From Patescibacteria group bacterium (lineage in GTDB: Bacteria > Patescibacteriota > Patescibacteriia > JACQRZ01): a stretch of DNA of 64,000 nt. Below, piece by piece: positions 1 through 64,000 of this stretch; the first letter of the stretch is position 1; the number at the start of each line of letters is the position of its first letter. Location of the stretch: assembly GCA_038065125.1 (NCBI GenBank), contig JBBTRP010000006.1, forward strand, positions 172-64,171, given 5' to 3'. The position numbers and the translations under genes were made by a program. The notes under the pieces are model-generated. The model saw only the letters and a program-made list of their open reading frames with translations, was not told the origin of the DNA and made no database searches.

Positions 1-849
1 TCCTCGCCACAGTATCCGACATCGCTCGGACAACTCTATGACGCTCCATTCATTCTGTATGTGAGGGGGAGACTTCCGGAGAATTGGTCACGGGCGTTAG
101 CGGTGGTCGGAACACGGAAGCTGACTGCGTACGGCATGCAGATTACCGCGCCGATTATTGCAGATCTCATTCGGTTCGAGTCAATCATCGTGAGCGGTCT
201 TGCTATCGGCATTGATGCGCTCGCCCACACCGCAGCCCTGGACGCGGGAGGTGTGACGATTGCGGTGCTGGGTGGAGGAGTGGATCGAGCGACGGTCGGG
301 CCGCGGCAGAATTATCTTCTCGCCGAATCAATCGTGACGCACGGAGGTGCGCTGATTTCTGAGTATCCGGTCCACGCTCGTCCCAATAAAAGTTCTTTTC
401 CGCAGCGGAATCGGATCATTGCGGGACTCTCTCGAGGCGTGCTTGTGATCGAAGCGCCGCAGGCGTCAGGTTCTTTGATCACCGCAAAAATCGCGCTTGA
501 TGAGAATCGAGAGGTGTTTGCGGTGCCCGGAAGTATTACCAACCCTTCCGCCCGCGGATCAAACTCTCTGATTCAGCGCGGTGCGCATGTGGCGCTGTCA
601 GGGAGCGACGTTGCCGAGGTGTTGCAATTCAGTGAGGGGGCGTCGCGGGGTCGGGAGGTCTCTGGACCCGCACTAACCGACACAGAGCAGATGCTTTACT
701 CGCTCGTGACTGCCGATCCGCTTCATGCTGACGAGCTTGCACGCACCGCAAAACTTGACATTGGAGAGACCCTCCGTACACTAGTACTCATGGAATTAAA
801 AGGATGCATTGCACAAGTGGGACCCTTGCAGTACGTCCGTTCATGGTAG
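1..849 (+). CDS. dprA: DNA-processing protein DprA/Smf, 5' end truncated by window edge
   Basis: Frame is open from base 1 (..LYDAPFILYVRG..). Rossmann-like DprA core (GIDALAHTAAL, GGVTIAVLGGG, FPQRNRIIAGLS, EAPQASGSLITA). Sits directly upstream of topA, a common synteny. Confidence 0.85.
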   Translation, partial: SSPQYPTSLGQLYDAPFILYVRGRLPENWSRALAVVGTRKLTAYGMQITAPIIADLIRFESIIVSGLAIGIDALAHTAALDAGGVTIAVLGGGVDRATVGPRQNYLLAESIVTHGGALISEYPVHARPNKSSFPQRNRIIAGLSRGVLVIEAPQASGSLITAKIALDENREVFAVPGSITNPSARGSNSLIQRGAHVALSGSDVAEVLQFSEGASRGREVSGPALTDTEQMLYSLVTADPLHADELARTAKLDIGETLRTLVLMELKGCIAQVGPLQYVRSW

Positions 850-852
850 ATT

Positions 853-3078
853 ATGACATCAAAGCGAACAAAAAAAACCAGCACGCATCGCGCACTGGTG
901 ATCGTCGAGTCACCGACAAAGGCAAAAACGATCAGCAAGTTCCTCGGATCTGAGTATCAGGTCGAGTCATCCTTTGGGCACATTCGCGATCTGCCAAAAA
1001 GTAAGATGGGCGTTGATATCGAAAATGATTTTGCGCCGCAGTATATTGTCCCGCTCAAGAGTAAAAAACGAGTAACGCTCCTGAAAAAGATGGCCCACGA
1101 TGCGGAGGAAGTCTACTTTGCGACTGATGAAGACCGCGAAGGCGAGGCGATTTCCTGGCATCTGTGTGAACTCCTTGATGTCGATCCTGAGAAGGCAAAG
1201 CGAATTGTGTTTCATGAGATTACCGAGAGCGCGATAAAAAATGCTCTTGCAAACCCGCGGACGATCAACGGGAATCTCGTGGATGCCCAGCAAGCGCGGC
1301 GAGTACTGGACCGGCTTGTGGGATACGAACTTTCGCCGTTCTTGTGGAGAAAGATCGCAAAGGGTCTGTCGGCTGGACGCGTTCAATCGGTCGCATTGAG
1401 GCTCATTGTTGAACGCGAACGTGAGATTGGTGCGTTCACACCACAGGAGTACTGGACGATCGAAGCGTCTGCGCAGAAGTTCACGGGCGACACTGCACCA
1501 TTTGAAATTAAACTCGTAAAAATTGACGGTAAAACACTTGATAAATTTCACATAACAACCGAACGGGACGCAAAGGGGATAGTCACCAATCTTTCCGGAT
1601 CATTATTTGCGGTCCAGAACAGTGAGTCAAAGGAGTCAAAAAAAGCCGCCCCGGTACCGTTTACGACCTCCTCGCTCCAGCAAGACGCAAACAGACGACT
1701 GCGCTATTCTCCGAAACAGACGATGATGATCGCGCAGCAGCTCTATGAGGGCATCGATCTTGATTCGGGATCTGAGGGTTTGATCACCTATATGCGTACC
1801 GACTCGGTAAATCTGGCGGACGTATTTAGATCTCAGGCACAGGATTTTCTTCAGACGCAGTACGGACCGCAGTACGCCCAAGGCCAGCGAGTGTACAAAA
1901 CAAAATCAAAACTCGCGCAGGAGGCGCATGAGGCGATCCGTCCTACCTCCGTATCGCGTACCCCGGAGTCGGTAAGGGGCTTTCTTGATGAAAGCCAGTT
2001 CAAGCTCTATGACCTTATCTGGCGTCGCGCCGTCGCGAGCCAAATGCCTGATGCGCGGTATCAGCAGACCGTAATTGATATTGCCGCGCAGAAAGATGGG
2101 ATTCCCTCGTATCTTTTCCGAGCGGCTGGTCAGGTAGTTACTTTTGACGGGTTTACCAAAGTGTATGGAATTGAAAGCGAGGAGGTGACCCTTCCGCAGG
2201 TGTCACTTGGCGAGAAGCTCTCCGTGTCAGATTTGAAATCCTTGCAACACTTTACCAAGCCGCCTGCGCGATACTCAGAGGCGGGACTCGTGAAGGTTCT
2301 TGAGGAGCACGGGATCGGACGCCCTTCGACCTATGCGCCTACCATCAGCACGCTAGTCGAGCGCAATTACGTGCAGCGCGAAGATAGGCGCCTCAAGCCG
2401 ACAGATATTGCATTTCTCGTGAACGATCTGCTCGTGGAGCATTTTAATCAGATCGTTGATTATGCGTTCACCGCGAAAATGGAGGACACTCTTGATGAAG
2501 TTGCCGAGGGGGAAAAGAAATGGGTCCCTGTCATGAAGGAGTTCTACGAACCGTTCCACGCAAACCTTGTGGAGAAGGATAAAGAACTTTCAAAAAAATC
2601 CCTTGCCACTATCGAGGAGACGGATATTGTGTGCGAAAAATGCGGCAAACCAATGGTGAAGCGCATGGGGCGTTTCGGGAAGTTTCTTGCGTGCACGGGG
2701 TTCCCTGAATGTAAAAACGCGAAAGCTCTTGAAGAGGTCGGGGCGTCGGGAAGCGAGGGACAAGAAAATGAACAGACAGCAATTCCACCGTGCGAAAAAT
2801 GCGGCGCGCCCATGGCCATGAAAGCGGGACGCTTTGGAAAGTTTTTGGGGTGCAGCAAATATCCGGATTGCAAGAATATCCGGAATCTCCGAGATAAAAA
2901 TCTGGGAATTCCCTGTCCCACCTGCACGGCTGTCGGCGTATCACCCGCGGGGTCGATTATTCAGAAGCGGAGTAAGCGAGGGAAAACTTTTTACGGCTGC
3001 AATCGGTATCCCGACTGCGATTTTGTATCCTGGACGCGGCCGGGAGTGCCGGAAGAAAAAAATCAGGACGCAGACTGA
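853..3078 (+). CDS. topA: DNA topoisomerase I with three C-terminal zinc-ribbon repeats
   Basis: 741 aa. TOPRIM N-terminus (LVIVESPTKAKTI, ATDEDREGEAI). Three C4 zinc ribbons (CEKCGKPM..CTGFPEC, CEKCGAPM..CSKYPDC, CPTC..CNRYPDC). Confidence 0.95.
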   Translation: MTSKRTKKTSTHRALVIVESPTKAKTISKFLGSEYQVESSFGHIRDLPKSKMGVDIENDFAPQYIVPLKSKKRVTLLKKMAHDAEEVYFATDEDREGEAISWHLCELLDVDPEKAKRIVFHEITESAIKNALANPRTINGNLVDAQQARRVLDRLVGYELSPFLWRKIAKGLSAGRVQSVALRLIVEREREIGAFTPQEYWTIEASAQKFTGDTAPFEIKLVKIDGKTLDKFHITTERDAKGIVTNLSGSLFAVQNSESKESKKAAPVPFTTSSLQQDANRRLRYSPKQTMMIAQQLYEGIDLDSGSEGLITYMRTDSVNLADVFRSQAQDFLQTQYGPQYAQGQRVYKTKSKLAQEAHEAIRPTSVSRTPESVRGFLDESQFKLYDLIWRRAVASQMPDARYQQTVIDIAAQKDGIPSYLFRAAGQVVTFDGFTKVYGIESEEVTLPQVSLGEKLSVSDLKSLQHFTKPPARYSEAGLVKVLEEHGIGRPSTYAPTISTLVERNYVQREDRRLKPTDIAFLVNDLLVEHFNQIVDYAFTAKMEDTLDEVAEGEKKWVPVMKEFYEPFHANLVEKDKELSKKSLATIEETDIVCEKCGKPMVKRMGRFGKFLACTGFPECKNAKALEEVGASGSEGQENEQTAIPPCEKCGAPMAMKAGRFGKFLGCSKYPDCKNIRNLRDKNLGIPCPTCTAVGVSPAGSIIQKRSKRGKTFYGCNRYPDCDFVSWTRPGVPEEKNQDAD

Positions 3079-3650
3079 AATCGCTCTTCTACCCGAGTCC
3101 AGTCGACAGCCTTCATGAATGCTTCGATATAATCTGCGCGCTTGATGCCGTAGTCGGTTATATAGGCGTGTTCGAAAACATCCATAATGAGTAAAATTTT
3201 TGTTCCGGCGAGATGACCAACATCGTGCTCATTTGCCCATGCATTGAAAAGCATACCTGTCTCGCGCTCATACCGCAGGATCGCCCAACCAATTCCACGC
3301 ATTGCAGCAGTTGCCCTAAAGTCTTTTTCCCACATTTCATAACTGCCAAACTGAGCCGCAAGTTGTGCTCGAAGGCTGGAGCCTTGATCTAATGGCGAGT
3401 TGGCGTTTAGCATATTGCCAAAGTAGAATTCATGTAGTCTCATGCCGTCAAACTCCCATCCAAAATGACGCTTTAGTTCACCATACTCGGGCGTTGTTTG
3501 TTTTTCATCTGCTAGAAGTTGCTTCAATTTTTCTAAGAGGGTGTTTGTATTCTTCACGTATCCTTCGTAGAGGGCAAAGTGGTTTATCAGAAGCGTATCG
3601 GAAAACCCCGGTGTACCCAGGAGCTGATCGTATTTTTTTGCTTCGTACAT
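3063..3650 (-). CDS. Fe/Mn-family superoxide dismutase
   Basis: Internal ATG (MYEAKKYDQLLGT..) gives about 195 aa with SOD motifs (HHxKHH-like region, DVWEHAYY-like DVFEHAYITDY). The longer ORF-track start would overlap the peroxiredoxin gene in another frame. Stop overlaps the topA 3' end by 16 bp, convergent. Confidence 0.85.
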   Translation of the reverse strand: MYEAKKYDQLLGTPGFSDTLLINHFALYEGYVKNTNTLLEKLKQLLADEKQTTPEYGELKRHFGWEFDGMRLHEFYFGNMLNANSPLDQGSSLRAQLAAQFGSYEMWEKDFRATAAMRGIGWAILRYERETGMLFNAWANEHDVGHLAGTKILLIMDVFEHAYITDYGIKRADYIEAFMKAVDWTRVEERFQSAS

Positions 3651-3652
3651 AG

Positions 3653-4216
3653 TTATATTTTCCCGACCAGATCGAGTCCGGGTGTGAGCGTGCCCTTGCC
3701 TGGCTCCCAGCTTGCAGGACAGACCTGGCCGGGATGTTGGGTTACGTATTGAGCCGCTTGCGTTTTTCGCAGCAACTCCTGTGCATTCCTCCCGATGCTG
3801 TTGTCGTGGTATTCGCACGCCTTCAAGACTCCGTCCGGATCAATAATGAACGAGCCGCGCAGCGAGAGCCCCTCATGTTCGATATAGGTATCAAATGCGC
3901 GTGCCAATGCGCTGGTGGGATCCGCTGCCATGGGGAAGGTAATTTTTTTTATTGCCGGAGAGTTGTCATGCCAGGCCTTATGAACAAAAACGGTATCCGT
4001 GCTAACGCTGACGATCTCAGTATTTATTTTTGCAAACTCTGGGTACAGCTTTGCCATTTCTTCAAGCTCTGTCGGGCAAATGAAGGTGAAGTCAGCTGGA
4101 TAGAAAAAAAGAATAAGCCATTTTCCTCGGTAATCCGAGAGCTTTTTTTTCTCTATCTCATCATTGTGGTATACCTGGAACGAAATATCCGGTACCGGTT
4201 GTCCGATTGGTATCAT
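3653..4216 (-). CDS. peroxiredoxin (AhpC/TSA family, 2-Cys type)
   Basis: FTFICPTE peroxidatic Cys motif. Thioredoxin fold signature. Its stop lies 2 nt before the SOD start. Confidence 0.9.
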   Translation of the reverse strand: MIPIGQPVPDISFQVYHNDEIEKKKLSDYRGKWLILFFYPADFTFICPTELEEMAKLYPEFAKINTEIVSVSTDTVFVHKAWHDNSPAIKKITFPMAADPTSALARAFDTYIEHEGLSLRGSFIIDPDGVLKACEYHDNSIGRNAQELLRKTQAAQYVTQHPGQVCPASWEPGKGTLTPGLDLVGKI

Positions 4217-4347
4217 AGGTGAGAGGTTAGGGGGGGTCTAAGGTTATAGGTTATAGGTGAGAGGTTGAGGGGCTGGGGTAGGTTTATAGATAAGAGGTAT
4301 ATAGAATTCCAACCTCTAACCTAACACCTCTTACCTCTAACCTGCAT
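4217..4347. repeat. G/T-rich AGGTTA/AGGTGA-GAGG repeat array with inverted complement; long imperfect hairpin
   Basis: Direct reading: aggtgagaggttagg..aggttataggttataggtgagaggttgagg.. on top strand, followed by ccaacctctaacctaacacctcttacctctaacc (reverse complement of the same motif family). Confidence 0.7.
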
Positions 4348-4515
4348 TTACGGTCCATCGTATAGTTCGAACATAACCTTTGTGGCGCCGCAAATAGGGC
4401 AGATCCAGTCATCGGGGATCGCCTCGAACGGAGTGCCGGGATCGATTCCGCCATCTGGATCTCCTTTTTCTTGGTCATAGACATAACCGCAAGGCGGACA
4501 AATATATTTTTTCAT
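4348..4515 (-). CDS. rubredoxin (55 aa; absent from ORF track because <60 aa)
   Basis: Hand translation of minus strand: [55 protein letters not shown]. Classic CxxCG..CPxCG rubredoxin. Confidence 0.85.
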
Positions 4516-4622
4516 AGAATACTGATATGGGAGTGAAAAGGTATGATAAGTGTAAAGAACGGGCGGCAGCTGTCAAGCATTGAAGTTTTGCCGTCTCTTT
4601 GCTAGGCTTTGGGTGAACGAGT

Positions 4623-6086
4623 ATGTCAAAGGAGGAGCTGATCTCACGAGTCAAAGGATACAATCCTTTGGCCGATACGACAATGATCGAGCTGGCATAC
4701 GACTTTGCCGAGAGCGCGCATGCAGGGCAGGTGCGGCTCAACGGGGAGCCGTATTTTTCGCATTGCCTGGGTGCCGTCGAGCATTTGTTAAAAATGCACT
4801 TGGACGACGCGACAATCATTGCGGGGTTACTTCACGATGTTCCCGATGAGACATCTGTCACGATTGATGAGATTCGAAAAAATTTCGGAGATGATATTGC
4901 GACCCTCGTTGACGGGGTGGGCCGATTGGGAACGCTGAAATATCGTGGCATCGAGCGGTACGCCGACAATCTCAGGAAGCTGTTCATCTCCATGGCGCAC
5001 GACATTCGCATTATCTTCGTGAAGTTTGCTGATCGTCTTCACAATCTGGAAACACTCTCCGTTCTTCCGGCAGAAAAGCAGCAGCGTATCGCGCGCGAGG
5101 TCGTCGACATTTACGCACCAATCGCGCATCGACTCGGTATTGGGTATATCAAGACAGAACTTGAGGATCGCGCATTCCAATACGTTCATCCGCAGGATTA
5201 CGAACAGATTTCCTTGCTCGTTGCGCCCCGACAACAGAAGAAAACGGAGTACTTGGAGGCAATACGCGACAACCTGCTTGCTGAACTGCAGCGGACAGGA
5301 ATTCCGGTGACCCTTGTGGAGAGTCGTGTGAAGTCTTTTTTTAGCATTTATCGAAAAATGCAGAAGAAGCGGATTTCCGACCTCGAGGGAATATATGATA
5401 TTACCGCGATGCGGGTTATTGTGCCGAACATCAGTGACTGCTACGCGACATTGGGGTGCATTCATCAGCTCTGGAAGCCGCTTCCCGGAAGGATCAAGGA
5501 TTACATTGCGCAGCCAAAACCCAACAACTACCGCTGTCTTCATACGACCGTATTCTGCGATGAGGGCGAGGTGGTCGAGTTCCAGATTCAAACCCGAGCC
5601 ATGCACATCGAAGCGAAGTACGGAGTTGCCGCGCACTGGCATTATTCAGAGGCAAAAAAGCGGTCTGAGAAAATCACCCGCGATCTGGACTGGGTCCAGG
5701 AGATCCTCTCGATCCAGGAGCGAACGCCCGACAATCAAGAATATCTCCGGTCGCTCAAGTTTGATGTTTTCAAAAAGCGCATTTTCGTCTTTACCCCGAA
5801 AGGAGATGTAATCAACCTGCCAGAGGACGCCACACCGATCGATTTTGCGTATACGATCCACTCAGATATCGGGCGACGATGCGTCGGTTCACGAATCAAT
5901 GACTCGCTCTGCGCGTTAAGCACGCAACTCAAGAGTGGCGACGTTGTGGAAATTCTTACCGAAAAAAATCGAAAAATTCCCAGCGTCCACTGGCTCTCAA
6001 TCGCCAAAACCCATCTTGCGCGCGCAAAGATAAAAGCACAGCTGCGCGAGCACGAGCTGCATACCGGAAGCGGATTCTCGAAATAA
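4623..6086 (+). CDS. rel: short bifunctional (p)ppGpp synthetase/hydrolase (Rel/SpoT homolog: HD + synthetase + TGS, no ACT domain)
   Basis: HD hydrolase motif (LLHDVPDET). RelA/SpoT synthetase motifs (DITAMRVIVP, YRCLHTTV, EFQIQTRAMH). TGS-like C-terminus (GDVVEIL). Confidence 0.9.
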   Translation: MSKEELISRVKGYNPLADTTMIELAYDFAESAHAGQVRLNGEPYFSHCLGAVEHLLKMHLDDATIIAGLLHDVPDETSVTIDEIRKNFGDDIATLVDGVGRLGTLKYRGIERYADNLRKLFISMAHDIRIIFVKFADRLHNLETLSVLPAEKQQRIAREVVDIYAPIAHRLGIGYIKTELEDRAFQYVHPQDYEQISLLVAPRQQKKTEYLEAIRDNLLAELQRTGIPVTLVESRVKSFFSIYRKMQKKRISDLEGIYDITAMRVIVPNISDCYATLGCIHQLWKPLPGRIKDYIAQPKPNNYRCLHTTVFCDEGEVVEFQIQTRAMHIEAKYGVAAHWHYSEAKKRSEKITRDLDWVQEILSIQERTPDNQEYLRSLKFDVFKKRIFVFTPKGDVINLPEDATPIDFAYTIHSDIGRRCVGSRINDSLCALSTQLKSGDVVEILTEKNRKIPSVHWLSIAKTHLARAKIKAQLREHELHTGSGFSK

Positions 6087-6094
6087 CAGTTTTT

Positions 6095-7444
6095 ATGACT
6101 CGATATCGCTGGATCATTTTTCTTATATTTTCGATTCTGTTCTGCGCAACAGGAGTTGCTCTATTATTGTATGCGCAAGGATACCGCTATCATTTCGGCA
6201 GAAAAACGCTTGAAAAGACCGGGCAATTGAGTATTGAATCAAAACCAAAAGGCGCATCGCTCAGCGTGAATGGTCAGCAGTCTTTTGGTAGAGCGCTCTT
6301 TTCAGGAGGGGAACAGGACGGCAAAACTCCCGAACGCATCCCCGGCCTTCTGTCAGGAACCTATACTGTTCATCTAGAGAGTGACGGGTATTATCCCTGG
6401 ACACGAGTTGTTACCGTTGAGTCGGGGCAGGCCACGCTCATTCGGCCTGCAATCCTCATTCGGAAAAATGCGACAGATGAGATTACACCAACCCTTGAGA
6501 GAACCGCAACACTTGCCGCAGTGCCCCTCTCCCAGGTTTTTGTTGCCACTCAAAATGAACTCACTGTTTTTAATCCAAAAACAAAGCAGTCCCGAATCAT
6601 CCTTCGGGCAGGGGAGCCATTTTCATTCGTCTCGAAAAGCCCGAACGAACAATCGATTCTTCTGGCAAGCAAGAAAAACGCATGGTTGGTCGGAAGTGAC
6701 GGACGACTCGACCCCCTCATTCTCCCGCGCGATACCATAGATCAATTCCGTTGGAGCACGAACGGCGACCGTATAGTAGGACTCACGGGCGGCAAGATTT
6801 TCCAGTTGTTTTCGCGTTCCAAGCCTCGTGTCTTGACAACAACCTCTGCATCTGACGCTCTTCTTCATGGTTCGTCGCTTATTTTTGTCCCGAAGGAAAA
6901 TCCCAGAGAAGTGCGTCGGCTATCTCTGCTTGAAAAGACTTCGCCCGAGGAGGTTGTCGTCCGGGTGTCAAGCGCGATATCTCGAATCATTGCAACACAC
7001 GGGAGCCACCTCGTTATTGCGTATGGAAAAAATGATCTTGCGGTGGTGGACGACTCTTCTGACGGGACAACGCAATCGTCATTACGCGCGGGCACAGAAG
7101 CTCGATTTTGGGATGCTCGTACTCTTATTTCCTGGAATGATTTTGAGGTGTTCCGGACTGATTTTATAAACGAACGGGCTGCAACACCCCAACTCATAGT
7201 CCGTAGGAGTGTACCGATTCGTAAAGTTGAACTCCTTCCCGAAATCGGATATATCGCAGTACTATTCGATGATGGATCCGTAAGTGTGATAGAACAAACG
7301 GGGGCAGAGTCGCGAAACCGATATACTCTTGCTGATCGGTCGATTAAGGATATTACTGCCCTTGATGGGAAGGGGTTGGTGTGGATTCGGTCGGAATCTG
7401 GAAAGGACGTGATGAGGTTGGAGACGGTACGTCTTGTCCAGTGA
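6095..7444 (+). CDS. membrane-anchored PEGA-domain protein (hypothetical)
   Basis: N-terminal TM helix, then PEGA-like beta-sandwich segment (SVNGQQ..PERIPGLLSGTYTVHLESDGYYPW). Rest has no recognisable catalytic motif. Confidence 0.5.
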   Translation: MTRYRWIIFLIFSILFCATGVALLLYAQGYRYHFGRKTLEKTGQLSIESKPKGASLSVNGQQSFGRALFSGGEQDGKTPERIPGLLSGTYTVHLESDGYYPWTRVVTVESGQATLIRPAILIRKNATDEITPTLERTATLAAVPLSQVFVATQNELTVFNPKTKQSRIILRAGEPFSFVSKSPNEQSILLASKKNAWLVGSDGRLDPLILPRDTIDQFRWSTNGDRIVGLTGGKIFQLFSRSKPRVLTTTSASDALLHGSSLIFVPKENPREVRRLSLLEKTSPEEVVVRVSSAISRIIATHGSHLVIAYGKNDLAVVDDSSDGTTQSSLRAGTEARFWDARTLISWNDFEVFRTDFINERAATPQLIVRRSVPIRKVELLPEIGYIAVLFDDGSVSVIEQTGAESRNRYTLADRSIKDITALDGKGLVWIRSESGKDVMRLETVRLVQ

Positions 7445-8858
7445 CCATGTCGCTTCCTAATATAATGACAAAATCAGGCGGGAGAGCAGGGGAAGATGTT
7501 GCTTGAGAATTATCCTCAATCAGTGTCGACGATGGAAGAAGTGAGAGAAGCGTTTCTCGACTGAATTTTTTTAACGGTACGGGCGGAGAGAAAAGGCGCG
7601 AAACCACTGCGTCGCGCTGCTCTGCATTTTCAATGGAGACGACCGTGTAGCCCGCTTTGGTGAGAGAGGAGGCAAACCGGCCCGCAAGTCCGGGCGTGCG
7701 CGTGCCATTTTTGACGACGACGCGAGGCGCCTCGTCGCGGATTTTTCGTGCGGTTTCTTTTTTGACCTCGCGGCTAAAAATATCACGGACAACGACTTGC
7801 ATCTGCTCGAACGTCCCGTCTCGGGGAAGAAGGACATACGCCCCCTCAACGACCGAGCTGGTCAAAAAGTTTTCCGGTCCGTCATCAAAGACAAAGGAAA
7901 GGATATGGTCCTGATCGATCGATCGGGCGAGCGAGAGAAAGGCGAGGAGCTCCCACGACTTGATGTTGGTCGAGATGTGCTCGCGAAGCGATGAAACGAC
8001 GTCGTTTATTTTTTGCGGATTGAGCAGGAATTGAGCAGAGAATACTTTTTCCTTGACCGCGGTGATGACTTTTTGCTGTCGTGCACTGCGAGCAAAGTCC
8101 GATCCCTCATTATTCATTCCGCTATGGCGCGACCGCACGAACATGAGTGCACGCGCGCCGTCCATGGTTTGCGGTCCGGCGGAAAAGGAGATCGTCTGGT
8201 ATTTGTAGTCATCAGTCGGGTAGCTGTAGTCGGTGAACGGTTTGTCTACGTCAATCTCAAGTCCGCCGAGGATGTCGACAATCTCGCTAAAGCCGGCAAA
8301 ATCGACCCGGAGTGTGTAGTGGACGGGAACATTCAACACCTTACTGATGACCGCGGCAGCCGTTTCTGGTCCGGAGCCGGGCGCATTCATCTCTGCAAAG
8401 GCGTTTGCGTTATTGATTTTTCTCCATCCGTATCCTTCAATGGGGACGAGAAGATCGCGCGGGATGGATATGAATGCCGCTGAACGGGTTGAGGGTTTCA
8501 CGCTTAGGAGAATGTTGGTGTCGGAGAGCTGGGGGCCATCATGGTCTTTGCCGCCCACACCCAAGAGTAGTAGATTAATTCGATCTTCCTGTTCACCCAA
8601 GAGCGCACGATCTTTCGTCTCTCCGAACTGAGGACGCGATCCGAATAGGATCGAATGAAGCACAGAATTAAGTGCCGAGGTATCGTTTTGGGATTGCTGG
8701 TAGGAGAATACCGACGTTGCGCTCAAGATGACGATGCCGATCGCGAAAAAACCCAGGAGGGAGGGAAGGACACGAATGGTTGTTTGTTCTTGTTTTCGAT
8801 CGGGTTTTTTCGGTGTATTTTCGTCAAGTCGGAGCAAATTGATCTCAACTTTGTTCAT
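7353..8858 (-). CDS. LytR-CpsA-Psr (LCP) family glycopolymer transferase with LytR_C domain
   Basis: N-terminal TM. LCP core (NILLLGVGGKDHDGPQLSDTNILLSV, SIPRDL, MFVRSRH). C-terminal LytR_C-like region (PRVVVKNGTRTPGLAGRF..DFVIILGSD). Confidence 0.8.
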   Translation of the reverse strand: MNKVEINLLRLDENTPKKPDRKQEQTTIRVLPSLLGFFAIGIVILSATSVFSYQQSQNDTSALNSVLHSILFGSRPQFGETKDRALLGEQEDRINLLLLGVGGKDHDGPQLSDTNILLSVKPSTRSAAFISIPRDLLVPIEGYGWRKINNANAFAEMNAPGSGPETAAAVISKVLNVPVHYTLRVDFAGFSEIVDILGGLEIDVDKPFTDYSYPTDDYKYQTISFSAGPQTMDGARALMFVRSRHSGMNNEGSDFARSARQQKVITAVKEKVFSAQFLLNPQKINDVVSSLREHISTNIKSWELLAFLSLARSIDQDHILSFVFDDGPENFLTSSVVEGAYVLLPRDGTFEQMQVVVRDIFSREVKKETARKIRDEAPRVVVKNGTRTPGLAGRFASSLTKAGYTVVSIENAEQRDAVVSRLFSPPVPLKKFSRETLLSLLPSSTLIEDNSQATSSPALPPDFVIILGSDMVTGQDVPSPTSSRPFQIPTESTPTPSHQGQ

Positions 8859-8920
8859 AGTCCTTGCGAAGACGGAAAAATTGACAGGTGATTGCGTTAG
8901 GATACACTAAAATTGTCGTT

Positions 8921-8952
8921 CTGGCAATTATTGGTTTGTGATTCTGTACAAT
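8921..8952 (+). promoter_or_regulatory. possible sigma70-like promoter for tRNA-Val (-10 TACAAT at 8947-8952, preceded by TG)
   Basis: Sequence tggcaat..ctgTACAAT about 60 nt upstream of the tRNA. Weak -35. Confidence 0.25.
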
Positions 8953-9012
8953 GAGCTGGAGCTGATTATCCGACGAAGACACAAAAACTTCATCATTACT
9001 CATGGGCGATAT

Positions 9013-9086
9013 GGGCGTTTAGCTCAGCTGGTTAGAGCGCACCGTTCACATCGGTGAGGTCAGAGGTTCGAGTCCTCTAACGCCCA
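9013..9086 (+). tRNA. tRNA-Val (anticodon CAC)
   Basis: Cloverleaf folded by hand. Acceptor GGGCGTT/AACGCCC, D-stem GCTC/GAGC, anticodon stem CACCG/CGGTG with loop TTCACAT, T-arm AGAGG-TTCGAGT-CCTCT, discriminator A. No encoded CCA. Confidence 0.9.
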
Positions 9087-9097
9087 TGAGTGAAGGG

Positions 9098-9143
9098 GAG
9101 GTCACATCCGTGAGGTCACGGGTTCGATCCGCGGGTCTGGGGA
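9098..9143 (+). other. degenerate duplicate of the tRNA-Val 3' half (anticodon loop to T-arm), not a complete tRNA
   Basis: cacatcCgtgaggtcaCGggttcgaTCcgCGGgtctgggg aligns to cacatcGgtgaggtcaGAggttcgaGTccTCTaacgccca of the upstream tRNA. Confidence 0.4.
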
Positions 9144-9151
9144 TTGTATTG

Positions 9152-10999
9152 TCAATTTTTTACTTCTTGAGTTGTGATCTGAATGAGGGCTTCGCAGGCG
9201 GCGCTGGCATTATTCCCGGCGCATTCTTTTTTGATATTTTCAAGCGCTGACATCAAGTTCGCTTGCCGCTCTGATCCGTGAAGCCGCGCAATAAAGATTT
9301 TTTCTAACGGGGTGGGAATCTCGCCGGCAATTAGGAGTTCTTCGGAGAGGCGCTCTCCCGGGCGGGGAGCGGTCGTGATGATTTGAATATCGATTTCAGG
9401 TTGATAGCCCGCAAGGCGGATCATTTCAGTGGCAAGGTCGCACACTTTGACGGGCGTGCCCATGTCAAGGCAGAAAATTTCCCCGTTTCCCGAGAGCGCT
9501 CCGGCTTGTAGGACCAGGAGGCACGCCTCTGATGTCACCATAAAGTATCGCTGCATGTCCGGGTGTGTAATTTCTACCGGGCCACCTTTTTTGATTTGCT
9601 CTCGGAAGATTTCTATCACGTTACCTTGTGAGTCAAGGACATTACCAAAGCGCACGGCGCAAAATGAGGTTTTGCCCGGCCCGGTTCCGTGGAGCTCGAC
9701 GCAGAGCATCTCCCCGACGCGTTTGGTGCGACCCATGACTGAGACCGGTCTGACCGCCTTGTCAGTCGAGATGAAAATGAATTTTTCCGCCGCATGTTCA
9801 ATCGAAGCACGCGCAACGGAGAGCGTACCGAAGATATTGTTTTTGATCGCCTCCAGGGGGTTTTCTTCCATCACCGGTACGTGCTTGTACGCGGCGGCGT
9901 GGAATACGATCTGGGGTTGCCGCTCGCTAAAGATCGCCGCGATTCGACCCTCATCACACACGTCCGTAACGATTCCGGCAAAGGGAGCATGGGGAAGTTT
10001 TTCCCGAATCGAACGGGAAAGATAAAACATTGCCGTCTCATTCTGATCAATGCCGATGACGGATTGTGGATGAAACGCGAGTAATTCGCGGATAAGCTGC
10101 GAGCCGATCGAGCCGGCGGCGCCAGTCACCAAGATCCTCTTGCCCTGAATAAAATCGCGCATAAGCCGTGTGTCGATTTTGACGGACTCGCGTCCCAGCA
10201 AATCTTCGATAGAAATGTCGCGAATAGTGGAGAGCGTTACCCGCCCTCCTATAACATCTTCGAGCGAGGGAAGGACTTTGAGGCGTGCAATATCGACCTG
10301 CTGTTCGCGTGCCGCGGCGATACATTTACGGATCTGTGGGTTTTCCGTTGCAAGAAGGACTTCGTCGATCGAGTACAACCGGAAGAGACGACCGAGATCT
10401 CCAAGTGTGCCGAGGACCGGGATGCCGTGGATCGTGGTGTGCTGTTTCACATTACTACCATCGAGAAAGCCGACCAGATGGTAGGTCGCGCTCATTAGGA
10501 GCGAGCGCGCAAGCTGCGCGGCGGCGTCCTCGGCGCCGATAATAAGGACTCTTTTCCCCGTGCGGTAGCGTCGCACGTCCCGTATCATTCGCTTGAGAAT
10601 TCGTACCGAACCCAAAAGGACAATCGAGAGGAGAAAATTCAGGAGCAGTGTCGAGCGAGGGAAGCTTTCGATGACGCCATAATCGCGGAGTACAAAGACG
10701 GTGAGAAGCTCGAGAAGCGTTACCAGGAGAACTCCTTTCAGGAGTTGGTACAAGTCTCTGATACTTACGAAAGAGAGATTGATGGTGTAGAGTTTTTGCC
10801 ACAAAAAAATCGGAATTGAGTAGGCGACATTCAGTGCGGAAAGGAGCACAAGGTTTCGCGTGAATATAGGGGGAAGAGCACCGTCGAAGCGCACGAGGAA
10901 GGCGGCAAGAGCCGCGACGCAGACGAGAAAAATATCGGCAGCGATAAATAGCGCATACCGATAAGGCGGTCGGGACAGGGTTGAATACAGTGAACTCAT
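9152..10999 (-). CDS. membrane-bound CapD/PglF/WbpM-family UDP-N-acetylglucosamine 4,6-dehydratase
   Basis: 4 N-terminal TM helices. Two Rossmann domains (ILVTGAAGSIGSQL, HAAAYKHVP, YxxxK context). Confidence 0.85.
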   Translation of the reverse strand: MSSLYSTLSRPPYRYALFIAADIFLVCVAALAAFLVRFDGALPPIFTRNLVLLSALNVAYSIPIFLWQKLYTINLSFVSIRDLYQLLKGVLLVTLLELLTVFVLRDYGVIESFPRSTLLLNFLLSIVLLGSVRILKRMIRDVRRYRTGKRVLIIGAEDAAAQLARSLLMSATYHLVGFLDGSNVKQHTTIHGIPVLGTLGDLGRLFRLYSIDEVLLATENPQIRKCIAAAREQQVDIARLKVLPSLEDVIGGRVTLSTIRDISIEDLLGRESVKIDTRLMRDFIQGKRILVTGAAGSIGSQLIRELLAFHPQSVIGIDQNETAMFYLSRSIREKLPHAPFAGIVTDVCDEGRIAAIFSERQPQIVFHAAAYKHVPVMEENPLEAIKNNIFGTLSVARASIEHAAEKFIFISTDKAVRPVSVMGRTKRVGEMLCVELHGTGPGKTSFCAVRFGNVLDSQGNVIEIFREQIKKGGPVEITHPDMQRYFMVTSEACLLVLQAGALSGNGEIFCLDMGTPVKVCDLATEMIRLAGYQPEIDIQIITTAPRPGERLSEELLIAGEIPTPLEKIFIARLHGSERQANLMSALENIKKECAGNNASAACEALIQITTQEVKN

Positions 11000-11970
11000 A
11001 GGAAACGGTAGAGAGCGAGTCCGCAGACTACAAGCGCGGCCTGAATACCATAGAGAATGAAGAGCGTTTTTTTGATCGAACCAACACGCCGGTGTAGCGC
11101 GTCATAGAAATGATCGCGATCCGCGAGGAGCGGCACCTGTTTTTTGAGCGTTCTTCGAATTATTATATAAATGCAATTCACGAGCGGCAAGCCGACCACC
11201 AAGAGGAGCGAGAGGATAAGAAGCGGGGAGAGAATCTTCAATGCAAAAAACATTTGAACACTGACGAGAAAGCCGAACAGATAGCTCCCATTATCACCGA
11301 GAAAAATCGATGCGGGGGGAAAGTTATGTAGAAGAAATCCAAGAGCCGCTCCGCCGGTTAGCGCCGCGATAATCATTCCAAGCGCATTTTGCTCGTGAAG
11401 GAATATGACGAAAAACCCAAGCGATGAGAGAGCCACCAATCCCGCCAGGAGACCGTCAAGTCCGTCGATAATGTTACTTGCGTTGATAAGGGTAATGAGA
11501 AGTACCGCGCCAATGAGTGACCCAACAAGGGTTGAGGTGGAAAGGATGACTCCTGCGTCGGCACTCATGAGGAGGACACTCGCAAGAGTGGCCATCACAA
11601 TTTGAGATACAATTTTTTGCAAAAGTGCAGGGGTACTTCGAACTTGCCACTTAAGGTCGTCCCACAGTCCAAAAAGCCACACGACGATGCCGGCAAGAAA
11701 AACAGTCCAGAGCGTGGGTGAGGCGTATAAAACTCCAAAAACTCCAAATGTTTCAGCGAGGGTGCTGCCAAGAGCAACTGCCGCAATACTGACGAGAATC
11801 GCAAGGCCGCCAAGGAATGGGATGGGTTTGTTATGGATCTTGAGGCCGTCGTTGGCCGGGTTGTCCGTGAAATTAAATAATCGCGCACCTCGCTTGATGA
11901 GAGGCAAAACGGCTGCGCATACCAAACCCCCCAGAAGGAATATCAGGCCCAGAAGTACCGGAAATGTCAT
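10996..11970 (-). CDS. polyprenyl-phosphate HexNAc-1-phosphate transferase (WecA/MraY family initiating transferase)
   Basis: Polytopic, about 10 TM. MraY/WecA motifs (NFTDNPANDGLKIHNKPIPFLGGLAI, NASNIIDGLDGL). 4-bp overlap with upstream gene. Confidence 0.8.
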   Translation of the reverse strand: MTFPVLLGLIFLLGGLVCAAVLPLIKRGARLFNFTDNPANDGLKIHNKPIPFLGGLAILVSIAAVALGSTLAETFGVFGVLYASPTLWTVFLAGIVVWLFGLWDDLKWQVRSTPALLQKIVSQIVMATLASVLLMSADAGVILSTSTLVGSLIGAVLLITLINASNIIDGLDGLLAGLVALSSLGFFVIFLHEQNALGMIIAALTGGAALGFLLHNFPPASIFLGDNGSYLFGFLVSVQMFFALKILSPLLILSLLLVVGLPLVNCIYIIIRRTLKKQVPLLADRDHFYDALHRRVGSIKKTLFILYGIQAALVVCGLALYRFL

Positions 11971-13196
11971 TGGTTGGTGATAAGTTTCAAGGCGTTACTG
12001 TAGGTTTCTGCAAGAGCTTCCCGGGTATAGTGCGCGGTCACAAACGAATATCCATTGCGACCCAGCTCTTCGCCCTTCTCGCGGTTACCGGCGAGAAAAA
12101 GGATTTTTTCCTTTAAATCATGAGGATTTTCCGGTTCGCAGAATACACCCGCGTGTGCCCCTTGTACCACAAGATCGCGCGCGGCACCGTCGATTGCGAG
12201 GATGACGGGCCTTGAACAGGCCATATAGTCAAAGACCTTATTCGGATAAACCGTCTTAAAAATATCAAGTTTTTTGAGTACCGCAAGCCCCGCATCGCAC
12301 GCCTCAATCATGTCGGCAATTTTTTCTTTCGGCATGGGATCGAGGAAGGCGACCTGTTTTAGTCCTTCTCGCTGTGCGCGATCCTGGAGTTCCTTCTTTT
12401 TCATGCCCTCGCCCATGAGCAGAAAAACAATATCCGCGCGGTCCTTGAGCAGCGCGGCGGCGTCAAGAATCTGGTCAAGGTGGTTCGCGATACCATGCGC
12501 ACCGATATAGAGTACTGTATATGCGTTCTCGATCCCGAGACGCTGTCGCATAATCTCGCGGGGCGTAGTGACGCGAAGTAAGTCCATATCCGCACCGTTG
12601 GGGAGGAGGATGATTTTTTCGCGCGGAACCTTCTTTTCGTCGATGAGCTTGTCGCGGAATGCTGGAGTAAGTACGGGAATTAGTGACGCTGCAAGGTACA
12701 GTTTTTTTTCGAGCCACAGCGCAGTGGCGATGAGAAAACGGTTTTTGAGGACCCCGACCTCGATAGCGGACTCCGGCCAGAGGTCGCGTACTTCAAAAAC
12801 CAACGGGATACGCCATCTCCAACTTGCAAGAAGCCCCGGTATGCCGACATGCAGGGGTGGCGAGGTCGCGATCACCACATCGGGCGTGCCGGCCATAAGC
12901 ACGCCAACACTCGCGCTCACGGTAAAAGAGAGATATCCCCACATGCGGCCTAAGAAATTTTTATTGTACGCATCAGAGACGAATGTGCGGATTAATGTGA
13001 CGTCATTATCTTTTTCAATTGCAATAAGTTTTCCGCGGTATTTTTGCGGCTTCGTGCCGGTCAGATAGTGCGCCATGCCACAGACCACCGTGACAGTGTG
13101 CCCCTCACGCGTCCAATATTTTGCAAACTGATTGAAGCGCGAAATCCCCGCACCGCCCTGCTCAAGATAGTATTGGTGGATGATAAGGATCTTCAT
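11967..13196 (-). CDS. glycosyltransferase family 4 (WbuB-like)
   Basis: GT-B fold. N-terminal MKILIIHQYY, C-terminal EGxxxxxxE region. Confidence 0.8.
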   Translation of the reverse strand: MKILIIHQYYLEQGGAGISRFNQFAKYWTREGHTVTVVCGMAHYLTGTKPQKYRGKLIAIEKDNDVTLIRTFVSDAYNKNFLGRMWGYLSFTVSASVGVLMAGTPDVVIATSPPLHVGIPGLLASWRWRIPLVFEVRDLWPESAIEVGVLKNRFLIATALWLEKKLYLAASLIPVLTPAFRDKLIDEKKVPREKIILLPNGADMDLLRVTTPREIMRQRLGIENAYTVLYIGAHGIANHLDQILDAAALLKDRADIVFLLMGEGMKKKELQDRAQREGLKQVAFLDPMPKEKIADMIEACDAGLAVLKKLDIFKTVYPNKVFDYMACSRPVILAIDGAARDLVVQGAHAGVFCEPENPHDLKEKILFLAGNREKGEELGRNGYSFVTAHYTREALAETYSNALKLITNQ

Positions 13197-15118
13197 ACCC
13201 TGCCTGCCTTCTCAATAAAAATTTGATGCCAAAGTGAGAAGGTGATGAGCGACCAGAGCTGATAGCTCGTGTCCCCGATATCTCGCTCGTGTGCACTCAC
13301 GAGCTGCTGGACTGCTGCAGCGTTGAAGTACTGCATCGATGGACGGTTGGGGGAGAGGAGGTCTGACCCGAGCTCCTGGAGCGATTTTTTCCACGATCGG
13401 ATCGGAAGCGCGAAACCGGTTTTTTTCTGATACACCAGATCCCTGGGAAGCGTTGCTTCCGCGAATTTTTTTACCACATATTTCCCCTCCACACCTCTCA
13501 ACTTGAATTGGAGGGGCAGCGAGAATGCAAACTCGATAATATCGCGGTCAAGAAACGGCGAGCGGACCTCGCAGCCCGATGCCATGCTCATCTTGTCGGT
13601 GTACATGAGGTTGTGCTCCGGGAGGAATGTCTTGAAGTCCGTGTAGAGTTGCCGCGTGAGAAGATCACGACTCCCAAAGCGTGCGAAGTGCCGACGTTTT
13701 GACGCGAGGGTGTCGAGAGGCACGACAGGCCTTGCAAGTAGATGCCCGACCTCCGAATCGGTCAGCCAAGCAGTGAGTCCCAGACTTCGCTCGTCGCGCG
13801 GGAGCACCAGGAATTTTCCCTTACGGACGAGATAGCGAATCCAGGAGTTGGTGTGGCTCAAGCGTTCCAAGGCGGGCGAACCTACCGAGAGTGCGATTTT
13901 GACGAGCGGATTTACGAGACACTGGACAGCGTCCAGGTTCCGGAGCTTCCAGGCCATGAGATAGTGATTGTATCCGGCAAAAAGTTCATCGCTTCCCATT
14001 CCCGAGAGAAGCACGGTGATGCCGCCGCGGCGCGCTTCACGGCAGATGAGATACGCGTTGATTTCGGCAGGATCCGTGATCGGTTCATCAAGGTGCCAAA
14101 TAACGCTGGGTAGGAGCTCGAGGAGATTCGGTTCGAGAATGAGCTCTCGATAGTCGATCCGAGGCCCGAGAAGATTTTTGAGTTGTCGAGCAAAAACAAG
14201 TTCGTTTTTTCCCGCAGTGTCCCGGTGTGTGTCGACTGCGCGAAACCCGGTGGTGAAGGAGACCAGAGGCTCATCGGTGAATTCGCAGGCGTGTCGGACA
14301 ATAAGACTTGAGTCTAGTCCGCCCGAAAGAAAGGCGCCGACTTTCACGTCTGCAATCATATGACGTTTGACTGCCGAGCCAAACAGACGTCCGAACTCGT
14401 CGACTGCATCAGTGAACGTGCCGGAGAACGGCGTCACTCGCTCAAGGGGATTCCACCACTCCTTGAGTGTCACGGTCCCGTCTTTCCACAAAAGAGAATG
14501 GGCTGCGGGGAGCTTGAAGATTCCCTCAAACATAGTGCCGGGTTCGTGCACGCGCAGGGAGGCGAGGTACCCCGGGATTGCAGTAGTGTTGACGCGAGGA
14601 GAGACGAGGCCGGATGCAAGGATCGCCTTGATCTCGGATGCCCACACGAGACTGCCGTCCGGCAGGTGTGAGTAGTACAAAGGTTTTTGGCCGGTATGAT
14701 CGCGCGCAAGGAGCAGCGTATTCTCGCGTTGATCCCAGAGCGCAAGCGCGAACATGCCGTTGAATTTGGACAGCGCGTCCGCGCCCCACGCTCTGACGCT
14801 TTCCACAATAACCTCGGTATCCGATCTAGAGCGGAACGTGTGTCCGAGGTGCTCAAGGTCCGCTTTGATTTCTCGGAAGTTATAAAGCTCACCGTTGTAG
14901 GTGATCCAGAGTTTTTGTGACTCGTCGCTCATCGGCTGGTGTCCCGCTGGGGAGAGATCGAGAATTGCCAGACGGCGCATGCCCAGGAAGACGTTCCATT
15001 CGCCCGCACGGCGCACGACGGTGCCGCGGTCGTCGGGGCCACGATGCGCGATGCGATCCGTCATCGCATCGATAGGTACGGTGTTATTTTTTGTAATTGC
15101 TCCGACGATGCCGCACAT
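13193..15118 (-). CDS. asparagine synthetase B-like glutamine-dependent amidotransferase (WbpS-like)
   Basis: MCGIVG N-terminal nucleophile Cys. SGGLDSS PP-loop. Confidence 0.85.
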   Translation of the reverse strand: MCGIVGAITKNNTVPIDAMTDRIAHRGPDDRGTVVRRAGEWNVFLGMRRLAILDLSPAGHQPMSDESQKLWITYNGELYNFREIKADLEHLGHTFRSRSDTEVIVESVRAWGADALSKFNGMFALALWDQRENTLLLARDHTGQKPLYYSHLPDGSLVWASEIKAILASGLVSPRVNTTAIPGYLASLRVHEPGTMFEGIFKLPAAHSLLWKDGTVTLKEWWNPLERVTPFSGTFTDAVDEFGRLFGSAVKRHMIADVKVGAFLSGGLDSSLIVRHACEFTDEPLVSFTTGFRAVDTHRDTAGKNELVFARQLKNLLGPRIDYRELILEPNLLELLPSVIWHLDEPITDPAEINAYLICREARRGGITVLLSGMGSDELFAGYNHYLMAWKLRNLDAVQCLVNPLVKIALSVGSPALERLSHTNSWIRYLVRKGKFLVLPRDERSLGLTAWLTDSEVGHLLARPVVPLDTLASKRRHFARFGSRDLLTRQLYTDFKTFLPEHNLMYTDKMSMASGCEVRSPFLDRDIIEFAFSLPLQFKLRGVEGKYVVKKFAEATLPRDLVYQKKTGFALPIRSWKKSLQELGSDLLSPNRPSMQYFNAAAVQQLVSAHERDIGDTSYQLWSLITFSLWHQIFIEKAGRV

Positions 15119-15124
15119 ACTGGG

Positions 15125-15152
15125 TAGCCGTTAGCTTTTAGCCGTTAGCTTT
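15125..15152. repeat. perfect 14-bp tandem duplication (TAGCCGTTAGCTTT)x2 at the SDR stop codon / asnB-like start junction
   Basis: Read directly: tagccgttagcttt tagccgttagcttt tagctggg. Confidence 0.8.
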
Positions 15153-16079
15153 TAGCTGGGAATAATAATCTCGCCAATACTGGAGGAGGTGGGGGAGGGT
15201 GTTGTTGAGGAAATCGAATTGAGGGTGCCAGCCGGTTTCGCGCGTCAGTTTTTCGTGCGACCCGACACTGACTGAAGGCTCTCCGGATACGGACTCACAA
15301 ATCTCGATGGGCACCTTCGCAAGCCCAACCGCCGCCTGAGCGATCTGGCGGATCGAGAGCTGACGACCTGAGCAGACATTAAAGATGTCACCTTTCATTT
15401 CGTGCTCCAGAAGGAGCTGATACGCAGACACCACGTCTCCAACATCGAGATAATCGCGCAGATTCTCTGGATTTTCAATATGAATAATCGGCTTGCGCAA
15501 GCCTTGTTCGATCTGCGCTATCTGCTGTAAAAGACTACTCACGAATGTGATCGGTTTTTGTCCACCTCCCGAATGTTGGAACGGGCGTACTATGGTGAGT
15601 GGTATTTGATGTCGATCGGCAAAAAATTTCGCACAGCACTCCGCACCGTATTTACTGAGCGCATAGGGTGTGTCAAGCGAGAGGAGCGACTCCTCAGCGA
15701 TTGGGTCTGGGGAAGGGGAGTACACGGCAGATGAACTTACCAAAATGACGCCAGTGTGTGCAGTTCTGCACGCATCAAGCACGGCAAGAGTTCCTTCGAT
15801 ATTCGTCTCAATGGTTACTTGAGCACCCTGAACGGTTCTTGATGAGGGTCCGTGCGCGGCGGCAAGGTGAATCACGGTGTCGGGCTTCAGGTCAGAGACG
15901 ATACGCGAAACGCCTGAGGCGTCAGTGACGGAGCAGTTAAATGTCTGACCGCGCAGGAGAGCGGGCGGATGCGAATCTTTTCGCGTAATACCAAACACCT
16001 CATACCCCGAAGCAATCAAAGAAGCGGCAAGATGCCTCCCCACGAATCCATTCACTCCGGTAATCAGTATTTTTTTCAT
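15138..16079 (-). CDS. NAD-dependent sugar epimerase/dehydratase (extended SDR)
   Basis: ILITGVNGFVGRHL glycine-rich motif. YxxxK (YALSKYGAE). Confidence 0.8.
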   Translation of the reverse strand: MKKILITGVNGFVGRHLAASLIASGYEVFGITRKDSHPPALLRGQTFNCSVTDASGVSRIVSDLKPDTVIHLAAAHGPSSRTVQGAQVTIETNIEGTLAVLDACRTAHTGVILVSSSAVYSPSPDPIAEESLLSLDTPYALSKYGAECCAKFFADRHQIPLTIVRPFQHSGGGQKPITFVSSLLQQIAQIEQGLRKPIIHIENPENLRDYLDVGDVVSAYQLLLEHEMKGDIFNVCSGRQLSIRQIAQAAVGLAKVPIEICESVSGEPSVSVGSHEKLTRETGWHPQFDFLNNTLPHLLQYWRDYYSQLKANG

Positions 16080-16897
16080 TTCTTCATTTCTCGTTCATTC
16101 AACTCCTTGAGTTTAATCGAAATATGAAACTCCTGGATACCACGCAATATGCAAAACACAAATCCCGGATAGCCGTCCAGAAAACCCCGTTGGATGACGT
16201 ACATAATGAAGAAGCGTAAAAAGGGCCTCCCCGGCAGCCGGTAAAAAATATTTTTTAGCGCGCGTTTTTGCTCGACCGGATTTCGGGAAAAAAGTGAACC
16301 GTCGAGCGTCTCGGTTGGGCGTATGCGTTCTGTCGCCTCAAGCGATGAGTAGCGGTTATGTTTTTTAATCCACGCCTCCAGTCCTTTATGATCCTCGTGA
16401 ATGAGGTCTTTGGCGATATAGCCGACCGACCCGGACGGAATCATATGCTCGTCAACGCCGCGGTCTTCATACCGCGCCGCGCTTTTTTTGAAGAAGCGAA
16501 GACTCCACGACGGATACCATCCCGCGTGACGGATCCATCGGCCGAGAAAATAAAAACGTCGGTTGACATACCAGCATTCAGGGCTTAAAGAGTCGCTAGT
16601 AACACGGACGAGCTCATCGCGCAGCTCTGGAGTGATGCACTCATCAGCGTCAAGAATAAAGATCCACTCGCCAGTGAACGGGAGGGTATCAAGTGCCCAA
16701 TTTTTTTGTTTTGCATACCCGTCAAACTGCCGCTGAACCAGGTGTGTGTTTGAAAAACTCTTTACAATGTCTGGCGTGGCATCCGAACTGAAGTTATCAA
16801 CGACGAAAATTTCATCCGCCCATGCGCAACTCTCCAGCGCATGACGGATATTTGTTTCTTCATTATAACTTTGGATGAGAACCGAGATTCTGTTCAT
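16076..16897 (-). CDS. glycosyltransferase family 2
   Basis: SVLIQSYNEE..VVDNFSSD..ILDADE (DxD) GT-A motifs. Confidence 0.8.
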   Translation of the reverse strand: MNRISVLIQSYNEETNIRHALESCAWADEIFVVDNFSSDATPDIVKSFSNTHLVQRQFDGYAKQKNWALDTLPFTGEWIFILDADECITPELRDELVRVTSDSLSPECWYVNRRFYFLGRWIRHAGWYPSWSLRFFKKSAARYEDRGVDEHMIPSGSVGYIAKDLIHEDHKGLEAWIKKHNRYSSLEATERIRPTETLDGSLFSRNPVEQKRALKNIFYRLPGRPFLRFFIMYVIQRGFLDGYPGFVFCILRGIQEFHISIKLKELNEREMKK

Positions 16898-17508
16898 AGC
16901 TTGACCCCAAAGGCGATAGTGTCCATCCAGAGAGGCGCAAAGCGACCAATATGGCGAAATGCGGGCGCAAGACCGCGCTTACGTAAAAGATTGTGCAGCG
17001 CCCGGTCAGAAAAAAAACGGATATGCGGTCCGGTGACGTCAAAGTGCTTATCGAATCCAATTAGTGCGAGAATGAAATTTTTTACATACCCGTGAAATGG
17101 AGTTGTGATGAAGAAAAATCCGCCGGGCGCAAGTACCCGAGCAATCTCCGTGACGAATTGCTCGGTATCATACACATGCTCAATCACTTCCGCGCAAAAA
17201 ATTGCGTCAAATTGTCCTGGCGCGTAGGGGAGTGTGCCGTTCGATCGAATGAGATCGAACGAGATATGAGGAAACGATGTTTGTGCTTTGCGAATGGCAG
17301 TTTCGGATAGGTCGACGCCGGAAATATTAAAACCAAGTTTTCCGATACGGTCAGTGAGCGCACCATCGCCGCAACCGATGTCGAGAATTGATTGCGGCCT
17401 ACTCTGCTGAATATGATTCAGAAATAAAGACAACCGAATTGGAGAAAGAGGGTCATTTTCCGGCGGGGCTTCGTGTTGCCAATAGGTGTTATAGTACTCT
17501 CTGCTCAT
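16894..17508 (-). CDS. class I SAM-dependent methyltransferase
   Basis: ILDIGCGDGALT motif I. Methyltransf_11-like order. Confidence 0.8.
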   Translation of the reverse strand: MSREYYNTYWQHEAPPENDPLSPIRLSLFLNHIQQSRPQSILDIGCGDGALTDRIGKLGFNISGVDLSETAIRKAQTSFPHISFDLIRSNGTLPYAPGQFDAIFCAEVIEHVYDTEQFVTEIARVLAPGGFFFITTPFHGYVKNFILALIGFDKHFDVTGPHIRFFSDRALHNLLRKRGLAPAFRHIGRFAPLWMDTIAFGVKL

Positions 17509-18628
17509 ATGAAGAAAATAATTCTAAAATCCTTGAAACATGATCATCCCATCGAAAATAGTGAATCCGCTCTTGAGTTTTGCGGATGAGCTGATCTTGG
17601 AGTCCCTTATTCAATGCGAGCTCCCGTATTGTACGTGCCCAGGCGCTTGAATCAAGAGGTGAAACATAGAGCGCGGCATCAGCGCACAGCTCGCGGTTGA
17701 CGGGAAGATCCGAGCAAACAATCGGCAGGCCCGCCGCCATCGCCTCAATGAGAGGGTGTCCGAACGACTCGGCAAGCGAAGGCCAAACGAAAATATCTGC
17801 ATCCGCATAGAGTGCCGGCAGTTGCGGGGGTGGGAGGGGTCCCAGCGCATTCAGTGAGTCTCCCAGAGCCTTCATAAGGTCGAGGTCGTGGCTGGCGGTT
17901 GGAACCGTTTTGAAGAGGGGGAGCGATGGATCAATCGTCGCGGTCAATAAAAACTGCAAGGAGCCCTCGTTTTTGAGCCTCAGAAGGCCTTCCAGAAGCG
18001 AGGAGTAGTTTTTATAGTCCGAATAATGGCTGGTACATAAAATTCGCACCGGCGTACGTAGTGGCACTGTATTTCTGGAAAATGCACTTGGGTCTGTCCC
18101 ATACCAGTTTATGCTCGTCCTGACTGAGTCAACGGGTTTTGGCGTGAAAAAATCTTGTTGGAGGCTCGCAGTCGGGAATAGTGTATGTGTGGCAATTTTC
18201 TGGGAGGCGCTGATCAGGAGCGAACGCAGTGTAAACGTGAGGCGACTCGACAGAGATTTTTTTCGAAGAATGTGAGTTTTGTAGAGCTCTGAGAAGTACA
18301 GCGGGATGCGCACCAAGAGGATTTGAGGACAGGGAGAAAAAAAAGTTGCGAAATTCGCCGTTGAGTAGAGAAGATCGAATTTTTCTTTCCATAGGAGAAT
18401 TGGCAGTGTGATTTGTTGCCACAAAAAAATTCGAATAGGTGACTCGCATATACTCGCGTCGACAATTGCCAGCCGAATATTTTTTGCTGCACAGTCCACA
18501 ACTCCTTGTCGCACGACGATGGTGATTTCGTGTCCACGGGGGCGAGCATCCAGCTCGCGGATGAGCCGCTCAAGATACGTGAGCGCGCCCCCCATCCGCG
18601 CCGAAGTCGCGTTAATCAAGATTCTCAT
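17489..18628 (-). CDS. glycosyltransferase family 4
   Basis: C-terminal GT-B motif (FVWPSLAESFGHPLIEAMAAGLPIV). ATG at 18628 forms an ATGA overlap with the upstream gene's stop. The ORF-track start at 18646 is a TTG with no SD. Confidence 0.75.
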   Translation of the reverse strand: MRILINATSARMGGALTYLERLIRELDARPRGHEITIVVRQGVVDCAAKNIRLAIVDASICESPIRIFLWQQITLPILLWKEKFDLLYSTANFATFFSPCPQILLVRIPLYFSELYKTHILRKKSLSSRLTFTLRSLLISASQKIATHTLFPTASLQQDFFTPKPVDSVRTSINWYGTDPSAFSRNTVPLRTPVRILCTSHYSDYKNYSSLLEGLLRLKNEGSLQFLLTATIDPSLPLFKTVPTASHDLDLMKALGDSLNALGPLPPPQLPALYADADIFVWPSLAESFGHPLIEAMAAGLPIVCSDLPVNRELCADAALYVSPLDSSAWARTIRELALNKGLQDQLIRKTQERIHYFRWDDHVSRILELFSSYEQRVL

Positions 18629-19845
18629 CGTTCGGTGAGCCCACAAAAATCAAGGATCTGCGCGCCTTGGGGGAAAGAAACTTTTTTGAACACATCATGC
18701 GCGACCAGACACACGATAATATCGCCAGATTCCAACGAAGGAGCAGTATTAGTAATGTAGAACTCAAGCGCGCGCGTGATGTGCGGATCGACGCAGAAAA
18801 CATCGTATCCCTCACGGATCAGTTGTCGCACGATTGAGAGAGCCGGTGATTCGCGAATGTCATCGCTATTTGGCTTGTATGAGAGTCCAAGACAGGCGAT
18901 TGATGGCGCGCGATGGTTGACTCGCGTAAACTCAAATGCCGCCTTCCGAATCTTATCGACAACCCACTTTGTTTTTTCGGTGTTGCGATGATGTGCCGCG
19001 GAAATGAGTTTTGCCTCGTCTCGCGCAGCATGGGAGATGAAAAGCGGGTCGACGGCGACGCAGTGCCCACCCACTCCGGGGCCGGGTTTGAGAATGTTGA
19101 CGCGCGGATGCTTGTTTGCGCACTCAATCACATTCCAAACATTAAGCCCCGACTCATCGCAGATCATGGAGAGTTCGTTTGCAAAAGCGATGTTAACATT
19201 GCGATAGGCGTTCTCGACGAGCTTTGCCATTTCCGCAGTGCGCGCGTCAGTAACAATCAGCTCACCGGTGACGAACGATGCGTAGAACTCCCGGGCGCTC
19301 TGCGATGCTCGTGGAGTGAGTCCGCCGATGATTCGGGAATTTTCAATAAGCTCCGACAGAGTGTTTCCCGGTAATATTCTCTCCGGACAGTACGCGATAT
19401 CAATATCGTCGAGCGGTACGCCGCACTCGGCAAGTTGAGCCGCAACTTTTTCTGTCGTGCCGACCGGAGAGGTAGACTCCAAAATGATGAGATTGCCAGG
19501 TCGCACATGGGGTGCTAGTGCGTGTGCCGCCGCAAGGACGTGATCGATATTCGGGATGAAGTCATCCTTGAGTGGCGTGGGAACGGTAATCAGGAAAATA
19601 TTGGCGGCACTTGGCTCAAGCGCTGCCGTCAGCAAGCCCGTACCAACGCTCCCCGAAACAAGCTCATCAAGGCCTTCTTCGGCAATATGAATCTTGCCAT
19701 GATTGATCGTCTCGACAACTGATTTATTGATGTCCACGCCAGCGACACGGTAACCGTGACGTGTGAGTATTGCCGCCGTCGGCAGTCCGACGTAGCCAAG
19801 ACCCATCACACAGACTGTTTTTTTTGTTTTTTCGGGTATTTCCAT
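18625..19845 (-). CDS. nucleotide-sugar dehydrogenase (UDP-ManNAc/UDP-GlcNAc 6-dehydrogenase, WecC/Cap5O-like)
   Basis: VCVMGLGYVGLPTA NAD-binding. Catalytic Cys region (GGHCV). UDPG_MGDP_dh order. Confidence 0.8.
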   Translation of the reverse strand: MEIPEKTKKTVCVMGLGYVGLPTAAILTRHGYRVAGVDINKSVVETINHGKIHIAEEGLDELVSGSVGTGLLTAALEPSAANIFLITVPTPLKDDFIPNIDHVLAAAHALAPHVRPGNLIILESTSPVGTTEKVAAQLAECGVPLDDIDIAYCPERILPGNTLSELIENSRIIGGLTPRASQSAREFYASFVTGELIVTDARTAEMAKLVENAYRNVNIAFANELSMICDESGLNVWNVIECANKHPRVNILKPGPGVGGHCVAVDPLFISHAARDEAKLISAAHHRNTEKTKWVVDKIRKAAFEFTRVNHRAPSIACLGLSYKPNSDDIRESPALSIVRQLIREGYDVFCVDPHITRALEFYITNTAPSLESGDIIVCLVAHDVFKKVSFPQGAQILDFCGLTER

Positions 19846-20013
19846 ATCGTATTTATCAAAGGCAATCCTACCGTACCCTCACTATTCTGTGAAGCGTCTT
19901 TTGTATGGAGATTCTTCATATTTCATTATTCTATCACGACCCGGTTGTGTTCATTGACAATAGGTCGCTCAAGCTGTAGTTTCATAGCGTTCTGAATGTA
20001 TGGAGGAATTGAA

Positions 20014-20811
20014 ATGAGCGTCATTAATGGAGTGGGCACGCTCCTTGAAACAGTTGTGGGTCCGCGGGTGCTTGAAATCAGGAAAAGCGGAGAACTCGGC
20101 ACGGAGCACAAGGTGTCCTTTAGGGACATAAAAACCAAAGGCGATACCGAGTCTCAGCGACTCATCTTCGCTTTCCTTCGTGAGCATTTTCCCGAGCATA
20201 GCATTCGAGGCGAGGAAGATGAGCAGGCAACTGCGCATCAGGGCACGAGCGAGTACGAGTACATCATCGACCCTATCGACGGGACGACGAACTACGCGTG
20301 CGGCAGCCCGTTCTTCGGTATTTCGGTCGGCGTCGCCAAGGCCGGAGTTCCGTATGCAGGTGTCATCCACTACCCGGCCATGAGTGAGACTATTTGGGCC
20401 GAGTCAGGAAAGGGTGCATTCATCAATGGGCGACCGCTTGTCATGAGGCAGTACACAGGTGAGAAGTGTGAGCTCCTCATGGCGGGAGACCTTCTGCCCG
20501 GTTCCGAGCACTTGTTTGCGCCGCTGAAGGAGCTTGCGGCAAACGTCGTCATGTTTGCGTGCTTCACGGTTACCGCCCGGTTCGTTGCTGAGGGTGTATT
20601 TAAGCTCTACGTCCACACCGGCGCAACTCCATTCGACATATGCGCGGCAATTGCGATCGTGCGCGAGGCAGGCGGTGTCGCAGTGGGTATTGTGAGCGAC
20701 GAACTCGATCTCTCTCGCGGGCAGATTCCTATCATTCTTGCGTGCAACCGCGCGATTGTCGAGGAGCTTCGTTCACGGTTTGCAAACTCTGCGAGAACTG
20801 TGCGGGTGTAA
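20014..20811 (+). CDS. inositol monophosphatase-family phosphatase (SuhB/CysQ-like)
   Basis: IDPIDGTTNY metal-binding motif. Second ATG (MSVING) is preferred because GGAGGA lies 7 nt upstream. ORF track starts at 19996. Confidence 0.75.
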   Translation: MSVINGVGTLLETVVGPRVLEIRKSGELGTEHKVSFRDIKTKGDTESQRLIFAFLREHFPEHSIRGEEDEQATAHQGTSEYEYIIDPIDGTTNYACGSPFFGISVGVAKAGVPYAGVIHYPAMSETIWAESGKGAFINGRPLVMRQYTGEKCELLMAGDLLPGSEHLFAPLKELAANVVMFACFTVTARFVAEGVFKLYVHTGATPFDICAAIAIVREAGGVAVGIVSDELDLSRGQIPIILACNRAIVEELRSRFANSARTVRV

Positions 20812-20891
20812 CCCCACTCAATCCCAAAGCGGCTCATACGCACGCATCGGGACGAAGTGGGGATCTTCTTTTTATAAAAGAATAAGAGGAA

Positions 20892-20921
20892 TTGACAAAA
20901 TACGATAATAATAGCTATATA
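20892..20921 (+). promoter_or_regulatory. near-consensus sigma70-like promoter (TTGACA, 18-nt spacer, TATATA) for the 20961 gene
   Basis: attgacaaaatacgataataatagctatatag, then AAGGAGGA and TTG start at 20961. Confidence 0.35.
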
Positions 20922-20960
20922 GTGCCAGTAGAGTGAGAATGATATGAAGGAGGATATCCC

Positions 20961-21764
20961 TTGAAGCGAGATGTGAAGGTTCTGGTCGGGTCAGGCTTTG
21001 CCTACAACCAGGCCGATCCCGGCCAGGTGTTTCTCGACGTGAAGACGGCGGATTACCCGTGGAAGATCTTTGCAGGCCGTATAATGTTCATCGGCGGCCA
21101 GTGGATCAACAAAGCATGGGAAACCGATGTAAACCCTCGCGAGACCTATGTAAGGGAGGTGCTTGAGGAGATATCGTTTTCACGGCCTAAAATCTCTACC
21201 GAGGAGATGGCCGTCCTCTGTCCACTAGTGACAACCGATAGCTATATCGCGCCCGCGATCAAAGGGGCGCCGACTGCCGAAGATGAGAGGCACTTGACGC
21301 ACGTGAAGGCCTCACTCGTTGATCCGGCGCACATGTGCTCGTTCGGGGACTATCACATTCGAACTCCTGCGTCACTCATCCAGACTCTTCAGCCGGAATA
21401 CAGCGGCACTGATTTGACGGCAGTCTTCTCAATCTTTGCTGTCGGTCTACCACCGGACGAGTGGGATATGCTGTGCGACTTGCAGGCGCGGTTCGAAAAC
21501 CTTTCAAATGAGTCACAATCGGTTGTGACCTCGCTCAAAAGGATTCTCGCCGGCGAGATCGCCTTCGCTTCTGGCTATGACCAGATCATGCAAGATTTCT
21601 GGATCTTCAAGGGCCTTCCCGGGGTCGAGGGGATGCCGACCCAGAAAGGAGTCGAAGTGGTGCGTATGGGCTTGGCACTCGGTTCGTACCGCGACTATCT
21701 CGCCAGGTACGATGTCGAGAAGCGGCCGCCTGTCACAGAATCACTTACCCCCAACCTACCATAG
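20961..21764 (+). CDS. hypothetical protein (267 aa), no recognisable family
   Basis: Long ORF with strong SD (AAGGAGGA, 6-nt spacer, TTG start; GTG at 20973 is an alternative). No motif I can assign. Confidence 0.5.
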   Translation: MKRDVKVLVGSGFAYNQADPGQVFLDVKTADYPWKIFAGRIMFIGGQWINKAWETDVNPRETYVREVLEEISFSRPKISTEEMAVLCPLVTTDSYIAPAIKGAPTAEDERHLTHVKASLVDPAHMCSFGDYHIRTPASLIQTLQPEYSGTDLTAVFSIFAVGLPPDEWDMLCDLQARFENLSNESQSVVTSLKRILAGEIAFASGYDQIMQDFWIFKGLPGVEGMPTQKGVEVVRMGLALGSYRDYLARYDVEKRPPVTESLTPNLP

Positions 21765-21807
21765 GCGGGGGTTTTATTTTCTTTCGAAGGGGTTATGATA
21801 CTCAAAT

Positions 21808-22863
21808 ATGAAAATTGCGGTTATCAGTAGCGACCCATCTGTGCGTGGGGGTATACAACGATACACGGCTGAGCTCATCGGCGCGCTTGAGAGCAAAAAA
21901 GACGCGCGGATTGCAACGTATTTTTTTACAAAAAAAAGCGAGTTGTCAAAGGCGGTTTTTGCAATCAAGACACTGATATCAATCTACTTCCAGCGGCCTG
22001 ATGTTATTCTGTGCGCCCATATACAGTATGTTCAGGTCTGCATACTTGCAAAGCGCTTGTTCGGTATCCCGTATGCGCTCTTTTGTTACGGTATTGAGGT
22101 TTGGGACAAATCACGAAACATAACACATCGCGTATTGTTTGAGCAGGCTACTCTACTAATCGCTATCTCGCCCTATACACGAGATCAAATCACTGAGGGG
22201 TTGCCCCAGGAAGAAAAAAAAATCCGGATCATTTCTCCCTGTGTAGATGACGAACGCTTCGTACTGCGCGAGTCTTCTCGAAAGGATTTGCCAAATGGTA
22301 TTGGACGGAAACACCCCCTCATTCTTTCGGTTTGCAGACTTTCCGCGTCTGAGCGGTATAAGGGATATGACGATGTTCTATCAGCGCTACCTCGGGTTTT
22401 GGAGCACTTTCCAACGGCTGTGTATGTTATTGTAGGAAGTGGAGACGATCTCAAGCGCGTGCGTGCGCGCATTGTAAACGAGGGTTTGTCTAACCATGTC
22501 ATATTGGCAGATGACATTGCGGATGATGATCTTCCTCATGTATACACCGCGTGCGATGTGTTTTGTATGCCGTCTCGTGAGGAGGGCTTTGGTATTGTTT
22601 TCCTGGAGGCGATATGCAGTGGAAAACCGGTGATTGCGGCACGCTCTGCAGGGGCGGTGCACGCACTCCTTGCCGGAGCTGCAGGTGAATTAATTGAACC
22701 TGGGGAAACAGAGGAGCTTGCAACTTGTCTGATAAAAACTCTTGATGGCGGGCATGGACGCGACCCTATGAGTGTTCGGAGACTGATTGTCGACGCATTT
22801 GGAAGGCGCGCCTTCCGGCTAGCGGTGCACACCCTCCTTGATGAGTTTAAGGGCATGCGGTAG
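21808..22863 (+). CDS. glycosyltransferase family 4
   Basis: FCMPSREEGFGIVFLEAICSGKPVI GT-B C-terminal motif. Confidence 0.8.
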   Translation: MKIAVISSDPSVRGGIQRYTAELIGALESKKDARIATYFFTKKSELSKAVFAIKTLISIYFQRPDVILCAHIQYVQVCILAKRLFGIPYALFCYGIEVWDKSRNITHRVLFEQATLLIAISPYTRDQITEGLPQEEKKIRIISPCVDDERFVLRESSRKDLPNGIGRKHPLILSVCRLSASERYKGYDDVLSALPRVLEHFPTAVYVIVGSGDDLKRVRARIVNEGLSNHVILADDIADDDLPHVYTACDVFCMPSREEGFGIVFLEAICSGKPVIAARSAGAVHALLAGAAGELIEPGETEELATCLIKTLDGGHGRDPMSVRRLIVDAFGRRAFRLAVHTLLDEFKGMR

Positions 22864-22889
22864 GCTTTGAAAGTTCTTTACTTGCTATT

Positions 22890-23873
22890 ATGGTCATTAC
22901 CAGAACACCATTTCGCATCTCATTTTTCGGCGGAGGCAGCGACTATCCGACGTGGTTTAATCAGCACAGTGGAGCCGTGCTGTCCGCAACGATCAATAAG
23001 TACTGCTATATTAGCTGCCGCTATCTGCCGCCATTTTTTGAGCATACAAGCAGGGTCGTGTGGTCAAAAATCGAGTCAGTGAAAGGTGTCGACGAGATTC
23101 AGCACCCAGTTGTGCGTCATGCCCTGCAATGGCTCGGCATTTCCGAAGGTCTGGAGATCCACCACAATGCCGACCTTCCGGCACGTGCGGGCCTGGGATC
23201 AAGTTCGTCGTTTACGGTCGGTTTTCTCAATGCCCTCCAAGCACTGCAAGGCCGACTAAGCACTAAGTATCAGTTGGCACTCGACGCAATTCATGTCGAG
23301 CAGGAGCTCTTGAAAGAGAACGTCGGCTGTCAGGATCAAACGGCAGCAGCGTTCGGGGGGCTCAACAAGATCGAGTTCGGCGGAATGGAACAGGTGAAGG
23401 TCTCGCCCATGGTTTGTTCGCGCGAGCGCTTGAAAGAGCTGGAGAGTCATTTGCTTCTGTACTTTACGGGTATGTCGCGAACGGCATCTGAGATTGCTGC
23501 GGAGCAAATCGCAAATATTCCCGACAAAGAACGCGAGATACGCGAGATGGTCAGGTTCGTCGACGAGGCGGTCACCATTCTTCACTCGCTCCAGTGGGCG
23601 GATCAGTTTGGCAAGCTTTTGCATGAGACCTGGCTTTTAAAAAAAACGCTTTCGAGCAAGATTGCAAACCCTCTTATCAATTCGTTATACGAAGAGGCGA
23701 GAAGTGCAGGCGCTCTTGGCGGCAAGTTGTTGGGCGCGGGTGGCGGAGGTTTTATGCTCTTTTTTGCGAAGCCGGAAAATCATCCAGCTATCAAGCAGCG
23801 CCTCGCAAATTTTTTACATGTACCGTTTGAGTTTGAGACGTCAGGGAGTCAGATCATTTACCATGCAAATTAA
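22890..23873 (+). CDS. GHMP-family sugar kinase, D-glycero-alpha-D-manno-heptose-7-phosphate kinase (HddA)-like
   Basis: TPFRISFFGGGSDYP N-terminus. GHMP motif PARAGLGSSSSF. C-terminal GAGGGGF. Confidence 0.65.
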   Translation: MVITRTPFRISFFGGGSDYPTWFNQHSGAVLSATINKYCYISCRYLPPFFEHTSRVVWSKIESVKGVDEIQHPVVRHALQWLGISEGLEIHHNADLPARAGLGSSSSFTVGFLNALQALQGRLSTKYQLALDAIHVEQELLKENVGCQDQTAAAFGGLNKIEFGGMEQVKVSPMVCSRERLKELESHLLLYFTGMSRTASEIAAEQIANIPDKEREIREMVRFVDEAVTILHSLQWADQFGKLLHETWLLKKTLSSKIANPLINSLYEEARSAGALGGKLLGAGGGGFMLFFAKPENHPAIKQRLANFLHVPFEFETSGSQIIYHAN

Positions 23874-24976
23874 TGAGAATTGGAATAATCGGCGCCGGTA
23901 TTATTGGTCTTTCGTGCGCACGAGAGTGCCGGAAGATTTTTCCGAACGCAGAGATTATCGTCTTTGAAAAAAATGCCGCGGCATTTTCTGAAAACAGCAT
24001 CCACAACAGCGGAGTCGTACATTCGGGCATTCATCAAAAATTAGGGTCGCTCCGCAGTTCATTCGCGCACACCGGAAGCAAGCTACTGACCGATTACTGC
24101 CAGCAAAATGAAATCCTATGCAAACCGACTGCGATGCTCATCGCTATTGCCCCCGCCGATATGCCCTCGCTTATCCGAGAGGCATCAATACTGTTTCGAC
24201 TCTGGGAAAACTCCCGTCGACAGAGGATTCGGCCGCCGAAGGTCGTGTTTAAAAAAGATATATACGCGCTTGAGCCAAACATTTCAGCGATCTGCGGACT
24301 ACTGCTCTCAGGCATTTGGGTGATCGATCAGAAGTCATTGGGCACGCAACTAGTCCGTGAGATGGAAGGTATCGGTGTAGACATTCGTTTACGGACGGAA
24401 ATAAAAAGCATTTCATTTAATGGCGAGTATGCGGTGTTCGGTACCGATACTGCCGAGGAGAGTGTTACCCACGTAATTAATTCAGCAGGACTGCACGCCG
24501 ACATCATCGCGCGCATGGCAGGATTCGACGCGCCAGAGATCTCTCCAGTACGTGGCGAATACTATGAAGTCTTCAGTGATAAAAAAAATCTCATTCATTC
24601 ACACCTCATCTATCCTGCGCTCCCCCCAGGCCATCCGGTGAAAGGTATACACTTCACAAAAACTGCTGACGGACGACTTCTCATCGGGCCAAATGCCACC
24701 GCCTGGGATCGGCGTGAGGACGATGCTTCGGACCAGAGCCCTAAGAAGGAGTTTGTCGACGCGGTCAAAAAATTTTTGCCTTCCCTCACACCAGAGGACA
24801 TACAGTGGGCCTACTCCGGCATTCGCCCCAAGATCGGTGGGAGCGCTGAAGAGCATGACTTTATTGTGCGGAGAGAGCAATCCAGAATTCCATTTGTCAA
24901 TCTCATCGGCATCGAATCCCCGGGCTTTACCGCAAGTTTTGCCCTCGCAGAATACGCTGCAGGACTCCTACTGTGA
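23873..24976 (+). CDS. FAD-dependent oxidoreductase (DAO/LhgO-like)
   Basis: MRIGIIGAGIIGLSCA dinucleotide-binding motif. DAO-family C-terminus (GIESPGFTAS). Confidence 0.75.
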   Translation: MRIGIIGAGIIGLSCARECRKIFPNAEIIVFEKNAAAFSENSIHNSGVVHSGIHQKLGSLRSSFAHTGSKLLTDYCQQNEILCKPTAMLIAIAPADMPSLIREASILFRLWENSRRQRIRPPKVVFKKDIYALEPNISAICGLLLSGIWVIDQKSLGTQLVREMEGIGVDIRLRTEIKSISFNGEYAVFGTDTAEESVTHVINSAGLHADIIARMAGFDAPEISPVRGEYYEVFSDKKNLIHSHLIYPALPPGHPVKGIHFTKTADGRLLIGPNATAWDRREDDASDQSPKKEFVDAVKKFLPSLTPEDIQWAYSGIRPKIGGSAEEHDFIVRREQSRIPFVNLIGIESPGFTASFALAEYAAGLLL

Positions 24977-24981
24977 CCGAC

Positions 24982-26436
24982 TTATTTTTTGCAGCGGTAT
25001 ACCGCATAACCGTATCCGGGAATCGTGTTTGCAATAGGGAGTCTCCAAAGAGCAACCTTGCCCCGAGCATAGTTTTCCTCCACAAGCGTACAGCTGCCAT
25101 TCGCCACTTGCGGAGCCTTGGTTTCACCGGTTGAAAATTGCTGTCGTATGAGCAGGCGGTTCGCATTCGAAAGATCTTCGCGAGGCTCTTCAATCAGGGA
25201 GTAGTTCTCCGTAAGTGGCCACATTCGTTGAGTGACCAGGAATAGATCGGATACATGAGATGACTTCGTAAGGCGCAGAAACGACTCGCGCGCTTCATCC
25301 AGGGAGATACCCTCCGTTGCATAGAGGGGGAATAGATAGAGTAGTCGAATAAATCCAATGCATGTTAGCGTAAGGGTTGTCCATGATAGAACGCGTAATG
25401 CTTTATATCGACTTTTGATAGCCGCAGTCGCTACCGCTATGAACATGAGAGGAGCAAAAATGTATATATACGAAAGATGGCGCGGCGCGACTGCACCGAA
25501 AGCAATAACCAGAAAAGCAATAAAGAAAGAAGTGAAGAAAAGAGGGGACTTGATTGAAGAACGATGAATGAAGGAATAGAGTCCAAGGAGAACCACGCTT
25601 AGGATGGCGAGTAGGCCATAGAAGGTCGTATTTGGCGCGAAAAAGTGGTAGTATAAAAAACTCCATGACAGGCCCTTTTTATAGATCAATGTGAAGTGGT
25701 CGGCAATTCCATTGAGTGTGGTTGGGAGTCCATAGGGAGTGAGTGAGACAATCAATGCAAACGAGATTGCAGCGGTAAGCCCTATTACCCCCAAGTTTAG
25801 CAGACCTCGTTTCCAAGGGACGGAGTAGAAAATATACAGGGCAATGAGGCCCGCAACGAGCGCAGCAGCGGTAATATGCATTGACCCAATACTGCCAAGG
25901 AAAATGCCAAGTACGATGGCGAACGGCAGCGAATCGGCACGAGCGCGCATGAAGTACATCAATACCGCGATCAATAGTACGATCGGTCGTAGAGGTGTTT
26001 CTGGTCGGAAATCATTAGCAAGGAGAGTGGTGGAAAGGCCGCAGAGCGCAAGGGCCGTCGCCACGCTTAGTCGCCATTTAGAAATTTGCTCGCTCGAATT
26101 AACAATGCGCACGAGTAAGAGTGAGGTGAGAATGAGTGTGACAATATCGATTCCGGCAAGAGCGAGGTCGAGACCCCGAGGTGTTGCAGTAGGAGAGATA
26201 GCGGCGAGCAACAATGGGTAGAGCGGGGGGTAAAAAATTAGGCGGTGCTGTCCGGGATCAATCGCATGTCCAATTGCGTTTATTTCATTAATAAGAGGCT
26301 TGCCATGCATAGTGTTGATGGCAGTTGGGCCGAAGTAAATCGAATCTCCCTCGAAGACCGGGTAGGACCAGTATCCAAAAATGAGATATATCGCCGCGAG
26401 AAGTAAAATTGTCCCAATTAAAAATACCCGGTGCAT
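24982..26436 (-). CDS. polytopic membrane protein, putative GT-C fold glycosyltransferase
   Basis: About 11 predicted TM segments. Acidic EGD motif in the first extracytoplasmic loop. C-terminal soluble domain. Confidence 0.5.
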   Translation of the reverse strand: MHRVFLIGTILLLAAIYLIFGYWSYPVFEGDSIYFGPTAINTMHGKPLINEINAIGHAIDPGQHRLIFYPPLYPLLLAAISPTATPRGLDLALAGIDIVTLILTSLLLVRIVNSSEQISKWRLSVATALALCGLSTTLLANDFRPETPLRPIVLLIAVLMYFMRARADSLPFAIVLGIFLGSIGSMHITAAALVAGLIALYIFYSVPWKRGLLNLGVIGLTAAISFALIVSLTPYGLPTTLNGIADHFTLIYKKGLSWSFLYYHFFAPNTTFYGLLAILSVVLLGLYSFIHRSSIKSPLFFTSFFIAFLVIAFGAVAPRHLSYIYIFAPLMFIAVATAAIKSRYKALRVLSWTTLTLTCIGFIRLLYLFPLYATEGISLDEARESFLRLTKSSHVSDLFLVTQRMWPLTENYSLIEEPREDLSNANRLLIRQQFSTGETKAPQVANGSCTLVEENYARGKVALWRLPIANTIPGYGYAVYRCKK

Positions 26437-26438
26437 AG

Positions 26439-27143
26439 GTGGAGCGGTTTCAGCACTTGTATGCTAGTATGGCAACTATGGTCTGTCAAAAGAGTTCGTC
26501 CCCCGTCATTTTTTTTGACGTAGACGGGACGTTGATTCTCCGTACATCATGCGAATATTTACTACTGCGACACCTATTGATACGCGGAAATTTTCCTCTC
26601 ACCAATCTGGTTCATGCTTTGGTGTGGAATCTTGGGAAAGCAAGGACTTTTTTTTACTCCCTCCATTTCAATAAATTGTGGTATAGGGGATACTCAGTCG
26701 ACGGACTCAACAAGCATATCGATGCAGTATTTCCATCAATTTGCAGACACATATCGCAAGGGGCCATCAATGAAATGCGGCGAGCTCATGACGGCGGATC
26801 TCGCATCGTCCTTCTTTCTGCGGCTCCCGATATTCTCGTGCGCCGGATAGGGGAGTATATTGGCTATCATGAGGTGGTTGCAACATCCTTCGAGATTCAT
26901 AATACTATCTACACAGGCAGAGTAACTGGCATTGTACCTTATGCCGCCGGGAAGATTGCCGCAGCTAGCGCATATGCCGCGTCACTAGGTGTTCGTTTAA
27001 GCGATTGCACCGCATATGCAAATGCAGGCTCAGACATTCCGCTCCTGGAGAGCGTCGGGACGGCGTATGCAGTGAATCCGTCAGTGGGACTGCAAAAACA
27101 CGCAATGAGTAAGGGATGGAGTATTTTAAGATTCAACACATAA
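26439..27143 (+). CDS. HAD-superfamily subfamily IB hydrolase (phosphatase)
   Basis: FFDVDGTLI motif I. Alternative start at 26469. Confidence 0.7.
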   Translation: MERFQHLYASMATMVCQKSSSPVIFFDVDGTLILRTSCEYLLLRHLLIRGNFPLTNLVHALVWNLGKARTFFYSLHFNKLWYRGYSVDGLNKHIDAVFPSICRHISQGAINEMRRAHDGGSRIVLLSAAPDILVRRIGEYIGYHEVVATSFEIHNTIYTGRVTGIVPYAAGKIAAASAYAASLGVRLSDCTAYANAGSDIPLLESVGTAYAVNPSVGLQKHAMSKGWSILRFNT

Positions 27144-27152
27144 CAATTTAAT

Positions 27153-28163
27153 ATGAAGACGCTTGTAACAGGTGTTCCGGGTTGGCTTGGATCGCGACTC
27201 ACGTCGGTTCTGACAAACCCTAACGACCCCCTGAATCATTTTTCCGGTTATTCAGATCGGGAAGTTCGCTGTTTCGTGCTTCCCGGAATGAATGCAACGG
27301 GGATTAACCATGCAGAGATTATCGCTGGAGATGTGCGAGATGCGGACTCTCTTCATAGGGCCCTTGATGGGGTTGAAACAGTTTTCCACTTAGTCGGCAT
27401 TATCCACCCAAAAAAAATATCAGACCTTTATGCTGTCAACAGGGAAGGTTTTCGAAATTTGTTGAACGCCGCTGAGGCCGCGGGGGTGCGCCGAGTCGTG
27501 TTCGTGAGCAGTAACTCACCCGCGGGAACAAACAAAAACAGGAACATTCTCATGAAGGAGAGCGATACCCCTCAGCCCTACAAGCATTACGGCATAAGTA
27601 AATTGGAAGCCGAGCAAATCGGACTGGATTTTGTGAAGAGAGGGAGAATTGAGGTCGTTATTGTGAGGCCCTGCTGGTTTTATGGTCCCGGCCAGCCGGA
27701 CCGCCAGACCAGATTCTTTCGAATGATTAAAAGCGGAAAGCCGCTCATGTTCGGTGATGGAAAAAATCTTCGCAGCATGTCGTATGTTGACAATACCATC
27801 CAGGGCCTCCTTCTGGCCGAGAAAACTCCTGACATCTCAGGGAGGACGTATTGGATAGCTGATGAAAAGCCATACTCTACAGAAGAGATCTATTGGACAA
27901 TTGCCGAACTCCTTGACGTGCGCCATCTCACACCGCGTCATCTTCCAGAACTCGTTTCGAAGTGTTGTGAACTTGCTGACGACCTACTCCAGGCTGCGGG
28001 CATATATTCCCAAGAGATTCACGTCGCAGGAGAAATGGTAAAGGATATTGCGTGCAGTATTGAAAAAGCGAAATTAGAGCTTGGGTACGCACCAGAGATT
28101 TCACTTCGAGAGGGAATGAAGAGATCGATCGAATGGTGTCGGCAGCGCGGTGATGAGATCTAA
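27153..28163 (+). CDS. NAD-dependent epimerase/dehydratase (extended SDR)
   Basis: MKTLVTGVPGWLGSRL. YxxxK (YGISKLEAE). Confidence 0.8.
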   Translation: MKTLVTGVPGWLGSRLTSVLTNPNDPLNHFSGYSDREVRCFVLPGMNATGINHAEIIAGDVRDADSLHRALDGVETVFHLVGIIHPKKISDLYAVNREGFRNLLNAAEAAGVRRVVFVSSNSPAGTNKNRNILMKESDTPQPYKHYGISKLEAEQIGLDFVKRGRIEVVIVRPCWFYGPGQPDRQTRFFRMIKSGKPLMFGDGKNLRSMSYVDNTIQGLLLAEKTPDISGRTYWIADEKPYSTEEIYWTIAELLDVRHLTPRHLPELVSKCCELADDLLQAAGIYSQEIHVAGEMVKDIACSIEKAKLELGYAPEISLREGMKRSIEWCRQRGDEI

Positions 28164-29184
28164 TATGGTATTAGTGACAGGTGGCAGCGGATTTATTGGA
28201 AGCGAGCTTGCTCGACAGCTCTCAGTGTCCGGAGAGCGCGTTCGGGTTCTCGATGTTGTTGGTTTCCCTCAGCCGAATCCAGACATTGAATTTTGTCATG
28301 GCGATATACGGAACAGAGATGATGTTGAAAAGAGTCTAGAAGGGGTAAAAGACGTCTACCACTGTGTCGCACTCGTCCCGCTTGCAAAGGCCGGGCGAAA
28401 GTTTTGGGAGGTGAATGTTGGGGGGACTCAGGTGCTTCTCGATCAATGCGAAAAAAAAAATGTGAGGCATATTGTCCACATCTCCTCCAGCGCTGTATAT
28501 GGCACGCCCGAGTGCCCCATTACTGAAAAGACGCCGTTTCATCCTCTTGAAATTTACGGGAGAGCGAAGTATGCCGGAGAACGATTGGTATTTGACTATC
28601 AGGCGAGGGGCGGATCTGCAACCATTATCCGTCCACGAACCGTTCTGGGCGATTTCCGGCTGGGCATTTTCGATATCCTGTTTGAGTGGATTTTTGAAAA
28701 TAGGAACATCTATCTGATTGGCAATGGGCAGAATCCATTCCAGTTTGTACATGTCGCCGATGTCGTCTCGGCCTGTATGCAGGCGTGTTCATTGAGGCGC
28801 ACCGGCGCATACAATATCGGAACCGACCGATACGTAACACTCAAGGCCGACCTGGAGTCGTTCATCTTGCAAGTTGAGTCACGCTCTTCTATTAGGTGTA
28901 TTTCTGAATATCTCGCGATTCCTATGCTGGAGCTTCTCGACTTGCTCAAGTTCTCACCGCTTGCGCCGTGGCACTACAAAACCTATCACAAGCCATTTTA
29001 TTTTGACATTTCAAAATCCGTCAAGGAACTTGAGTGGAGGCCGCTCTACTCGAATGTCGATATGCTTGTTAGTTCATACCGCTGGTTTATTGCGAACAGG
29101 GGGGTGAGCTCGAAAACGCCCGGCTCCACCCACCACACCTCGCCAAAGCAGAAGCTATTAAAAGTCCTTAAATGGTTCTCATAA
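28150..29184 (+). CDS. NAD-dependent epimerase/dehydratase (extended SDR)
   Basis: VLVTGGSGFIGSEL. YGRAKYAGE. Start could be 28165. Confidence 0.8.
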   Translation: MMRSNMVLVTGGSGFIGSELARQLSVSGERVRVLDVVGFPQPNPDIEFCHGDIRNRDDVEKSLEGVKDVYHCVALVPLAKAGRKFWEVNVGGTQVLLDQCEKKNVRHIVHISSSAVYGTPECPITEKTPFHPLEIYGRAKYAGERLVFDYQARGGSATIIRPRTVLGDFRLGIFDILFEWIFENRNIYLIGNGQNPFQFVHVADVVSACMQACSLRRTGAYNIGTDRYVTLKADLESFILQVESRSSIRCISEYLAIPMLELLDLLKFSPLAPWHYKTYHKPFYFDISKSVKELEWRPLYSNVDMLVSSYRWFIANRGVSSKTPGSTHHTSPKQKLLKVLKWFS

Positions 29185-30071
29185 AAAAAATACAAGGTTT
29201 ACTACTGCTTGCCCGTCCGTATCAATGGCATAAAAATGTACTCGTCCTAGCCGCGCTTTTATTTTCCGGGCAACTTGAGAGTGTGTCCTCAGTTCAGCTT
29301 TCACTCGTGGCATTCTTTGCTTTTTGCCTCCTTTCTTCAGCGATCTATGTAATAAATGACATTCGCGATTGCGATGACGATCGTCATCACCCAGTAAAAC
29401 AAAAACGCCCGCTTCCGACAGGAGATGTGACATTGATTCACGCATGGGTACTGAGTATAGTTCTTCTCGTTTGCGGAATGTTGGTAAGTTTCTTTCTTGG
29501 AATTTCTTTTTTTGCGGCTGCAGGTGCATATGTCGTTTTGAACGGTTGTTATACATTTGCCCTGAAGAGGATTCCACTTCTGGAGATTTTTTCAGTCGCT
29601 ATGTGTTATGTGCTTCGTGTTGTTGCTGGCGCCTTTGCGATCCATGCTCCCGTAACACCCTATCTACTGATTGCAAGTATGTTGCTATCCATTCTCCTCA
29701 TTCTTGGAAAGCGCAGGCATGAGCGTATGCTCTTTCTTGAAACGGTCCCATTACACCGACCGGTTCTTGCTCAGTATTCCATACAATTTTTGGACCAGCT
29801 TACTACAATATCAGCCGCGGCGACTCTTATTGTGTATATTCTCTATACCCTTGACGAGCACACAAGGACACTTACAGGAAGTTCACTCATGCCCCTCACT
29901 ATACCGTTTGTCATCTATGGTCTCTTCCGCTATCTTTTGATTGTTGGTAATCTTGATCGCGGCGGCGATCCGTCGAGAGATCTTCTTCTCGACAAACCTC
30001 TTCTCGCCACGTCGTTGGTATGGGTAGGAAGCATTATCCTCATTATTTATTCTGCCCGCCACTCCTTATGA
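29172..30071 (+). CDS. UbiA-family prenyltransferase, decaprenyl-phosphate phosphoribosyltransferase (DPPR synthase)-like
   Basis: NDIRDCDDDRHHPVKQKRPLPTG (NDxxDxxxD + basic patch). About 8 TM. Confidence 0.75.
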   Translation: MVLIKKIQGLLLLARPYQWHKNVLVLAALLFSGQLESVSSVQLSLVAFFAFCLLSSAIYVINDIRDCDDDRHHPVKQKRPLPTGDVTLIHAWVLSIVLLVCGMLVSFFLGISFFAAAGAYVVLNGCYTFALKRIPLLEIFSVAMCYVLRVVAGAFAIHAPVTPYLLIASMLLSILLILGKRRHERMLFLETVPLHRPVLAQYSIQFLDQLTTISAAATLIVYILYTLDEHTRTLTGSSLMPLTIPFVIYGLFRYLLIVGNLDRGGDPSRDLLLDKPLLATSLVWVGSIILIIYSARHSL

Positions 30072-31405
30072 AGCATGATCCGCTCCAAATCCAATTGTTT
30101 CGTAGTAAGCGCGTTCTTGTTTTAGGAGACATCATGATTGATCATTACATCTACGGCGATTCAAACAGAATTTCTCCAGAAGCCCCAGTTCCTATAGTAA
30201 ATCGTAAGTCAGAATCCTACCATCTTGGCGGAGCCGCTAATGTGGCGCACGCAATTACGTCTCTTGGTGCAGAGGTTCTCCTGTGTGGAGTGGTTGGTAA
30301 TGATGATGCAAAGTCGATCGTTTTTAACCTCCTCCACAAGGCCGCAATCGCATCGCACGGCATTTTCTTTTCGGACACAAAAAAAACGGTCATCAAACAA
30401 CGCATCGTCGTCAACGGTCATCACATGCTTCGTCTTGACAGCGACGACACCCCGTACTTCTCTGAGGAGGATTGTCGGCGTTTTACGGCCATGGTCGAGC
30501 CGTTGATTGTTTGGGCAGACGTGGTGCTTTTTTCCGACTACGGAAAAGGCGTGTGTTCCCCGTCGCTGGTCAAACGAATCCTTGCACACGCAAAAGCGCA
30601 TGGCAAAGCCGTGATTGCAGATTTTAAACCAGGAAATGACGCACGCTTTTGCGGGGCGAACCTTATTGTTCCGACCGAGCAGGAGACGCGAGAACTTACC
30701 GGATGCAGTACATTTATGGAGGCGGGCCCACGTCTCGTGAGTGAATACCAGTCAGATGTGTTGGTGACACGCGGAAAAGAAGGAATGACGATTTTCTTCA
30801 AAAATGGGGACACCACTTCCATTCCCCCTAATCCCATGAACGAGTTTGACGTTACGGGAGCAGGGGATACGATCCTTGCGATTCTCGGTTTGGCATATGC
30901 GGTCGGAATGCCGCTGCATGAGGCAGCAACACTTGCGAATCGAGGAGAGGGGATTGTGGTGCAAAAGCCCGGAACTGCGACCGTAAGTCTTGAAGAACTA
31001 ATTTCGAGTGTCGAAGACAATCGTCATATCGAAGGCGTTAGTCTTGTGCCCAAGATCTGGGGATATGAGAAATGGTTGGAAAATAGTGATAAGTACTGTT
31101 CAAAAATTCTTTCACTCAATAAAGGGTTCCAGTGCAGCCTTCACTACCACAAAATGAAGGACGAGATGTTTCTTATACTTAAGGGGCATGTACGCATGGA
31201 GGTTGGCGACACCGTTTCACATATGCGCGAAGGTAACTTTGTTCGTATCGCACCCGAGACCCCGCATCGATTTACTGGAATTGACAATTCGATGATTTTG
31301 GAGGTTAGTACCTATCACGACGAGGGTGACTCATATCGAATACAAGAGAGTAGGAAACTAGACGAGTATGAATTCAGCTTCCTCGCTCCCGGTCGCACTA
31401 TATGA
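30068..31405 (+). CDS. HldE domain I-like (pfkB) D-heptose-7-phosphate kinase fused to a C-terminal metal-binding cupin domain
   Basis: RfaE-I motifs (VLVLGDIMIDHYIYGDSNRISPEAPVPIV, GGAANVA, DVTGAGDT). C-terminus contains the cupin motif G(x5)HxH(x4)E(x6)G as GFQCSLHYHKMKDEMFLILKG. ATGA overlap with the upstream gene sets the start at 30068. Confidence 0.75.
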   Translation: MKHDPLQIQLFRSKRVLVLGDIMIDHYIYGDSNRISPEAPVPIVNRKSESYHLGGAANVAHAITSLGAEVLLCGVVGNDDAKSIVFNLLHKAAIASHGIFFSDTKKTVIKQRIVVNGHHMLRLDSDDTPYFSEEDCRRFTAMVEPLIVWADVVLFSDYGKGVCSPSLVKRILAHAKAHGKAVIADFKPGNDARFCGANLIVPTEQETRELTGCSTFMEAGPRLVSEYQSDVLVTRGKEGMTIFFKNGDTTSIPPNPMNEFDVTGAGDTILAILGLAYAVGMPLHEAATLANRGEGIVVQKPGTATVSLEELISSVEDNRHIEGVSLVPKIWGYEKWLENSDKYCSKILSLNKGFQCSLHYHKMKDEMFLILKGHVRMEVGDTVSHMREGNFVRIAPETPHRFTGIDNSMILEVSTYHDEGDSYRIQESRKLDEYEFSFLAPGRTI

Positions 31406-31926
31406 GAAGAGCTGTGTTCTTTGATCGGGATAACACTTTAAATAAAGATGCTGGGTACACACATACAATCGAAGAATACCAACTTCTGCCCAGCGTTCTG
31501 TCCACTCTCAAGAGGTTGGAGAAAACAAATTTTTTGAAAATCATTATCACTAATCAGTCTGGCATTGCGAGAGGATATTATGCGGTAGAGCATTTCGATG
31601 GGTTTATGACTCACATGCTCAATGATTTTAAGGGCAATGGAGTTACAATAGATGGCGTGTATCACTGTGCTCATTTACCTGATGATTCGTGCAACTGCCG
31701 AAAACCGCAGCCCGGCATGTTTTTTCAAGCTGCCACAGATCACGGCGTTGATCTTTCAATCAGTTGGTCCGTTGGTAACTCCCACTCAGATGTCGTCGCC
31801 GGAAAACGTGCGGGAGTCCGAACGATAATGCTCGGCGCAAGTAATACTGTTGACGAGGAGGCGACACCTCACCATAGTGTCGAGACGCTTGATGCTGCGG
31901 TCGATATTATTATGGGCACTCAATGA
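31402..31926 (+). CDS. gmhB: D,D-heptose 1,7-bisphosphate phosphatase (HAD-IIIA)
   Basis: VFFDRDNTLN motif I. CxC zinc-binding loop (DDSCNCRKP). Confidence 0.8.
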   Translation: MRRAVFFDRDNTLNKDAGYTHTIEEYQLLPSVLSTLKRLEKTNFLKIIITNQSGIARGYYAVEHFDGFMTHMLNDFKGNGVTIDGVYHCAHLPDDSCNCRKPQPGMFFQAATDHGVDLSISWSVGNSHSDVVAGKRAGVRTIMLGASNTVDEEATPHHSVETLDAAVDIIMGTQ

Positions 31927-33455
31927 AAGTCAGCCAGCTTGGGAAAAATATTATTACGTCATTCGTCGGCCAGGGCATTCTCCTGGTTTCTTCTTTTATC
32001 TCAACACACGTTATATATCATCACTTAGGACGAGATGTATTGGGACTTCTGAATTTTTCGCTTCTGATCACATCCTTTTTGGTAAGCTTTTTGGATTTTG
32101 GCATCAGTGTGGTTGCGACACGCGAGTTGGCCGCCTATCGATCAACGAGGCCAGAATACACTGAGTCGATTATTCGTTCACTTTCGTTTATCTCACTCCT
32201 TACGTTCTGCCTCTCTTCTCTTGTGATCGCGCTCCTCTCGCCACTTCTATTGAACGGTTGGGTGCGTCTTGAAAATATTTCTGTTGTTAATTCCTGGGTG
32301 CTTGTCTCCTTTGTATGTATCTCTGTTGGGCTTTTGCTGGGAATTCTGAGAACATTTTACAGTATTGTCCTCAACGGCTATGAGCGTGTTGACGCCGTAC
32401 AATGGTCGCAGGTTTCGTTCGTCGCGATCCAGCAGATTGGACTTATTACACTACCGCTTATCAAGAGTAGCTTATTTGTTATTGCTGCGTGGTATTTGGT
32501 ATCGGGCCTGGCGGGAACGGCTCTATTCGGGTGGCGAGCATTTCGTGTTGCGGGGTGGCCGTTGTTTCGGCCGCGCGCATCCTTTTTTTTCCTCCGTAAT
32601 AATGCGAGGTATGCCGTGGAAAATTTTTTTGCAAGTTTTTCAGGAACACTCATTTTCCAGTCGGACAAGTGGCTCATGAGCAGATTTTTCCCGATCGGAA
32701 TGCTGGGGTTTTACACATCCACGCAGGCGCTAGCCGGTAAGGGTACGATCCTTGCAAGCTCGGTGGTTAGCGCAATTTTCCCCTCGATTTCACATGACGT
32801 GGAGAATGTGAGCGTAAATGAGTGGCGGAAACGGTATGCGGTTGCGCAAGATATTTGTTTAGTTACGTCGGGGTGTCTACTTGCTGCCATCTATTTTTTT
32901 GGGACAGATCTTTTGACCGGAATTTTTTCTGCAGAGATTGCCCTACAGATGAAGTATCCGCTGTTCATCTTGTGTGTGGGGGCGTTTTTTCACGCGAGTC
33001 TCTATGTGCCCAGCTGGGTTGCTATTGCGATGAAGAAGACCGATATGCTTGTGAAGGCAAATTGTGTAAGCATGGTAATAGTTTTTCCGTTGTTGTGGTT
33101 CCTTGCCAGTAAATTCGGAATACTCGGCCTCTCGACAATCACGCTTCTGTTCATTTGCGTCCAATATGTTTTTTTTATCCCGCGCTTTGCAGCCGAGTGC
33201 ATCCAATCGTCAGCGTGCCTATGGTATCGTCATGCATTCGCTCTTGCAATGTCTGCGGGCGTGACGTATGGTAGTTTCTATGCTCTCTCGACTTTTTTTC
33301 CTGGGATCGCGATCCGAGTAGCGTTCTATTGCGCTGGCACTGCGGCCTTCCTTGTAATCAGTAGTCAGTTGGTTAGCGTTCGACTTGCTGATGTCCTACG
33401 CGAATTAATTACAAACGCTTTTTCAAAAATACTTCCTTACCGTAACATCGTATGA
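31923..33455 (+). CDS. wzx: O-antigen/polysaccharide flippase (Wzx, MOP superfamily)
   Basis: 510 aa, 12-14 TM. PST-family order. Confidence 0.8.
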   Translation: MKVSQLGKNIITSFVGQGILLVSSFISTHVIYHHLGRDVLGLLNFSLLITSFLVSFLDFGISVVATRELAAYRSTRPEYTESIIRSLSFISLLTFCLSSLVIALLSPLLLNGWVRLENISVVNSWVLVSFVCISVGLLLGILRTFYSIVLNGYERVDAVQWSQVSFVAIQQIGLITLPLIKSSLFVIAAWYLVSGLAGTALFGWRAFRVAGWPLFRPRASFFFLRNNARYAVENFFASFSGTLIFQSDKWLMSRFFPIGMLGFYTSTQALAGKGTILASSVVSAIFPSISHDVENVSVNEWRKRYAVAQDICLVTSGCLLAAIYFFGTDLLTGIFSAEIALQMKYPLFILCVGAFFHASLYVPSWVAIAMKKTDMLVKANCVSMVIVFPLLWFLASKFGILGLSTITLLFICVQYVFFIPRFAAECIQSSACLWYRHAFALAMSAGVTYGSFYALSTFFPGIAIRVAFYCAGTAAFLVISSQLVSVRLADVLRELITNAFSKILPYRNIV

Positions 33456-34669
33456 GTGGCACGATTACCGAGTGTCGGGTCTGCGCCTCGCCCATTCTTG
33501 AACCGGTCATCGATCTTGGATCGCAGCCATGGTGTGGCAATTTTCTGAAAGAAGATGCAGTTGGTACGGAGCCGCTATTTTCTTTGCGGTTAGTATATTG
33601 TGAGCGATGTTGTACACCGCAACTCGACTACACCGTGCCAAAGGAGTATATGTTTTCCGACCATACATATCTCTCGAATATCACATACACGCTGAGTAAT
33701 CACTTTAAGTCAGTTGCGCAGGAGGTGAAGCAGCGATTTTTCAGGGCACAAGACACGCCATCAGTTCTTGACATAGGCTCAAACGACGGTCTCGCACTCA
33801 AACACTACCAAGACCTTGGATTTGATGTATTAGGCGTTGAGTCAGCTAAAACTGCGGCACGTCTTGCGCGGGAAGCGGGGATACCAACAGAGAATGCGTT
33901 CTTCGATCTTGGGTTTGCAGAGCGACTCGGTCGCACGTTCGATGTGGTGAGCGCCTCAGGAGTCTTTTTCCACCTCGAAGATCTCCATTCGGTCGTAGAA
34001 GGGATTAAAAGAGTCCTCGCTCACGACGGAATATTCGTTGTACAGTTTTTGTACATGAAGAGAATTATAGAAAACCGGGCATTTGATCAGATCTACCACG
34101 AACACTTGCTGTACTATACTCTCAAGAATATTGCAACACTTCTCAATAGTCATGGAATGGAGATGTTTGATGCATATCTATCCTCGATTCATGGTGGTTC
34201 GATCATCGGATTCATCACGCATAAGGGGAGACAGCCCCAGTCACAGCGCCTCGGCGACCTTCGATCCATCGAGGATCGAGATGAGACAAACATGAAAAAA
34301 ACATACCTTTCTTTCGCAAAATCGATTGAGGTGATGAAGGTAGAAAATCTTGAGTACCTTGAGAGAAAAAAATCTCAAGGTAAAACCATCTTCGGCTTTG
34401 GCGCACCTGCAAAAGGAAATACACTTCTGAACTATTTTAATATCGGCGGGCAGTACCTTGATCTTTTGGTCGAGAAAAATCGTCTTCGTAAAAATTTATA
34501 CTCGCCAGGACAGCACCTTAAAATCGTGATGGAAGACGAGCTCGCCGCCCCTCCGGATGTGTACTATGTGTTGGCATGGAACTTTAAGGACGAGATCCTC
34601 GCTAAGAATGCGCACCTTATCGAAAAAGGAGTTGAGTTTTATTTTCCGGTCGACCCTCTCGCCGTATGA
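33452..34669 (+). CDS. NDP-hexose C-methyltransferase (TylCIII/NovU/EvaC family) #1
   Basis: N-terminal Zn ribbon (CRVCASP..CERCCTPQL). SAM motif (VLDIGSNDG). C-methyltransferase C-terminal domain. Confidence 0.85.
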   Translation: MSGTITECRVCASPILEPVIDLGSQPWCGNFLKEDAVGTEPLFSLRLVYCERCCTPQLDYTVPKEYMFSDHTYLSNITYTLSNHFKSVAQEVKQRFFRAQDTPSVLDIGSNDGLALKHYQDLGFDVLGVESAKTAARLAREAGIPTENAFFDLGFAERLGRTFDVVSASGVFFHLEDLHSVVEGIKRVLAHDGIFVVQFLYMKRIIENRAFDQIYHEHLLYYTLKNIATLLNSHGMEMFDAYLSSIHGGSIIGFITHKGRQPQSQRLGDLRSIEDRDETNMKKTYLSFAKSIEVMKVENLEYLERKKSQGKTIFGFGAPAKGNTLLNYFNIGGQYLDLLVEKNRLRKNLYSPGQHLKIVMEDELAAPPDVYYVLAWNFKDEILAKNAHLIEKGVEFYFPVDPLAV

Positions 34670-35580
34670 GGGTGTGTGTTACAGGAGCGAGCGGGTTTGT
34701 CGGGAGTGCCCTTTGCCCATTTTTAGAGGGTCAAGGGCATGAAGTTGTGCGTCTCACCTCACGAAGCGCAGATCTCACTAAGCAAGGAAGTCTCGAGCCG
34801 TATGCCTCGATGAAGTTCGACGTGATCTACCACCTTGCGGCATGGACACAAGCAGGTGACTTCTCGCTTCATCATTGCGGTGAGGAGTGGATGATCAATC
34901 AGGCAATGAATACCAACCTGCTCACTTGGTGGGCGACTGTCCAGCCTCAAGCAAAACTGATTGCAATTGGAACAAGCTGCTCCTACGACCCGTCACTTCC
35001 TCATGTTGAGGAGAATTACACGCTCGGCATGCCAACCGAGAGCCTTGTGACGTACGCGATGACAAAGCGGATGATCTATTACGGCCTTAGTGCGCTTAAC
35101 CGTCAGTTTGGTTTACGCTATCTTACGGTCGCACCATCTACTATCTATGGTCCGGGCTATCAGTTAAGAGACGGTAAGCAATTACATTTTATTTTTGATC
35201 TGATCAGAAAGATTGTACAAGGAAAGCTCACTGGCGAGGAGGTCGTACTGTGGGGCGACGGATACCAGAAACGCGAGCTTATTTACATCGACGACTTTAT
35301 TGCTGTCTTAGTTGGGCTTGCTGGCATATGCGAGAATATGTTGGTCAACATCGGAGGGGGCGAGGAGCACACCATCCGGGAGTTTGCGGGGATGATATGC
35401 GATGACGTTGGATATGATCCTGCACTTATCCAGTATGACACGAGCAAGTTTGTTGGTGCGCGAGCAAAATTTTTGATTATTGACAAGCTCAAGGGCCTTC
35501 TTCCCGACATCTCATTTACACCGCTTCGCCAGGGGCTGACACAGACGATTGCGTGGTATTGGAATCAGTTGAATGCATGA
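34666..35580 (+). CDS. GDP-L-fucose synthase-like NAD(P)-dependent epimerase/reductase (extended SDR)
   Basis: MRVCVTGASGFVGSAL. YAMTKRM (YxxxK). Confidence 0.75.
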   Translation: MRVCVTGASGFVGSALCPFLEGQGHEVVRLTSRSADLTKQGSLEPYASMKFDVIYHLAAWTQAGDFSLHHCGEEWMINQAMNTNLLTWWATVQPQAKLIAIGTSCSYDPSLPHVEENYTLGMPTESLVTYAMTKRMIYYGLSALNRQFGLRYLTVAPSTIYGPGYQLRDGKQLHFIFDLIRKIVQGKLTGEEVVLWGDGYQKRELIYIDDFIAVLVGLAGICENMLVNIGGGEEHTIREFAGMICDDVGYDPALIQYDTSKFVGARAKFLIIDKLKGLLPDISFTPLRQGLTQTIAWYWNQLNA

Positions 35581-36625
35581 GTATGTCTTCGTGGAGCACA
35601 AAATCAGCAAGCCCCCACTGCTCAGTATTGGGTAGTACCACCTGCGAGGTCTGAATCATTTTCTTAAAAGCAGGCACCTCCTGCAAGTGAGCAGTCGGTC
35701 GATATTTTTGCGCTTCCCTGCTGTGCTCCTGGTGGTAGATCGGGTGGGGAATTAGTACTTGTAGAAGGCGTGCATAATCGGCAAGAATAACCATGTAACA
35801 GTCGACGCTTCTATCAGCTCCGATTTCCGGATATCCACGCAACCGAGTCCATTGCGTGGAGGGCATAAGAAAGAAGTCGCCACAATTGATAAACAGTCCG
35901 TCAAACGAGCGTCCGTGTTCATCCTCTACTGTCATCTCTTTTCCGACCCCGATCCGATGAAGTTCGCGCATGATTTTTTCTTGTATCATGGCAAGAGAGA
36001 AGAACTCTCTACGATGGCGCAGCTGTGCTTTTTTCCACTCCTTATTATCCAAAATGACTTGGCCGCGAAGGCTTTGAACTCGAAATGAGTGATCTTTGCA
36101 AAAAAACTCCCTCTCGATGGGAGTGAGCTCATCTGGTACGAGATCGTAGAAGTCATATCGCTCAATGCGAAAAAAAGCATTATCAGGTATCTCAATATTT
36201 TTAAGGTATGAGATTAGTCCATCGGATACAATGATGTCTGAGTTCATTGCCGCTATATATGCGCCTCGCGCTCGGCGGATTCCGACATTCTTTGCTAAGA
36301 ATTCGCAGTAGGGGATGTCGTTGGAGTGGGAAGTCTTTTCATGTACATCGGATGGGACAGTGATTATCCGTATGGGTTTCTTTTTGAGTTCATCTGGTAG
36401 ACTTAGTACATCTATGAGTCGGGGCGCATTATCGGGCGGGTTCCACTCGACGATGATCAGCTCCATACTAAGGTCGTGCTTGATGGAGAGTTCCAAAAGC
36501 GTTCGAATACACATGGAAAATCGATGGAGGAAATTACCACCGAAATTGTCGTTCCGAGCGGGAATTACAAAACTATAGCGAGGAGAACCATTCATATACA
36601 CGTTACTATACGAACTGAAAAGCAT
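35516..36625 (-). CDS. hypothetical protein with GT-A-like N-terminus
   Basis: SFVIPARND and AAMNSDII (DxD-like) hint at a GT-A fold. Otherwise unassignable. 65-nt convergent overlap with the upstream gene end. Confidence 0.45.
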   Translation of the reverse strand: MLFSSYSNVYMNGSPRYSFVIPARNDNFGGNFLHRFSMCIRTLLELSIKHDLSMELIIVEWNPPDNAPRLIDVLSLPDELKKKPIRIITVPSDVHEKTSHSNDIPYCEFLAKNVGIRRARGAYIAAMNSDIIVSDGLISYLKNIEIPDNAFFRIERYDFYDLVPDELTPIEREFFCKDHSFRVQSLRGQVILDNKEWKKAQLRHRREFFSLAMIQEKIMRELHRIGVGKEMTVEDEHGRSFDGLFINCGDFFLMPSTQWTRLRGYPEIGADRSVDCYMVILADYARLLQVLIPHPIYHQEHSREAQKYRPTAHLQEVPAFKKMIQTSQVVLPNTEQWGLADFVLHEDILMHSTDSNTTQSSVSAPGEAV

Positions 36626-36681
36626 TGGGTCAACCCATTGACGAGAAAGGTCTTGCCTGGAATACTATCTTCACTGTACGA

Positions 36682-37914
36682 ATGACTATGGACACTATTA
36701 GTTGCTGTAGAGTCTGTCAAAACCCGCGCCTACATAATTTTTTTCATTTGGGCGATCATCCGCTTGCCAACTCGCTTCTCTCAAATCCAAATGATCCGGA
36801 GCAGAAATACCCGTTATCTTTAAGCTGGTGCCAAGATTGTTCGCTCGTACAACTAAATGAGACCGTAGACCCTAAGGTGCTCTTTTCACAGTACGTCTGG
36901 GTAACGGGGACATCGCAGGGCGCACGAGAGTATGCCGAAGTGTTCTGCAAAGAGCTCTTAGAACGGATTGAGCTTTCTGCCGGAGACTTTGTTCTTGAAA
37001 TTGCAAGCAATGATGGGACATTTTTAAAACCTTTTCGCGCACGAGGAATCACTGTCGTAGGCATCGATCCAGCTGAAAATATTATCAAAACAGCTAACGA
37101 GGATGGTATCCCAACTGAGCCAGTGTTCTGGGGGGTCGAATCTGCTCATGTATTGCGAAAAAAATATGGGAGGCCGCGTGTTATTTTTGCGCGCAACGTA
37201 CTGCCTCATGTCGCCAATACGCAAGACTTTGTTCGCGCGATTGCTGACACGGTCGTTGAGGATGGGCTTGTTGCCATCGAGGTTCATTATGCCCGGACCA
37301 TCCAGAAAGAGTTACATTACGACTCCATTTATCATGAGCATCTTTGCTACTTTACCGTTGAGAGTCTCGAGCGACTGTTGCGCGAGGCAGGATTGTACGT
37401 ATTCGATGTGAATGAGAGTCCTTTGAATGGTGGGTCAATAGTTGTCTATGCTTCTCGCACTCCGAAGCAGACGTCACCGCGACTTGATGGGAGTCGAGCG
37501 AATGAGCGAGAGAGTAAAATAAATTCCCTCGAGAAGTGGCAAGAGTTTTCTCGCGCTGCCACGCGCCACGCCTCAGAGTTTCGAGCCCTTCTTTCGAGAG
37601 TCGGTGGAAATCACGTCGTTGGATGGGGGGCCTCTGCAAGGAGCTCAACGCTTTTAAATTATTGTGGTATTACGCGAGAGACAATAGCGGAAGTTGCAGA
37701 CATGAACCCACTCAAGCAGGGATTATTCACGGCAGGAACCGGAATTCCAATTCGAGCACCGGGTGTCGTTTTTCAGACAAAGCCTGACCTTGTCGTTCTC
37801 CTTGCATGGAACTTTACTGACGAGATTCGTGAAAGTCTCCGGACCGACTTTTCTTATTCCGGAGCAGTCATTACCCCTCTACCAGGAGCTCCGACACTCC
37901 ACCCTTCATCGTAA
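36682..37914 (+). CDS. NDP-hexose C-methyltransferase (TylCIII/NovU/EvaC family) #2
   Basis: CRVCQNP..CQDCSLVQL Zn ribbon. VLEIASNDG. Paralog of 33452-34669. Start taken at the MTMDT Met, since the longer ORF abuts a divergent gene. Confidence 0.8.
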   Translation: MTMDTISCCRVCQNPRLHNFFHLGDHPLANSLLSNPNDPEQKYPLSLSWCQDCSLVQLNETVDPKVLFSQYVWVTGTSQGAREYAEVFCKELLERIELSAGDFVLEIASNDGTFLKPFRARGITVVGIDPAENIIKTANEDGIPTEPVFWGVESAHVLRKKYGRPRVIFARNVLPHVANTQDFVRAIADTVVEDGLVAIEVHYARTIQKELHYDSIYHEHLCYFTVESLERLLREAGLYVFDVNESPLNGGSIVVYASRTPKQTSPRLDGSRANERESKINSLEKWQEFSRAATRHASEFRALLSRVGGNHVVGWGASARSSTLLNYCGITRETIAEVADMNPLKQGLFTAGTGIPIRAPGVVFQTKPDLVVLLAWNFTDEIRESLRTDFSYSGAVITPLPGAPTLHPSS

Positions 37915-37942
37915 CTTCTCCCATATTTTTAATCAGGAATAT

Positions 37943-38392
37943 ATGCTTGACGGAGTTCAAGTCACGCCACTAAAAAAAATTCCAGATGTGCGCGGCACCA
38001 TTATGCCTGGTGTCCGTTGTGACACGTTGATGAATCCTTTCGGCGAGGTCTATTTCAAGAAGCTGTATGCAGGTATTATCAATGGGTGGCATGTACATGA
38101 GACGCTGACGCTGAATTACATCTGTATTGCGGGAATGATCAAGATCGTTCTTTACGACATGCGGGAGAGCTCTCTGACATTCAAGCAGTTGCAGGAAGTG
38201 TATCTTGGTGATGACAACTATGCGCTCCTCCACATTCCTCCTGGGATTGCGAATGCCGTAAAAAGTATCGCCTTACCTCACGCACTTTTTTGCAACATCG
38301 CATCTGAGCCGCATAATCCGAATATAAAGTACAGAAGAATCGATCCGCACTCGAGCGAGATACCATACGATTGGAGCAAAAAAGATTTTTAA
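37943..38392 (+). CDS. RmlC/FdtA-like cupin sugar-nucleotide 3,5-epimerase or 3,4-ketoisomerase
   Basis: 149 aa from the internal ATG. RmlC-like segments (HVHETL, LLHIPPGIANAVKSI). Confidence 0.7.
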   Translation: MLDGVQVTPLKKIPDVRGTIMPGVRCDTLMNPFGEVYFKKLYAGIINGWHVHETLTLNYICIAGMIKIVLYDMRESSLTFKQLQEVYLGDDNYALLHIPPGIANAVKSIALPHALFCNIASEPHNPNIKYRRIDPHSSEIPYDWSKKDF

Positions 38393-38404
38393 GAAGTCCA
38401 CCCG

Positions 38405-39007
38405 ATGACGGACGTTAATGTATTTATCGAGACCTTTACGCATAAAGTCACTACTGCGCTTTGCTCTGTTTCAGTCGAGCAGATAAAATCGGCAATTGCA
38501 GCCCTTCGAGCGTGTTGCACTCGTTCGGGTCGCGTGTATGTTTTCGGAAACGGTGGTTCCTATGCAATGGCAGGGCATTGGTCAAGCGACTTGAATAAAG
38601 CAATTCTGTATAGGAGGGGCCGCAAGCGAACACAGAGTGATTTCTGTGTCGTTCGCTTGCCGATGAGTGACGCCGAATTAACCGCATGGGCAAACGACAG
38701 TGGCTATGATAGTGTATTTGCGGGTCCCCTGATGCATCTTGTCCGACCCGCCGATCTTGTAATTGCTCTTTCATGTTCCGGAAACTCTCTCAATGTTCTC
38801 AATGCTGTCAATGTCGCGAAACAGCTGGCCGTTCCCGTCATCGGATTCACTGGCTTTGATGGCGGAGAGCTTAAAAAAATTTCTGATATTTCAATTCATG
38901 TGCAGACAGAAAAGTCGGAGTATGCTGCGGTTGAAAGCGTTCACGCGACAGTCCTGAATCTCTTAACTGACTTCTTCAACACGAACGACAGTACGCTTGC
39001 GATATGA
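38405..39007 (+). CDS. gmhA: phosphoheptose (sedoheptulose-7-phosphate) isomerase, SIS domain
   Basis: GNGGS, ANDSGYDSVF, SCSGNSLNV, GFTGFDGG match GmhA signatures. Confidence 0.85.
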   Translation: MTDVNVFIETFTHKVTTALCSVSVEQIKSAIAALRACCTRSGRVYVFGNGGSYAMAGHWSSDLNKAILYRRGRKRTQSDFCVVRLPMSDAELTAWANDSGYDSVFAGPLMHLVRPADLVIALSCSGNSLNVLNAVNVAKQLAVPVIGFTGFDGGELKKISDISIHVQTEKSEYAAVESVHATVLNLLTDFFNTNDSTLAI

Positions 39008-39819
39008 CCATGAATAAGAACATCCCGATTGTGATTTTGTGCGGTGGAAAAGGAACTCGTCTCAAAGAGGAGACGGAGTATAAACCAAAACCTCTCGTTC
39101 GAATCGGTGAAAAGCCGATCCTTTGGCACATTATTAAACTTTACGCGCACTTTGGCTTCTCGCGTTTTATCCTCACACTTGGATATAAAGGAGATATGAT
39201 TAAGGATTATTTTCTGAATCATCGCTTTCTCGGCAACGACTTTACGCTTCACTGTTCCACTAATCAAATTGACTTTCATAGCGACGACACACTTGACGTT
39301 TCAATTACCTTTGTAAATACCGGCAGCGAAGCACTGACCGGCGAGCGTCTTCAAAAGATTAAGAAGTATATTGACACAGATTATTTTATGGTAACCTATG
39401 GGGATGGAGTTGCTGACATCAACATTGAACGACTGCTGCGCTTTGCTCTGGAACAAAAAACACTTGGAACGATTACCGGTGCTCACCCCCATTCTAAATA
39501 CGGAATGCTGAAGGTACACAAAGATCTAAAGGTTGCTGAGCATTTTGTGCAAAAACCGTTGATGCACGACCTTATCAACGGTGGATTTATGGTTTTTCAA
39601 AAAAGTTTTTTTGAATATCTCGACAACACTATCATGGAAAATGCATTTGAAAAATTAATTCAGGAAAAGCATCTTTCTGTCTACGAGCACGATGGTTTTT
39701 GGATGGGAATGGATACTTATTCCGATGTCGAGGCACTCAATGAACTATGGAGGACTGAGAGGCCTTGGGCTCTGTGGGAGGAAAACCCCGAGTATGTTAC
39801 AGGTTCACGCCTTGCATGA
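39004..39819 (+). CDS. rfbF: glucose-1-phosphate cytidylyltransferase-like sugar-1-phosphate nucleotidyltransferase
   Basis: VILCGGKGTRLKEETEYKPKPLVRIGEKPILWHII is a near-canonical RfbF N-terminus. ATGA-type overlap with gmhA. Confidence 0.85.
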   Translation: MTMNKNIPIVILCGGKGTRLKEETEYKPKPLVRIGEKPILWHIIKLYAHFGFSRFILTLGYKGDMIKDYFLNHRFLGNDFTLHCSTNQIDFHSDDTLDVSITFVNTGSEALTGERLQKIKKYIDTDYFMVTYGDGVADINIERLLRFALEQKTLGTITGAHPHSKYGMLKVHKDLKVAEHFVQKPLMHDLINGGFMVFQKSFFEYLDNTIMENAFEKLIQEKHLSVYEHDGFWMGMDTYSDVEALNELWRTERPWALWEENPEYVTGSRLA

Positions 39820-40870
39820 TTTTTACAAAGGAAAGAAGGTTCTCATTACCGGACATACTGGTTTTAAGGGGGGCTGGCTTTCGCTAGCGCTTATTCGTCT
39901 TGGCGCACGCGTCTCCGGGATCTCCCTAGACCCGCCCGAGAAGAGTTTTTTTAATTGCGTGGGTATAGGTACTCTTCTTATTGACCACCGTCTCGACATT
40001 CGTAATGCCGATGCCATTGCTGGAGTAATTGCAGCAGAGCAACCTGATGTCATTTTTCATTTAGCGGCTCAACCTCTAGTGCGCGAGAGCTATAATGAAC
40101 CACTTGCTACATTTGCAACGAATGCGCTTGGCACTGCGCATGTCCTCGAGGTGATCCATTCTATCGAATCAATCCGCTCAGTCGTTTGTATCACCACAGA
40201 CAAGGTATATGAAAATGTCGGAGACGGTAGAGCGTACGCAGAAACTGACCGGCTTTCCGGCCATGATCCGTACAGTGCGAGTAAAGTGTGCGCTGAAATG
40301 GTTGCGCGCGCATACCACGCATCCTATGAGACTCTCGAACGAGAGGTTGGCATTGCAACAGCTCGCGCGGGAAATGTCATCGGGGGAGGGGATTGGGCAT
40401 GCGATCGTCTCGTTCCGGATATTATACGTTCTCATTTTGAGGGGACTCCGCTCGTTATTAGAAATCCTCAGGCATCCCGTCCGTGGCAGCATGTGCTTGA
40501 ACCTCTTTATGGATATATGCTTCTCGGTCGTGAGTTATACATGAGACCGAAAGAATTCTGCGGGGCATGGAACTTCGGACCGCGAGATGAAGACCAGTGT
40601 TCGGTTCAGGAGATACTCACAAAGATCGAGTATGTTCTCGACGTCAAGATGCGATACAATGTCTCGAGCGATTTATTGAGGCCAGAGGCACATCTACTTC
40701 GATTGAGCAGCGAAAAAGCAAGGATGCGGCTTGGATGGTGTCCGCTTCTTAATCTTGATCAAACCATATACATGACGAGTGATTGGTATCGACTCCAGAA
40801 TACGGGGCAAGACATGCGGAAAGTGAGTGAGTCCCAAATAGAAACTTTTTTCTCTGCAGTTACACCATGA
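39794..40870 (+). CDS. rfbG: CDP-glucose 4,6-dehydratase-like (extended SDR)
   Basis: FYKGKKVLITGHTGFKGGWL. YSASKVCAE. Start ATG 39794 overlaps the rfbF end by 26 nt; TTG 39812 is an alternative. Confidence 0.85.
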   Translation: MLQVHALHDFYKGKKVLITGHTGFKGGWLSLALIRLGARVSGISLDPPEKSFFNCVGIGTLLIDHRLDIRNADAIAGVIAAEQPDVIFHLAAQPLVRESYNEPLATFATNALGTAHVLEVIHSIESIRSVVCITTDKVYENVGDGRAYAETDRLSGHDPYSASKVCAEMVARAYHASYETLEREVGIATARAGNVIGGGDWACDRLVPDIIRSHFEGTPLVIRNPQASRPWQHVLEPLYGYMLLGRELYMRPKEFCGAWNFGPRDEDQCSVQEILTKIEYVLDVKMRYNVSSDLLRPEAHLLRLSSEKARMRLGWCPLLNLDQTIYMTSDWYRLQNTGQDMRKVSESQIETFFSAVTP

Positions 40871-41751
40871 CCATGAAACGATTACTCATTATTGGTGGAT
40901 CGGGTCAGCTTGGAGCGGCGCTTCGTAAAGACGCATCTTTTTTCGGCTATGAAGTATTCTCGCCGTCGAAGAAAGATCTTGATATTACCTGCGAGAGTTC
41001 AATCCTAGAAGAGTACGTACAAGACTGCGCACCGAATCTCGTTATTAATGCGGCGGCATATAATCTCGTTGCGTCGTCCGAAAATTTTCCGCTTGAAGCT
41101 ATGAACCTCAACTGTTTTTTTGTGGCAAATCTTGCTGCAGCGTGTTCAAAGATCTCTGCTCCTCTCGTGACTTATAGCACGGATTACGTCTTTGATGGAA
41201 AGAAAGGATCGCCGTATATTGAGCATGAACAGCCAAATCCCCTCCAGATGTATGGTATTTCAAAGTGTGCCGGCGAGTATGCAGCCCGAGCGTACTATGA
41301 AATGGGGTCGATTGTTATTCGCACCTGCGGCATCTATGGAGGCATTTCGGGAAGTAGACAAAAAGGGGGAAATTGCGTACTCAACTTCATTCGCCAATTG
41401 CGATTGGGCCTCAGCTTTTCCGTCAGCGCAGACCAGTGGGCAACCCCGACCTACGCCCAGTCAGTCAGTTGTGCGACCCTTGCTCTTCTTGAAACAGAAC
41501 CAGCGGCTGGCATCTATCATCTTGTCAACGAAGGGCATTGCTCATGGTATGACTTCGCACGAGAGATCAAACTCTTGATCGGCAGTTCAACACATATCGA
41601 GCCGATAGAGACTGATAAAAGTACTGTACCTGCCAGACCCCTTTTTTCAGTTCTTAGCAATGCGAAAGCGAAACGTCTAGGCATCCAACTGCCTTTTTGG
41701 AAAGATGCATTGGCCCAGTATATTGAGAGTGAACTCCTCCTAAATCGCTAA
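40867..41751 (+). CDS. RmlD-like NDP-4-keto-6-deoxyhexose reductase
   Basis: RLLIIGGSGQLG. YGISKCAGE. RmlD substrate-binding domain order. Confidence 0.8.
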   Translation: MTMKRLLIIGGSGQLGAALRKDASFFGYEVFSPSKKDLDITCESSILEEYVQDCAPNLVINAAAYNLVASSENFPLEAMNLNCFFVANLAAACSKISAPLVTYSTDYVFDGKKGSPYIEHEQPNPLQMYGISKCAGEYAARAYYEMGSIVIRTCGIYGGISGSRQKGGNCVLNFIRQLRLGLSFSVSADQWATPTYAQSVSCATLALLETEPAAGIYHLVNEGHCSWYDFAREIKLLIGSSTHIEPIETDKSTVPARPLFSVLSNAKAKRLGIQLPFWKDALAQYIESELLLNR

Positions 41752-41764
41752 CCGACCTGTAGGC

Positions 41765-42853
41765 ATGAAGCAAAAAGTAAGTATTTGCATCCCGGTATAT
41801 AATGGAGGTCAGTTACTGCGAAGGGCCATCGAGTCCGCGCTTACTCAAACGCACCCCACTGTTGAGGTTGTCATTGTGGATAACGCGAGTACAGATGAAA
41901 CGCCTACGCTTGTGGCAGAGTACGAGGCAAAGGACTCACGCGTAAAAAGCTTTCGGAACGAAAAAAATATCGGTAACAACCCGAATATTTTAAGGTCTTT
42001 TCAGCTTGCCACTGGCGACTTCGTCCAGCTACTGTGCCACGATGACTGGCTCTCACCCACGTATATTGCTGATGTTTATAGATTATTTGAACTTCATCCC
42101 GAGAGCTTATTTTGTACAGGAAAGGTTGTCGGATTTTTGTCAGATGAAGGCTTTTCGATCACAGAGTGCAATTATCAGAACTATTTTACCCGTGAAAAGT
42201 ACTCGATCTCGGATATACTAGGAAAGCTCTATTCATCAATCTGGTTGCACTATACTATTCTTGGAATGATGAGAAAAGATGATGTTGATAAGGCGATAGC
42301 GAACATGCCCGATGCCGTCTATCAGCAAAACTTCAGTTCTACTGATACGAATGGCTATTTACGGCAGATTTTTTCTGATGCATTTTTGATTCTTGTCATC
42401 CAGTCTCTTTTCTCATATCGATGGATCGGGGCGACTAATTCATGTTTTTATGCAAAAGTAGGCACAACGGTGACCAAAGAGCGCGTGGAGCGTATCTACC
42501 CGCGTAACACAATTCAGCAAGTCGTTGAATACCAAACAATGATTGCGGAGCACTATAGTAAGCTTTATTCGACGCTTGGTTTTTTAAAGTACCTTCCAGC
42601 GATGAAATACTATTTTTCACGCACGCTACTCAATGAACTTGTGATCCACTGCCTGAAGACTAAAACCTCATTACGGGCACTCTTACAGCATAAAAATGTA
42701 AGAGATTATCTAGCCTCCATCCCAAGAGTGCGACTCTTGGCTGAAATTATTCGCTGTTTGCCGTGGCTTGTCTTGAGAGGATTAGCGTATAATGCCCGCG
42801 GGCAAAGAAAAAAAAGGTTTACCAGCTTCTGCGTGCCGCCTACGCCCCTGTAG
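41765..42853 (+). CDS. glycosyltransferase family 2
   Basis: VSICIPVYNGG..VVIVDNASTDET..HDD. Confidence 0.8.
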   Translation: MKQKVSICIPVYNGGQLLRRAIESALTQTHPTVEVVIVDNASTDETPTLVAEYEAKDSRVKSFRNEKNIGNNPNILRSFQLATGDFVQLLCHDDWLSPTYIADVYRLFELHPESLFCTGKVVGFLSDEGFSITECNYQNYFTREKYSISDILGKLYSSIWLHYTILGMMRKDDVDKAIANMPDAVYQQNFSSTDTNGYLRQIFSDAFLILVIQSLFSYRWIGATNSCFYAKVGTTVTKERVERIYPRNTIQQVVEYQTMIAEHYSKLYSTLGFLKYLPAMKYYFSRTLLNELVIHCLKTKTSLRALLQHKNVRDYLASIPRVRLLAEIIRCLPWLVLRGLAYNARGQRKKRFTSFCVPPTPL

Positions 42854-43823
42854 TATAACGTTTCATGTCCGCATCGACCATCATTTCAACGAGGCCAGAA
42901 AAGTCAACCGTGTGCCGCCATCCGAGAATGCGGAGTGCTTTCTCTGAGTTTCCGTGCAGATGATCGACGTCTGTGGGACGCTTGTGGGTAGACGTCGAAA
43001 TAACATATCGCTCCCAGTCAGCAATGTCTACATGTTCGAACGAACGCTGAACGAATTCGCGCACAGAATGACTCTCGCCGGTTGCTACGGCAAAGTCGTC
43101 TGGCACATCGTGTTGGAGCATGCGATACATCGCTTCTACATAATCTCCCGCAAAACCCCAATCGCGCCGAGCGTCTAGGTTCCCAAGCTCGAGCTTTTCA
43201 GCAAGTCCAAGCTTGATGCGCGCAACGGCGTCCGTGATTTTTCGTGTAACGAACTGCTTGCCGCGAAGAGGGGATTCATGATTGAAGAGAATGCCGTTTG
43301 CCGTAAAGAGGCCATAGGAGTGGCGGAAGTTGACAGTAATCCAGTAAGCGTTCAATTTTGCAATGGCGTAGGGACTTTGGGGATTGAAGGGCGTATTTTC
43401 GTCTTGTGTTCCGTCCTCTGATTTGCTCCCGCCGTACATCTCAGACGTCGACGCCTGGTAGAATTTCGAAAGCGGAGAAAAGAGCTTGATAGCGTTCAGG
43501 AGGTAAATCACACCGAGTGCGTTGACTTCAGTTGTGAGTTTTGCGAGGTCCCACGAGAGGCCCACAAAGGATTGCGCGGCAAGATTGTAGACTTCAGTGG
43601 GTCTGAGTTGCTTGACGAGGCGCAACAGTGACGCCTCATCCGTGAGGTCGCCGTCGACCAACTCAACATCCTTCGTGATTCCCAGCCAGTCGAGATTCGA
43701 GAAGTTTGGGTTTGAGTACCTACGGAGCATGCCGTAGACCTTATAGTCCTTCTCAAGTAGGAGTTTTGCAAGATAGGGACCGTCTTGGCCCAAAATTCCG
43801 GTAATCAGTGCCGTCTTTTTCAT
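42840..43823 (-). CDS. gmd: GDP-mannose 4,6-dehydratase
   Basis: ALITGILGQDGPYLAKLLLEKDYKVYG, SEMYG, YAIAKL, NHESPLRG are canonical Gmd motifs. Confidence 0.9.
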   Translation of the reverse strand: MKKTALITGILGQDGPYLAKLLLEKDYKVYGMLRRYSNPNFSNLDWLGITKDVELVDGDLTDEASLLRLVKQLRPTEVYNLAAQSFVGLSWDLAKLTTEVNALGVIYLLNAIKLFSPLSKFYQASTSEMYGGSKSEDGTQDENTPFNPQSPYAIAKLNAYWITVNFRHSYGLFTANGILFNHESPLRGKQFVTRKITDAVARIKLGLAEKLELGNLDARRDWGFAGDYVEAMYRMLQHDVPDDFAVATGESHSVREFVQRSFEHVDIADWERYVISTSTHKRPTDVDHLHGNSEKALRILGWRHTVDFSGLVEMMVDADMKRYTTGA

Positions 43824-43839
43824 ATGCCAAAGATTAGTA

Positions 43840-44835
43840 TTGACTGGTAAACAGTATCAAATTCATGATATGGTGCAAGTAGCTCACAGTATGGGAAAAA
43901 ACATCTCATTCAGCATTATTGTCCCAACGTATAATGAGGAGAGCGACATCGCACGAACGCTCTCAGCTCTTGAGGTACTTGAATATGAACAGTATGAAGT
44001 TATTGTGGTCGATGGACGATCGCACGACAGAACGGTTGAAATCGTGGAGTCATACACGAAGCGCCTGCCGTACTTCTCTCTTCTGTTTGAGCAGGTGAAC
44101 TACGGCGTATCCGCTGCCCGAAACATTGGCATTCAGGCCGCAAGACATGATGTCCTTGTGATTCTCAATGCAGATGTGATCCTACCTCCCAACTACTTGC
44201 ACCAGCTGGAGCCATACTACCAGCAAGGCTATGAGTGGGTTGCGGTTGTGGACCGAGTTATGAATTTGGAGACTGCATACGCACGGTTCATTGAAAGCGA
44301 AGCCTACATCGCTAGATTCGTGAAAAAAAACCACTGGGTCTGGACAGAAGGGTTCTCGTGTACTAAAAAAGCCGCGCTTTCAGTCGGGTGTTTTCCAGAA
44401 AAGATGCCAGGCTGCGGCGGGGAGGATGGCGTCTTTGGCGAGATGCTTGAAAAGTCGAATAAGGGCTTACGGGCCCTGGATATCATCGCGCCACATATCG
44501 CCCCTTGCGACTTTGACTCGTTCTATCGTGCGCAGATTGTTCGCGGGCGTGGTAGGACATTCCACTATTTTTTTGTGAAGCACTATACCTTCACGCACGT
44601 CGTTGTAGATACGCTCCTTTCATCGATCGTGCGTATCATGAAAATGTTGAGCGTTCTGTTCCCGCTTGCGGTAGTATTGAGACTTTCACGCTATTCGAAG
44701 CGCGGTAGTGCCGACGTGCCTATCTTTTTGTACCTTTTTTATCTTCGGGAAGCGGTTCTCTTACGAGGTATGTGGGAGGCGCTCTTGCGCGTTGCTGCGA
44801 GAGCGTTCAAAACGGCAGATACTCCCGTCCCATAA
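43840..44835 (+). CDS. glycosyltransferase family 2
   Basis: SIIVPTYNEE..VIVVDGRSHD..ILNADV. True start may be 43891. Confidence 0.75.
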   Translation: MTGKQYQIHDMVQVAHSMGKNISFSIIVPTYNEESDIARTLSALEVLEYEQYEVIVVDGRSHDRTVEIVESYTKRLPYFSLLFEQVNYGVSAARNIGIQAARHDVLVILNADVILPPNYLHQLEPYYQQGYEWVAVVDRVMNLETAYARFIESEAYIARFVKKNHWVWTEGFSCTKKAALSVGCFPEKMPGCGGEDGVFGEMLEKSNKGLRALDIIAPHIAPCDFDSFYRAQIVRGRGRTFHYFFVKHYTFTHVVVDTLLSSIVRIMKMLSVLFPLAVVLRLSRYSKRGSADVPIFLYLFYLREAVLLRGMWEALLRVAARAFKTADTPVP

Positions 44836-45947
44836 CTCCATTCTACAATGATTTCACTCGAACGCTTACCCATTTGCTCTCGCTCGTGTGGGTTATTGAG
44901 AAGTAGAGAGATATATTCCCCAAGCCGTACAACGTCGCCGACCGGATAGATGTACCCACTTCCGTCTTGCACGAGATCAGTGGCGCATCCGACAGCATCG
45001 GAAGTGATTATTGGCAACCCAAAACACATAGCCTCATTGACGACAAGTCCAAATGTCTCAAAGCCTGACGGCAAGACGAAAATGTCAGCGGCACCGAAGT
45101 AGAGAGAAAGTTCACTTTGATTTTTGAACCCCTCAAAGAAAACACCATCTATGGAGTTTTTTTTTGCGTAGGACTCAAGTTCGGATCGAAGTGGACCGTC
45201 GCCGACGAAAACGAGCACCGCACTCTTTTTTGGCAAGCAGGAAAACGCTTGCAAGACATCGTGCGGTCGCTTTCGATTGATCAACTTTGCGGCAAATAGA
45301 ACGATAGGAAGATCCGGATACCCCAGTCTTTTTTTAAGGTCAGATTTTTTTGGAAGTGCTTTGCGTTGTGTGAAGAAGTACTCATTGTCTACGGCATACG
45401 GCATAAAATAAAGCTTGCTTTCGGGAATTTTATAGTAATCGTAGAAAGCTCTGCTTTTTTTTCCAACGGGAAAGCATGCGGAGCATCCACTGAAAAAAAA
45501 TTTAAAAAAAAGTTTCTGTACATATGCCCGTACCCCTGAGTGGGGCGTGATGATCGTCTCGCCGCGGAAAAAGATCGGAACTCCTTTTATTCTCGCTGCA
45601 ACGTATGCAATGAGTGTCGTTGCGTGCGTGTATCCGTGGATGAGAAGGGCGTCATACGTGCCCACAAGGATTTCGTGCACAATTCCAAGATTGACCAGTC
45701 CAAAAAATGAGTTGACGTCAGGTTTAAAGGAGTAGTTCTTGAGAAAATGACAGACGTACCCACTCACAAGGTCGCGATCCCAGGTAAATCGGACGCCGAA
45801 ACCCGGATCAATAGCAGGCCGAAGTGCGTGGTCGGAACAGTAAAAAACAGTCACGTCAATTTCTGTGCACTCGGCAAGCTTTCGAAAGAATGGCGCGTGG
45901 TATTGAATTGGGTGAGTTTGCAGGATCGCAAGCCGGAACGGGTTCAT
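44739..45947 (-). CDS. glycosyltransferase family 4
   Basis: FVLPSGFETFGLVVNEAMCFGLPII. 97-nt convergent overlap with the preceding GT2. Confidence 0.8.
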   Translation of the reverse strand: MNPFRLAILQTHPIQYHAPFFRKLAECTEIDVTVFYCSDHALRPAIDPGFGVRFTWDRDLVSGYVCHFLKNYSFKPDVNSFFGLVNLGIVHEILVGTYDALLIHGYTHATTLIAYVAARIKGVPIFFRGETIITPHSGVRAYVQKLFFKFFFSGCSACFPVGKKSRAFYDYYKIPESKLYFMPYAVDNEYFFTQRKALPKKSDLKKRLGYPDLPIVLFAAKLINRKRPHDVLQAFSCLPKKSAVLVFVGDGPLRSELESYAKKNSIDGVFFEGFKNQSELSLYFGAADIFVLPSGFETFGLVVNEAMCFGLPIITSDAVGCATDLVQDGSGYIYPVGDVVRLGEYISLLLNNPHEREQMGKRSSEIIVEWSYGTGVSAVLNALAATRKSASHIPRKRTASRR

Positions 45948-47542
45948 TTCTTTTGTAGAATATAATAATCGACATACTGGAAGCTATTCTTATCCTGTAC
46001 GAGTAGAGATGAGAGGGGTGAGTTGGCGAGAACATTTTTTACGAGTGTTTTAGCCGTAACAAGAGGTACGAAGTACGGGCTTGTCGACCGCCAAACAAGG
46101 CGATATCTCTTCAATAGATCATCAAGGACTGCTTGAGTGTATTCGACATGAGCCTGCGGCACAAGCAACAGAATGTCTCCGGTTTGGCATTTTTCAAGTC
46201 CTGGTGAAAAAACAGAATAGTGCAGATCAAATTTAAGGCTGGAAAAACGAGTTGAGCGGGGGGTGGCCGAGCGAAGATCAAAGTCTTTATTCGTTAGGCC
46301 CCGGAATTCGAGAAATTGAGCCATAATCGAATAAGTACCCAGTCCCCCTGTATTGGCATCGAGCACGGAGTCAATAAATATACTAACGGGTTTATTCTTT
46401 GACTCCTTTATCAGTGGGATAAGGGTGTCAAGCATGTTATTGAAATTAAGAGGAAGGTACTTATTATAGGTGAGGTAGTGCGCCCCTGCCGGTATCACAT
46501 TGACCGCAAAGATAAGTAAGACAAGGATTACCGGAGCGATAATTTTTTTTGCCTGCATGCGTGAGATAAAAAAGGCAGCGGACGGGATAGCAAACGCATA
46601 AGCGCCGAGCAGGTATTGCGGACCGTAGAATCCAAGGGCAAGGTATGCGATCATAAAACACAAAGCAGCAAAAAGAAGAGCGTCGTAGAGAGGATGTGGC
46701 GAGTCGTGCTTGAGGGCTATTCTATAGATCCGATGCAGCCCGAGCGGCAGAATTGCAAAAAAAAGAAATGGATCAGAAAATGTGGCGTAGTTGATCAAGT
46801 TTTTTGCGAATACCAGAAGATTGAACGACTGATGGGTTATGAGTCCAAGATCTGCATATGGCAGGACAAGAAATTTATAAAAAACAAGATAGGTAATACT
46901 GGAGGCGAGAAGGAGTGTATCGAGTGCTTTTTCACGCGCGGTGCCTCCTTTCCAAAACAAAAAGATTCTGGCGATAGAGACCCCTCCAATAAGGATAAAG
47001 GCGGTTTCCTTATAGTAGATTGTTGCGTTTGCGGCCACTAAGGTTGCAAGAAGTAATGGAATAGTTTGCCTATTTAAAAACAGAGAGTAAAAAAATATGA
47101 ATAGGAGCGCATAAAAAATTACATTACGATCCGTAAGCTGCAGCCGAAACCACGATATTGTAAACGCCGGGAGGAGAAAGAGAAATATCGATGTGCATAA
47201 TGTTCGCCATCTACTCAGCCCACTCCAGCGAACAACGATCCACAGAAACACAGCAAACAGAATAAATTGGACCGCATGAAAGAAGAAATAGGCACGAGGG
47301 TGGTTTGAAAACAATGCTACGGCGTTATATTCCAGATCTGAAAGAGGCGTGAAGCGTCCAGTTGCCATCGAGTCGTAGTAGGGAAAATCTGGCGAATAGT
47401 AAAAAAGAGATTTATTAATTTGAAGAGTCTTAAGAAAAACAAAGTCGTCCGTCGGGCCAAGTAATGGTGAGACAAGAAAGATTGCCGAATATACCGCGAC
47501 GATAAGTATGTATACGAAAATGGCAGGATGAATTTTTTCCAT
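45944..47542 (-). CDS. polytopic membrane protein, putative GT-C glycosyltransferase (ArnT/PMT-like)
   Basis: About 13 TM. Acidic DD motif in the first loop (GPTDDFVFL). Confidence 0.5.
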   Translation of the reverse strand: MEKIHPAIFVYILIVAVYSAIFLVSPLLGPTDDFVFLKTLQINKSLFYYSPDFPYYDSMATGRFTPLSDLEYNAVALFSNHPRAYFFFHAVQFILFAVFLWIVVRWSGLSRWRTLCTSIFLFLLPAFTISWFRLQLTDRNVIFYALLFIFFYSLFLNRQTIPLLLATLVAANATIYYKETAFILIGGVSIARIFLFWKGGTAREKALDTLLLASSITYLVFYKFLVLPYADLGLITHQSFNLLVFAKNLINYATFSDPFLFFAILPLGLHRIYRIALKHDSPHPLYDALLFAALCFMIAYLALGFYGPQYLLGAYAFAIPSAAFFISRMQAKKIIAPVILVLLIFAVNVIPAGAHYLTYNKYLPLNFNNMLDTLIPLIKESKNKPVSIFIDSVLDANTGGLGTYSIMAQFLEFRGLTNKDFDLRSATPRSTRFSSLKFDLHYSVFSPGLEKCQTGDILLLVPQAHVEYTQAVLDDLLKRYRLVWRSTSPYFVPLVTAKTLVKNVLANSPLSSLLVQDKNSFQYVDYYILQKK

Positions 47543-47625
47543 ACCAGGAGGACGTTTGACGGTGAAGTGTCTATCTGTATACTATATTCAAAAGGAAATT
47601 TAATGCAAAGCTTTGAGTCGCAGAT

Positions 47626-48813
47626 ATGGAATCAACTCCGTTGCGCTATCACCTCGCAAAAGACACAATCGATCGAAGCGATATCGACGCTCTTATTGAG
47701 TGGCTCAAAGGATATCCGCGATTGACAAAGTCAACCCTCACGACCGAGTTTGAAAAAAAATGGTCAGAGTGGCTAGGCATGGATTTCTCCGTTTTTTGCA
47801 ACTCTGGATCTTCGGCGAATCTATTGATGTTTGCCGCGCTCCTGGAGTCAAAGCGTCTTGCAAATAAGAAGGTGATCGTGCCGTCAGTTGGTTGGGGAAC
47901 CACAATTGCGCCTGCTATGCAGCTGGGATTTGAACCAATCATGTGTGAAGCGGATTCTGAAACCTTCGGCCTCGACCTCGATCATCTACGTATTCTACTT
48001 GAAAAGCATCATCCATCGACAGTCATTATGGTGCAAGTATTGGGGGTTCCCCATAAGATGGACGAACTCCTTTCTCTAAAGGAGCAATATGGCTTTATTT
48101 TACTTGAAGATGCCTGTGCAGCAATGGGTGCGTCGTATAAGGGAAAGCATGTTGGCACGTTCGGAGACATGGCGAGTTTTTCCCTCTACTTCGGTCACCA
48201 GATATCGACAATCGAGGGTGGACTTGTATCGACTAATGACCCCAAGTTCCGTGATCTACTCCTTATGCTAAGAAGTCATGGGTGGGGCAAGGACCTGGAC
48301 GAAGAAACGCATAACGCATTTGTAGACAAACACGCGATCGATGATTTCCACAAACCATTCGTTTTTTACATCCCGGGATACAATGTGCGATCAACAGACT
48401 TGAACGCATTTTTGGGTATCCGCCAGATCGATAAGATGGAGCGACTCATCAAGTCTCGATCAGAAAATCATAGTCGCTACACGCAGCTGCTCGGATCGTT
48501 TTTCCAGTGCCAAAAAGCACCCGACCAGTCGGTTGTGTGTAGTATCCATTTCGGCGCACTTGCACATAGTCGAGAGCAGCGGAAAGCAATCGTCTCAGCG
48601 TTATTGGAGAACGGCATCGAAACACGCATATTTTCTGCAGGCAACCTCGGCCTTCATCCGTTTTGGACGAGAAGCTATGGAGAGACATCGTTCCCTGTTG
48701 CCGATCGCATTCACCACGCCGGTTTTTTTCTGCCCAATCATCCGTCCTTAGGGGAGAAAGACATCGAGTTTATCGTGCGAGTTGTGCTTCAAGCCGCTTC
48801 TGTCACCAGCTAA
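47626..48813 (+). CDS. PMP-dependent NDP-4-keto-6-deoxyhexose 3-dehydrase (E1/DdhC- or ColD-like; DegT fold with Lys replaced by His)
   Basis: DegT/DnrJ/EryC1 fold. The Schiff-base Lys position reads SLYFGHQISTIEGG (His), as in E1 and ColD. Confidence 0.75.
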   Translation: MESTPLRYHLAKDTIDRSDIDALIEWLKGYPRLTKSTLTTEFEKKWSEWLGMDFSVFCNSGSSANLLMFAALLESKRLANKKVIVPSVGWGTTIAPAMQLGFEPIMCEADSETFGLDLDHLRILLEKHHPSTVIMVQVLGVPHKMDELLSLKEQYGFILLEDACAAMGASYKGKHVGTFGDMASFSLYFGHQISTIEGGLVSTNDPKFRDLLLMLRSHGWGKDLDEETHNAFVDKHAIDDFHKPFVFYIPGYNVRSTDLNAFLGIRQIDKMERLIKSRSENHSRYTQLLGSFFQCQKAPDQSVVCSIHFGALAHSREQRKAIVSALLENGIETRIFSAGNLGLHPFWTRSYGETSFPVADRIHHAGFFLPNHPSLGEKDIEFIVRVVLQAASVTS

Positions 48814-48814
48814 T

Positions 48815-49750
48815 ATGGCAAAAGTTTGCGTTACCGGCGGAGCAGGGTACATCGGATCAATGCTTGTGCCAGAACTCCTTAGGCGCGGGCATGAGGTCGT
48901 CGTCGTTGATAATTTTATGTATCGACAAACATCCTTGCTTGAGTGTGTGCACGACCCCACGCTCAACCTTGTACGAGGCGACGCCCGTAACCGACAGACC
49001 ATACAACGTGCCGTGAAGGGTTGCGATGTTATCATTCCGCTTGCGTGTATTGTCGGCGCCCCTGCATGCGATAAAGACTCTCAGCTTGCGCGTTCGACAA
49101 ACCTCGATGCCATACTTCTCCTTTTGGAACTTCGCGATCAAGGCCAGCGAATTATTTTTCCGAACACTAATAGCGGGTATGGTATTGGGCAGGACGGTAT
49201 GTTTTGCACAGAGGAGAGTCCTCTCAATCCAGTTTCGCTCTATGGACAGCTAAAGGTAGAGGCGGAAAAGCGACTGCTCGAGGCGGGCAACGCCATTACA
49301 TTTCGACTTGCAACAGTATTCGGTATTAGCCCACGCATGCGGTTAGACCTTTTGGTAAATGACTTCGTCTACCGCGCGGTCTTTGATCGCTTCGTAGTCC
49401 TCTTTGAGCCTCATTTTAAGCGTAACTACATTCATGTTCGCGATGTTGTTTCTGCGTTCTTGCACGCGATTGATCATTTTGATGAGATGAAGGATACGAC
49501 CTATAATGTCGGTCTTTCTAATGCTAATTTATCAAAGCATGAACTCTGTCAGGAAATTCAAAAAATTCTTCCATCTTTTGTTTTTCAGGAGGCGTCGATC
49601 GGGGAAGACCCAGACAAACGAAACTATGTTGTCAGTAATGAAAAAATAGAAGCAACCGGCTACCGCCCACAAGTGTCGTTGCGGCAGGGAATCGAGGAGC
49701 TGGTTAAGGGGTATCAGGTCATTCCACCGCATCACTACTCCAACCGGTAG
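48815..49750 (+). CDS. NAD(P)-dependent sugar-nucleotide reductase/epimerase (CDP-abequose/paratose-synthase or ColC-like SDR)
   Basis: MAKVCVTGGAGYIGS. YGQLKVEAE. Lies immediately downstream of the 3-dehydrase. Confidence 0.7.
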   Translation: MAKVCVTGGAGYIGSMLVPELLRRGHEVVVVDNFMYRQTSLLECVHDPTLNLVRGDARNRQTIQRAVKGCDVIIPLACIVGAPACDKDSQLARSTNLDAILLLLELRDQGQRIIFPNTNSGYGIGQDGMFCTEESPLNPVSLYGQLKVEAEKRLLEAGNAITFRLATVFGISPRMRLDLLVNDFVYRAVFDRFVVLFEPHFKRNYIHVRDVVSAFLHAIDHFDEMKDTTYNVGLSNANLSKHELCQEIQKILPSFVFQEASIGEDPDKRNYVVSNEKIEATGYRPQVSLRQGIEELVKGYQVIPPHHYSNR

Positions 49751-49754
49751 TTCT

Positions 49755-50753
49755 ATGGGACGCACCTTTCAAAAAGTGCTCGTTACGGGCGCGAGTGGTT
49801 CTGGTGGAAGTTATCTCGTTGACTACATAGCAGCGAATCATCCCCATGTTGAAATTCACGGCGCTACGCGTTGGCACAGCACGACTACAGGAGCCAACCT
49901 TTCACGCTCGCGCGACAAGGTCAAACTCCACGAGTGTGATTTGTGTGATTTAAGTTCCGTCGTCCGAGTGCTCAGCGAGGTCAAGCCAGACGCGATTTTT
50001 CATCTTGCAGCATACGCAAACGTCCGAGCATCGTTTCAAACTCCGCTCACGGTCATTGAGAACAATGTGATGGGAACGGCAAACCTCCTCGAGGCTATGC
50101 GCCTAACGGGGTGTGATGCGGTACTGCAACTGGCCAGTACGTCAGAAGTGTACGGACAGGTTGACCCCAGTGACGTACCCATTAAGGAAGACTGTCCAAT
50201 CCGGCCCTCGAGCCCCTATGCAGTCTCGAAAACGACACAAGATTTGCTTGGTGGAGTGTATTTTAGAAGTTACGGTATGAAGATTGTACGTACACGGATG
50301 TTTGCGTACATCAATCCGCGAAGAGAAGATCTATTCGCGACCTCTTTTGCAAAACAAGTCGCACTTATCGAGACCGGGATGCAGACAGAACTTTTGCATG
50401 GCAACCTGGACTCGACCCGAACCCTTCTTGACGTACGTGATGCGATGGAATCTTACTGGGTTGCGACATCGCTTTGCGAGTTCGGCGAGATATACAATAT
50501 CGGCGGGGAGACCGTGATTACGGTCGGGGAGTTTTTAGAGCTCCTAAAGAAAAACTCTACCGTTACCATACAGTCGCGCGTCAATCCAGACCTTCTCAGA
50601 CCATCGGATGTGACCTTGCAAATACCCGATACATCGAAGTTTTTTAAGGCTACCGGATGGCGCCCTAAGTACTCCTTTGAGGAGAGCGTGCTTTTTCTTT
50701 TAAATTACTGGCGCGAGCGCATTCGTGCGGGTAATCTAACAAAATTGATATGA
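49755..50753 (+). CDS. NAD-dependent epimerase/dehydratase (extended SDR)
   Basis: VLVTGASGSGGSYL. YAVSKTTQD. Confidence 0.8.
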   Translation: MGRTFQKVLVTGASGSGGSYLVDYIAANHPHVEIHGATRWHSTTTGANLSRSRDKVKLHECDLCDLSSVVRVLSEVKPDAIFHLAAYANVRASFQTPLTVIENNVMGTANLLEAMRLTGCDAVLQLASTSEVYGQVDPSDVPIKEDCPIRPSSPYAVSKTTQDLLGGVYFRSYGMKIVRTRMFAYINPRREDLFATSFAKQVALIETGMQTELLHGNLDSTRTLLDVRDAMESYWVATSLCEFGEIYNIGGETVITVGEFLELLKKNSTVTIQSRVNPDLLRPSDVTLQIPDTSKFFKATGWRPKYSFEESVLFLLNYWRERIRAGNLTKLI

Positions 50754-51460
50754 AAGTCAGCTTATTCATACCGACACTAAATGAGATTGAGGGCGTCAAG
50801 GCGATCATGCCGCGCGTTAAGCGCGAGTGGTTCGATGAAGTTATTATTGTGGACGGAAATTCAACGGACGGGACACGGGAGTATCTTGAATCTCTCGGGT
50901 ATAGTGTATTGTCCCAAACAGTTCCGAACCTGATGGGCGCATGGTGGCAGGGATTCCAGGCTGCAACAGGAGATGTGATTGTTCTCTTCAGTCCGGATGG
51001 AAACTCTATTCCAGAGCTCCTTCCAGCACTCATTAAAAAAATGCGGGAGGGCTATGATATGGTGACCGTTTCCCGCTATAAAGATGACGCAAAAAGCGAA
51101 GATGACGATTTACTAAGCAAGCTTGGTAACGGTTTTTTTACGGGTATGATTAATTTGCTTTTCCGTTCACATTATACCGACGTTCTTGTCATCTTTCGGG
51201 GATTCAAAAAAGAGTTACTTACGTCTTTCCATCTTACTAAAGATTCCGGAGCTCAGTTCAACCCAACGAGGTTAGGAATTTATGAGCTTTTTCTATGTAT
51301 CGGCTGCGCAAAACAGAAAAAAAGGGTTGCTGAAATTGCTGGTGATGAGTTGCACAATATTGGACGAAATGAAAGTAGGGCGTTTAAAAATAATTATGCA
51401 AAAATCGCTGCCGCGTTCACCATGCTGTACCATATTGTGAGGGAACGGATTTCTTCTTGA
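50750..51460 (+). CDS. GT2 glycosyltransferase, polyprenyl-phosphate sugar synthase-like (DPM1/GtrB-like catalytic domain)
   Basis: VSLFIPTLNE..IIVDGNSTDGT..FSPDGN. Confidence 0.7.
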   Translation: MKVSLFIPTLNEIEGVKAIMPRVKREWFDEVIIVDGNSTDGTREYLESLGYSVLSQTVPNLMGAWWQGFQAATGDVIVLFSPDGNSIPELLPALIKKMREGYDMVTVSRYKDDAKSEDDDLLSKLGNGFFTGMINLLFRSHYTDVLVIFRGFKKELLTSFHLTKDSGAQFNPTRLGIYELFLCIGCAKQKKRVAEIAGDELHNIGRNESRAFKNNYAKIAAAFTMLYHIVRERISS

Positions 51461-51509
51461 TTCGAACCATTTTTTTTGTATTCAGATATTTTTTACTCAT
51501 GCAAATTGA

Positions 51510-52493
51510 CTAAGCAATCCTATTGCGCGGCGGTCCGCCTTCCAGTGTTCTTTTGACGTTTGTCGAAGCTTTTTTTCGCATTTCCTCCCACGACTGCTTA
51601 GAATAGTATGCGGAATGAGGAGTGATGATAATTCTGTCATGATAGGCAGATGACTCATTAGTCCACATGCGAAGAAGTTTATCAGAAAAATTCGGCGGCT
51701 CCTGCGGAAGAACATCAAAACCAACTCCTGCCAAGGTTCCGTTTTCAAGTGCGACGGCAATACTATCAAGACTTGCAATAACTTTACCTCGGGCGGTGTT
51801 AATAAGAATGGATCCATGGTTGAGTCGTGAGAGGATTTTCTCGTCGATCATACCCAGTGTCTCATCTGAGAGCGGGCAATGAATAGAAATGATAGTCGAA
51901 GAAGAAATAAGATCGCTGAGAGAATCGTATCGGACCATGTTTAGTATTTTCTCATAGCCTGGGGAGATAAAAGGGTCGTAGCAGCCGATCTGCATACCGA
52001 ATGCACTCATCCGTAGAGCTACAGCAGAGCCAATCCTGCCAGCGCCTATGATCCCAAGGCGGTGTTCGTTGAGGCGTCGTATGTCGGGTAAAGAGTTTTG
52101 GCTCCAGGCATGCGGCCCTTTTTTTGAAAAACGATCGTATTCAAGGATTTTTCTGGTTAACGTGAGTATCATCGCGCAGGCGGTATCGGCAACTTCGTGT
52201 ACACCATAGTCCGGTGTGTTGCACGTGATTATTCCCTTCGTGCTGGCATAGGTGTGGTCGATATTGTCAAATCCCACGCCATATCGCTGGATGATTTTGC
52301 ACTTTTTCAGTCTGTCGATCGTCCGAGCAGACACACGCGCGCCCCAGACAAGCAGGGCGTCTGCATCCGCAACTGCCTCTCCAAATAGAGACTCATCGCC
52401 TTTATTTAAGCATATGACCTCATACTCCTCGCCAAGGGTAGCCGTTTCAATATCGGGATTGACTACGTAGTCAGTTATCACGATTTTTTTCAT
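51510..52493 (-). CDS. D-isomer-specific 2-hydroxyacid dehydrogenase
   Basis: GIIGAGRIGSAV NAD motif. 2-Hacid_dh catalytic and NAD-binding order. Confidence 0.8.
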   Translation of the reverse strand: MKKIVITDYVVNPDIETATLGEEYEVICLNKGDESLFGEAVADADALLVWGARVSARTIDRLKKCKIIQRYGVGFDNIDHTYASTKGIITCNTPDYGVHEVADTACAMILTLTRKILEYDRFSKKGPHAWSQNSLPDIRRLNEHRLGIIGAGRIGSAVALRMSAFGMQIGCYDPFISPGYEKILNMVRYDSLSDLISSSTIISIHCPLSDETLGMIDEKILSRLNHGSILINTARGKVIASLDSIAVALENGTLAGVGFDVLPQEPPNFSDKLLRMWTNESSAYHDRIIITPHSAYYSKQSWEEMRKKASTNVKRTLEGGPPRNRIA

Positions 52494-53026
52494 ATCCCGC
52501 CGCCGAGAACCCGCAGGACGGCCACCATGAAAGCCGCCGTATCGCGAGGATGACGTGATGTAATTAGTGAGCCATCGATTATGGCCGGAGCATCTTCATA
52601 AAGCGCGCCGGCATTTAATAGATCTATTGCAATGGCTGGGTGACAGGTTGCTCGGCGTCCATCGAGTATTCCCGCCGAAATCAATACCTGTGGTCCATGG
52701 CAAATGGCCGCAACCATTTTCCCCTCGTCATGCAGCGTTTTAATGAGCGAGAGTGCTTGCGGAATACGTCGGACCCTGTCGGGAGCCTCAAAGCCACCGG
52801 CAATAATTACGCCATCATAATCGGCGGGTTGAAGGTAGGCAATATCTGACTGTGAGGCGTAAAACTCGACAAGACGACTTGCCGGATAGCCCAGTCGCCC
52901 TACTGCCGGCAATCCATTCGGGGTGGCAATAATCGGCTCGTACCCAGCCTCTTTCAACCGAATAATTGGATAGATAAGCTCCTCATCTTCAAAGCCATTT
53001 GCTGTAAGAAAGATGATTTTTTTCAT
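52490..53026 (-). CDS. DJ-1/PfpI family protein (glyoxalase III/protease-like)
   Basis: AAICHGPQVL nucleophile-elbow Cys. 178 aa. Confidence 0.8.
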   Translation of the reverse strand: MKKIIFLTANGFEDEELIYPIIRLKEAGYEPIIATPNGLPAVGRLGYPASRLVEFYASQSDIAYLQPADYDGVIIAGGFEAPDRVRRIPQALSLIKTLHDEGKMVAAICHGPQVLISAGILDGRRATCHPAIAIDLLNAGALYEDAPAIIDGSLITSRHPRDTAAFMVAVLRVLGGGI

Positions 53027-53115
53027 AAAAGTAGCCGTATATTATTTTATGTGATGCTAAATCGCTATTGAGGAAAGGTCAACTATTCGCTGGCGATAAG
53101 CGGTGATTTGACAGG

Positions 53116-54027
53116 ATGAACGATACGGTTACAGTATATCAGTATATGGAAAATTTTGTCACAGGAATAAACACAGAGAACGCCACATCACAGTCGCTCG
53201 AGTGCTGGCGAAAAATGTGTGTTGCCCGGACCTTTGAACTGAATGTCAAAAAGGCTTTTGATGCCAAAGCGATTCGCTGCCCCATTTATCTTTCTCTTGG
53301 ACAGGAGTCAATCCCTGCAGCGGTCTCAACCCTCTATAAGAACCCGGCAATTTTTGCTCAACACCGCGCGCATTCGACATATCTTTCATTCGGAGGAGAT
53401 CCTGAAACACTCATTGATGAGCTGCTTCTTAAGCCAACCGGGTGTAGTGGAGGGATGGGGGGGTCAGCATCGATTCAGGACAAATCCATCTCAATGTTTG
53501 GCCATACGGGATTCATTGGAGATCAAATTCCCATATCGGTTGGTTTCGCGCTTGGAGCAGCACGTAACGTGTTAACGATATTTGGAGACGCTGCAGCAGA
53601 GGAGGATTATGCGGCATCATCAATCGGGTATGCTGCGCATAAGAAGCTTCCGATTCTTTTTGTGTGCGAGGATAATAATCTGTCCATCTTAACAGAAGTA
53701 AAGGTTCGCAGGAGCTGGAAAATTGTGGATGTCGCTCGAGCGATGGGTGTTGCAGCCGAAGACATATCGGATGATCCGTGGGAAATCATGCAGTCGGTGA
53801 GCGAGATGATCGGCCACCTCCCGGCACTTCTCAACATTCATACCATTAGACATCTATGGCATTCAGGTACCGGTATTGATGGCGCTCCCGCCTATGATCG
53901 TTTCCTTCTCACGCGTGAAAAATTATCTTCCATGGGTTTGTCATCCGAAGTGGCAGCCATAGAAGACGAAGCCGCGAAACGCATGGAGAATCTGTGGCAA
54001 ACAAAAGTGTATCAACGAGTGAGCTAA
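53116..54027 (+). CDS. ThDP-dependent dehydrogenase E1 component alpha-subunit homolog
   Basis: ThDP-binding GDAA..EDNN motif (IFGDAAAEEDY..LFVCEDNNLSI). Confidence 0.8.
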   Translation: MNDTVTVYQYMENFVTGINTENATSQSLECWRKMCVARTFELNVKKAFDAKAIRCPIYLSLGQESIPAAVSTLYKNPAIFAQHRAHSTYLSFGGDPETLIDELLLKPTGCSGGMGGSASIQDKSISMFGHTGFIGDQIPISVGFALGAARNVLTIFGDAAAEEDYAASSIGYAAHKKLPILFVCEDNNLSILTEVKVRRSWKIVDVARAMGVAAEDISDDPWEIMQSVSEMIGHLPALLNIHTIRHLWHSGTGIDGAPAYDRFLLTREKLSSMGLSSEVAAIEDEAAKRMENLWQTKVYQRVS

Positions 54028-54049
54028 TCAAGAAACAAGTTACGCATTC

Positions 54050-54958
54050 ATGACGGTAGCAGAAACAATCAGTGAGCTTACGAGGGAGCATCTCCAAAAG
54101 AATAATGGCCTTGCCCTGGGGCAGTGTCTCACCGCGGTAGGCTGGGTCGGTGGAACTGTGCCGCAGATGCGAGAGGAGGATGGCCTTGTCGAGCTACCGG
54201 CGACAGATGTTGCCGGAAGTGGCTTTGCGGTTGGCGTTGCACTTGCTGGTAGACGCCCGATATATATCGTTCGGTATCAGGGATTCCAGTGGTATAACGC
54301 AGTCTCTGTAGTTAATTATGCCGCTAAATCAAAGCACATTTGGGGGAGGCCGTGCCCGGTATTTGTTCGATCGATCGCTATGGACGGGGGTATAGGACCG
54401 GTAGCAAGTGGTAGCCACCATAGCATGTTCACACGCATGCCGGGTATACCCGTTGTCGCGCCGATGACTCCGAACGAGTATCGGGCAATTTGGCATCATT
54501 TTCTCTCGCACGATGACCCGATGTACGTGAGTGAGCACAGACGAAGCTTTTCGATTGACTACGAGATGCAAGACAGTATAGGAGAGGCAGATGTAACCCT
54601 ATTTGCCATTTCATCAACGAGACTCAATGCACTCCAGGCAAAAAAAATACTTGAAGAGCAGCATATTCCTTGTAACATTATTCATCTACTCTGGCTGAAG
54701 CCATTCATCGTTGAACAACGCATGCTCTCTGCACTAAACCTCTCGCGGTTTGGCGGATTGGTGATTGATGGAGATTTTGAAAACGGTGTACTTAAACATG
54801 TCGCTTATGACCTTATGCGTAGTTCAAAAGCTGAGATCGAGGTTCTCGGTCTTGAAGATCGCGTAGCGGGTTTTGCACCCGAGCTTGATAACCTTCCTCC
54901 TTCGCCTGATCGAATAGTGGCAAAGGTTATCGATATTATAAACAAGAAGCGGGCATGA
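54050..54958 (+). CDS. ThDP-dependent dehydrogenase E1 component beta-subunit homolog
   Basis: Transketolase-like pyrimidine-binding domain (ELPATDVAGSGFAVGVALAGRRP) plus C-terminal domain. Confidence 0.8.
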   Translation: MTVAETISELTREHLQKNNGLALGQCLTAVGWVGGTVPQMREEDGLVELPATDVAGSGFAVGVALAGRRPIYIVRYQGFQWYNAVSVVNYAAKSKHIWGRPCPVFVRSIAMDGGIGPVASGSHHSMFTRMPGIPVVAPMTPNEYRAIWHHFLSHDDPMYVSEHRRSFSIDYEMQDSIGEADVTLFAISSTRLNALQAKKILEEQHIPCNIIHLLWLKPFIVEQRMLSALNLSRFGGLVIDGDFENGVLKHVAYDLMRSSKAEIEVLGLEDRVAGFAPELDNLPPSPDRIVAKVIDIINKKRA

Positions 54959-55704
54959 TCATTTCCATTATTCCGACCAAGGAAGACATTGAGGCGATTG
55001 CTGACCTTCCTCACGACCCGTCAATTGAGGAAGATGATCTATTTGACTACTCAAGCGTTGTTATAGACAAGCCGTGGGGGTTTGAGTATTCGATTTATAA
55101 AAATGATATGCTCGATGTATGGCTTCTGCGACTGGAGTCCAGCCAGCAGACATCACTGCACTGCCACCCGGGCAAGGATACGTCGCTTATTGCGCTCTCG
55201 GGTAGACTTTCGGTATCAACTCTTACCTCGACACACTGCATTTCATCCGGAGACACCCTACGTATTGCCCGCGGCGCATTCCACTCCACACTCTGTCTCT
55301 CAAATGGTGGTGCGCTAGTGTTGGAGTGTGAAACTCCCGCGAATAAAAAAAACCTTGTGAGGTATAACGATCGGTATGGTAGGCGCGGTAAACGGTATGA
55401 AAGTGGACATTTTGTACAACCGAGAAACGCTGCTCTCCATCCATGTTTTTACTCGTCGGCGATGGATGATATTCACCAGTTCGGCGACTGGAGATGCAAA
55501 CGTGTTGTTTTGTCTGACTCGCAAGCGAAAGACGCGATTCTTGACAGTGTTTCCGAGGGGAGCGCACTTATTTTGCAAGGAAGTATTTATTGCGGCAAGA
55601 GTCGCGATGTGAATTCGCCTGGCAGCGTTGTAATCCTCAATCAGCTCAAAGATGGGTACTCCTTGGCAGGTTCGACCTGCGACCTGCTCCTTCTCTATCG
55701 CTAA
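54955..55704 (+). CDS. cupin-domain protein
   Basis: IDKPWGFE..LHCHPGKDTSLIALSG cupin motifs. Confidence 0.6.
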   Translation: MIISIIPTKEDIEAIADLPHDPSIEEDDLFDYSSVVIDKPWGFEYSIYKNDMLDVWLLRLESSQQTSLHCHPGKDTSLIALSGRLSVSTLTSTHCISSGDTLRIARGAFHSTLCLSNGGALVLECETPANKKNLVRYNDRYGRRGKRYESGHFVQPRNAALHPCFYSSAMDDIHQFGDWRCKRVVLSDSQAKDAILDSVSEGSALILQGSIYCGKSRDVNSPGSVVILNQLKDGYSLAGSTCDLLLLYR

Positions 55705-55705
55705 T

Positions 55706-56401
55706 ATGCCTCGGCGTTACGAAAGTCGTAATTTTCAATCTATTCTCTTTGACTTTGACGGAGTGCTTGGCGACACGATGGAAGATCACTTCCGAGCATG
55801 GAGATCCGCCCTGGCCTTTGTTGGTATCATCCTCAAGCGAGAAGCTTTTTTTCCGCTTGAGGGAATGAGTGTATATGATACCGTTGAGCACTTTTGCAAA
55901 CTTTTTAACATTCCGGCCTCTCGCGCAGACGAGATATTAAACAAGAAGATCGAGCACTATCTCAAACACCACTCATTTGTATTCTTTCCTTTTGTTGAGG
56001 AGTTCATAGATTCTCTTCGGCTGAAAAACATATCCTTTGCTTTGGTGACTGCGGGTATGCGAAACCGTCTTAACGCAACCGTGCCGTTGGATTTCTTGGC
56101 GAAGTTCCCCGTTATTATTACTGGTGAGCGGGGTGTACGCATGAAACCATGTCCCGACCCATACTTGGCGGCAGCCCAAGAGCTTGGGGTCGATCCCCGT
56201 GAATCAATCGTTGTGGAAAATGCGCCACTCGGAGTGCAGGCCGCAAAAGCCGCCGGTTGTTTTTGCATAGCCCTCGAAACCAGTGTATCAAAGGAGTATC
56301 TCACTCAGGCAGATGAAACATACCCATCATTTCTCGATATGCAAAAATCTTTAGCAATCCAAAACCTTACTATTAGTACCATATGCCTACAAAAAAAATA
56401 G
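55706..56401 (+). CDS. HAD-IA hydrolase (beta-phosphoglucomutase/phosphatase-like)
   Basis: ILFDFDGVLGDT motif I, taken from the internal ATG just after the cupin stop. Confidence 0.75.
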   Translation: MPRRYESRNFQSILFDFDGVLGDTMEDHFRAWRSALAFVGIILKREAFFPLEGMSVYDTVEHFCKLFNIPASRADEILNKKIEHYLKHHSFVFFPFVEEFIDSLRLKNISFALVTAGMRNRLNATVPLDFLAKFPVIITGERGVRMKPCPDPYLAAAQELGVDPRESIVVENAPLGVQAAKAAGCFCIALETSVSKEYLTQADETYPSFLDMQKSLAIQNLTISTICLQKK

Positions 56402-57336
56402 TTATCACGGGCGCAGACGGGTTCATAGGTCGAAACCTCTTCGACTTTTTTGCATCACATAAGGAGTATGATGTTTGGGGGACGTATCACCTCAAAAAAT
56501 CATTCGATCATCCTAATCTTATTCAGGCTGATTTGATGCGTCGTGAGGATGTATCACGCATCTGTACGGGCGCAGACATCATTGTCCACGCCGCAGCAGT
56601 TACCTCCGGGGCGAAGAATATAGTATCGCGACCCTATATTTATGTGACAGACAATACAATCATGAACACCCTCCTGTTTCAGGAGGTATATGACAGATCA
56701 ATTTCACGATTCATTTTTTTTAGTTGCTCCGTAATGTACCCGATGGATCGTACTGTTCCCGTGAAGGAAGAAGACGTCGATCTTGAGAACGGCATCCATC
56801 GAGCGTACTTCGGCGGTGCTTGGATGAAGGTGTACGCAGAAAAAATTTGTGAGTTTTATTCGCGATTAGGACGCACGTCGTTTACGGTGATTCGACATTC
56901 GAACATCTACGGCCCTCATGACACTTTTGACCAAGATAAAGCGCATGTGTTTGCCGCAACGATTCTTAAAGTGATGAACGGCAAGGACTCAATCACCGTG
57001 TGGGGAGACGGGTCGGAGCGGCGAGATCTTCTCTATATCGACGACCTCATTCGTTTCGTCGGTCTTGCTCTCGCAAAACAGAAATCTCCGTATGAGCTAG
57101 TTAATGTCGGGGTTGGCCGCGCAGTGTCAGTTGCAGAGCTCGTATCAAGAATTGTCACACATTCCGGCAAGAAACTACAGATACATTTTGATCCATCGAA
57201 ACCGACAATTCCGAGCAGGCTCGCGCTTGATTACTCAAAAGCCCGCGAGCTGTTCAATTGGGAGCCAAGCACAACACTGGATGATGGCATTAAAAAAACT
57301 CTTGACTGGTACGGTCGTCAGTCTTTGGCGACCTGA
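56383..57336 (+). CDS. NAD-dependent epimerase/dehydratase (extended SDR)
   Basis: IVITGADGFIGRNL. YAEKICE-region YxxxK. Confidence 0.8.
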   Translation: MPTKKIVITGADGFIGRNLFDFFASHKEYDVWGTYHLKKSFDHPNLIQADLMRREDVSRICTGADIIVHAAAVTSGAKNIVSRPYIYVTDNTIMNTLLFQEVYDRSISRFIFFSCSVMYPMDRTVPVKEEDVDLENGIHRAYFGGAWMKVYAEKICEFYSRLGRTSFTVIRHSNIYGPHDTFDQDKAHVFAATILKVMNGKDSITVWGDGSERRDLLYIDDLIRFVGLALAKQKSPYELVNVGVGRAVSVAELVSRIVTHSGKKLQIHFDPSKPTIPSRLALDYSKARELFNWEPSTTLDDGIKKTLDWYGRQSLAT

Positions 57337-58349
57337 ACCGAATCACGAAAGACATTATATTTTGTGTCAGACGCGGTACGGTGAGCAAGAAACCATTTGA
57401 CGGTTTCGCGGATTCCGTCCTCAAGCGCAACGCGGGGTGCGTAGCCGATGGATTTTGCACGCTCTATATCCATAATTCGGATTGCGTCGCCGCTCTTTTT
57501 TGAACTATCCCACACAACGTTTGGCGGCTGTGGAAATGCTGCGCAGATTGCGTCGACGAGCTGTCGAATACTCACTCCTGTTCCCGAGCCAAGGTTGATC
57601 GGACGACCATCCGCATGTTCCATTGCAAGGAGCATTCCATGCGCGACGTCTTGCGAATGGACAAAGTCACGGATTTCCGAACCGTCGCCCCAGACAGTGA
57701 GCGGGTTTTCGCCATCCGCAATTCTTCGAATGAGCGAAGGGATCACCATGGCATTAGCTGGGTCAAAATTATCAAAAGGCCCATAGGTGTTTGCCGGGCG
57801 AACGATCGCGATTTTCGTCCAGCCATATTCGATCGCGTACGCTTCTGCCTGCAACTCTCCCATGCGCTTTGCCCATCCGCCGAACCAGTCGAGCCTCGAG
57901 GGCATTGTCTTCCAAACATCATCTTCAAAAAACCGCTGAGCAGGTCCATAGACGCCGAGGGTGCTTGTGTAGAGATAACGCTTTACACCAGAGACTCGTG
58001 CAGCTTCCATCATGTTGGTGTTGAATAAGATGCCGGGCACGAAAATACTCGCGGGACGCGACAGTGTCGTGCCGGCGCCGACTTTTATTCCGGCGAGATG
58101 GAAGACGAACTCAATTCCCTCACACGCCTTTAGACAGTTCTGATACTGCATGAGGTTCAGCTTGATGCATTCGACGCCCTCGGGCATTCCCTTCTGCTCA
58201 TCAAGCGAAACGACGCGGACGCGTGCACCTAGGTCAACTAATTGAGAGACGAGCTGTCTTCCAATCATTCCAGTGCCGCCAGTTACAAGAATACTCTTGT
58301 TCAAATAGATACTTTTGTCCATGTGCTTACTATTTTTGTGATGTTTCAC
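57318..58349 (-). CDS. NAD-dependent epimerase/dehydratase (extended SDR)
   Basis: ILVTGGTGMIGRQL. Start may be the internal Met at 58322. Confidence 0.8.
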   Translation of the reverse strand: MKHHKNSKHMDKSIYLNKSILVTGGTGMIGRQLVSQLVDLGARVRVVSLDEQKGMPEGVECIKLNLMQYQNCLKACEGIEFVFHLAGIKVGAGTTLSRPASIFVPGILFNTNMMEAARVSGVKRYLYTSTLGVYGPAQRFFEDDVWKTMPSRLDWFGGWAKRMGELQAEAYAIEYGWTKIAIVRPANTYGPFDNFDPANAMVIPSLIRRIADGENPLTVWGDGSEIRDFVHSQDVAHGMLLAMEHADGRPINLGSGTGVSIRQLVDAICAAFPQPPNVVWDSSKKSGDAIRIMDIERAKSIGYAPRVALEDGIRETVKWFLAHRTASDTKYNVFRDSVQVAKD

Positions 58350-58419
58350 TAGTCTATCAGTCTACCTTAATCTGGACAAGGAGCCCGAGACTGTCTCCAT
58401 GATTGAGGAGTGAGTGGGG

Positions 58420-58448
58420 TTGACAAGAATAAAAAAGTTGCATATAAC
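58420..58448 (+). promoter_or_regulatory. sigma70-like promoter (TTGACA, 17 nt, TATAAC), followed by AGGAGG SD, for the Nudix-DUF218 gene
   Basis: ggttgacaagaataaaaaagttgcatataac, then gaaggaggaacaatcATG at 58481. Confidence 0.4.
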
Positions 58449-58480
58449 GTGGAAGCAAAGGTATAGAAGGAGGAACAATC

Positions 58481-59749
58481 ATGAATAGGAAGAATCTTCC
58501 CACTCTGTATGTGGAGAGCGGAGCTTCTCTGGTAGTCCACAACCGCATCTCTGACAGCGAATTTGCGGCTGCTCAAGACAGGCTGCCTATTCCGTCGACC
58601 GATATTGTCGTGATCAACCTTCAACGAAGAACACTGTATCTCGCTCGGCGGAGTTCTGCACCGGCTGCCGGCCAGTACTGGTGGTTCGGCGGCGCTATGG
58701 TAAAGAGTGAGACCGACCTCCAGGCGGCGCAAAATCGTTTCAGGGACGAAGCAGGGCTCTATCTACCCGAGAACCGTTTTGAATTTGTACGAGCATTCGA
58801 CAATATTTGGGCGGATCGCTGTCAGGAGCCATGCCGCAATGGTGTCCACTTCAAAACTCGTCTCTTCACTGTCGACTTACGGCCAGACGAGCTGGAGGCC
58901 GTACAAAGAAAGGTTGATGACGAGGAGGTTCACTTTTCGTCTCCACTCATGGAGTGTGACCGAAGTGAACTGAACTGGCGGCACCATGCCGGCCAAATCC
59001 CTTCCACGGTTCTTGACGCATATGACGCGATCTTTGCTCCGCAGCAGTTCGCGACCAAGGAGGAATGGTTCGAGCTCCTCATACGCATCTATGGCGACTC
59101 CGTGTCTGCCGTGTATGTCGATGCGGGAAATCGAATCACCTACATCTTCGGTCAAACTAAAGACAACCAGGGGGAGGTCCTCGATGCAGTTTCCGGGCCG
59201 ATGCCTAGTCGCCCAGTTTCTAGACTGATCGCGATCCCGACACTGGAGGCTGGATACGGTTTTCCCGGATACGCCGCATGGAGAAAAGATCTTCTTGAAC
59301 GGGGATTCGATGAGCAGAACATCATCGGCATCGACGAGGCTATAGACCTCGTGCAGCCCTGCACTTCCGCGGAAGCTCTCGGGCTTGTCCGGTGGTTGCA
59401 GGGTCACCCCGAGGTGACGGTCGTTTATATCGTGGCGACGCGGTTGCATATGGCGCGGGTTTTCATTACAACTGTCAGTGCGCTCTATCGCTTGGGCATG
59501 ACACAAGTGAAGGTGTATGCGGCGCCGACGGATGCAGCGTCATGGTGCGAGCACGTCACCCACTCGCAAGGGGTTGAAACCGGCATGCGGCTCGACCTTC
59601 TGCAAGGAGAGCTGGTCCGGATCGAGCGGTACTACGAAAAGTCCGCGAGAGACCCTGATGTTGTCGGGCTGGTGTCTGCCCGCAAGGTACTTGATTATCT
59701 TAACGCTCGCAGCACTCTCGAAACCGTGGTGGAATCAAGCACTCTGTAA
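58481..59749 (+). CDS. Nudix-like hydrolase domain fused to DUF218/YdcF-like domain (hypothetical)
   Basis: Degenerate Nudix box GGAMVKSETDLQAAQNRFRDEAG. C-terminal YdcF-like segment (VVYIVATRLHMARVF). Confidence 0.55.
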   Translation: MNRKNLPTLYVESGASLVVHNRISDSEFAAAQDRLPIPSTDIVVINLQRRTLYLARRSSAPAAGQYWWFGGAMVKSETDLQAAQNRFRDEAGLYLPENRFEFVRAFDNIWADRCQEPCRNGVHFKTRLFTVDLRPDELEAVQRKVDDEEVHFSSPLMECDRSELNWRHHAGQIPSTVLDAYDAIFAPQQFATKEEWFELLIRIYGDSVSAVYVDAGNRITYIFGQTKDNQGEVLDAVSGPMPSRPVSRLIAIPTLEAGYGFPGYAAWRKDLLERGFDEQNIIGIDEAIDLVQPCTSAEALGLVRWLQGHPEVTVVYIVATRLHMARVFITTVSALYRLGMTQVKVYAAPTDAASWCEHVTHSQGVETGMRLDLLQGELVRIERYYEKSARDPDVVGLVSARKVLDYLNARSTLETVVESSTL

Positions 59750-59791
59750 GGGTGCTTCTTTATTTTATGCTCCATGCTAGAGTGAGACCGT

Positions 59792-60955
59792 ATGAACGTG
59801 ACCATTTCTGTCGGAGGAAAGTTCCAAGCGTTTGATCTTGCGAGAGAGCTTGAAAAGAGAGGAGGGCTTTCGCGACTAATTACGTCGTACCCCCGTTCAT
59901 TTCTGGACCCATACGAGGTTCCGCGGTCGAAGGTGCGCTCTGTTCTTCTCAAAGAGGGGATTGAGCGGGCATGGAAGCTGTTACCGTTTAGATTAAGAAC
60001 GTGTTTGAATCCACAGAACCTTGCGTGTGAGACGTATGACAGAATTGCAGAGCAGCTGCTCCCGGGCGAGATAGACATTTTTGTTGGCTTCAGTTCGTTT
60101 TCACTTCACAGTTTGCGAGAAGCAAAAAAGCGCGGAGCAAAAATCGTTATCGAGCGCGCAAGCTCGCACATCGCGTACCAAGACAAGCTCTTGCGTGAGG
60201 AGTATAATAGGCTCGGCACCACAATTTTTCCCTGGCAGCTCTCTCACCCGAAGAATATCGAAAAGGAGCTACTTGAGTACGAGGAGGCAGACTTCATTTC
60301 CGTTCCTTCAACGTTTGTAAAAAATACTTTTCTCGAGTATGGCTTTCCACCCGAGAAGATTGTTGCCATTCCTTACGGTGTAGATGTGCGCATGTTCAGC
60401 CCCACTGTCAAGCGCGACTCGGTTTTCCGACTCATCTTCGGCGGGGGTCTCGTAATCCGCAAGGGCGTACACTATCTTCTGCAGGCCTTCGCGGAGCTTA
60501 ATCTACCCAAAGCCGAGCTCCTTCTTATTGGTCCGGTGACAGAAGAGATTAGACCATTTTTAAAAAAGTATGCCGGATCTTTTAGACAAATCAACTATCA
60601 GCCGCTCTCTGAACTATACAACTTCTACTCCCAAGGTTCTGTTTTTGTTTTTCCTTCACTCGAGGAGGGGCATGGCCTTGTAATCTCCCAGGCTATGGCG
60701 TGCGGCTTACCGGTTATCGTGTCTACAAACACTATTGCGCATGACTTGGTCCGGGAGGGCGCTGACGGGTTTGTGATCCCAGTCCGTGACGTCGATGCGC
60801 TCAAGGAAAAAATACTTTTTTTCTATAATCACCCAGAAAAGAGAGATGAAATGGGCGAGAGTGCCTTACAACGCATGAGACGCTCATTCACTTGGGATGA
60901 GTATGGTGATACAATGATGCGTGCCTATAAAATGATATGCCAATCAGCACGATAG
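59792..60955 (+). CDS. glycosyltransferase family 4
   Basis: VFVFPSLEEGHGLVISQAMACGLPVIV. Confidence 0.8.
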   Translation: MNVTISVGGKFQAFDLARELEKRGGLSRLITSYPRSFLDPYEVPRSKVRSVLLKEGIERAWKLLPFRLRTCLNPQNLACETYDRIAEQLLPGEIDIFVGFSSFSLHSLREAKKRGAKIVIERASSHIAYQDKLLREEYNRLGTTIFPWQLSHPKNIEKELLEYEEADFISVPSTFVKNTFLEYGFPPEKIVAIPYGVDVRMFSPTVKRDSVFRLIFGGGLVIRKGVHYLLQAFAELNLPKAELLLIGPVTEEIRPFLKKYAGSFRQINYQPLSELYNFYSQGSVFVFPSLEEGHGLVISQAMACGLPVIVSTNTIAHDLVREGADGFVIPVRDVDALKEKILFFYNHPEKRDEMGESALQRMRRSFTWDEYGDTMMRAYKMICQSAR

Positions 60956-61998
60956 TCCGCGAAGACATTAAGGTAATTGTCGAAAGCCTTTCGAGTGACT
61001 TGCAGACATTTACTGGTAAATCCGTTCTTGTGACAGGTGGGTGCGGTTTTTTGGGAAGATACCTGATAGCGACATTACTGGAGATGAATGAGAATCTCTC
61101 TATCCCTTGTAAAGTTATATGCGCGGATACATTCATTACTTCTTCTCGGGAGCAGGCAATCTTTGACTCCGACGATCCCAACTTTACCCTTCTGGAGCAC
61201 GATGTGTGCGTGGAGTTGCCGCAGCATATTCGGCCCGACTACATTATCCATGCCGCTGGACTTGCGTCGCCTTTTTACTACCGCAAACATCCGATCGATA
61301 CGATGCGCGTATCAGTTGAGGGTACGCGTACACTACTCGATCGCGCTCGATTTGCGGGTACGAGTAAAATAATTTATTTTAGCTCATCGGAAATCTACGG
61401 CGACCCTGTTCCTGAATGTATTCCCACGCCCGAAACGTACTGGGGAAATGTTTCATGTCTTGGCCCTCGCGCGTGCTATGATGAATCCAAGAGGCTCGGT
61501 GAGACGATTTGTAGCGTCTACCAGTCACTATACGGAGTCCCTGTTTCTATCGTCAGGCCGTTTAATGTATATGGACCTGGGGGACTTGCCGCCCAGGATT
61601 TTCGAGTCATCCCTGCGTTCCTCACGGCAGCTTTTGCGGGGAAAAAGATGCCGGTACACGGCAAAGGGAATCAGACGAGGACATTTTGCTATATGACAGA
61701 CGCAATTGTCGGTTTCTTTAAGGTGCTTCTACATGGAAGGCCTGGCGAGGCGTATAATATTGGGCACAATCAAGATGAAATCAATGTGATCTCGCTTGCT
61801 CACGTCATTACAGAGCTGATCGGCGGGGGTACTCAAGAGCTTGTTGACTATCCGGAGACATACCCTGCGGGCGAGCCTCAGCGACGCTGCCCCGATCTAT
61901 CCAAGGCGCAGCGGGAGCTTCATTTCTCCCCGACAATTGATTTGCGATCTGGTCTTATTCGAACGATTCAATGGTATAGAGAGAGTCAGTTGATATGA
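60937..61998 (+). CDS. UDP-glucuronate decarboxylase (UDP-xylose synthase/ArnA-decarboxylase-like SDR)
   Basis: VLVTGGCGFLGRYL. SSSEIYGDP, YDESKRLGE, RPFNVYGP are characteristic UXS motifs. Confidence 0.85.
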   Translation: MPISTIVREDIKVIVESLSSDLQTFTGKSVLVTGGCGFLGRYLIATLLEMNENLSIPCKVICADTFITSSREQAIFDSDDPNFTLLEHDVCVELPQHIRPDYIIHAAGLASPFYYRKHPIDTMRVSVEGTRTLLDRARFAGTSKIIYFSSSEIYGDPVPECIPTPETYWGNVSCLGPRACYDESKRLGETICSVYQSLYGVPVSIVRPFNVYGPGGLAAQDFRVIPAFLTAAFAGKKMPVHGKGNQTRTFCYMTDAIVGFFKVLLHGRPGEAYNIGHNQDEINVISLAHVITELIGGGTQELVDYPETYPAGEPQRRCPDLSKAQRELHFSPTIDLRSGLIRTIQWYRESQLI

Positions 61999-62780
61999 TG
62001 AATGCTCACCAAACAACAGAGGCGTGGAGAAGAGTCATGACCCCAGAGAGTTATCGTGAGACGGTTACCTCACAAACGGAGCTCAAGCGCGTTACCTCAT
62101 TCTCACGCCTCTGGAGACGTATCTTTCGTCACCTACCACCAGTCAGCCTCGATACGCTTGCAATATTTGAGGCTGGCTGCGGAGGGGGGAAACACCTCGC
62201 ACCGTTTGCATACGCCGGCGCGCGCATCTCCGGACTTGACTGCTCAGAAGCAGCGATTCTCAACGCGCGACAGTTATTTGTAGATATTGAGCGCATCTCC
62301 GGTAAGAACCTGTCTGCGACCCTTGAGTGTGGAGATTTTTTTGTATATAACTCGAAATCAAACTATGACATTGTTTTCCACTCCGGGGTTATTGAACACT
62401 TTTTGGATGCAGGTGAGAGAATACAGTTTTTAAGAAAAATGACCTCGTGTGTAGTGAGTGGAGGAACGGTCGTCTCAATAGTTCCCAACGGTTGTCACCC
62501 GCTGCGTGGTCGTATGAAAAAAGAGGGTCTGGGCGGCTATCTAATTCCTGAAATTGATTATACGCCAGAGCTCATGCATGCAGAATTTGAAGAGGCGGGT
62601 CTCGAAAATGTGACGATTCTTGCGCATAACCTTTTCGACTACCTGACACTCGATAAACCTTCCGTATTTGCCCGAGTTGCATACATTGGGTTACAGCTTT
62701 TATCGCCGAATCTTTTCCCATTATCATTTTCGAGTCGCCACGCCGGCACCCTCATTGCACTTGGCACTGTTCGACGATAA
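61995..62780 (+). CDS. class I SAM-dependent methyltransferase
   Basis: IFEAGCGGGKHL motif I. Confidence 0.75.
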   Translation: MMNAHQTTEAWRRVMTPESYRETVTSQTELKRVTSFSRLWRRIFRHLPPVSLDTLAIFEAGCGGGKHLAPFAYAGARISGLDCSEAAILNARQLFVDIERISGKNLSATLECGDFFVYNSKSNYDIVFHSGVIEHFLDAGERIQFLRKMTSCVVSGGTVVSIVPNGCHPLRGRMKKEGLGGYLIPEIDYTPELMHAEFEEAGLENVTILAHNLFDYLTLDKPSVFARVAYIGLQLLSPNLFPLSFSSRHAGTLIALGTVRR

Positions 62781-62783
62781 GAA

Positions 62784-64000
62784 ATTGTTGTTATGGATGA
62801 TTTGAGAGAGCGCGTTCTAATTTCGGTGGTGCGATACGTCTCCTACGGAGTTTTTATTATTCCGTTGTTTATTACGCGGACCACATTTTTTCCGTATATA
62901 TTCGGCAAGATGCTCGTATTCCAGGCGCTTGTTGAAATTGGGGGTTTGGCGTGGCTGCTCCTTGCGATGATGTCTCCTCGATATCGACCATCATGGCGTA
63001 ATCCGATCGTTTCTAGCGTTACGGCGTTTATCGGCGTCCTCGTTATAAGCACTTTTGTAAGTACGTCGCCCCAAGCATCGCTGTGGTCAAGTCAGGAGCG
63101 TATGACCGGATTAGTCGCGCTTCTTCATTTCTGGCTATGGTTCCTGACGCTTCACGCCTGCTTCCGCTCCTCAAGGGAGTGGGATCAGTTCATTCGTTTC
63201 AGTATCGTCATCTCACTCGTTGTTGGACTCTATGGCCTCGGACAGAAGTTTCATCTGCCGTTTGTCATGCCAAACGCCACTGGTGAGAGGCTTGCATCAA
63301 CACTGGGAAATCCCATTTATCTCGGGATCTATTCGATGATTCATGTTTTTCTATCCGGAATTCTGGCGCTAAAAGCGACCTCAAGAAAAGGAATCTTTTT
63401 TTATAGTGCATTAGTGGTTTTTAACGTAGCGATACTTTTATTATCCTATAGTAGGGGGGTGTTTTATGTATTTCTTCTCTCCTGCGTTATCCTCGCGATA
63501 TACGCGGTGATGCTAAGGGTCAAAAAATTCTCATGGGCCGCCGTCGCAGGCTCACTCGGAATAATAATCCTTTTGATATTCGGCCTTCTCTGGATTCGAT
63601 CACCGGCCGCGTCTGCGTATCTATCAAAAACCCCCGAAGCATTTCAAAGAGTCATCACGCGTAATGTCGTCGACAACGATCGCATCGCGCTGTGGTCGGT
63701 GGGCATACGCGGCTTTCTGGAAAGGCCGCTTTTCGGCTGGGGCTTGGAAAACTTCAATCTCGTTTATTATAAATTGACGCACCCTACTGAGCGAGGAGCT
63801 CATTTGCAACAGGCGTGGTTTGATCGATCGCACAATCAAGTTATTGATATACTCTCGCTGAGTGGTGTCATCGGATTTACGGCCTACGCTGCTGTCTGGG
63901 TGCTCCTCATGGGGTGTTTGATGCGGCATATACGGAAAGCGCTATCCGTCCGCGAGAAATTGTGCAGTGCAGCGCTCCTTGTACTCTTTGGCGCCTATTT
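62784..64000 (+). CDS. O-antigen ligase/polymerase-like polytopic membrane protein (Wzy_C domain), 3' end beyond window
   Basis: Frame translated by hand is open to the window end, so it is absent from the ORF track. About 10 TM. Wzy_C signature SHNQVIDILSLSGVIG (HNxxL..G). Confidence 0.65.
   Translation, partial: MVVMDDLRERVLISVVRYVSYGVFIIPLFITRTTFFPYIFGKMLVFQALVEIGGLAWLLLAMMSPRYRPSWRNPIVSSVTAFIGVLVISTFVSTSPQASLWSSQERMTGLVALLHFWLWFLTLHACFRSSREWDQFIRFSIVISLVVGLYGLGQKFHLPFVMPNATGERLASTLGNPIYLGIYSMIHVFLSGILALKATSRKGIFFYSALVVFNVAILLLSYSRGVFYVFLLSCVILAIYAVMLRVKKFSWAAVAGSLGIIILLIFGLLWIRSPAASAYLSKTPEAFQRVITRNVVDNDRIALWSVGIRGFLERPLFGWGLENFNLVYYKLTHPTERGAHLQQAWFDRSHNQVIDILSLSGVIGFTAYAAVWVLLMGCLMRHIRKALSVREKLCSAALLVLFGAY

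Follow-up and report, generated by a model that had tools for sequence, protein, structure and literature searches.

Heptose-phosphate genes and an RfbF-like cassette in a putative cell-surface glycan supercluster of an uncultured Patescibacteria bacterium

Gene content of the region

The window analysed, a 64-kb stretch of DNA, originates from an uncultured groundwater bacterium of the Patescibacteria (CPR). Accessions of this population are NCBI protein MEK7618662.1 and ENA ERZ2470813, ERZ1300416 and ERZ1292621. Every gene named in the original prediction was found with Pfam and NCBIfam at or near its proposed position, including both alpha- and beta-type heptose-phosphate genes, namely an HddA-like GHMP kinase and an HldE-I-like pfkB kinase. 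An LCP (LytR-CpsA-Psr) ligase gene was observed at the cluster edge.

The GHMP sugar kinase gene (22890–23873, + strand; Pfam GHMP_kinases_N and C) encodes a candidate alpha-type D-glycero-D-manno-heptose-7-P 1-kinase. Its score on NCBIfam HddA (143 bits) is at the level of context-validated HddA-type kinases from the GHMP-SIS-nucleotidyltransferase (NTase) operons of relatives (139–165 bits). It shares 38–42% identity with these operon kinases, which share 52–68% among themselves. The ATP and substrate motifs are kept, and HddA is still the best family. The gene overlaps an FAD oxidoreductase gene by 1 nt, adjoins genes for a GT-C-like protein and a DPPR-synthase-like UbiA protein (226 bits vs 234), and is separated by 15 kb from that for the SIS protein, in a different operon. 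A polyprenyl-phospho-pentose module was observed in the neighbourhood (UbiA/DPPR-synthase-like, HAD-IB, two SDRs and the FAD oxidoreductase), and GT-C-type membrane proteins are present in the cluster.

The pfkB heptose-7-P kinase is encoded at 30068–31405 (+ strand; TIGR02198, rfaE domain I, 298 bits vs a cutoff of 345). It had been described simply as HldE-I-like; the pfkB kinase is real, but a C-terminal metal-binding cupin of the phosphomannose isomerase type, approximately the last 115 residues, had been overlooked (Cupin_2 and a weak PF01050 match). More than 110 homologous kinase-cupin fusions were found (41–53% identity), most with the same weak PF01050 match, and the H-x-H-x4-E...H site of the cupin domain was invariant. 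In the AF2 model of the fusion (pLDDT 92), the best PDB folds were the Thermococcus cupin phosphomannose isomerases 7ZVY and 7ZVM. The domain is probably a GmhA-independent isomerase which, judged from its gene context, may act on sedoheptulose-7-P. The next gene (31402–31926, + strand) encodes a GmhB-like HAD-IIIA heptose-1,7-bisphosphate 7-phosphatase (PRK08942, 154 bits vs 178; TIGR01656, 123 bits vs 84). Its start overlaps the kinase-cupin end by an ATGA, and the UbiA gene is likewise ATGA-coupled upstream, giving the order UbiA, kinase-cupin, GmhB.

Further downstream, on the + strand, come NDP-sugar C-methyltransferase 1 (C-MT1, Methyltransf_13/14 type by Pfam, 33452–34669), an Fcl-like extended SDR as candidate epimerase/reductase (34666–35580; Pfam Epimerase; NCBIfam GDP-L-fucose synthase, 128 bits vs 500), NDP-sugar C-methyltransferase 2 (C-MT2, by Pfam, about 36682–37914), and a small RmlC-like cupin of 149 aa as candidate 3,5-epimerase (37943–38392; PF00908, 37 bits). 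These are followed by a divergent GmhA-like SIS protein (38405–39007; SIS_2 and SIS; 95 bits vs a cutoff of 276), an RfbF-like sugar-1-phosphate cytidylyltransferase (39004–39819; TIGR02623, 256 bits vs a cutoff of 300), an RfbG/DdhB-like CDP-glucose 4,6-dehydratase (39794–40870; TIGR02622, 426 bits, passing 278) and an RmlD-like 4-ketoreductase (40867–41751; TIGR01214, 238 bits, passing 224). A GDP-mannose 4,6-dehydratase gene (Gmd) lies on the − strand at 42840–43823 (TIGR01472, 399 bits vs a cutoff of 415; PF16363, 385 bits), and its product is 64–69% identical to those of Gmd genes in other Patescibacteria-type loci. The predicted proximity of gmd and an Fcl-like reductase was thereby confirmed. 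The RfbG-like and RmlD-like genes follow the RfbF-like gene as proposed, but the RmlC-like cupin gene lies upstream of the SIS gene and not after rfbG.

The ATGA overlap described between gmhA and rfbF is real, with the SIS stop codon TGA at 39005–39007 and the rfbF ATG at 39004; a second rfbF ATG at 39010 is the start picked by most gene callers. The overlap is not distinctive, however, since ATGA occurs at 7 of 17 same-strand junctions. Because it is generic in the region, the coupling is not evidence for a shared pathway.

Nucleotidyltransferase search and relatives of the genes

The predicted absence of HddC and HldE domain II was borne out for the window and about 7 kb beyond by three approaches, namely a motif scan, Pfam and custom HMMs. 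The six-frame motif scan gave only one G-G-x-G-T-R site, inside RfbF, and no HxGH motif. Pfam covered essentially all ORFs of at least 150 aa. When HMMs built from Patescibacteria RfaE2-type and HddC-type enzymes were applied to every six-frame ORF of 40 aa or more in the window and its extension of about 7 kb, RfbF was the sole match (84 bits). By the motif and HMM scans, no sugar nucleotidyltransferase other than the RfbF-like protein is encoded in the window, and no other NTase in about 71 kb. No guanylyltransferase for Gmd was detected in the window or the extension, so the cluster must depend on one or more NTases encoded outside the window.

The SIS protein matched PDB phosphoheptose isomerases (E about 1e-18), and its relatives inside heptose operons reached just 95–104 bits on the model that gave it 95. 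It is 45–52% identical to the SIS clade of alpha-heptose operons, whose members share 72–76% with each other, and it is off consensus at 37 of 108 clade-conserved positions (1–8 in 20 clade members). One of these changes, H185N, corresponds to H180 of E. coli GmhA and removes the catalytic/zinc histidine. The phosphate-binding GNGGS and SxSGNS motifs and H61, D65 and E172 are kept as in the clade. Conservation of the zinc ligands across GmhA has been called excellent (PMC11056994), and non-isomerase homologues such as DiaA are marked by replaced catalytic residues (PMC4697000). An identical SIS protein was found on 11 contigs from several samples. In 4 of 4 contexts examined for the clade, an NTase gene lies 1–2 genes downstream of SIS.

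Over its full length, the RfbF-like protein matched RfbF of S. typhi (1TZF, E = 1e-56). Members of its clade also scored under the TIGR02623 cutoff (264–282 bits vs 300). Of 97 positions conserved in the clade, it departs from consensus at 6, a number inside the spread seen among clade members (0–7). As judged from sequence, it appears to be a normal clade member with no sign of changed function. A total of 161 loci with RfbF relatives was compared: 80 from GTDB genomes (40–52% identity), 80 metagenome contigs (47–59%) and locus L174 (62%). A SIS gene was adjacent to the RfbF relative in none of the 161, and none linked the RfbF clade to a heptose kinase that had no NTase of its own. Alpha-heptose genes occurred in L064 only, where they have their own NTase-GmhB fusion. 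L088 and L091, among the closest RfbF relatives, hold RfbF, RfbG, C-MT, RmlC and RmlD, and L174 holds an SDR, RfbF, C-MT, RmlC and RmlD; heptose genes are lacking in all three.

The RfbG-like protein is 44–48% identical to the dehydratases beside the closest RfbF relatives, and the RmlD-like protein 46–50% to the reductases of these cassettes. C-MT1 shares about 33% identity both with RfbF-cassette C-MTs and with the C-MT of heptose operon L168. The block of C-MT2, small cupin and SIS is syntenic with L168, the closest locus (52%, 64% and 47% identity), where the C-MT heads the operon; identities to RfbF-cassette C-MTs were 33–38%, and to cupins in several RfbF loci 43–50%. One extended-SDR (dehydratase) family is partnered by HddC-like NTases in two heptose operons, L166 and L168, and, at 63–67% identity, by the RfbF-clade NTase in L174; in 11 further loci, its remoter members accompany RfbF-like genes. 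Since this family is common to heptose operons and RfbF cassettes, NTase types are swapped ahead of homologous tailoring enzymes.

Among relatives of the kinase-cupin fusion, a CTP_transf_like NTase is encoded next door in L001, as a fusion with GmhB in L173 and as part of a triple fusion with the kinase-cupin in P0118; a GT9 heptosyltransferase is also tied to the fusion in all three. A PMT_2 GT-C enzyme flanks the same kinase-cupin and GmhB pair in Daviesbacteria genome L172, where no NTase was found within 10 kb of the pair. This genome is a precedent for a dispersed heptose NTase.

Activation of the heptose

The account that we prefer, and to which we give an even chance as a whole, is that the region belongs to a cell-surface glycan supercluster, at least 63 kb long, which joins modules of differing origin. 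C-MT2, the small cupin and the RfbF-, RfbG- and RmlD-like proteins, which match the self-contained cassettes of the closest RfbF relatives in all five functions, would form a CDP-hexose module. Its entry would most likely be the conversion of alpha-glucose-1-P and CTP to CDP-glucose, which would proceed via CDP-4-keto-6-deoxyglucose to a C-methylated, epimerised and 4-reduced CDP-6-deoxyhexose. A second module, kinase-cupin and GmhB, would convert sedoheptulose-7-P to beta-heptose-1-phosphate, the isomerase step probably being provided by the phosphomannose-isomerase-like cupin. The GHMP kinase and divergent SIS protein may be what is left of an alpha-heptose operon, or a diverged copy of one, and the SIS-rfbF junction a recombination seam, as compact as most junctions here. 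The heptose NTase would be encoded outside the window, as a CTP_transf_like RfaE2 type (beta), a short ManC/HddC type (alpha) or both; the guanylyltransferase for Gmd must likewise be encoded outside the window. Off-window coding of the missing enzyme is more likely than its replacement by the RfbF-like CDP enzyme. It counts against this account that the heptose-phosphate genes are all intact in a streamlined genome, yet about 71 kb hold no NTase for them.

In the original prediction, the RfbF-like enzyme itself activates the heptose, and the RfbG-like dehydratase, C-MT, cupin and RmlD-like reductase lead to a CDP-6-deoxy (C-methyl) heptose. This model gained partial support: RfbF occupies exactly the slot of the HddC-like NTase in the related GHMP-SIS-(SDR)-NTase operons, next to an L168-like C-MT and cupin, it has no other NTase beside it, and the shared dehydratase family fits such an exchange. 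Moreover, RfbF and HddC have a common fold and both act on alpha-sugar-1-phosphates (PMC6981941), and CDP-heptose is natural, though made by HldE-type enzymes (PMC11573728). The counts of zero among 161 loci, the unexceptional RfbF, the generic ATGA and the distant GHMP kinase speak against it, as does a SIS protein so diverged that its catalytic/zinc histidine is gone. The pfkB/GmhB branch yields the beta anomer, so an RfbF/HddC-fold enzyme would not use its product, and this branch and Gmd would still be left without an NTase. Because sequence does not reveal substrate specificity, CDP-heptose formation by the RfbF-like enzyme keeps some probability, but it is not favoured and we consider it rather unlikely.

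It is still less probable that the SIS protein and GHMP kinase have left heptose synthesis, either recruited to another sugar-phosphate step, possibly in the polyprenyl-phospho-pentose module, or, for SIS, by decay, with kinase-cupin and GmhB as the only heptose module. The many SIS deviations, including the lost H180 equivalent, recall DiaA-like non-isomerases (PMC4697000), the distance of the GHMP kinase from the HddA clade equals that between unrelated lineages, and its immediate neighbours are those described above; the retained motifs of both proteins and HddA as best family oppose this, and no match points to an alternative substrate. Use of heptose phosphate with no nucleotide carrier, e.g. 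after transfer to polyprenyl phosphate, would be consistent with the ATGA-coupled UbiA gene, the GT-C-type proteins and the L172 arrangement. It appears very improbable, given the CTP_transf_like NTases and GT9 enzymes tied to kinase-cupin relatives and the fact that DPPR synthases require a 1-diphosphate donor (PRPP), which heptose kinases do not make. We know of no precedent for it.

Comparison with known systems

The RfbF/DdhA and RfbG/DdhB enzymes of Salmonella and Yersinia catalyse the same entry steps as the CDP-6-deoxyhexose route of C. jejuni HS:41. That route comprises a glucose-1-P cytidylyltransferase, a CDP-glucose 4,6-dehydratase, a 3,5-epimerase and a C4-reductase (PMC12369002). 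Similarly, the window has an RfbF-like NTase immediately followed by an equivalog-level CDP-glucose 4,6-dehydratase, and an RmlC-type cupin and RmlD-type reductase in the operon. Unlike HS:41, it adds TylC3-type C-methyltransferases and an inserted GmhA-like gene overlapping rfbF, it lacks a pyranose/furanose mutase and 3-deoxygenation genes, and its NTase clade scores somewhat under the NCBIfam cutoff (256–282 bits vs 300).

To our knowledge, C-methyltransferases, of which the window has two, do not occur in known heptose routes. The alpha-heptose route is extended to 6-deoxyheptose in C. jejuni, Yersinia pseudotuberculosis and Burkholderia pseudomallei (PMC7949155, PMC6981941). The window resembles these systems in its GHMP kinase, SIS protein and HAD-IIIA phosphatase, with a 4,6-dehydratase, cupin epimerase and reductases near, and relatives of its SIS protein sit in GHMP-SIS-NTase-HAD operons. 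It differs in lacking HddC, in the spread of the genes over 16 kb, in a SIS protein without the H180-equivalent histidine and in the dehydratase beside SIS, which is of the CDP-glucose and not the Gmd type.

HldE-type enzymes of the beta-heptose route can also make CDP- and UDP-heptose (PMC11573728). As in that route, a pfkB kinase near rfaE domain I is followed by GmhB, and relatives of the fusion adjoin CTP_transf_like NTases and GT9 heptosyltransferases. In contrast to HldE, the fusion carries a cupin in place of domain II, the window has neither an NTase for this branch nor a GT9, and the system belongs to a Patescibacteria bacterium in which the LCP ligase gene lies at the cluster edge. 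The best structural matches of the cupin are the Thermococcus enzymes and the C-terminal domain of type II phosphomannose isomerases (PF01050), with TM 0.71–0.86 at 20–22% identity, other cupins (KdgF, oxalate decarboxylase) being nearly equal in score against the predicted model. Unlike those isomerases it is fused to a heptose kinase, and like them it has a His/Glu metal site, invariant throughout its family.

Gene content of the glycan cluster and the missing heptose nucleotidyltransferase

The GC content of the window was about 48%. A single polysaccharide gene cluster begins near 7.3 kb and fills the rest of the window, to the right of the housekeeping genes DprA, TopA, SOD and RelA. Its left boundary is an LCP (LytR-CpsA-Psr) ligase gene (7353-8858, reverse strand). 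Glycosyltransferases, initiating ones among them, were assigned to it by Pfam, together with a Wzx flippase and numerous SDR enzymes, aminotransferases and methyltransferases. Beyond the window, the cluster continues with two Wzy_C polymerase/ligase genes and a Bac_transf fragment (10799-16282 in the comparison locus L171). The LCP boundary and this continuation suggest a wall-anchored glycopolymer. The genome is small, and the cluster takes up a considerable part of it.

Several further groups of genes were observed in the cluster. A module with UbiA, a HAD-IB phosphatase, two extended SDRs and an FAD oxidoreductase (L-2-hydroxyglutarate/glycerol-3-P oxidase-like) lies at 23873-30071, plus 45944-47542 on the reverse strand. 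It resembles the mycobacterial decaprenyl-phospho-ribose/arabinose route, and its UbiA protein reached 226 bits (cutoff 234) with the model for decaprenyl-phosphate phosphoribosyltransferase. The module points to lipid-linked donors of pentose in this Patescibacteria bacterium. The same region encodes two large multi-pass membrane proteins without a Pfam match, which may be GT-C enzymes. At 53116-56401, a split thiamine-diphosphate enzyme (E1_dh alpha-like, 303 aa; Transket_pyr beta-like, 302 aa) is accompanied by a 249-aa Pfam-negative protein and a HAD_2 phosphatase; these genes might serve a two-carbon branch onto a sugar or a different small-molecule pathway. Four sizeable ORFs inside the cluster had no Pfam match (35516-36625 on the reverse strand, 20961-21764, 54955-55704 and 58481-59749). 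The first of them (369 aa) had no NCBIfam match either, and lies antisense to the operon between the Fcl-like SDR gene (34666-35580) and the C-methyltransferase gene C-MT2 (36682-37914).

Pfam and NCBIfam searches of the ORFs recovered all the heptose and deoxysugar genes named in the original prediction. Its layout was amended at two points: the small RmlC-like cupin gene (37943-38392) is located 5' of the SIS (GmhA-like) gene (38405-39007), not after the rfbG-like gene, and the pfkB kinase, described without it, carries a C-terminal cupin. The GHMP kinase (22890-23873) matched Pfam GHMP N and C, contained the GLGSSS and GAGGGG motifs, and had HddA as its top NCBIfam family (143 bits). Instead of lying in an operon with GmhA, GmhB and HddC, as is expected for HddA, its gene is 15 kb upstream of the SIS gene and overlaps an FAD oxidoreductase gene by 1 nt. 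The SIS protein scored 95 bits on the NCBIfam GmhA equivalog model (cut-off 276). Both scores are a property of the lineage, since counterparts inside GHMP-SIS-nucleotidyltransferase (NTase)-HAD operons score 139-165 and 95-104 bits, respectively.

The absence of HddC and of HldE domain II from the window was borne out by motif, Pfam and custom HMM scans. A six-frame regular-expression search of the window returned one G-G-x-G-T-R motif, in the RfbF-like gene (39004-39819), and zero HxGH motifs; Pfam coverage comprised essentially every ORF of at least 150 aa. When HMMs of Patescibacteria RfaE2-type and HddC-type enzymes were run against 1,282 six-frame ORFs from the window and its extensions (about 7 kb past the right end, the left end of the contig being about 0.3 kb outside the window), the RfbF-like ORF was the sole match. 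The HddC-type HMM, built from five short ManC/HddC-like NTases of related operons, gave this ORF 84 bits, and the NCBIfam HddC model gave it 72 bits (cut-off 300). A PF00483 NTase of the short ManC/HddC type (about 220-250 aa) was not found in the cluster. The cluster encodes Gmd (42840-43823, reverse strand; 399 bits against 415), the Fcl-like SDR and a cupin, and no GDP-forming NTase was found in the window. Off-window NTases are needed for both Gmd and the beta-heptose branch.

The SIS and RfbF-like proteins and their relatives

The SIS protein has the same sequence as NCBI MEK7618662.1 (100% identity; 'MAG: SIS domain-containing protein [Patescibacteria group bacterium]'). In ENA/Logan, the identical protein was found on 11 contigs, including Hainich groundwater assemblies and other samples. 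Across eight contigs the gene varied by one synonymous SNP, which is too low for a selection test. The protein has a single SIS domain (SIS_2 and SIS), and 15 PDB phosphoheptose isomerase/DiaA sequences were matched with E values from 6e-19 to 6e-14. At the GmhA catalytic and zinc residues H61, E65, Q172 and H180 (E. coli numbering, verified against PDB 2I22) it carries H, D, E and N. Its clade, which is common in Patescibacteria and is 45-52% identical to it, carries H61, D65, E172 and H180; N at position 180 occurs only in the window protein among 22 aligned sequences. H180 is said, in work attributed to Taylor and colleagues in 2008 and to Harmer in 2010, to be both a zinc ligand and a catalytic residue of GmhA. 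E65 and Q172 are named catalytic residues (PMC4697000), and the excellent conservation of the GmhA zinc site has been described (PMC11056994). As many as 37 of 108 clade-conserved positions are altered in the window SIS protein, against 1-8 in 20 other members, which share 72-76% identity across phyla.

The RfbF-like protein could be aligned over its full length with the S. typhi enzyme RfbF (1TZF; E = 1e-56, residues 7-257). Of the nucleotide and phosphate motifs, it keeps GGxGTRL, the KPKP Lys, TGxR and INGGF, and E178 is replaced by Q; the roles of these residues are those reported for the 1TZF structure. The score on the equivalog model TIGR02623 was 256 bits (cut-off 300.25), and clade members adjoining dehydratases scored 264 and 282 bits, the whole clade falling short of the cut-off. 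The gene 3' of rfbF (RfbG-like, 39794-40870) encodes a CDP-glucose 4,6-dehydratase (TIGR02622, 426 bits against 278). Only 6 of the 97 positions with at least 90% conservation in the clade are altered in the RfbF-like protein, within the range of 0-7 found in 39 other members. Judged from these alignments, it is the SIS gene, not the RfbF-like gene, that looks altered.

The two genes overlap in an ATGA junction formed by the stop codon of SIS and the ATG of rfbF, as the original prediction stated, but this was rejected as a sign of functional coupling since ATGA is the rule here, occurring at 7 of 17 junctions. An alternative ATG of rfbF at 39010 is the start preferred by most gene callers.

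The context of RfbF relatives was evaluated in 80 GTDB species-genome loci (40-52% identity), 80 metagenome contigs (47-59%) and L174, the closest long contig (62%). A SIS gene adjoining the NTase was found in none of the 161 loci, even at E ≤ 1e-3, and heptose-like genes were near RfbF relatives in two loci only, L047 and L064. Neither was accepted as a link between RfbF and heptose. In L047 the neighbouring kinase is unrelated and radical-SAM and signal-peptidase genes lie in between; in L064 the GHMP kinase is separate and served by its own NTase-GmhB fusion. In the latter locus (4921-12980, an Isosphaeraceae MAG), an RfbF-like cassette (RfbF, SDR, RmlC, SDR) was observed beside a divergent cassette for alpha-heptose, which consists of a GHMP kinase, the NTase-GmhB fusion and a Gmd-like SDR. 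Both pathways can therefore be neighbours, each with its own NTase.

The closest RfbF relatives are part of self-contained five-function cassettes, with the order RfbF, RfbG, C-methyltransferase, RmlC, RmlD in L088 and L091, and SDR, RfbF, C-methyltransferase, RmlC, RmlD in L174. In the window these five functions are found in a different order and with the SIS gene inserted; the RfbG-like and RmlD-like (40867-41751) proteins are 44-48% and 46-50% identical to those of the closest cassettes. The SIS clade has another setting. In four of four contexts (L001, L166, L167 and L168), the order was GHMP kinase, SIS, (extended SDR) and a short ManC/HddC-like NTase, with a GmhB-type HAD adjacent or fused. 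Such an order defines the alpha-heptose operon, downstream of which genes for a dehydratase, an epimerase and a reductase usually lie. L168, with the order C-methyltransferase, cupin, GHMP, SIS, SDR, NTase, encodes a C-methyltransferase, cupin and SIS protein 52%, 64% and 47% identical to C-MT2, the small cupin and the SIS protein of the window, which gives the left half of the core block a heptose-operon ancestry. The window is therefore a mosaic, with its seam exactly at the SIS/rfbF junction.

An extended-SDR family with weak GalE/LegB-like matches only is shared by both settings. Its gene separates SIS from the HddC-like NTase in L166 (8597-9637) and L168 (8594-9628), and lies directly upstream of the RfbF-clade NTase in L174 (8953-9987), where the protein appears to replace RfbG as dehydratase. 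The L174 protein is 67% and 63% identical to those of L166 and L168, respectively, and in 11 of 160 loci an RfbF-like gene has a more distant member of the family (38-46% identity) as its neighbour. NTase types have therefore been exchanged before homologous tailoring enzymes. The sugar carrier could be the same, or the tailoring enzymes may tolerate both. Promiscuity in the RfbF/HddC fold is plausible, as YpHddC takes mannose-1-P (PMC6981941).

The kinase-cupin fusion and the beta branch

The 445-aa fusion (30068-31405) consists of a heptose-kinase-like pfkB domain and a C-terminal cupin. The HldE domain I model TIGR02198 gave 298 bits (cutoff 345), and only residues 4-319 of the 475-position model PRK11316 were aligned. 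The cupin stands in place of HldE domain II; the fusion lacks HxGH, and no CTP_transf_like HMM match was found window-wide. GmhB (31402-31926) is a histidinol-phosphatase-like HAD-IIIA protein, its gene ATGA-coupled to that of the heptose kinase (TIGR01656, 123 bits against 84; TIGR01662, 94 against 45; equivalog, 154 against 178). The branch formed by the fusion and GmhB makes the beta anomer. Beta-heptose-1-P is, in the ADP-heptose pathway, a substrate of cytidylyltransferase-fold enzymes and not of the RfbF/HddC fold. One NTase is thus still missing from the window even if the RfbF-like enzyme were the heptose carrier enzyme.

The kinase-cupin architecture was found in more than 110 protein clusters (41-53% identity), the named sources being mostly Patescibacteria. 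The cupin is the better conserved half, with an invariant H-x-H-x4-E...H site, and most homologues showed a weak PF01050 match. The best matches of its predicted fold (pLDDT 92) were Thermococcus cupin-type phosphomannose isomerases, with other cupins close behind by a small margin; they came first in the fold search only, whereas sequence-only PDB searches returned generic cupins. The phosphomannose isomerase reaction has its seven-carbon counterpart in the conversion of sedoheptulose-7-P into glycero-manno-heptose-7-P. On this ground, we infer that isomerisation is the task of the cupin, which makes the modelled fusion a candidate GmhA-independent sedoheptulose-7-P isomerase/kinase. A literature description of a cupin-type sedoheptulose-7-P isomerase was not found.

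Of four relative loci inspected, three (L003, L172 and L173) had no SIS gene within 10 kb of the fusion. In L003 the fusion adjoins transketolase, Rpe and RpiB; L173 encodes the fusion, a CTP_transf_like-HAD fusion, an SDR and a GT9. In L001 a CTP_transf_like gene is divergent from the fusion and followed by GT9, while L172 (Daviesbacteria) has the fusion, GmhB and GT9 with no NTase within 10 kb. In the metagenome protein P0118 (577 aa), a cupin, a pfkB kinase and a CTP_transf_like NTase are joined into a triple fusion, which carries a KGRSTT motif. The (F/L)xxGRSTT motif has been linked to NTP-promiscuous heptose NTases making ADP-, CDP- and UDP-heptose (PMC11573728).

Readings of the locus and comparison with known systems

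That the locus is an ordinary mosaic stands at about even chances. The context statistics of RfbF, its unremarkable sequence, the degenerate-looking SIS protein and the generic ATGA junctions speak for it, as do the off-window NTases required for Gmd and the beta branch, with L172 as a precedent for a dispersed NTase. The original prediction, a CDP-heptose formed by the RfbF-like enzyme, is possible but doubtful. In its favour, RfbF occupies the NTase position, no other NTase is present in about 71 kb, the block of C-MT2, cupin and SIS has heptose-operon ancestry, and a dehydratase-like SDR family is common to heptose operons and RfbF loci. It is partly supported and less likely than the mosaic. 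Its full form seems unlikely, namely a CDP-linked C-methyl-6-deoxyheptose made via a CDP-glucose-type 4,6-dehydratase, C-methyltransferase, cupin epimerase and RmlD-type reductase, with the fusion as a parallel isomerase/kinase. This is a nucleotide sugar class without description, and the literature search returned neither an RfbF-type heptose NTase nor an account of heptose pathways in Patescibacteria. It is rather improbable that the SIS protein and the GHMP kinase no longer act in heptose synthesis, and highly improbable that a heptose phosphate is used carrier-free or lipid-linked.

As an ordinary mosaic, the locus is one more mosaic glycan cluster. In a small genome, Patescibacteria devote over 60 kb to heptose-, CDP- and GDP-sugar chemistry, with tailoring modules shuffled between nucleotide carriers. 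The main draw of the locus is the testable RfbF question together with the kinase-cupin protein as a candidate GmhA-independent isomerase. If the RfbF-clade enzyme accepts heptose-1-P, this would establish a CDP-heptose of alpha linkage, and branched 6-deoxyheptoses as a new family. GmhA may have a non-homologous replacement in the widespread pfkB-cupin fusion; in that case, current surveys of NDP-heptose biosynthetic enzymes in ALPK1-agonist producers (PMC11573728) would under-count producers, and GmhA inhibitors would miss them.

Compared with the GDP-alpha and ADP-beta heptose routes, the heptose genes of the window are similar but come with neither HddC nor HldE domain II, and its SIS protein differs from the GmhA of known routes in lacking one catalytic residue. 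The locus was not accepted as a member of the GDP-6-deoxyheptose systems. Its right-hand module is like the CDP-6-deoxyhexose pathways of C. jejuni HS:41 (PMC12369002) and of Salmonella/Yersinia RfbF-RfbG, with C-methylation in addition; the RfbG-like and RmlD-like proteins pass their family cut-offs and the RfbF-like protein is just short of its own.

Follow-up and report, generated by a model that had tools for sequence, protein, structure and literature searches.

Which sugars are methylated by the two C-methyltransferases, MT1 and MT2, that are encoded in one locus of a groundwater Patescibacteria genome? An earlier note on this DNA took them for a paralogous pair embedded in a CDP-type (rfbF-rfbG) deoxysugar operon. 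The window, i.e., the whole analyzed stretch of 64,000 nucleotides, is proposed to carry an island of more than 50 kb for a cell-surface glycan, with both genes in its core. Gene order was identical in independent assemblies from several Hainich groundwater samples; thus, the locus is not an assembly artefact.

The genes of interest (Table 1) include two tight operons with 4-bp overlaps, at positions 26439-35580 and 36682-42853. MT1 and MT2 belong to different operons, and a convergent gene of unnamed function is located between them. Both this gene and the Fcl-like one do lie between the methyltransferase genes, as the earlier note had it, with the correction that the former is on the minus strand and converges on the latter. 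Its product has a single, sub-threshold Pfam match (Glycos_transf_2, 17.4 bits) and no match in the NCBIfam search; it is possibly a divergent GT-A glycosyltransferase. In one assembly (L002) the gene is represented by two ORFs. The neighbors listed earlier, namely the Fcl-like SDR, the cupin, and the GmhA-, RfbF-, RfbG- and RmlD-like proteins, were all recovered by Pfam and NCBIfam profiles.

Table 1. Features of the glycan island, with positions in the window and supporting evidence.
Feature	Position	Strand	Evidence
HddA-like GHMP sugar kinase, putative D-glycero-D-manno-heptose-7-phosphate 1-kinase (alpha anomer)	22890..23873	+	Pfam GHMP_kinases_N and GHMP_kinases_C
pfkB-family heptose kinase (HldE domain I-like) with C-terminal cupin fusion	30068..31405	+	PfkB 111 bits, Cupin_2; ORF opens at 30020
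GmhB-like heptose 1,7-bisphosphate 7-phosphatase	31402..31926	+	NF006506 154.3 bits (cutoff 178); TIGR00213 135.3 bits (cutoff 149.6); slightly under both
Wzx-type polysaccharide flippase	31923..33455	+	Pfam Polysacc_synt 65 bits; 4-bp overlaps with GmhB and MT1
MT1, TylC3/TcaB9-family NDP-4-ketosugar C-methyltransferase, clade 1	33452..34669	+	405 aa; Pfam, PDB alignment, motifs
Fcl-like SDR, GDP-fucose-synthase-like 4-reductase, possibly also epimerase	34666..35580	+	Epimerase domain 152 bits; translationally coupled to MT1
Protein of unnamed function	35516..36625	-	359-369 aa; convergent with Fcl-like gene
MT2, TylC3/TcaB9-family C-methyltransferase, clade 2	36682..37914	+	410 aa; Pfam, PDB alignment, motifs
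RmlC-like cupin, putative 4-ketosugar epimerase/isomerase	37943..38392	+	dTDP_sugar_isom 37 bits
GmhA-like SIS protein, putative sedoheptulose-7-phosphate isomerase	38405..39007	+	SIS_2 and SIS domains; 4-bp overlap with RfbF-like start
RfbF-like sugar-1-phosphate nucleotidylyltransferase, 'QKP' clade	39004..39819	+	TIGR02623 255.8 bits (cutoff 300.25)
RfbG-like NDP-sugar 4,6-dehydratase (CDP-glucose 4,6-dehydratase family)	39794..40870	+	TIGR02622 426 bits (cutoff 278, exceeded)
RmlD-like 4-ketoreductase	40867..41751	+	RmlD_sub_bind 231 bits; TIGR01214 238 bits (cutoff 224, exceeded)
GT2 glycosyltransferase	41765..42853	+	Glycos_transf_2 91 bits; last gene of MT2 operon
GDP-mannose 4,6-dehydratase-like (Gmd-like)	42840..43823	-	GDP_Man_Dehyd 384.7 bits; TIGR01472 398.7 bits (cutoff 415, narrowly missed)
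Cj1427-like SDR, putative NDP-heptose C4-dehydrogenase	48824..49750	+	387 bits, 54% identity over 306 residues to PDB 6vo6

Both MT1 and MT2 have the full TylCIII/NovU/EvaC-type architecture that was claimed for them. In MT1, the Methyltransf_13 zinc domain (65.5 bits) and a class I SAM domain are followed by a C-terminal Methyltransf_14 domain (145.3 bits, cutoff 23.5), and the three-part architecture is likewise complete in MT2 (Methyltransf_13, 73.0 bits; Methyltransf_14, 133.8 bits), for which the ATG at 36682 was taken as the start and gene callers chose the TTG at 36625. The motifs are intact, including the cysteine motifs CRVC...CERC (MT1) and CRVC...CQDC (MT2), the SAM motifs LDIGSNDG (MT1) and LEIASNDG (MT2), and YHEH at positions 215 and 217, respectively, the same as in MtmC. 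The two proteins align over their full length with the solved C3-methyltransferases MtmC (4rv9), TcaB9 (3ndi), and KijD1 (5t64), with E-values from 1e-50 to 1e-72. Both are confirmed, at the level of sequence, as genuine full-length members of the TylC3/TcaB9-type NDP-4-ketosugar C-methyltransferase family. The term "paralogous" has to be dropped. MT1 and MT2 share 28.6-30% identity, which brings them no nearer to one another than to MtmC, and they fall apart among the three separate clades of a neighbor-joining tree; by this identity and this clade placement, they are not a duplicated pair. Orthologs of MT1 (about 65% identity) were found in cyanobacteria, Planctomycetes, Ratteibacteria, and others, and those of MT2 (50-56% identity) chiefly in Patescibacteria.

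The partners of MT1 were analyzed in 36 loci of its clade, where all counts are lower bounds, many contigs being short. An ortholog of the Fcl-like SDR (45-61% identity) is located directly downstream of MT1 in 30 of these loci. Cj1427-like SDRs were found in 22 loci, HddA-like kinases (33-56% identity) also in 22, and a SIS protein in 9. RfbF, RfbG, RmlD, and Gmd were found in none of the 36. Since the clade occurs without RfbF and RfbG and instead with Cj1427-like, HddA-like, and Fcl-like proteins, MT1 is, by comparative evidence, not part of the CDP module to which both methyltransferases had been tied. Orthologs of every member of this cassette are present in the window, dispersed at 22.9, 33.5, and 48.8 kb. 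In some cyanobacteria the MT1 ortholog stands alone (L005). The Fcl-like SDR has its best PDB matches among GDP-L-fucose synthases and scores 128 bits with GDPFucSynFcl (cutoff 500). The Cj1427-like SDR aligns with PDB 6VO6 (Table 1), which, going by the depositor's name, we take to be the heptose C4-dehydrogenase Cj1427 of Campylobacter jejuni. The SDR of the window is 55-61% identical to the SDRs adjoining MT1 orthologs in three related loci (L010, L011, L013). In Actinobacteria, members of this SDR family (about 40% identity) are also encoded after canonical-type RfbF genes, so the family as a whole is not a heptose marker.

In the MT2 clade, a cupin gene is located directly downstream of the methyltransferase gene, and heptose genes (GmhA, GHMP kinase, nucleotidyltransferase-GmhB fusion) are found nearby; RfbF or RfbG was found in 0 of 10 loci. 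Some MT2 orthologs are themselves MT2-cupin fusion proteins (P0174 and P0192, 555 aa). The cupin of the window is 64-69% identical to the cupins whose genes directly follow those of the MT2 orthologs in L007 and L147, and is a putative functional partner of MT2. It matches the "dTDP sugar isomerase" 3ejk (E 9e-18) and, weakly, GDP-4-keto-heptose epimerases. Operons combining an RfbF-like gene with a dehydratase, a C-methyltransferase, a cupin, and an RmlD-like gene recur in Patescibacteria, and close relatives of the RfbF-like gene in this group are regularly followed by the last three. The RmlD-like reductase is 49-50% identical to those closing RfbF-MT-cupin operons in L175 and L176. As proposed earlier, the RfbF-like enzyme is of the RfbF type (TIGR02623, 255.8 bits) and not of the dTDP-glucose pyrophosphorylase type (rmlA_long, 39 bits), and the RfbG-type assignment of the dehydratase is borne out by its profile score. 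These two enzymes have 40.6% identity to Salmonella RfbF (1tzf) and 45% identity over 349 residues to 1wvg, respectively. At the position of the canonical Glu178, which homology marks as sugar-binding, the RfbF-like enzyme and 118 of its 120 closest homologs have Gln. No other nucleotidyltransferase or NTP_transferase domain was found in the window or in the 8 kb downstream.

The window encodes what would be a full path to heptose 1-phosphate, with two kinases, GmhB, and GmhA. These enzymes, as well as the RfbF-like one, score under NCBIfam equivalog cutoffs: the best match of the HddA-like kinase is HddA at 142.9 bits, far under the cutoff of 600; the pfkB-family kinase has 298 bits with TIGR02198, rfaE_dom_I (cutoff 345); and the GmhA-like protein has 86-95 bits with GmhA models (cutoffs 209-276). 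The best PDB matches of the HddA-like kinase are heptose kinases (3k85, 4n3o, and 4usk; E 5e-40 to 5e-34). Solved phosphoheptose isomerases share about 30% identity with the GmhA-like protein, in which the motifs GNGGS, NDxGYDxVF, and SxSGNS are conserved. The pfkB-cupin fusion recurs (47% identity) in a Doudnabacteria locus, adjoining a PF01467-GmhB fusion and a GT9 heptosyltransferase; in the window, 4-bp overlaps join its gene to UbiA on the upstream side and to GmhB on the downstream side. Of these genes, the earlier note had registered gmhA; it overlooked GmhB and the kinases, which lie upstream, as well as the downstream gene of the Cj1427-like SDR, and because of them the likely sugar backbone changes. 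No HddC-type or HldC-type heptose nucleotidyltransferase was found in the approximately 72 kb examined. Relatives of the Cj1427-like and Fcl-like proteins are GDP enzymes, whereas the sole nucleotidyltransferase of the region is RfbF-like.

In the reading that we favor, at roughly even confidence, two branches would form two different C-methyl-branched nucleotide sugars, each using a TylC3/TcaB9-type methyltransferase of its own on the enolate of an NDP-4-ketosugar. The sequences show the architecture of the domains, the catalytic motifs, the order and coupling of the genes, and the partner sets conserved in related loci; from these we infer substrates, nucleotide, regiochemistry, and products alike. 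In the first branch, sedoheptulose 7-phosphate would be converted to heptose 1-phosphate by GmhA, a heptose kinase, and GmhB and then activated with a nucleotide. C4 would be oxidized by the Cj1427-like SDR without deoxygenation, and MT1 would methylate the 4-keto-heptose beside the keto group, at C3 or C5. Reduction of C4 by the coupled Fcl-like SDR, with or without epimerization, would yield a C-methyl-heptose. In the second branch, a sugar 1-phosphate would be activated by the RfbF-like enzyme, 4,6-dehydrated by RfbG, C-methylated by MT2, epimerized by the cupin, and reduced at C4 by RmlD, yielding a C-methylated 6-deoxy sugar akin to cereose, cillose, or vinelose. Its backbone would be either glucose, the default of the enzyme families, or heptose, the latter being suggested by gmhA inside the operon, the Glu178-to-Gln replacement, and the lack of a second nucleotidyltransferase. 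The analysis suggests that at least one of the two methyl-branched sugars is built on a seven-carbon heptose, a type of C-methyl sugar for which no report was found in a literature search.

Alternatively, RfbF and RfbG could convert CDP-glucose to CDP-4-keto-6-deoxyglucose, with MT1 and MT2 methylating C3 and C5 to form one doubly branched sugar. Both MT genes are located less than 8 kb from rfbF-rfbG on the same strand, RfbG exceeds the CDP-glucose dehydratase equivalog cutoff, and the region offers a single nucleotidyltransferase. Against this stand the separation of MT1 and MT2 into two operons by a convergent gene, the absence of RfbF and RfbG from the loci of both clades, and the fact that the two clades occur side by side in none of the related loci examined. 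Since a separate reductase or epimerase is conserved alongside each methyltransferase, a doubly methylated sugar is the less likely of the two outcomes offered earlier, and two different sugars the better; we consider the single pathway quite improbable. It is also conceivable, if rather unlikely, that both products are C-methyl 6-deoxyhexoses and heptose is left unmodified: CDP-4-keto-6-deoxyglucose would be processed by MT2, the cupin, and RmlD, and Gmd-derived GDP-4-keto-6-deoxymannose by MT1 and the Fcl-like SDR, the latter pair giving an evalose- or virenose-like sugar, with the heptose genes supplying an ordinary heptose elsewhere in the glycan. The near-threshold Gmd encoded 8 kb downstream, the membership of the Fcl-like SDR in the GDP-fucose synthase family, and the similarity of the RfbF-like (41%) and RfbG (45%) proteins to Salmonella CDP-glucose enzymes are consistent with this, and the known C-methyl sugars of surface glycans are 3-C-methyl-6-deoxyhexoses. 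However, MT1-clade genes are accompanied by Cj1427-like SDRs and HddA-like kinases and never by Gmd, and the RfbF-like gene, to which gmhA is coupled in translation, encodes a protein with Gln in place of Glu178, the residue that would, by homology, bind the sugar.

A very improbable alternative is that one or both MTs do something other than C-methylation of sugars, e.g., O- or N-methylation or, as in the bifunctional MtmC, 4-ketoreduction, or that one is an inactive remnant. Their best structural relative, MtmC, is annotated as D-mycarose 3-C-methyltransferase and also has ketoreductase activity, and regiochemistry is unreadable from sequence. However, both proteins have an intact zinc site, SAM motif, and catalytic YHEH motif, and their ortholog sets are large and well conserved (50-68% identity), which argues for purifying selection on a specific function.

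The two-branch reading has parallels in several known systems. In C. jejuni, capsular heptoses are formed by GmhA, HddA, GmhB, and HddC, followed by the C4-dehydrogenase Cj1427 or a 4,6-dehydratase, cupin C3/C5 epimerases, and C4-reductases (PMC10680097; PMC7949155); the product of Cj1427 is GDP-D-glycero-4-keto-D-lyxo-heptose, on which the epimerases and C4-reductases then act (PMC10680097; PMC9978623). The window resembles this system in its GmhA-like, HddA-like, and GmhB-like proteins, its SDR related to 6VO6, its cupin, and its Fcl-like reductases, and a 4-keto-heptose hub with tailoring and subsequent reduction would be the common logic. In contrast, the HddC-type guanylyltransferase is absent here, and the window and 22 related loci place a TylC3-type methyltransferase between oxidase and reductase, whereas no C-methyltransferase has been described in the Campylobacter pathways (none is mentioned in PMC10680097). 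The actinomycete enzymes TylC3, TcaB9, MtmC, and KijD1 share the three-domain fold, the four-cysteine zinc site, and YHEH with MT1 and MT2 (31-35% identity). They use dTDP-4-keto-2,6- or 2,3,6-deoxyhexoses in antibiotic pathways, whereas MT1 and MT2 are found in surface-glycan loci with CDP- or heptose-type partners.

For the second branch, the closest precedent is the Bacillus cereus operon BC3358-BC3361, which, according to citing papers, forms CDP-cereose and CDP-cillose, the 3-C-methyl-6-deoxyhexoses of spores (Li et al., 2017, JBC, via PMC7725333, PMC6976573, and PMC9095892). To our knowledge, the enzymes that act there toward a surface glycan are a nucleotidyltransferase of CDP type, a 4,6-dehydratase for the CDP-sugar, a TylC3-family methyltransferase, and a 4-reductase, and the same logic is proposed for MT2, RfbF, RfbG, and RmlD. 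Relative to the operon as so described, the window adds the RmlC-like cupin, gmhA inside the operon, the Glu178-to-Gln nucleotidyltransferase, and a second, unrelated C-methyltransferase branch. In Sinorhizobium meliloti, SMb21416-SMb21418 are ddhA, ddhB, and an NDP-hexose 3-C-methyltransferase gene (PMC4053727). This locus likewise has adjacent rfbF, rfbG, and C-methyltransferase genes in a polysaccharide context; it differs in being known by annotation alone, with one methyltransferase and no heptose genes reported. With these systems and the Patescibacteria operons as precedents, a CDP-linked C-methyl sugar is already known, and the non-dTDP scaffold is no novelty.

Azotobacter vinelandii is said, from work of the 1960s, to contain CDP-vinelose (6-deoxy-3-C-methyl-2-O-methyl-L-talose); we know of no assignment of genes to it. 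The synthesis of this L-configured, C-methylated 6-deoxyhexose linked to CDP would require precisely an RfbF and an RfbG, a C-methyltransferase, an epimerase like RmlC, and a reductase like RmlD. No CmcI-like gene was found in the MT2 operon of the window. A CmcI-like O-methyltransferase, which would fit the 2-O-methyl group of vinelose, is encoded in the related loci L175, L177, and L015.

Judged by their domains and motifs, MT1 and MT2 are complete C-methyltransferases of the TylC3/TcaB9 type. Enzymes of this family use SAM to methylate NDP-4-ketosugars, at C3 in the case of TylC3 and EvaC and at C5 in the case of NovU. In the Pfam search, the zinc domain PF08421 (Methyltransf_13) was found in both MT1 (65.5 bits) and MT2 (73.0 bits), with the zinc-ribbon cysteines located in CRVC at 8 and CERC at 50 in MT1 and in CRVC at 9 and CQDC at 50 in MT2. 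The class I SAM domain (Methyltransf_23) scores 54.6 bits in MT1 and 73.1 bits in MT2, and its motif, LDIGSNDG in MT1 and LEIASNDG in MT2, aligns in both proteins with LEIGSNTG of MtmC. The profile of the C-terminal C-methyltransferase domain, PF08484, is covered as a whole, with scores of 145.3 and 133.8 bits, respectively (cutoff 23.5). The active-site YHEH, at residues 215-218 of MT1 and 217-220 of MT2, is aligned with the YHEH of MtmC and presumably corresponds to the Tyr-x-Glu-His site of TcaB9 (Tyr222, Glu224, and His225). Full-length alignments were obtained for both proteins with MtmC, TcaB9, and KijD1, and all of their solved relatives are C3 enzymes. The earlier note had claimed a full architecture of zinc ribbon, SAM motif, and C-methyltransferase domain for both ORFs; this observation stands, including the C-terminal domain whose absence was to count against it, while the interpretation built on it was borne out only in part.

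The neighboring genes named in that note are all present and correctly typed (see table), with the correction that the “unknown protein” between the two methyltransferases is encoded on the minus strand. Most assemblies contain this gene in intact form (359 aa). In one sample (L002, 12065-13144; L-numbers designate related loci from other genomes and metagenomes), the counterpart is split into ORFs of 92 and 253 aa, suggestive of phase variation or of inactivation at the strain level.

Features of the window discussed in the text, with profile and structure matches
Feature	Position	Strand	Matches and location
HddA-like GHMP kinase	22890-23873		HddA 143 bits (cutoff 600); further upstream of the MT1 operon
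Module resembling the decaprenyl-phospho-arabinose pathway	23873-30071
UbiA-family decaprenyl-phosphate phosphoribosyltransferase-like gene	29172-30071		NF008977 226 bits (cutoff 234)
HldE-type pfkB heptose kinase fused to cupin	30068-31405		rfaE_dom_I 298 bits (cutoff 345); MT1 operon, upstream
GmhB-like phosphatase	31402-31926		GmhB 154 bits (cutoff 178); MT1 operon, upstream
MT1	33452-34669	+
Fcl-like SDR	34666-35580
Gene between MT1 and MT2	35516-36625	-
MT2	36682-37914	+
RmlC-like cupin	37943-38392
GmhA-like protein	38405-39007		86-95 bits (GmhA cutoffs 209-276)
RfbF-like nucleotidyltransferase	39004-39819		TIGR02623 255.8 bits (equivalog cutoff 300.25); 1tzf 195.6 bits, residues 9-259, 40.6% identity
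RfbG-like 4,6-dehydratase	39794-40870		TIGR02622 426.4 bits (cutoff 278.45); 1wvg 326 bits, 45% identity, full-length
RmlD-like 4-reductase	40867-41751		TIGR01214 238.1 bits (equivalog cutoff 224.05)
Cj1427-like SDR	48824-49750		PDB 6VO6 387 bits, 54% identity, 306 residues; downstream of MT1 and MT2
E1-like pair, HAD hydrolase, two Fcl-like SDRs	53116-58349

The two methyltransferases are only distantly related. MT1 and MT2 share 28.6-30% identity, each being 31-35% identical to the actinomycete MtmC, and the neighbor-joining tree places them in two different clades, both well populated. A recent duplication was therefore rejected. The usual methyltransferase companions of RfbF-like genes from Patescibacteria form a third clade in the same tree.

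Orthologs of MT1 with about 65% identity were found in cyanobacteria, Planctomycetes, Ratteibacteria, and Longimicrobium. Their genomic context was analyzed in 80 metagenome loci fetched with MT1 as query, together with loci from the exact-protein look-up; neighbors were scored by tblastn, and counts were taken over the 36 loci in which the methyltransferase has 50% or more identity to MT1. An Fcl-like SDR was found in 30 of these loci, nearly always directly downstream, a Cj1427-like SDR (48-65% identical to the window copy) in 22, an HddA-like kinase also in 22, and a SIS or GmhA-like protein in 9. All these counts are lower bounds, since many of the contigs are only a few kb long. Loci with enough flanking sequence also contain a small HddC/ManC-like nucleotidyltransferase or an NTase-SIS fusion (L013, L011). 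Thus, the recurrent unit consists of isomerase, kinase, nucleotidyltransferase, 4-oxidase, MT1, and reductase. This cassette follows the logic of the Campylobacter heptose pathway, with a C-methyltransferase added between oxidation and reduction. No RfbF, RfbG, RmlD, or Gmd was found by tblastn among the neighbors in the 36 loci; Gmd was accordingly rejected as the leading candidate for the supplier of the MT1 substrate. In Rippkaea orientalis PCC 8801, the MT1 ortholog (L005, 10001-11203, 65% identity) is solitary, lying between lipase-like and TIR-WD40 genes with no cassette partners within 10 kb.

Putative genes for heptose metabolism were also found in the window itself. The heptose kinase and GmhB-like genes overlap tightly within the MT1 operon. 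For the GmhA-like protein, both kinases, and the GmhB-like protein, the best matches are to the right families and the best PDB matches to the right enzymes, with scores under the equivalog cutoffs; the best solved relatives of the HddA-like GHMP kinase are heptose kinases. The structure matched by the SDR downstream of the methyltransferases, PDB 6VO6, is taken by us, partly from the depositor's name, to be Cj1427 of Campylobacter jejuni. Together, these genes point to a putative full route to heptose 1-phosphate and a putative heptose 4-oxidase. Of this set, the earlier note had recognized GmhA and had overlooked the heptose kinases, the GmhB-like phosphatase, and the Cj1427-like SDR. Cj1427 is an α-ketoglutarate-dependent C4-dehydrogenase forming GDP-D-glycero-4-keto-D-lyxo-heptose, a hub compound from which cupin epimerases and C4-reductases lead on (PMC10680097, PMC9978623, PMC7949155). 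Neither an HddC-type (GDP) nor an HldC-type (PF01467, ADP) heptose-1-phosphate nucleotidyltransferase was found in the 64-kb window and the 8 kb downstream. The only sugar-1-phosphate nucleotidyltransferase in the window and the 8 kb beyond its 3′ end is the RfbF-like one, which scores 72.5 bits against HddC (cutoff 300).

The window kinase carries a C-terminal mannose-6-phosphate-isomerase-like cupin. The same kinase-cupin fusion (47% identity) was found in Doudnabacteria (L017, 3229-4548), where it precedes a PF01467 nucleotidyltransferase-GmhB fusion, an SDR, and a GT9 heptosyltransferase. Because no SIS isomerase was detected near the L017 fusion, its cupin part might replace GmhA.

Orthologs of MT2 (50-56% identity) belong mostly to Patescibacteria. 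In the Parcubacteria, Liptonbacteria, and other loci, a cupin is encoded directly downstream of the MT2 ortholog, and in two homologous proteins of 555-556 aa (P0174 and P0192), an MT2-clade C-methyltransferase is naturally fused to an RmlC-like cupin, which supports a direct functional coupling of methylation and epimerization. Close to these orthologs are two SDRs, of which one is distantly related to the Cj1427 family as a member, along with a GHMP kinase, a SIS protein, and an NTP-transferase-GmhB fusion. No RfbF or RfbG was found in any of the 10 MT2-clade loci; in the window, MT2 and the cupin are instead joined to gmhA and the RfbF-like, RfbG-like, and RmlD-like genes in one operon. In two loci (L008, 15817-17681, and L009, 17485-19397), the MT2 ortholog adjoins a methyltransferase of 379-384 aa, followed by a CmcI-like methyltransferase. 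The 379-384 aa protein retains the C-terminal C-methyltransferase domain and has no zinc ribbon, a truncated version of the family architecture.

The RfbF-like enzyme resembles Salmonella RfbF over its full length, including the C-terminal extension. With 255.8 bits for the RfbF profile against 39 bits for the RmlA type, its typing as RfbF in the earlier note holds, and it does not appear to be a dTDP-glucose pyrophosphorylase. The alignment combined the enzyme, its best 120 database homologs, 1TZF, and the RfbF-like genes from the fetched loci, which were mainly the 80 genome loci. By homology with RmlA-type enzymes, we take the glutamate of the E-K-P motif, Glu178, to contact the sugar. The window enzyme has Gln at this position, as do 118 of its 120 closest homologs (P0241-P0360); in the canonical RfbF group, including 1TZF, Glu178 is found in 75 of 75 sequences. 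The enzymes with Gln form a distinct, large clade, mostly from Patescibacteria, with the further changes R162K, F163Y, W95F, and K150T. Because of these substitutions, some members of this Gln clade are named by NCBI only as “sugar phosphate nucleotidyltransferase”. RfbG accompanies RfbF in 38 of the 69 canonical loci. In each of four Gln-clade loci (L015, L175, L176, and L177), the nucleotidyltransferase gene is followed by genes for a 4-keto-forming SDR, a C-methyltransferase of the third clade, and a cupin. Often these loci also encode a CmcI-like O-methyltransferase and an RmlD-like reductase with 49-50% identity to that of the window. With SIS, GmhB, and heptose kinase taken as strict heptose markers, 4 of 7 Gln-clade genes have a marker nearby, compared with 2 of 69 canonical ones (Fisher's exact p = 4e-4), a post hoc comparison on a small sample.

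In the Saccharibacteria-type loci L015 (291-4065) and L177 (1530-8821), genes for TagF-like glycerophosphotransferases, a SIS protein, and an ABC exporter lie ahead of the Gln-clade operon, an arrangement that suggests a teichoic-acid-like polymer as the carrier of the C-methyl sugar. In cultured Geodermatophilaceae (Modestobacter, Blastococcus, and Geodermatophilus; L030, L053, L055, L063, L067, L073, and L076), the RfbF-like protein has an “EKQ” motif, and a Cj1427-family SDR, usually with a cupin, is encoded next to it instead of RfbG. This set may represent a CDP-sugar 4-oxidase route without 6-deoxygenation. The Cj1427 family was dropped as a heptose marker for its distant members (about 40% identity), which follow canonical-type RfbF in Geodermatophilaceae.

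From the observed domain content, motifs, gene coupling, and neighbor statistics, we infer all substrates and products of two branches, one for each methyltransferase. In the MT1 branch, GmhA, the heptose kinase, and GmhB would yield heptose 1-phosphate for nucleotide activation. The Cj1427-like enzyme would then oxidize C4, MT1 would transfer the methyl group of SAM to the enolate carbon adjoining the keto group, and the Fcl-like SDR would reduce C4, giving a C-methyl-heptose. In the MT2 branch, a sugar 1-phosphate would be activated by the RfbF-like enzyme and dehydrated by RfbG to a 4-keto-6-deoxy sugar, with subsequent methylation by MT2, epimerization by the cupin, and reduction by RmlD.

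The sugar entering the MT2 branch could be glucose or heptose, with about equal probability. Glucose is favored by the RfbG score above the equivalog cutoff and by the 41-45% identity of the enzymes to the Salmonella pair. For heptose speak the translational coupling of gmhA to the nucleotidyltransferase, the loss of the canonical glutamate in the clade of this enzyme, its status as the sole nucleotidyltransferase present, and the presence of MT2 relatives in clear heptose loci. An extended form of the heptose reading, in which a single nucleotide-heptose pool, possibly CDP-heptose, would feed both branches, is rather unlikely. Here the RfbG-like enzyme would lead to MT2, the cupin, and RmlD, the Cj1427-like enzyme would lead to MT1 and the Fcl-like SDR, and two C-methyl-branched heptoses would result, a 6-deoxy and a D-glycero one. 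To our knowledge, no eight-carbon C-methyl-branched heptoses of this kind have been described.

C-methyl-branched sugars, of which virenose in Coxiella and cereose on Bacillus spores are examples, are rare components of bacterial surfaces and strongly antigenic. Surface-glycan sugars of this type also include 3-C-methylmannose in Helicobacter pylori and 3-C-methylrhamnose in Burkholderia andropogonis and Azorhizobium. Bacillus cereus BC3358-61 makes CDP-cereose and CDP-cillose for a surface glycan (cited in passages of PMC7725333, PMC6976573, and PMC9095892), and ddhA and ddhB adjoin a C-methyltransferase gene in Sinorhizobium meliloti (PMC4053727). CDP-linked C-methyl-6-deoxyhexose pathways of surface glycans are thus known, and the main novelty seen in the earlier note, a non-dTDP scaffold in a surface glycan, had been anticipated by these two systems. 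In the literature searched, no relevant report linked a C-methyltransferase to a heptose pathway, no branched heptose was described among 3-C-methyl sugars, and the word methyltransferase is absent from the review of Campylobacter heptoses (PMC10680097). The heptose context possibly makes the finding a new monosaccharide class derived from a widespread cassette. If the MT1 cassette truly methylates a 4-keto-heptose, a function would be assigned to the MT1-type clade, abundant in cyanobacteria, Planctomycetes, Patescibacteria, and others, and the heptose pathways worked out in Campylobacter would gain an extra tailoring step. The cassette proposed to make one C-methyl-heptose is spread over many phyla. 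Because the enzymes are small and soluble, the prediction is directly testable in vitro.

Independently assembled contigs matching the window in identical gene order were found in several Hainich groundwater metagenomes, and the MT1 protein is assigned by NCBI to a MAG of a “Patescibacteria group bacterium”. Nearly all of the window from about 9 kb to its end is devoted to glycan biosynthesis, including an LCP-family ligase, a polyprenyl-phosphate sugar transferase, many GT2 and GT4 glycosyltransferases, a Wzx flippase, about 12 sugar SDRs, and one aminotransferase; Wzy_C-domain proteins are encoded just beyond the 3′ end. These ultra-small Patescibacteria thus devote more than 50 kb to an elaborate wall-linked glycan.

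Two further modules were found in this region. The first resembles the mycobacterial decaprenyl-phospho-arabinose pathway and contains, in addition to the UbiA-family gene, two SDRs, a HAD-IB phosphatase, a DAO-type FAD oxidoreductase, and a 484-aa protein on the minus strand without a family match. The UbiA gene runs into the beginning of the heptose kinase gene and therefore belongs to the MT1 operon. The second module encodes a pyruvate-dehydrogenase-E1-like alpha/beta pair (E1_dh and transketolase domains) with a HAD hydrolase and two more Fcl-like SDRs, a combination that typically serves to form two-carbon branched-chain sugars. In a Ratteibacteria locus (L010, 362-2379), this E1 pair adjoins the MT1 cassette, together with a B12-radical-SAM enzyme.

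Follow-up and report, generated by a model that had tools for sequence, protein, structure and literature searches.

We lean, on balance, towards a pathway in which a PLP/PMP-dependent dehydratase, here called H, makes a GDP-3-deoxy-4-keto and/or a GDP-3,6-dideoxy-4-keto sugar, probably a heptose, that would then be branched at C4 and exported by way of a GT2 and a GT-C enzyme. The gene lies in a window of 64,000 nucleotides, the whole stretch of DNA analysed, from a Patescibacteria group bacterium. The best reading of H itself is that it forms a separate, strongly conserved subfamily working in a fixed module, and not in the colitose pathway. Its context suggests that it supplies a deoxy-keto sugar for a branched surface sugar, as yet uncharacterised, that occurs in many uncultivated bacteria and in Nitrospira. 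For the nucleotide and the sugar of the pathway, it is only the homology of the partner enzymes that would point to GDP and to a heptose.

The dehydratase and its active site

H (47626..48813, plus strand) encodes a 395 aa protein that we predict to be a ColD-type PLP/PMP-dependent nucleotide-sugar C3-dehydratase, with His191 as the catalytic base and Asp162 as a cofactor contact. It matches the Pfam family DegT_DnrJ_EryC1 (PF01041) with 229 bits and belongs to the fold-type I aspartate-aminotransferase, or DegT, fold. The original prediction of a DegT-fold ORF of about 395 aa with a His for the Schiff-base Lys was confirmed. His191 lies in the peptide FSLYFGHQISTIEGG (residues 185-199 of H), at the position of the Schiff-base Lys of aminotransferases, and HMMER pairs this peptide both with FSSFYSHHIATMEGG of ColD, where the equivalent residue is His188, and with VSFYPAHHITMGEGG of E1, where it is His220. 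For ColD, residue numbers are 2 lower than the PDB chain index, as checked against the H188N and H188K mutant entries.

His191 was found in 20/20 aligned homologues of H and in 80/80 family members taken from genome loci, an invariance indicating that it is not a chance substitution. Members of the family share 65-76% identity although they come from at least six phyla, and the mean column identity of 79% across phyla, together with the invariant His, points to strong purifying selection. Replacement of the Lys by His is, moreover, a known signature of C3-dehydratases within the DegT fold (PMC8987622). These data make it barely credible that H should be an aminotransferase homologue, whether ordinary or inactive, with an incidental His, even though sugar aminotransferases nearly equal ColD, the best fold match (TM 0.81-0.83), in Foldseek scores for the AF2 model of H, and Ala165 stands where Gln, Glu or Asp is usual.

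At this last position aminotransferases have Gln, ColD has Glu162 and E1 has Asp194, and the Ala is invariant in the H family. In these enzymes generally, the Gln or Glu contacts the cofactor O3′ and the cofactor-binding Asp contacts the pyridine N. The PLP/PMP-binding residues on which the original prediction had been made to depend are thus present only in part, the Asp being conserved in H (Asp162) and the Gln not. Gly190 of H also replaces Ser187 of ColD; with Ala165 and Gly190, the kinetics of H or its partner needs could differ from those of ColD. The GDP contacts of ColD, which we take to be Arg219, Phe240, Asn248 and Arg250, include one position, that of Arg219, where H has Lys222.

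ColD had been thought a better model for H than E1, and the comparison came out in the same direction. The best PDB matches of H are ColD (2GMS, E 3e-51) and E1 (E 4.5e-36), with ColD ahead by 50 bits, and H is of ColD-like length and 32.1% identical to ColD over 361 aa. The E1 stretch WGRDCYCAPGCDNTC, which carries Cys251, Cys253 and Cys261, aligns to WGKDL......DEE in H, with no Cys, so that three of the four cysteines of the E1 motif (C-x57-C-x1-C-x7-C) are absent; the only [2Fe-2S] cysteine of E1 kept in H is the equivalent of Cys193, Cys164, which is present in ColD too. The expected lack of an E3-type reductase also held, with no Fer2 or FAD_binding_6 domain among the window ORFs of at least 150 aa that were scanned, a set leaving out a few nested ORFs. 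The absence of the E1 cysteine triad and of an E3 in the window argues that H is a ColD-like rather than an E1-like C3-dehydratase, whose cofactor would, by homology, be self-regenerating.

By analogy with ColD and the Campylobacter jejuni enzyme, H would convert PLP to PMP with L-glutamate, releasing alpha-ketoglutarate, after which the C4 carbonyl of an NDP-4-keto sugar would react with PMP to give a ketimine. His191 would then take the C4′ proton as the 3-OH departs, and hydrolysis would yield the 3-deoxy-4-keto sugar, ammonia and PLP, with neither an iron-sulfur cluster nor an E3 reductase being needed. A mechanism of this kind, using glutamate, has been described for ColD-type enzymes (PMC10440746, PMC8987622).

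The top NCBIfam match of H is RfbH, at 199 bits far under the cutoff of 423, and genes for both CDP- and GDP-linked precursors are present in the island, as originally predicted. An RfbF-like transferase (256 bits, cutoff 300) and a CDP-glucose 4,6-dehydratase of the RfbG type (426 bits, cutoff 278) are encoded 8 kb upstream of H, and the known acyl-branched glycan sugars all use a CDP-3,6-dideoxy-4-keto acceptor (PMC9306805). One could therefore imagine H as an E1-type dehydrase acting on the CDP-4-keto-6-deoxyglucose of RfbF/RfbG, towards abequose-, paratose- or classical yersiniose-type sugars. Given the low RfbH score, the missing cysteines and E3, the 50-bit advantage of ColD, and the fact that the CDP genes form an operon of their own with C-methyltransferase, epimerase and reductase genes, we judge this very improbable. 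The sole nucleotidyltransferase of the window is the RfbF-like protein, hence one of cytidylyl type; this weighs against our main reading.

Genes next to H

The gene following H, I (48815..49750, plus strand), encodes a 311 aa Cj1427-like extended SDR with the motifs GGAGYIG and YGQLK. Its ATG at 48815, one base past the H stop, is a likelier start than the TTG at 48782. I aligns without gaps over 308 residues to PDB entries 6VO6 and 6VO8 (54.5% identity, 390 bits), the next PDB match reaching only 88 bits. These entries were deposited as a 'putative sugar-nucleotide epimerase/dehydratase', presumably Cj1427 of C. jejuni. Cj1427 is a C4-dehydrogenase that makes GDP-4-keto-heptose, its tightly bound NADH being reoxidised by alpha-ketoglutarate in a ping-pong reaction, and together with a C3-dehydratase it yields GDP-3-deoxy-4-keto-heptose in vitro (PMC10680097). 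We propose that I is likewise a GDP-sugar C4-dehydrogenase, making the 4-keto substrate of H. The SDR originally noted beside H does follow it directly, but the likeness to a C4-dehydrogenase speaks against the terminal reductase role assigned to it.

The original feature ended at 49750 and so missed the next gene, J (49755..50753, plus strand), which encodes a 332 aa extended SDR of the DmhA/GMD family (ASTSEVYG, YAVSK, NPRRED). In the PDB, J matches the reductase RMD (2PK3, 185.7 bits) and the GDP-heptose 4,6-dehydratase DmhA (7US5, 184.6 bits) equally well, a tie that counts against our main reading. The Thr/Ser-x-Glu and Tyr-x3-Lys residues of J (in ASTSEVYG and YAVSK) are kept in RMD reductases too; its PRR motif and RW loop are common to dehydratases, and GPGQ occurs in both RMDs. 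In a neighbour-joining tree of 193 columns, with a small reference set whose sequences were reconstructed from the output of alignments, the J family groups with DmhA at 100% bootstrap, to the exclusion of the RMDs. J is most likely, to judge from these sequence comparisons, a GDP-sugar 4,6-dehydratase, with C4-reductase as an alternative role, and a 3,6-dideoxy pattern is possible in this window.

K (50750..51460, plus strand) encodes a 236 aa soluble GT2 resembling polyprenyl-phosphate glycosyltransferases (Pfam Glycos_transf_2). Its best NCBIfam matches are AglJ and dolichyl-phosphate hexose transferase, and its best PDB matches dolichol-phosphate mannose synthase (5MLZ, 6e-12) and ArnC (9HWJ). 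H, I, J and K are tightly packed, with intergenic gaps of 1, 4 and -4 nt, K overlapping the J stop by 4 nt. Divergent from H lies the gene for a multi-pass membrane protein, MEM532 (45944..47542, minus strand), with at least seven hydrophobic segments followed by a soluble C-terminal part. It gave no sequence match in Pfam, NCBIfam or the PDB and its family is tiny, with 21 homologues. Its AF2 model (pLDDT 88.9) is predicted to have a GT-C fold: all of the top 30 PDB matches in Foldseek are GT-C proteins (DPY19, STT3/AglB/PglB, PMT, AftA, Emb) save for one marginal match, with probability 1.0 for the best 20 or so and modest TM values of 0.35-0.42. In other CPR loci, MEM532 homologues adjoin H or K, and we propose that the protein transfers a lipid-linked sugar to an acceptor. 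The 83-bp divergent intergenic region 5′ of H contains a promoter-like site (47556..47583, plus strand) matching 10/12 consensus positions; as such sites are no more numerous there than in shuffled sequences, this is weak evidence.

Related loci

Our survey covered 80 loci at the species level, taken from CPR, Elusimicrobiota, Nitrospirota, Acidobacteriota, deltaproteobacterial and other MAGs; Nitrospira dominates the set (34/80), so that the loci do not count as independent observations. In all 78 informative loci, H has an I homologue with 56-69% identity on its own strand, no more than 4.5 kb away. One possible reason for this obligate pairing, by analogy with Cj1427, is that alpha-ketoglutarate made by H could reoxidise the bound NADH of its partner. 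Among the 56 loci that measure 15 kb or more, a GHMP kinase was found in 52, an NTP-transferase in 48, and a ThDP enzyme beside H-I in 55, of the E1ab/split-transketolase type in 34 and of the acetolactate-synthase type in 22, with both types in one. The ThDP enzyme directly adjoins H in many loci, the acetolactate-synthase-type enzymes are YerE-like where checked, and all three ThDP classes known for sugar branching occur in the related cassettes. From this near-exclusive swapping of classes we argue that the module depends on ThDP chemistry as an obligatory partner. B12-radical-SAM enzymes are frequent extras in these cassettes.

J orthologues (60-70% identity) occur in 14/80 loci, mostly in the order H-J-I or H-I-J, and K orthologues in 17/80; within the set of 56, J-type genes are found in seven. 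The loci carrying J also have orthologues of the window's K and of four further window genes described below (E1a, E1b, SDR343 and SDR317). In the 28 large (at least 15 kb) Nitrospirota loci, neither a J-type nor a Gmd gene was found within 10 kb. The cassette of Ca. Nitrospira defluvii consists of H, I, a kinase, an NTP-transferase, an aminotransferase, a B12-radical-SAM enzyme and a ThDP enzyme whose best solved match is the YerE-like JanthE (8RPH). No SDR besides I is present there, leaving I as the sole candidate for generating the 4-keto sugar.

These loci bear on two alternatives. In the first, I and/or J would supply GDP-4-keto(-6-deoxy)-heptose, H would remove the 3-OH and a GDP-fucose-synthase-like SDR would reduce C4, as in Campylobacter, giving a plain GDP-3,6-dideoxy- or GDP-3-deoxy-heptose, with the ThDP enzymes belonging to another pathway. 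We regard this as doubtful but deserving of attention: homologues of all four C. jejuni classes (C4-dehydrogenase, 4,6-dehydratase, C3-dehydratase and GDP-fucose-synthase-like reductases) are present (PMC10680097), and the window's own E1ab pair is outside the H-I-J-K operon. The interchange of three ThDP classes beside H-I, often adjoining H, and the N. defluvii cassette, with no SDR but I for C4 reduction, nevertheless favour a branching step.

In the second, I would be a reductase, either of C4 or, like YerF, of the acyl branch, and 4,6-dehydratases (J, Gmd or one encoded elsewhere) would be the sole source of the substrate of H, so that the product would be strictly 3,6-dideoxy. SDR reactions are reversible, Cj1427 is said to have been able to reduce 6-deoxy-4-keto-heptose in earlier work, J sits in the same operon, and a branch ketoreductase would equally be expected to co-occur with H and ThDP enzymes. 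This model is rather unlikely, as it would leave the N. defluvii cassette with no source of a 4-keto sugar and the 28 Nitrospirota loci with no 4,6-dehydratase of these types at hand, and I is closely related, with no gaps, to what we take to be a proven C4-dehydrogenase.

Other sugar genes in the window

The window's own ThDP genes begin 1.7 kb past K, beyond two opposite-strand genes. E1a (53116..54027, plus strand) encodes a divergent PDH-E1-alpha-like subunit (Pfam E1_dh; motif GDA-x27-NN; 112 bits to NCBIfam PDH E1 alpha, far under the cutoff), proposed as the alpha subunit of a C4-branching carboligase. Its partner E1b (54050..54958, plus strand) is a PDH-E1-beta, transketolase-pyrimidine-domain subunit (Pfam Transket_pyr and Transketolase_C; 60 bits to NCBIfam PDH E1 beta), orthologues of which (43-60% identity) flank H in J-containing loci. 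That the ThDP genes of the window are outside the H operon weighs against our main reading.

Further downstream, SDR317 (56383..57336, plus strand), which resembles GDP-fucose synthase and GDP-mannose epimerase, and SDR343 (57318..58349, minus strand), a second GDP-fucose-synthase-like SDR, score 134 and 137 bits, respectively, against the NCBIfam GDP-L-fucose synthase (cutoff 500), and are candidate ketoreductases or epimerases. A GHMP sugar kinase (22890..23873, plus strand), 24 kb upstream, is assigned to the same conserved module, being 52-60% identical to kinases within the H-I cassettes of three related loci (L005, L007 and L008). Its best NCBIfam match is heptose-7-phosphate kinase HddA, and the score (143 bits, where the cutoff is 600) speaks against our main reading, as does the scarcity of GmhA-like and GmhB-like genes near H (7 and 3 of the 56 loci, respectively).

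The original prediction took a colitose-like 3,6-dideoxyhexose to be the product. In such a pathway Gmd would make GDP-4-keto-6-deoxymannose, H would act as ColD and a neighbouring SDR as ColC, giving GDP-colitose or another unbranched 3,6-dideoxyhexose. The window does encode a Gmd (42840..43823, minus strand), a possible alternative supplier of a 4-keto-6-deoxy sugar, which at 398.7 bits is near the NCBIfam cutoff of 415 and lies 4 kb from H. H is ColD-like and free of iron-sulfur motifs, and the window holds two SDRs of the GDP-fucose-synthase-like family to which ColC belongs. The Gmd gene, however, is on the opposite strand to H, between unrelated glycosyltransferases, and Gmd accompanies H in only 3-4 of the 80 loci (3/56 of those of at least 15 kb), whereas the Cj1427-like gene and a ThDP enzyme are nearly always there. 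Orthologues of SDR317 (48-53% identity) and SDR343 (54-62%) travel with H-J-I-E1ab in genomes of other phyla with no local Gmd. Furthermore, the ColD-type enzymes whose function is proven, from E. coli, Yersinia and Campylobacter, share 62-67% identity (PMC10440746), compared to 32% between H and ColD. Colitose is thus an unlikely product and the pathway as a whole distinctly improbable; it is more likely that the sugar is a heptose, and a C4-branching intermediate rather than a finished colitose-like hexose.

Proposed pathway

In the branched pathway that we favour, I would oxidise a GDP-sugar at C4, probably a GDP-heptose formed via an HddA-like kinase, and the DmhA-like J would provide a second, 6-deoxygenating entry in this window, as in C. 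jejuni HS:3/HS:4. H would turn these products into a GDP-3-deoxy-4-keto and/or GDP-3,6-dideoxy-4-keto sugar, and the E1 alpha/beta pair (53116-54958) would place an acyl branch at C4 of the resulting ketone, following the logic of yersiniose. Three ThDP classes are known to branch keto sugars (PMC12247030, PMC4425429, PMC9306805), and AviB1/Pau11 offer a precedent for a PDH-E1-like pair such as E1a/E1b (PMC4425429, PMC12247030). The fucose-synthase-like SDRs would then reduce or epimerise the branched product, K would link the sugar to polyprenyl phosphate, and its attachment outside the membrane would be the task of MEM532, the GT-C protein.

Comparison with known systems

H is similar in fold and length to ColD/WbdK, the GDP-4-keto-6-deoxy-D-mannose 3-dehydratase of E. 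coli O55 (2GMS, 3B8X), and to the GDP-heptose C3-dehydratase of C. jejuni HS:5, and shares with them the His at the Lys position, the Asp to the pyridine N and the lack of an iron-sulfur motif and of an E3. Trp90, Asn253, Arg255, Phe245 and Arg334 of H align with ColD residues, and recycling of PMP with glutamate is expected by homology. H differs from ColD in being only 32% identical and in three substitutions (Gly190/Ser187, Ala165/Glu162 and Lys222/Arg219, in H/ColD), and it is constantly accompanied by a Cj1427-like dehydrogenase and a ThDP enzyme rather than by Gmd and ColC; its likely substrate may also retain the 6-OH. E1 (RfbH/AscC/DdhC, the CDP-6-deoxy-L-threo-D-glycero-4-hexulose 3-dehydrase) is likewise a His-type PMP enzyme that takes the 3-OH off a 4-keto sugar. 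At 437 aa, with [2Fe-2S] ligands Cys193/251/253/261, it requires E3, in contrast to H, in which three of these cysteines are missing and for which no E3 was found in the window.

I resembles Cj1427 (via 6VO6/6VO8, which we take to be this protein) in its 54.5% ungapped identity and in the GGAGYIG and YxxxK motifs. In C. jejuni, Cj1427 feeds epimerases and reductases and not a C3-dehydratase, whereas I is genetically locked to the dehydratase. The pairing of the small GT2 K with the nearby large GT-C-fold MEM532 is reminiscent of the two-step, lipid-linked glycosylation of ArnC/ArnT and of DPM-synthase/PMT, MEM532 differing in the small size of its family, for which Pfam has no model.

The branching step has its closest parallels in yersiniose-type pathways (YerE/YerF; ErwE; MMAR_2332; AviB1/AviB2; the split transketolases of miharamycin), all three ThDP branching classes of which recur in cassettes related to that of H. 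By domains, motif and gene context, E1a/E1b resemble the AviB1-B2 or alpha-KADH2 type, being a two-subunit, PDH-E1-like pair with a ThDP motif near deoxy-keto-sugar genes. In the yersiniose, erwiniose and caryophyllose pathways the product of E1 is the ketone acceptor of the ThDP enzyme, and we propose the same role for the product of H. The known glycan examples start from CDP-glucose, via a 4,6-dehydratase and E1/E3, whereas the H module would rely on a C4-dehydrogenase together with a ColD-type enzyme, acting on a sugar that is probably GDP-linked and probably a heptose.

H is assigned by sequence to the ColD class of C3-dehydratases

H (47626-48813, +; 395 aa), from a groundwater MAG of the Patescibacteria (CPR), is a real ORF. 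Its product is identical to an NCBI MAG protein whose sole annotation is PLP-dependent "aminotransferase", and the gene order around it is the same on ENA contigs of 52-78 kb. The protein has the DegT/DnrJ/EryC1 fold (Pfam, 229 bits). The original prediction quoted residues 185-199 (FSLYFGHQISTIEGG) as carrying a His in place of the Schiff-base Lys, and this was borne out by HMMER alignment to solved structures, in which His191 falls opposite His188 of ColD (GDP-4-keto-6-deoxymannose 3-dehydratase) and His220 of E1 (the Fe-S CDP-sugar 3-dehydrase that needs the E3 reductase). His191 is invariant in 20/20 aligned homologues and in 80/80 family members from species-level genomes, which led us to reject the reading of H as an inactive enzyme.

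The preference for a ColD-type over an E1-type enzyme likewise held up. ColD is the best PDB match of H (E 3e-51 vs. 4.5e-36 for E1) and the best fold match of its AlphaFold model (TM 0.81), with aminotransferases scoring almost equally at the fold level; Foldseek thus does not separate dehydratases from aminotransferases, and the His is the sole discriminator. Only one of the four [2Fe-2S] cysteines of E1 is matched in H (Cys164, also present in ColD), and the E1 segment containing Cys251, Cys253 and Cys261 aligns to a shorter, Cys-free stretch. As originally predicted, a Pfam scan of window ORFs of at least 150 aa, except a few nested in scanned genes, turned up no E3-like ferredoxin/flavin reductase. 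We therefore rejected the E1/CDP-sugar reading, given the missing Cys triad, the lack of an E3-kind ORF in that scan and the better match to ColD. Judged by its sequence, the assignment of H as a ColD-type enzyme is sound and, taken alone, unsurprising. Scanning for promoters upstream of H turned up a 10/12 match, but such sites were no more numerous there than in shuffled sequences.

H forms a subfamily separate from ColD

Identity between H and ColD is 32.1% over 361 residues, whereas ColD-type enzymes of proven function, from E. coli O55, Yersinia pseudotuberculosis and C. jejuni HS:5/11/45, share 62-67% identity with each other (PMC10440746). About 6,900 relatives of H are found at E <= 1e-20, so far annotated just "aminotransferase", and the nearest 120 are 67-75% identical to H and come from Patescibacteria, Elusimicrobiota, Nitrospirota, Acidobacteriota, deltaproteobacterial and other MAGs. 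These values indicate that H represents a distinct, strongly constrained subfamily. We compared positions whose ColD counterparts we take to have functional roles. Trp90, Asp162, Phe245, Asn253, Arg255 and Arg334 are kept in H. The departures, invariant or nearly so in the family, are Gly190 for ColD Ser187, Lys222 for Arg219 and Ala165 for Glu162, the last being a position occupied by Asp in E1 and Gln in aminotransferases.

H is paired with a Cj1427-like SDR gene

H, I, J and K lie head to tail, with intergenic gaps of 1, 4 and -4 nt. I (48815-49750, +) matches PDB entries 6VO6/6VO8 with 390 bits, 54.5% identity and no gaps, the next PDB match scoring 88 bits. These entries were deposited as a C. 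jejuni "putative sugar-nucleotide epimerase/dehydratase", which we take to be Cj1427. Cj1427 is a C4-dehydrogenase (PMC10680097). The original prediction of an adjacent reductase thus stands as regards an SDR gene directly after H, but the nearest solved relative of its product is a dehydrogenase.

When the Raushel group combined Cj1427 and a C3-dehydratase in vitro, GDP-3-deoxy-4-keto-heptose was formed, for which an [M-H]- species of 616.08 was reported; they called the 3-deoxy-heptoses so obtained novel, and GDP-3-deoxy-heptoses have so far been reported solely as products of such enzyme mixing (PMC10680097). By analogy, H-I resembles a naturally occurring version of this in vitro system. 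An I homologue (56-69% identical, same strand, within 4.5 kb) accompanied H in 78 of 80 loci, the other two being 2-kb contigs; the I gene of three loci (L009, L012 and L013) was found by tblastn at 68% identity and is absent from the ORF-based count. One could speculate that the two genes are never separated because H releases the alpha-ketoglutarate that a Cj1427-type enzyme consumes.

H and I lie within a conserved module

The 80 loci encoding H relatives came from a scan of one genome per species. Nitrospira accounts for 34 of them, so that the counts are not independent; the module pattern nevertheless holds in every taxon group. Neighbours of H were counted in those 56 loci that span 15 kb or more. 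An HddA-like GHMP kinase was present in 52/56, an NTP-transferase in 48/56 and B12-radical-SAM enzymes in 45/56. J-type genes were found in 7/56 (14/80 of all loci) and Gmd in 3/56. The rarity of Gmd, together with the distance of H from the proven ColD enzymes, makes the colitose-like product originally proposed unlikely. Local heptose genes, sought as evidence of a heptose scaffold, were rare (GmhA-like in 7/56 and GmhB-like in 3/56 loci near H).

A ThDP enzyme was present in 55/56 large loci, of the two-subunit PDH-E1/split-transketolase type in 34 and of the acetolactate-synthase type in 22, with both in one. The two types replace each other almost exclusively, as would be expected if it is the chemistry that is required rather than a particular protein. 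The two classes include enzymes known or proposed to add acyl branches to keto sugars (PMC12247030; PMC4425429).

Loci containing J also hold orthologues of K, of the PDH-E1-like ThDP pair E1a/E1b of the window (53116-54958, +) and of its fucose-synthase-like SDRs, SDR317 and SDR343 (56383-58349), and the GHMP kinase at 22890-23873 is 52-60% identical to the cassette kinases. We therefore include these genes in the H module though they are not contiguous with H. The kinase is distantly HddA-like (143 bits vs. a cutoff of 600), and the sole nucleotidyltransferase of the window is RfbF-like. The kinase gene is followed by one for a DAO-family FAD oxidoreductase (22890-24976 together), a kind of gene also seen in the H-I cassette of another locus, L008 (13416-14603).

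The cassette of Ca. Nitrospira defluvii (FP929003) runs H, I, kinase, NTP-transferase, aminotransferase, B12-radical-SAM, ThDP enzyme, B12-radical-SAM, and among solved structures its ThDP enzyme is matched best by JanthE (8RPH), a YerE-like, ketone-accepting carboligase. This locus (L059, positions 10001-20298 of the locus) and most Nitrospirota loci have an extra class I/II aminotransferase and two or three B12-binding radical-SAM enzymes, and the YerE/JanthE-like enzyme replaces E1 alpha/beta; this content suggests an aminated, C-methylated branched sugar. A MAG labelled Nanoarchaeota (L081, 84-11250) carries the full cassette of H, J, I, E1a, E1b, SDR343, SDR317, kinase and NTP-transferase, which points either to a cassette passed laterally from one episymbiont lineage to another or to a mis-binned contig.

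J, K and the genes flanking the H operon

J (49755-50753, +) lies outside the region covered by the original prediction. Its bit scores tie between the reductase RMD (2PK3; 185.7) and the C. jejuni GDP-heptose 4,6-dehydratase (7US5; 184.6), so we turned to motifs and a small tree. The catalytic Thr/Ser-x-Glu motif is uninformative here, being kept in both RMDs. J has the PRR motif and RW loop common to dehydratases, and GPGQ occurs in both RMDs. In a neighbour-joining tree of 193 ungapped columns, with few references and rebuilt from alignment output, the J family grouped with the heptose dehydratase (100% bootstrap) and both RMDs fell outside. Given the nature of this tree, a dehydratase role for J is favoured, not proven.

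K (50750-51460, +) is a soluble GT2, closest among solved structures to dolichol-phosphate mannose synthase and ArnC. The product of the divergent gene MEM532 (45944-47542, -) is a multi-pass membrane protein of 532 aa; sequence searches of Pfam, NCBIfam and PDB gave no match for it, and its family has just 21 detectable homologues. The informative evidence is its predicted fold: nearly all of the top 30 PDB fold matches of the AlphaFold model (pLDDT 88.9) are GT-C glycosyltransferases. Two other assemblies of the same population (L002 and L003; 4.6-5.2x coverage) contain the equivalent of 45944-51460 with H and I intact and the remaining genes called as fragments (GT-C gene 267 aa; J 252 or 252 + 79 aa; K 132 aa), through either strain-level gene decay or low-coverage errors.

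Wedged between H-I-J-K and the ThDP genes are a D-2-hydroxyacid dehydrogenase and a DJ-1/PfpI protein (51510-53026, -), which could provide a 2-oxo-acid donor such as hydroxypyruvate or recycle 2-hydroxyglutarate; a 30% homologue adjoins the transketolase genes in another locus (L025).

Other genes of the glycan island

The window is devoted to surface glycan synthesis from 7 to 63 kb, a striking investment for a CPR genome of small size. The island starts (7353-15118) with an LCP (LytR-CpsA-Psr) ligase, a PglF-like membrane 4,6-dehydratase, a WecA/MraY-family initiating transferase, a GT4 and an asparagine synthase homologue. At 26439-30071, a HAD phosphatase, two SDRs and a UbiA-family prenyltransferase follow each other, resembling a polyprenyl-phospho-sugar (decaprenyl-phospho-ribose/arabinose-like) module. 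An HldA-type heptose-7-phosphate kinase (298 bits, rfaE domain I) with a C-terminal cupin fusion and then a GmhB phosphatase (30020-31926) make up a second, beta-anomer-type heptose activation route. A separate CDP-sugar branch (33452-41751) comprises two TylC3-type sugar C-methyltransferases (33452-34669 and 36625-37914), an epimerase-like gene (37763-38392), a CDP-glucose 4,6-dehydratase above the NCBIfam cutoff, a GmhA-like SIS protein, an RfbF-like cytidylyltransferase and an RmlD-like reductase, suggesting a CDP-6-deoxy-3-C-methyl-hexose. Two conserved-looking ORFs are also present, one of 249 aa (54955-55704), flanked by E1b and a HAD hydrolase and without a usable domain match, and one of 422 aa (58481-59749) with a weak NUDIX match only.

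A proposed pathway to C4-branched 3-deoxy sugars

Beyond the observed sequence signatures, gene order and co-occurrence, we draw the mechanism from the enzymology of ColD and the C. jejuni enzymes, and the pathway from genomic context. ColD-type enzymes convert PLP to PMP with glutamate (PMC10440746; PMC8987622). H would do likewise and form a ketimine with the C4 carbonyl; His191 would take the C4' proton, the 3-OH would leave, and a 3-deoxy-4-keto sugar would be released with ammonia and PLP. The 4-keto substrate would come from I, since the N. defluvii cassette holds no other candidate, and J may give a parallel 6-deoxy entry in the window. In C. jejuni HS:3/HS:4 clusters, a C4-dehydrogenase and a 4,6-dehydratase are both present and share common downstream steps (PMC10680097). 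The product of H would then serve as ketone acceptor for the ThDP enzyme, the fucose-synthase-like SDRs would reduce or epimerise the branched product, K would attach the sugar to polyprenyl phosphate, and its transfer would fall to the GT-C protein.

The most far-reaching reading, which we hold less likely than not, is that 3-deoxy-4-keto nucleotide sugars with the 6-OH kept are made in nature by H-I, without a 4,6-dehydratase and coupled through glutamate/alpha-ketoglutarate (I using the 2-oxoglutarate from H), and that interchangeable ThDP carboligases and B12-radical-SAM enzymes turn these into a family of novel C4-branched 3-deoxy(hept)oses displayed on the cell surface by Nitrospira, Elusimicrobiota, Acidobacteriota and CPR bacteria. 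If the module does act in the manner outlined, a role would be given to a very large family now called "aminotransferase", new surface sugars would be predicted in environmentally important nitrite oxidisers and in candidate-phyla bacteria, whose envelopes are almost unstudied, and enzymes would become available for producing 3-deoxy and branched nucleotide sugars. The presence of the cassette in the complete genome of Ca. N. defluvii makes the prediction testable in the laboratory.

In known systems, the E1/E3 product is the acceptor of YerE, ErwE and MMAR_2332 (PMC9306805). The proposed pathway would be a second route to the deoxy-keto acceptor of acyl-branched sugars, independent of E1/E3 and in part of 4,6-dehydratases. 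The interest lies in the conserved, uncharacterised module, a variant of known deoxy- and branched-sugar logic.
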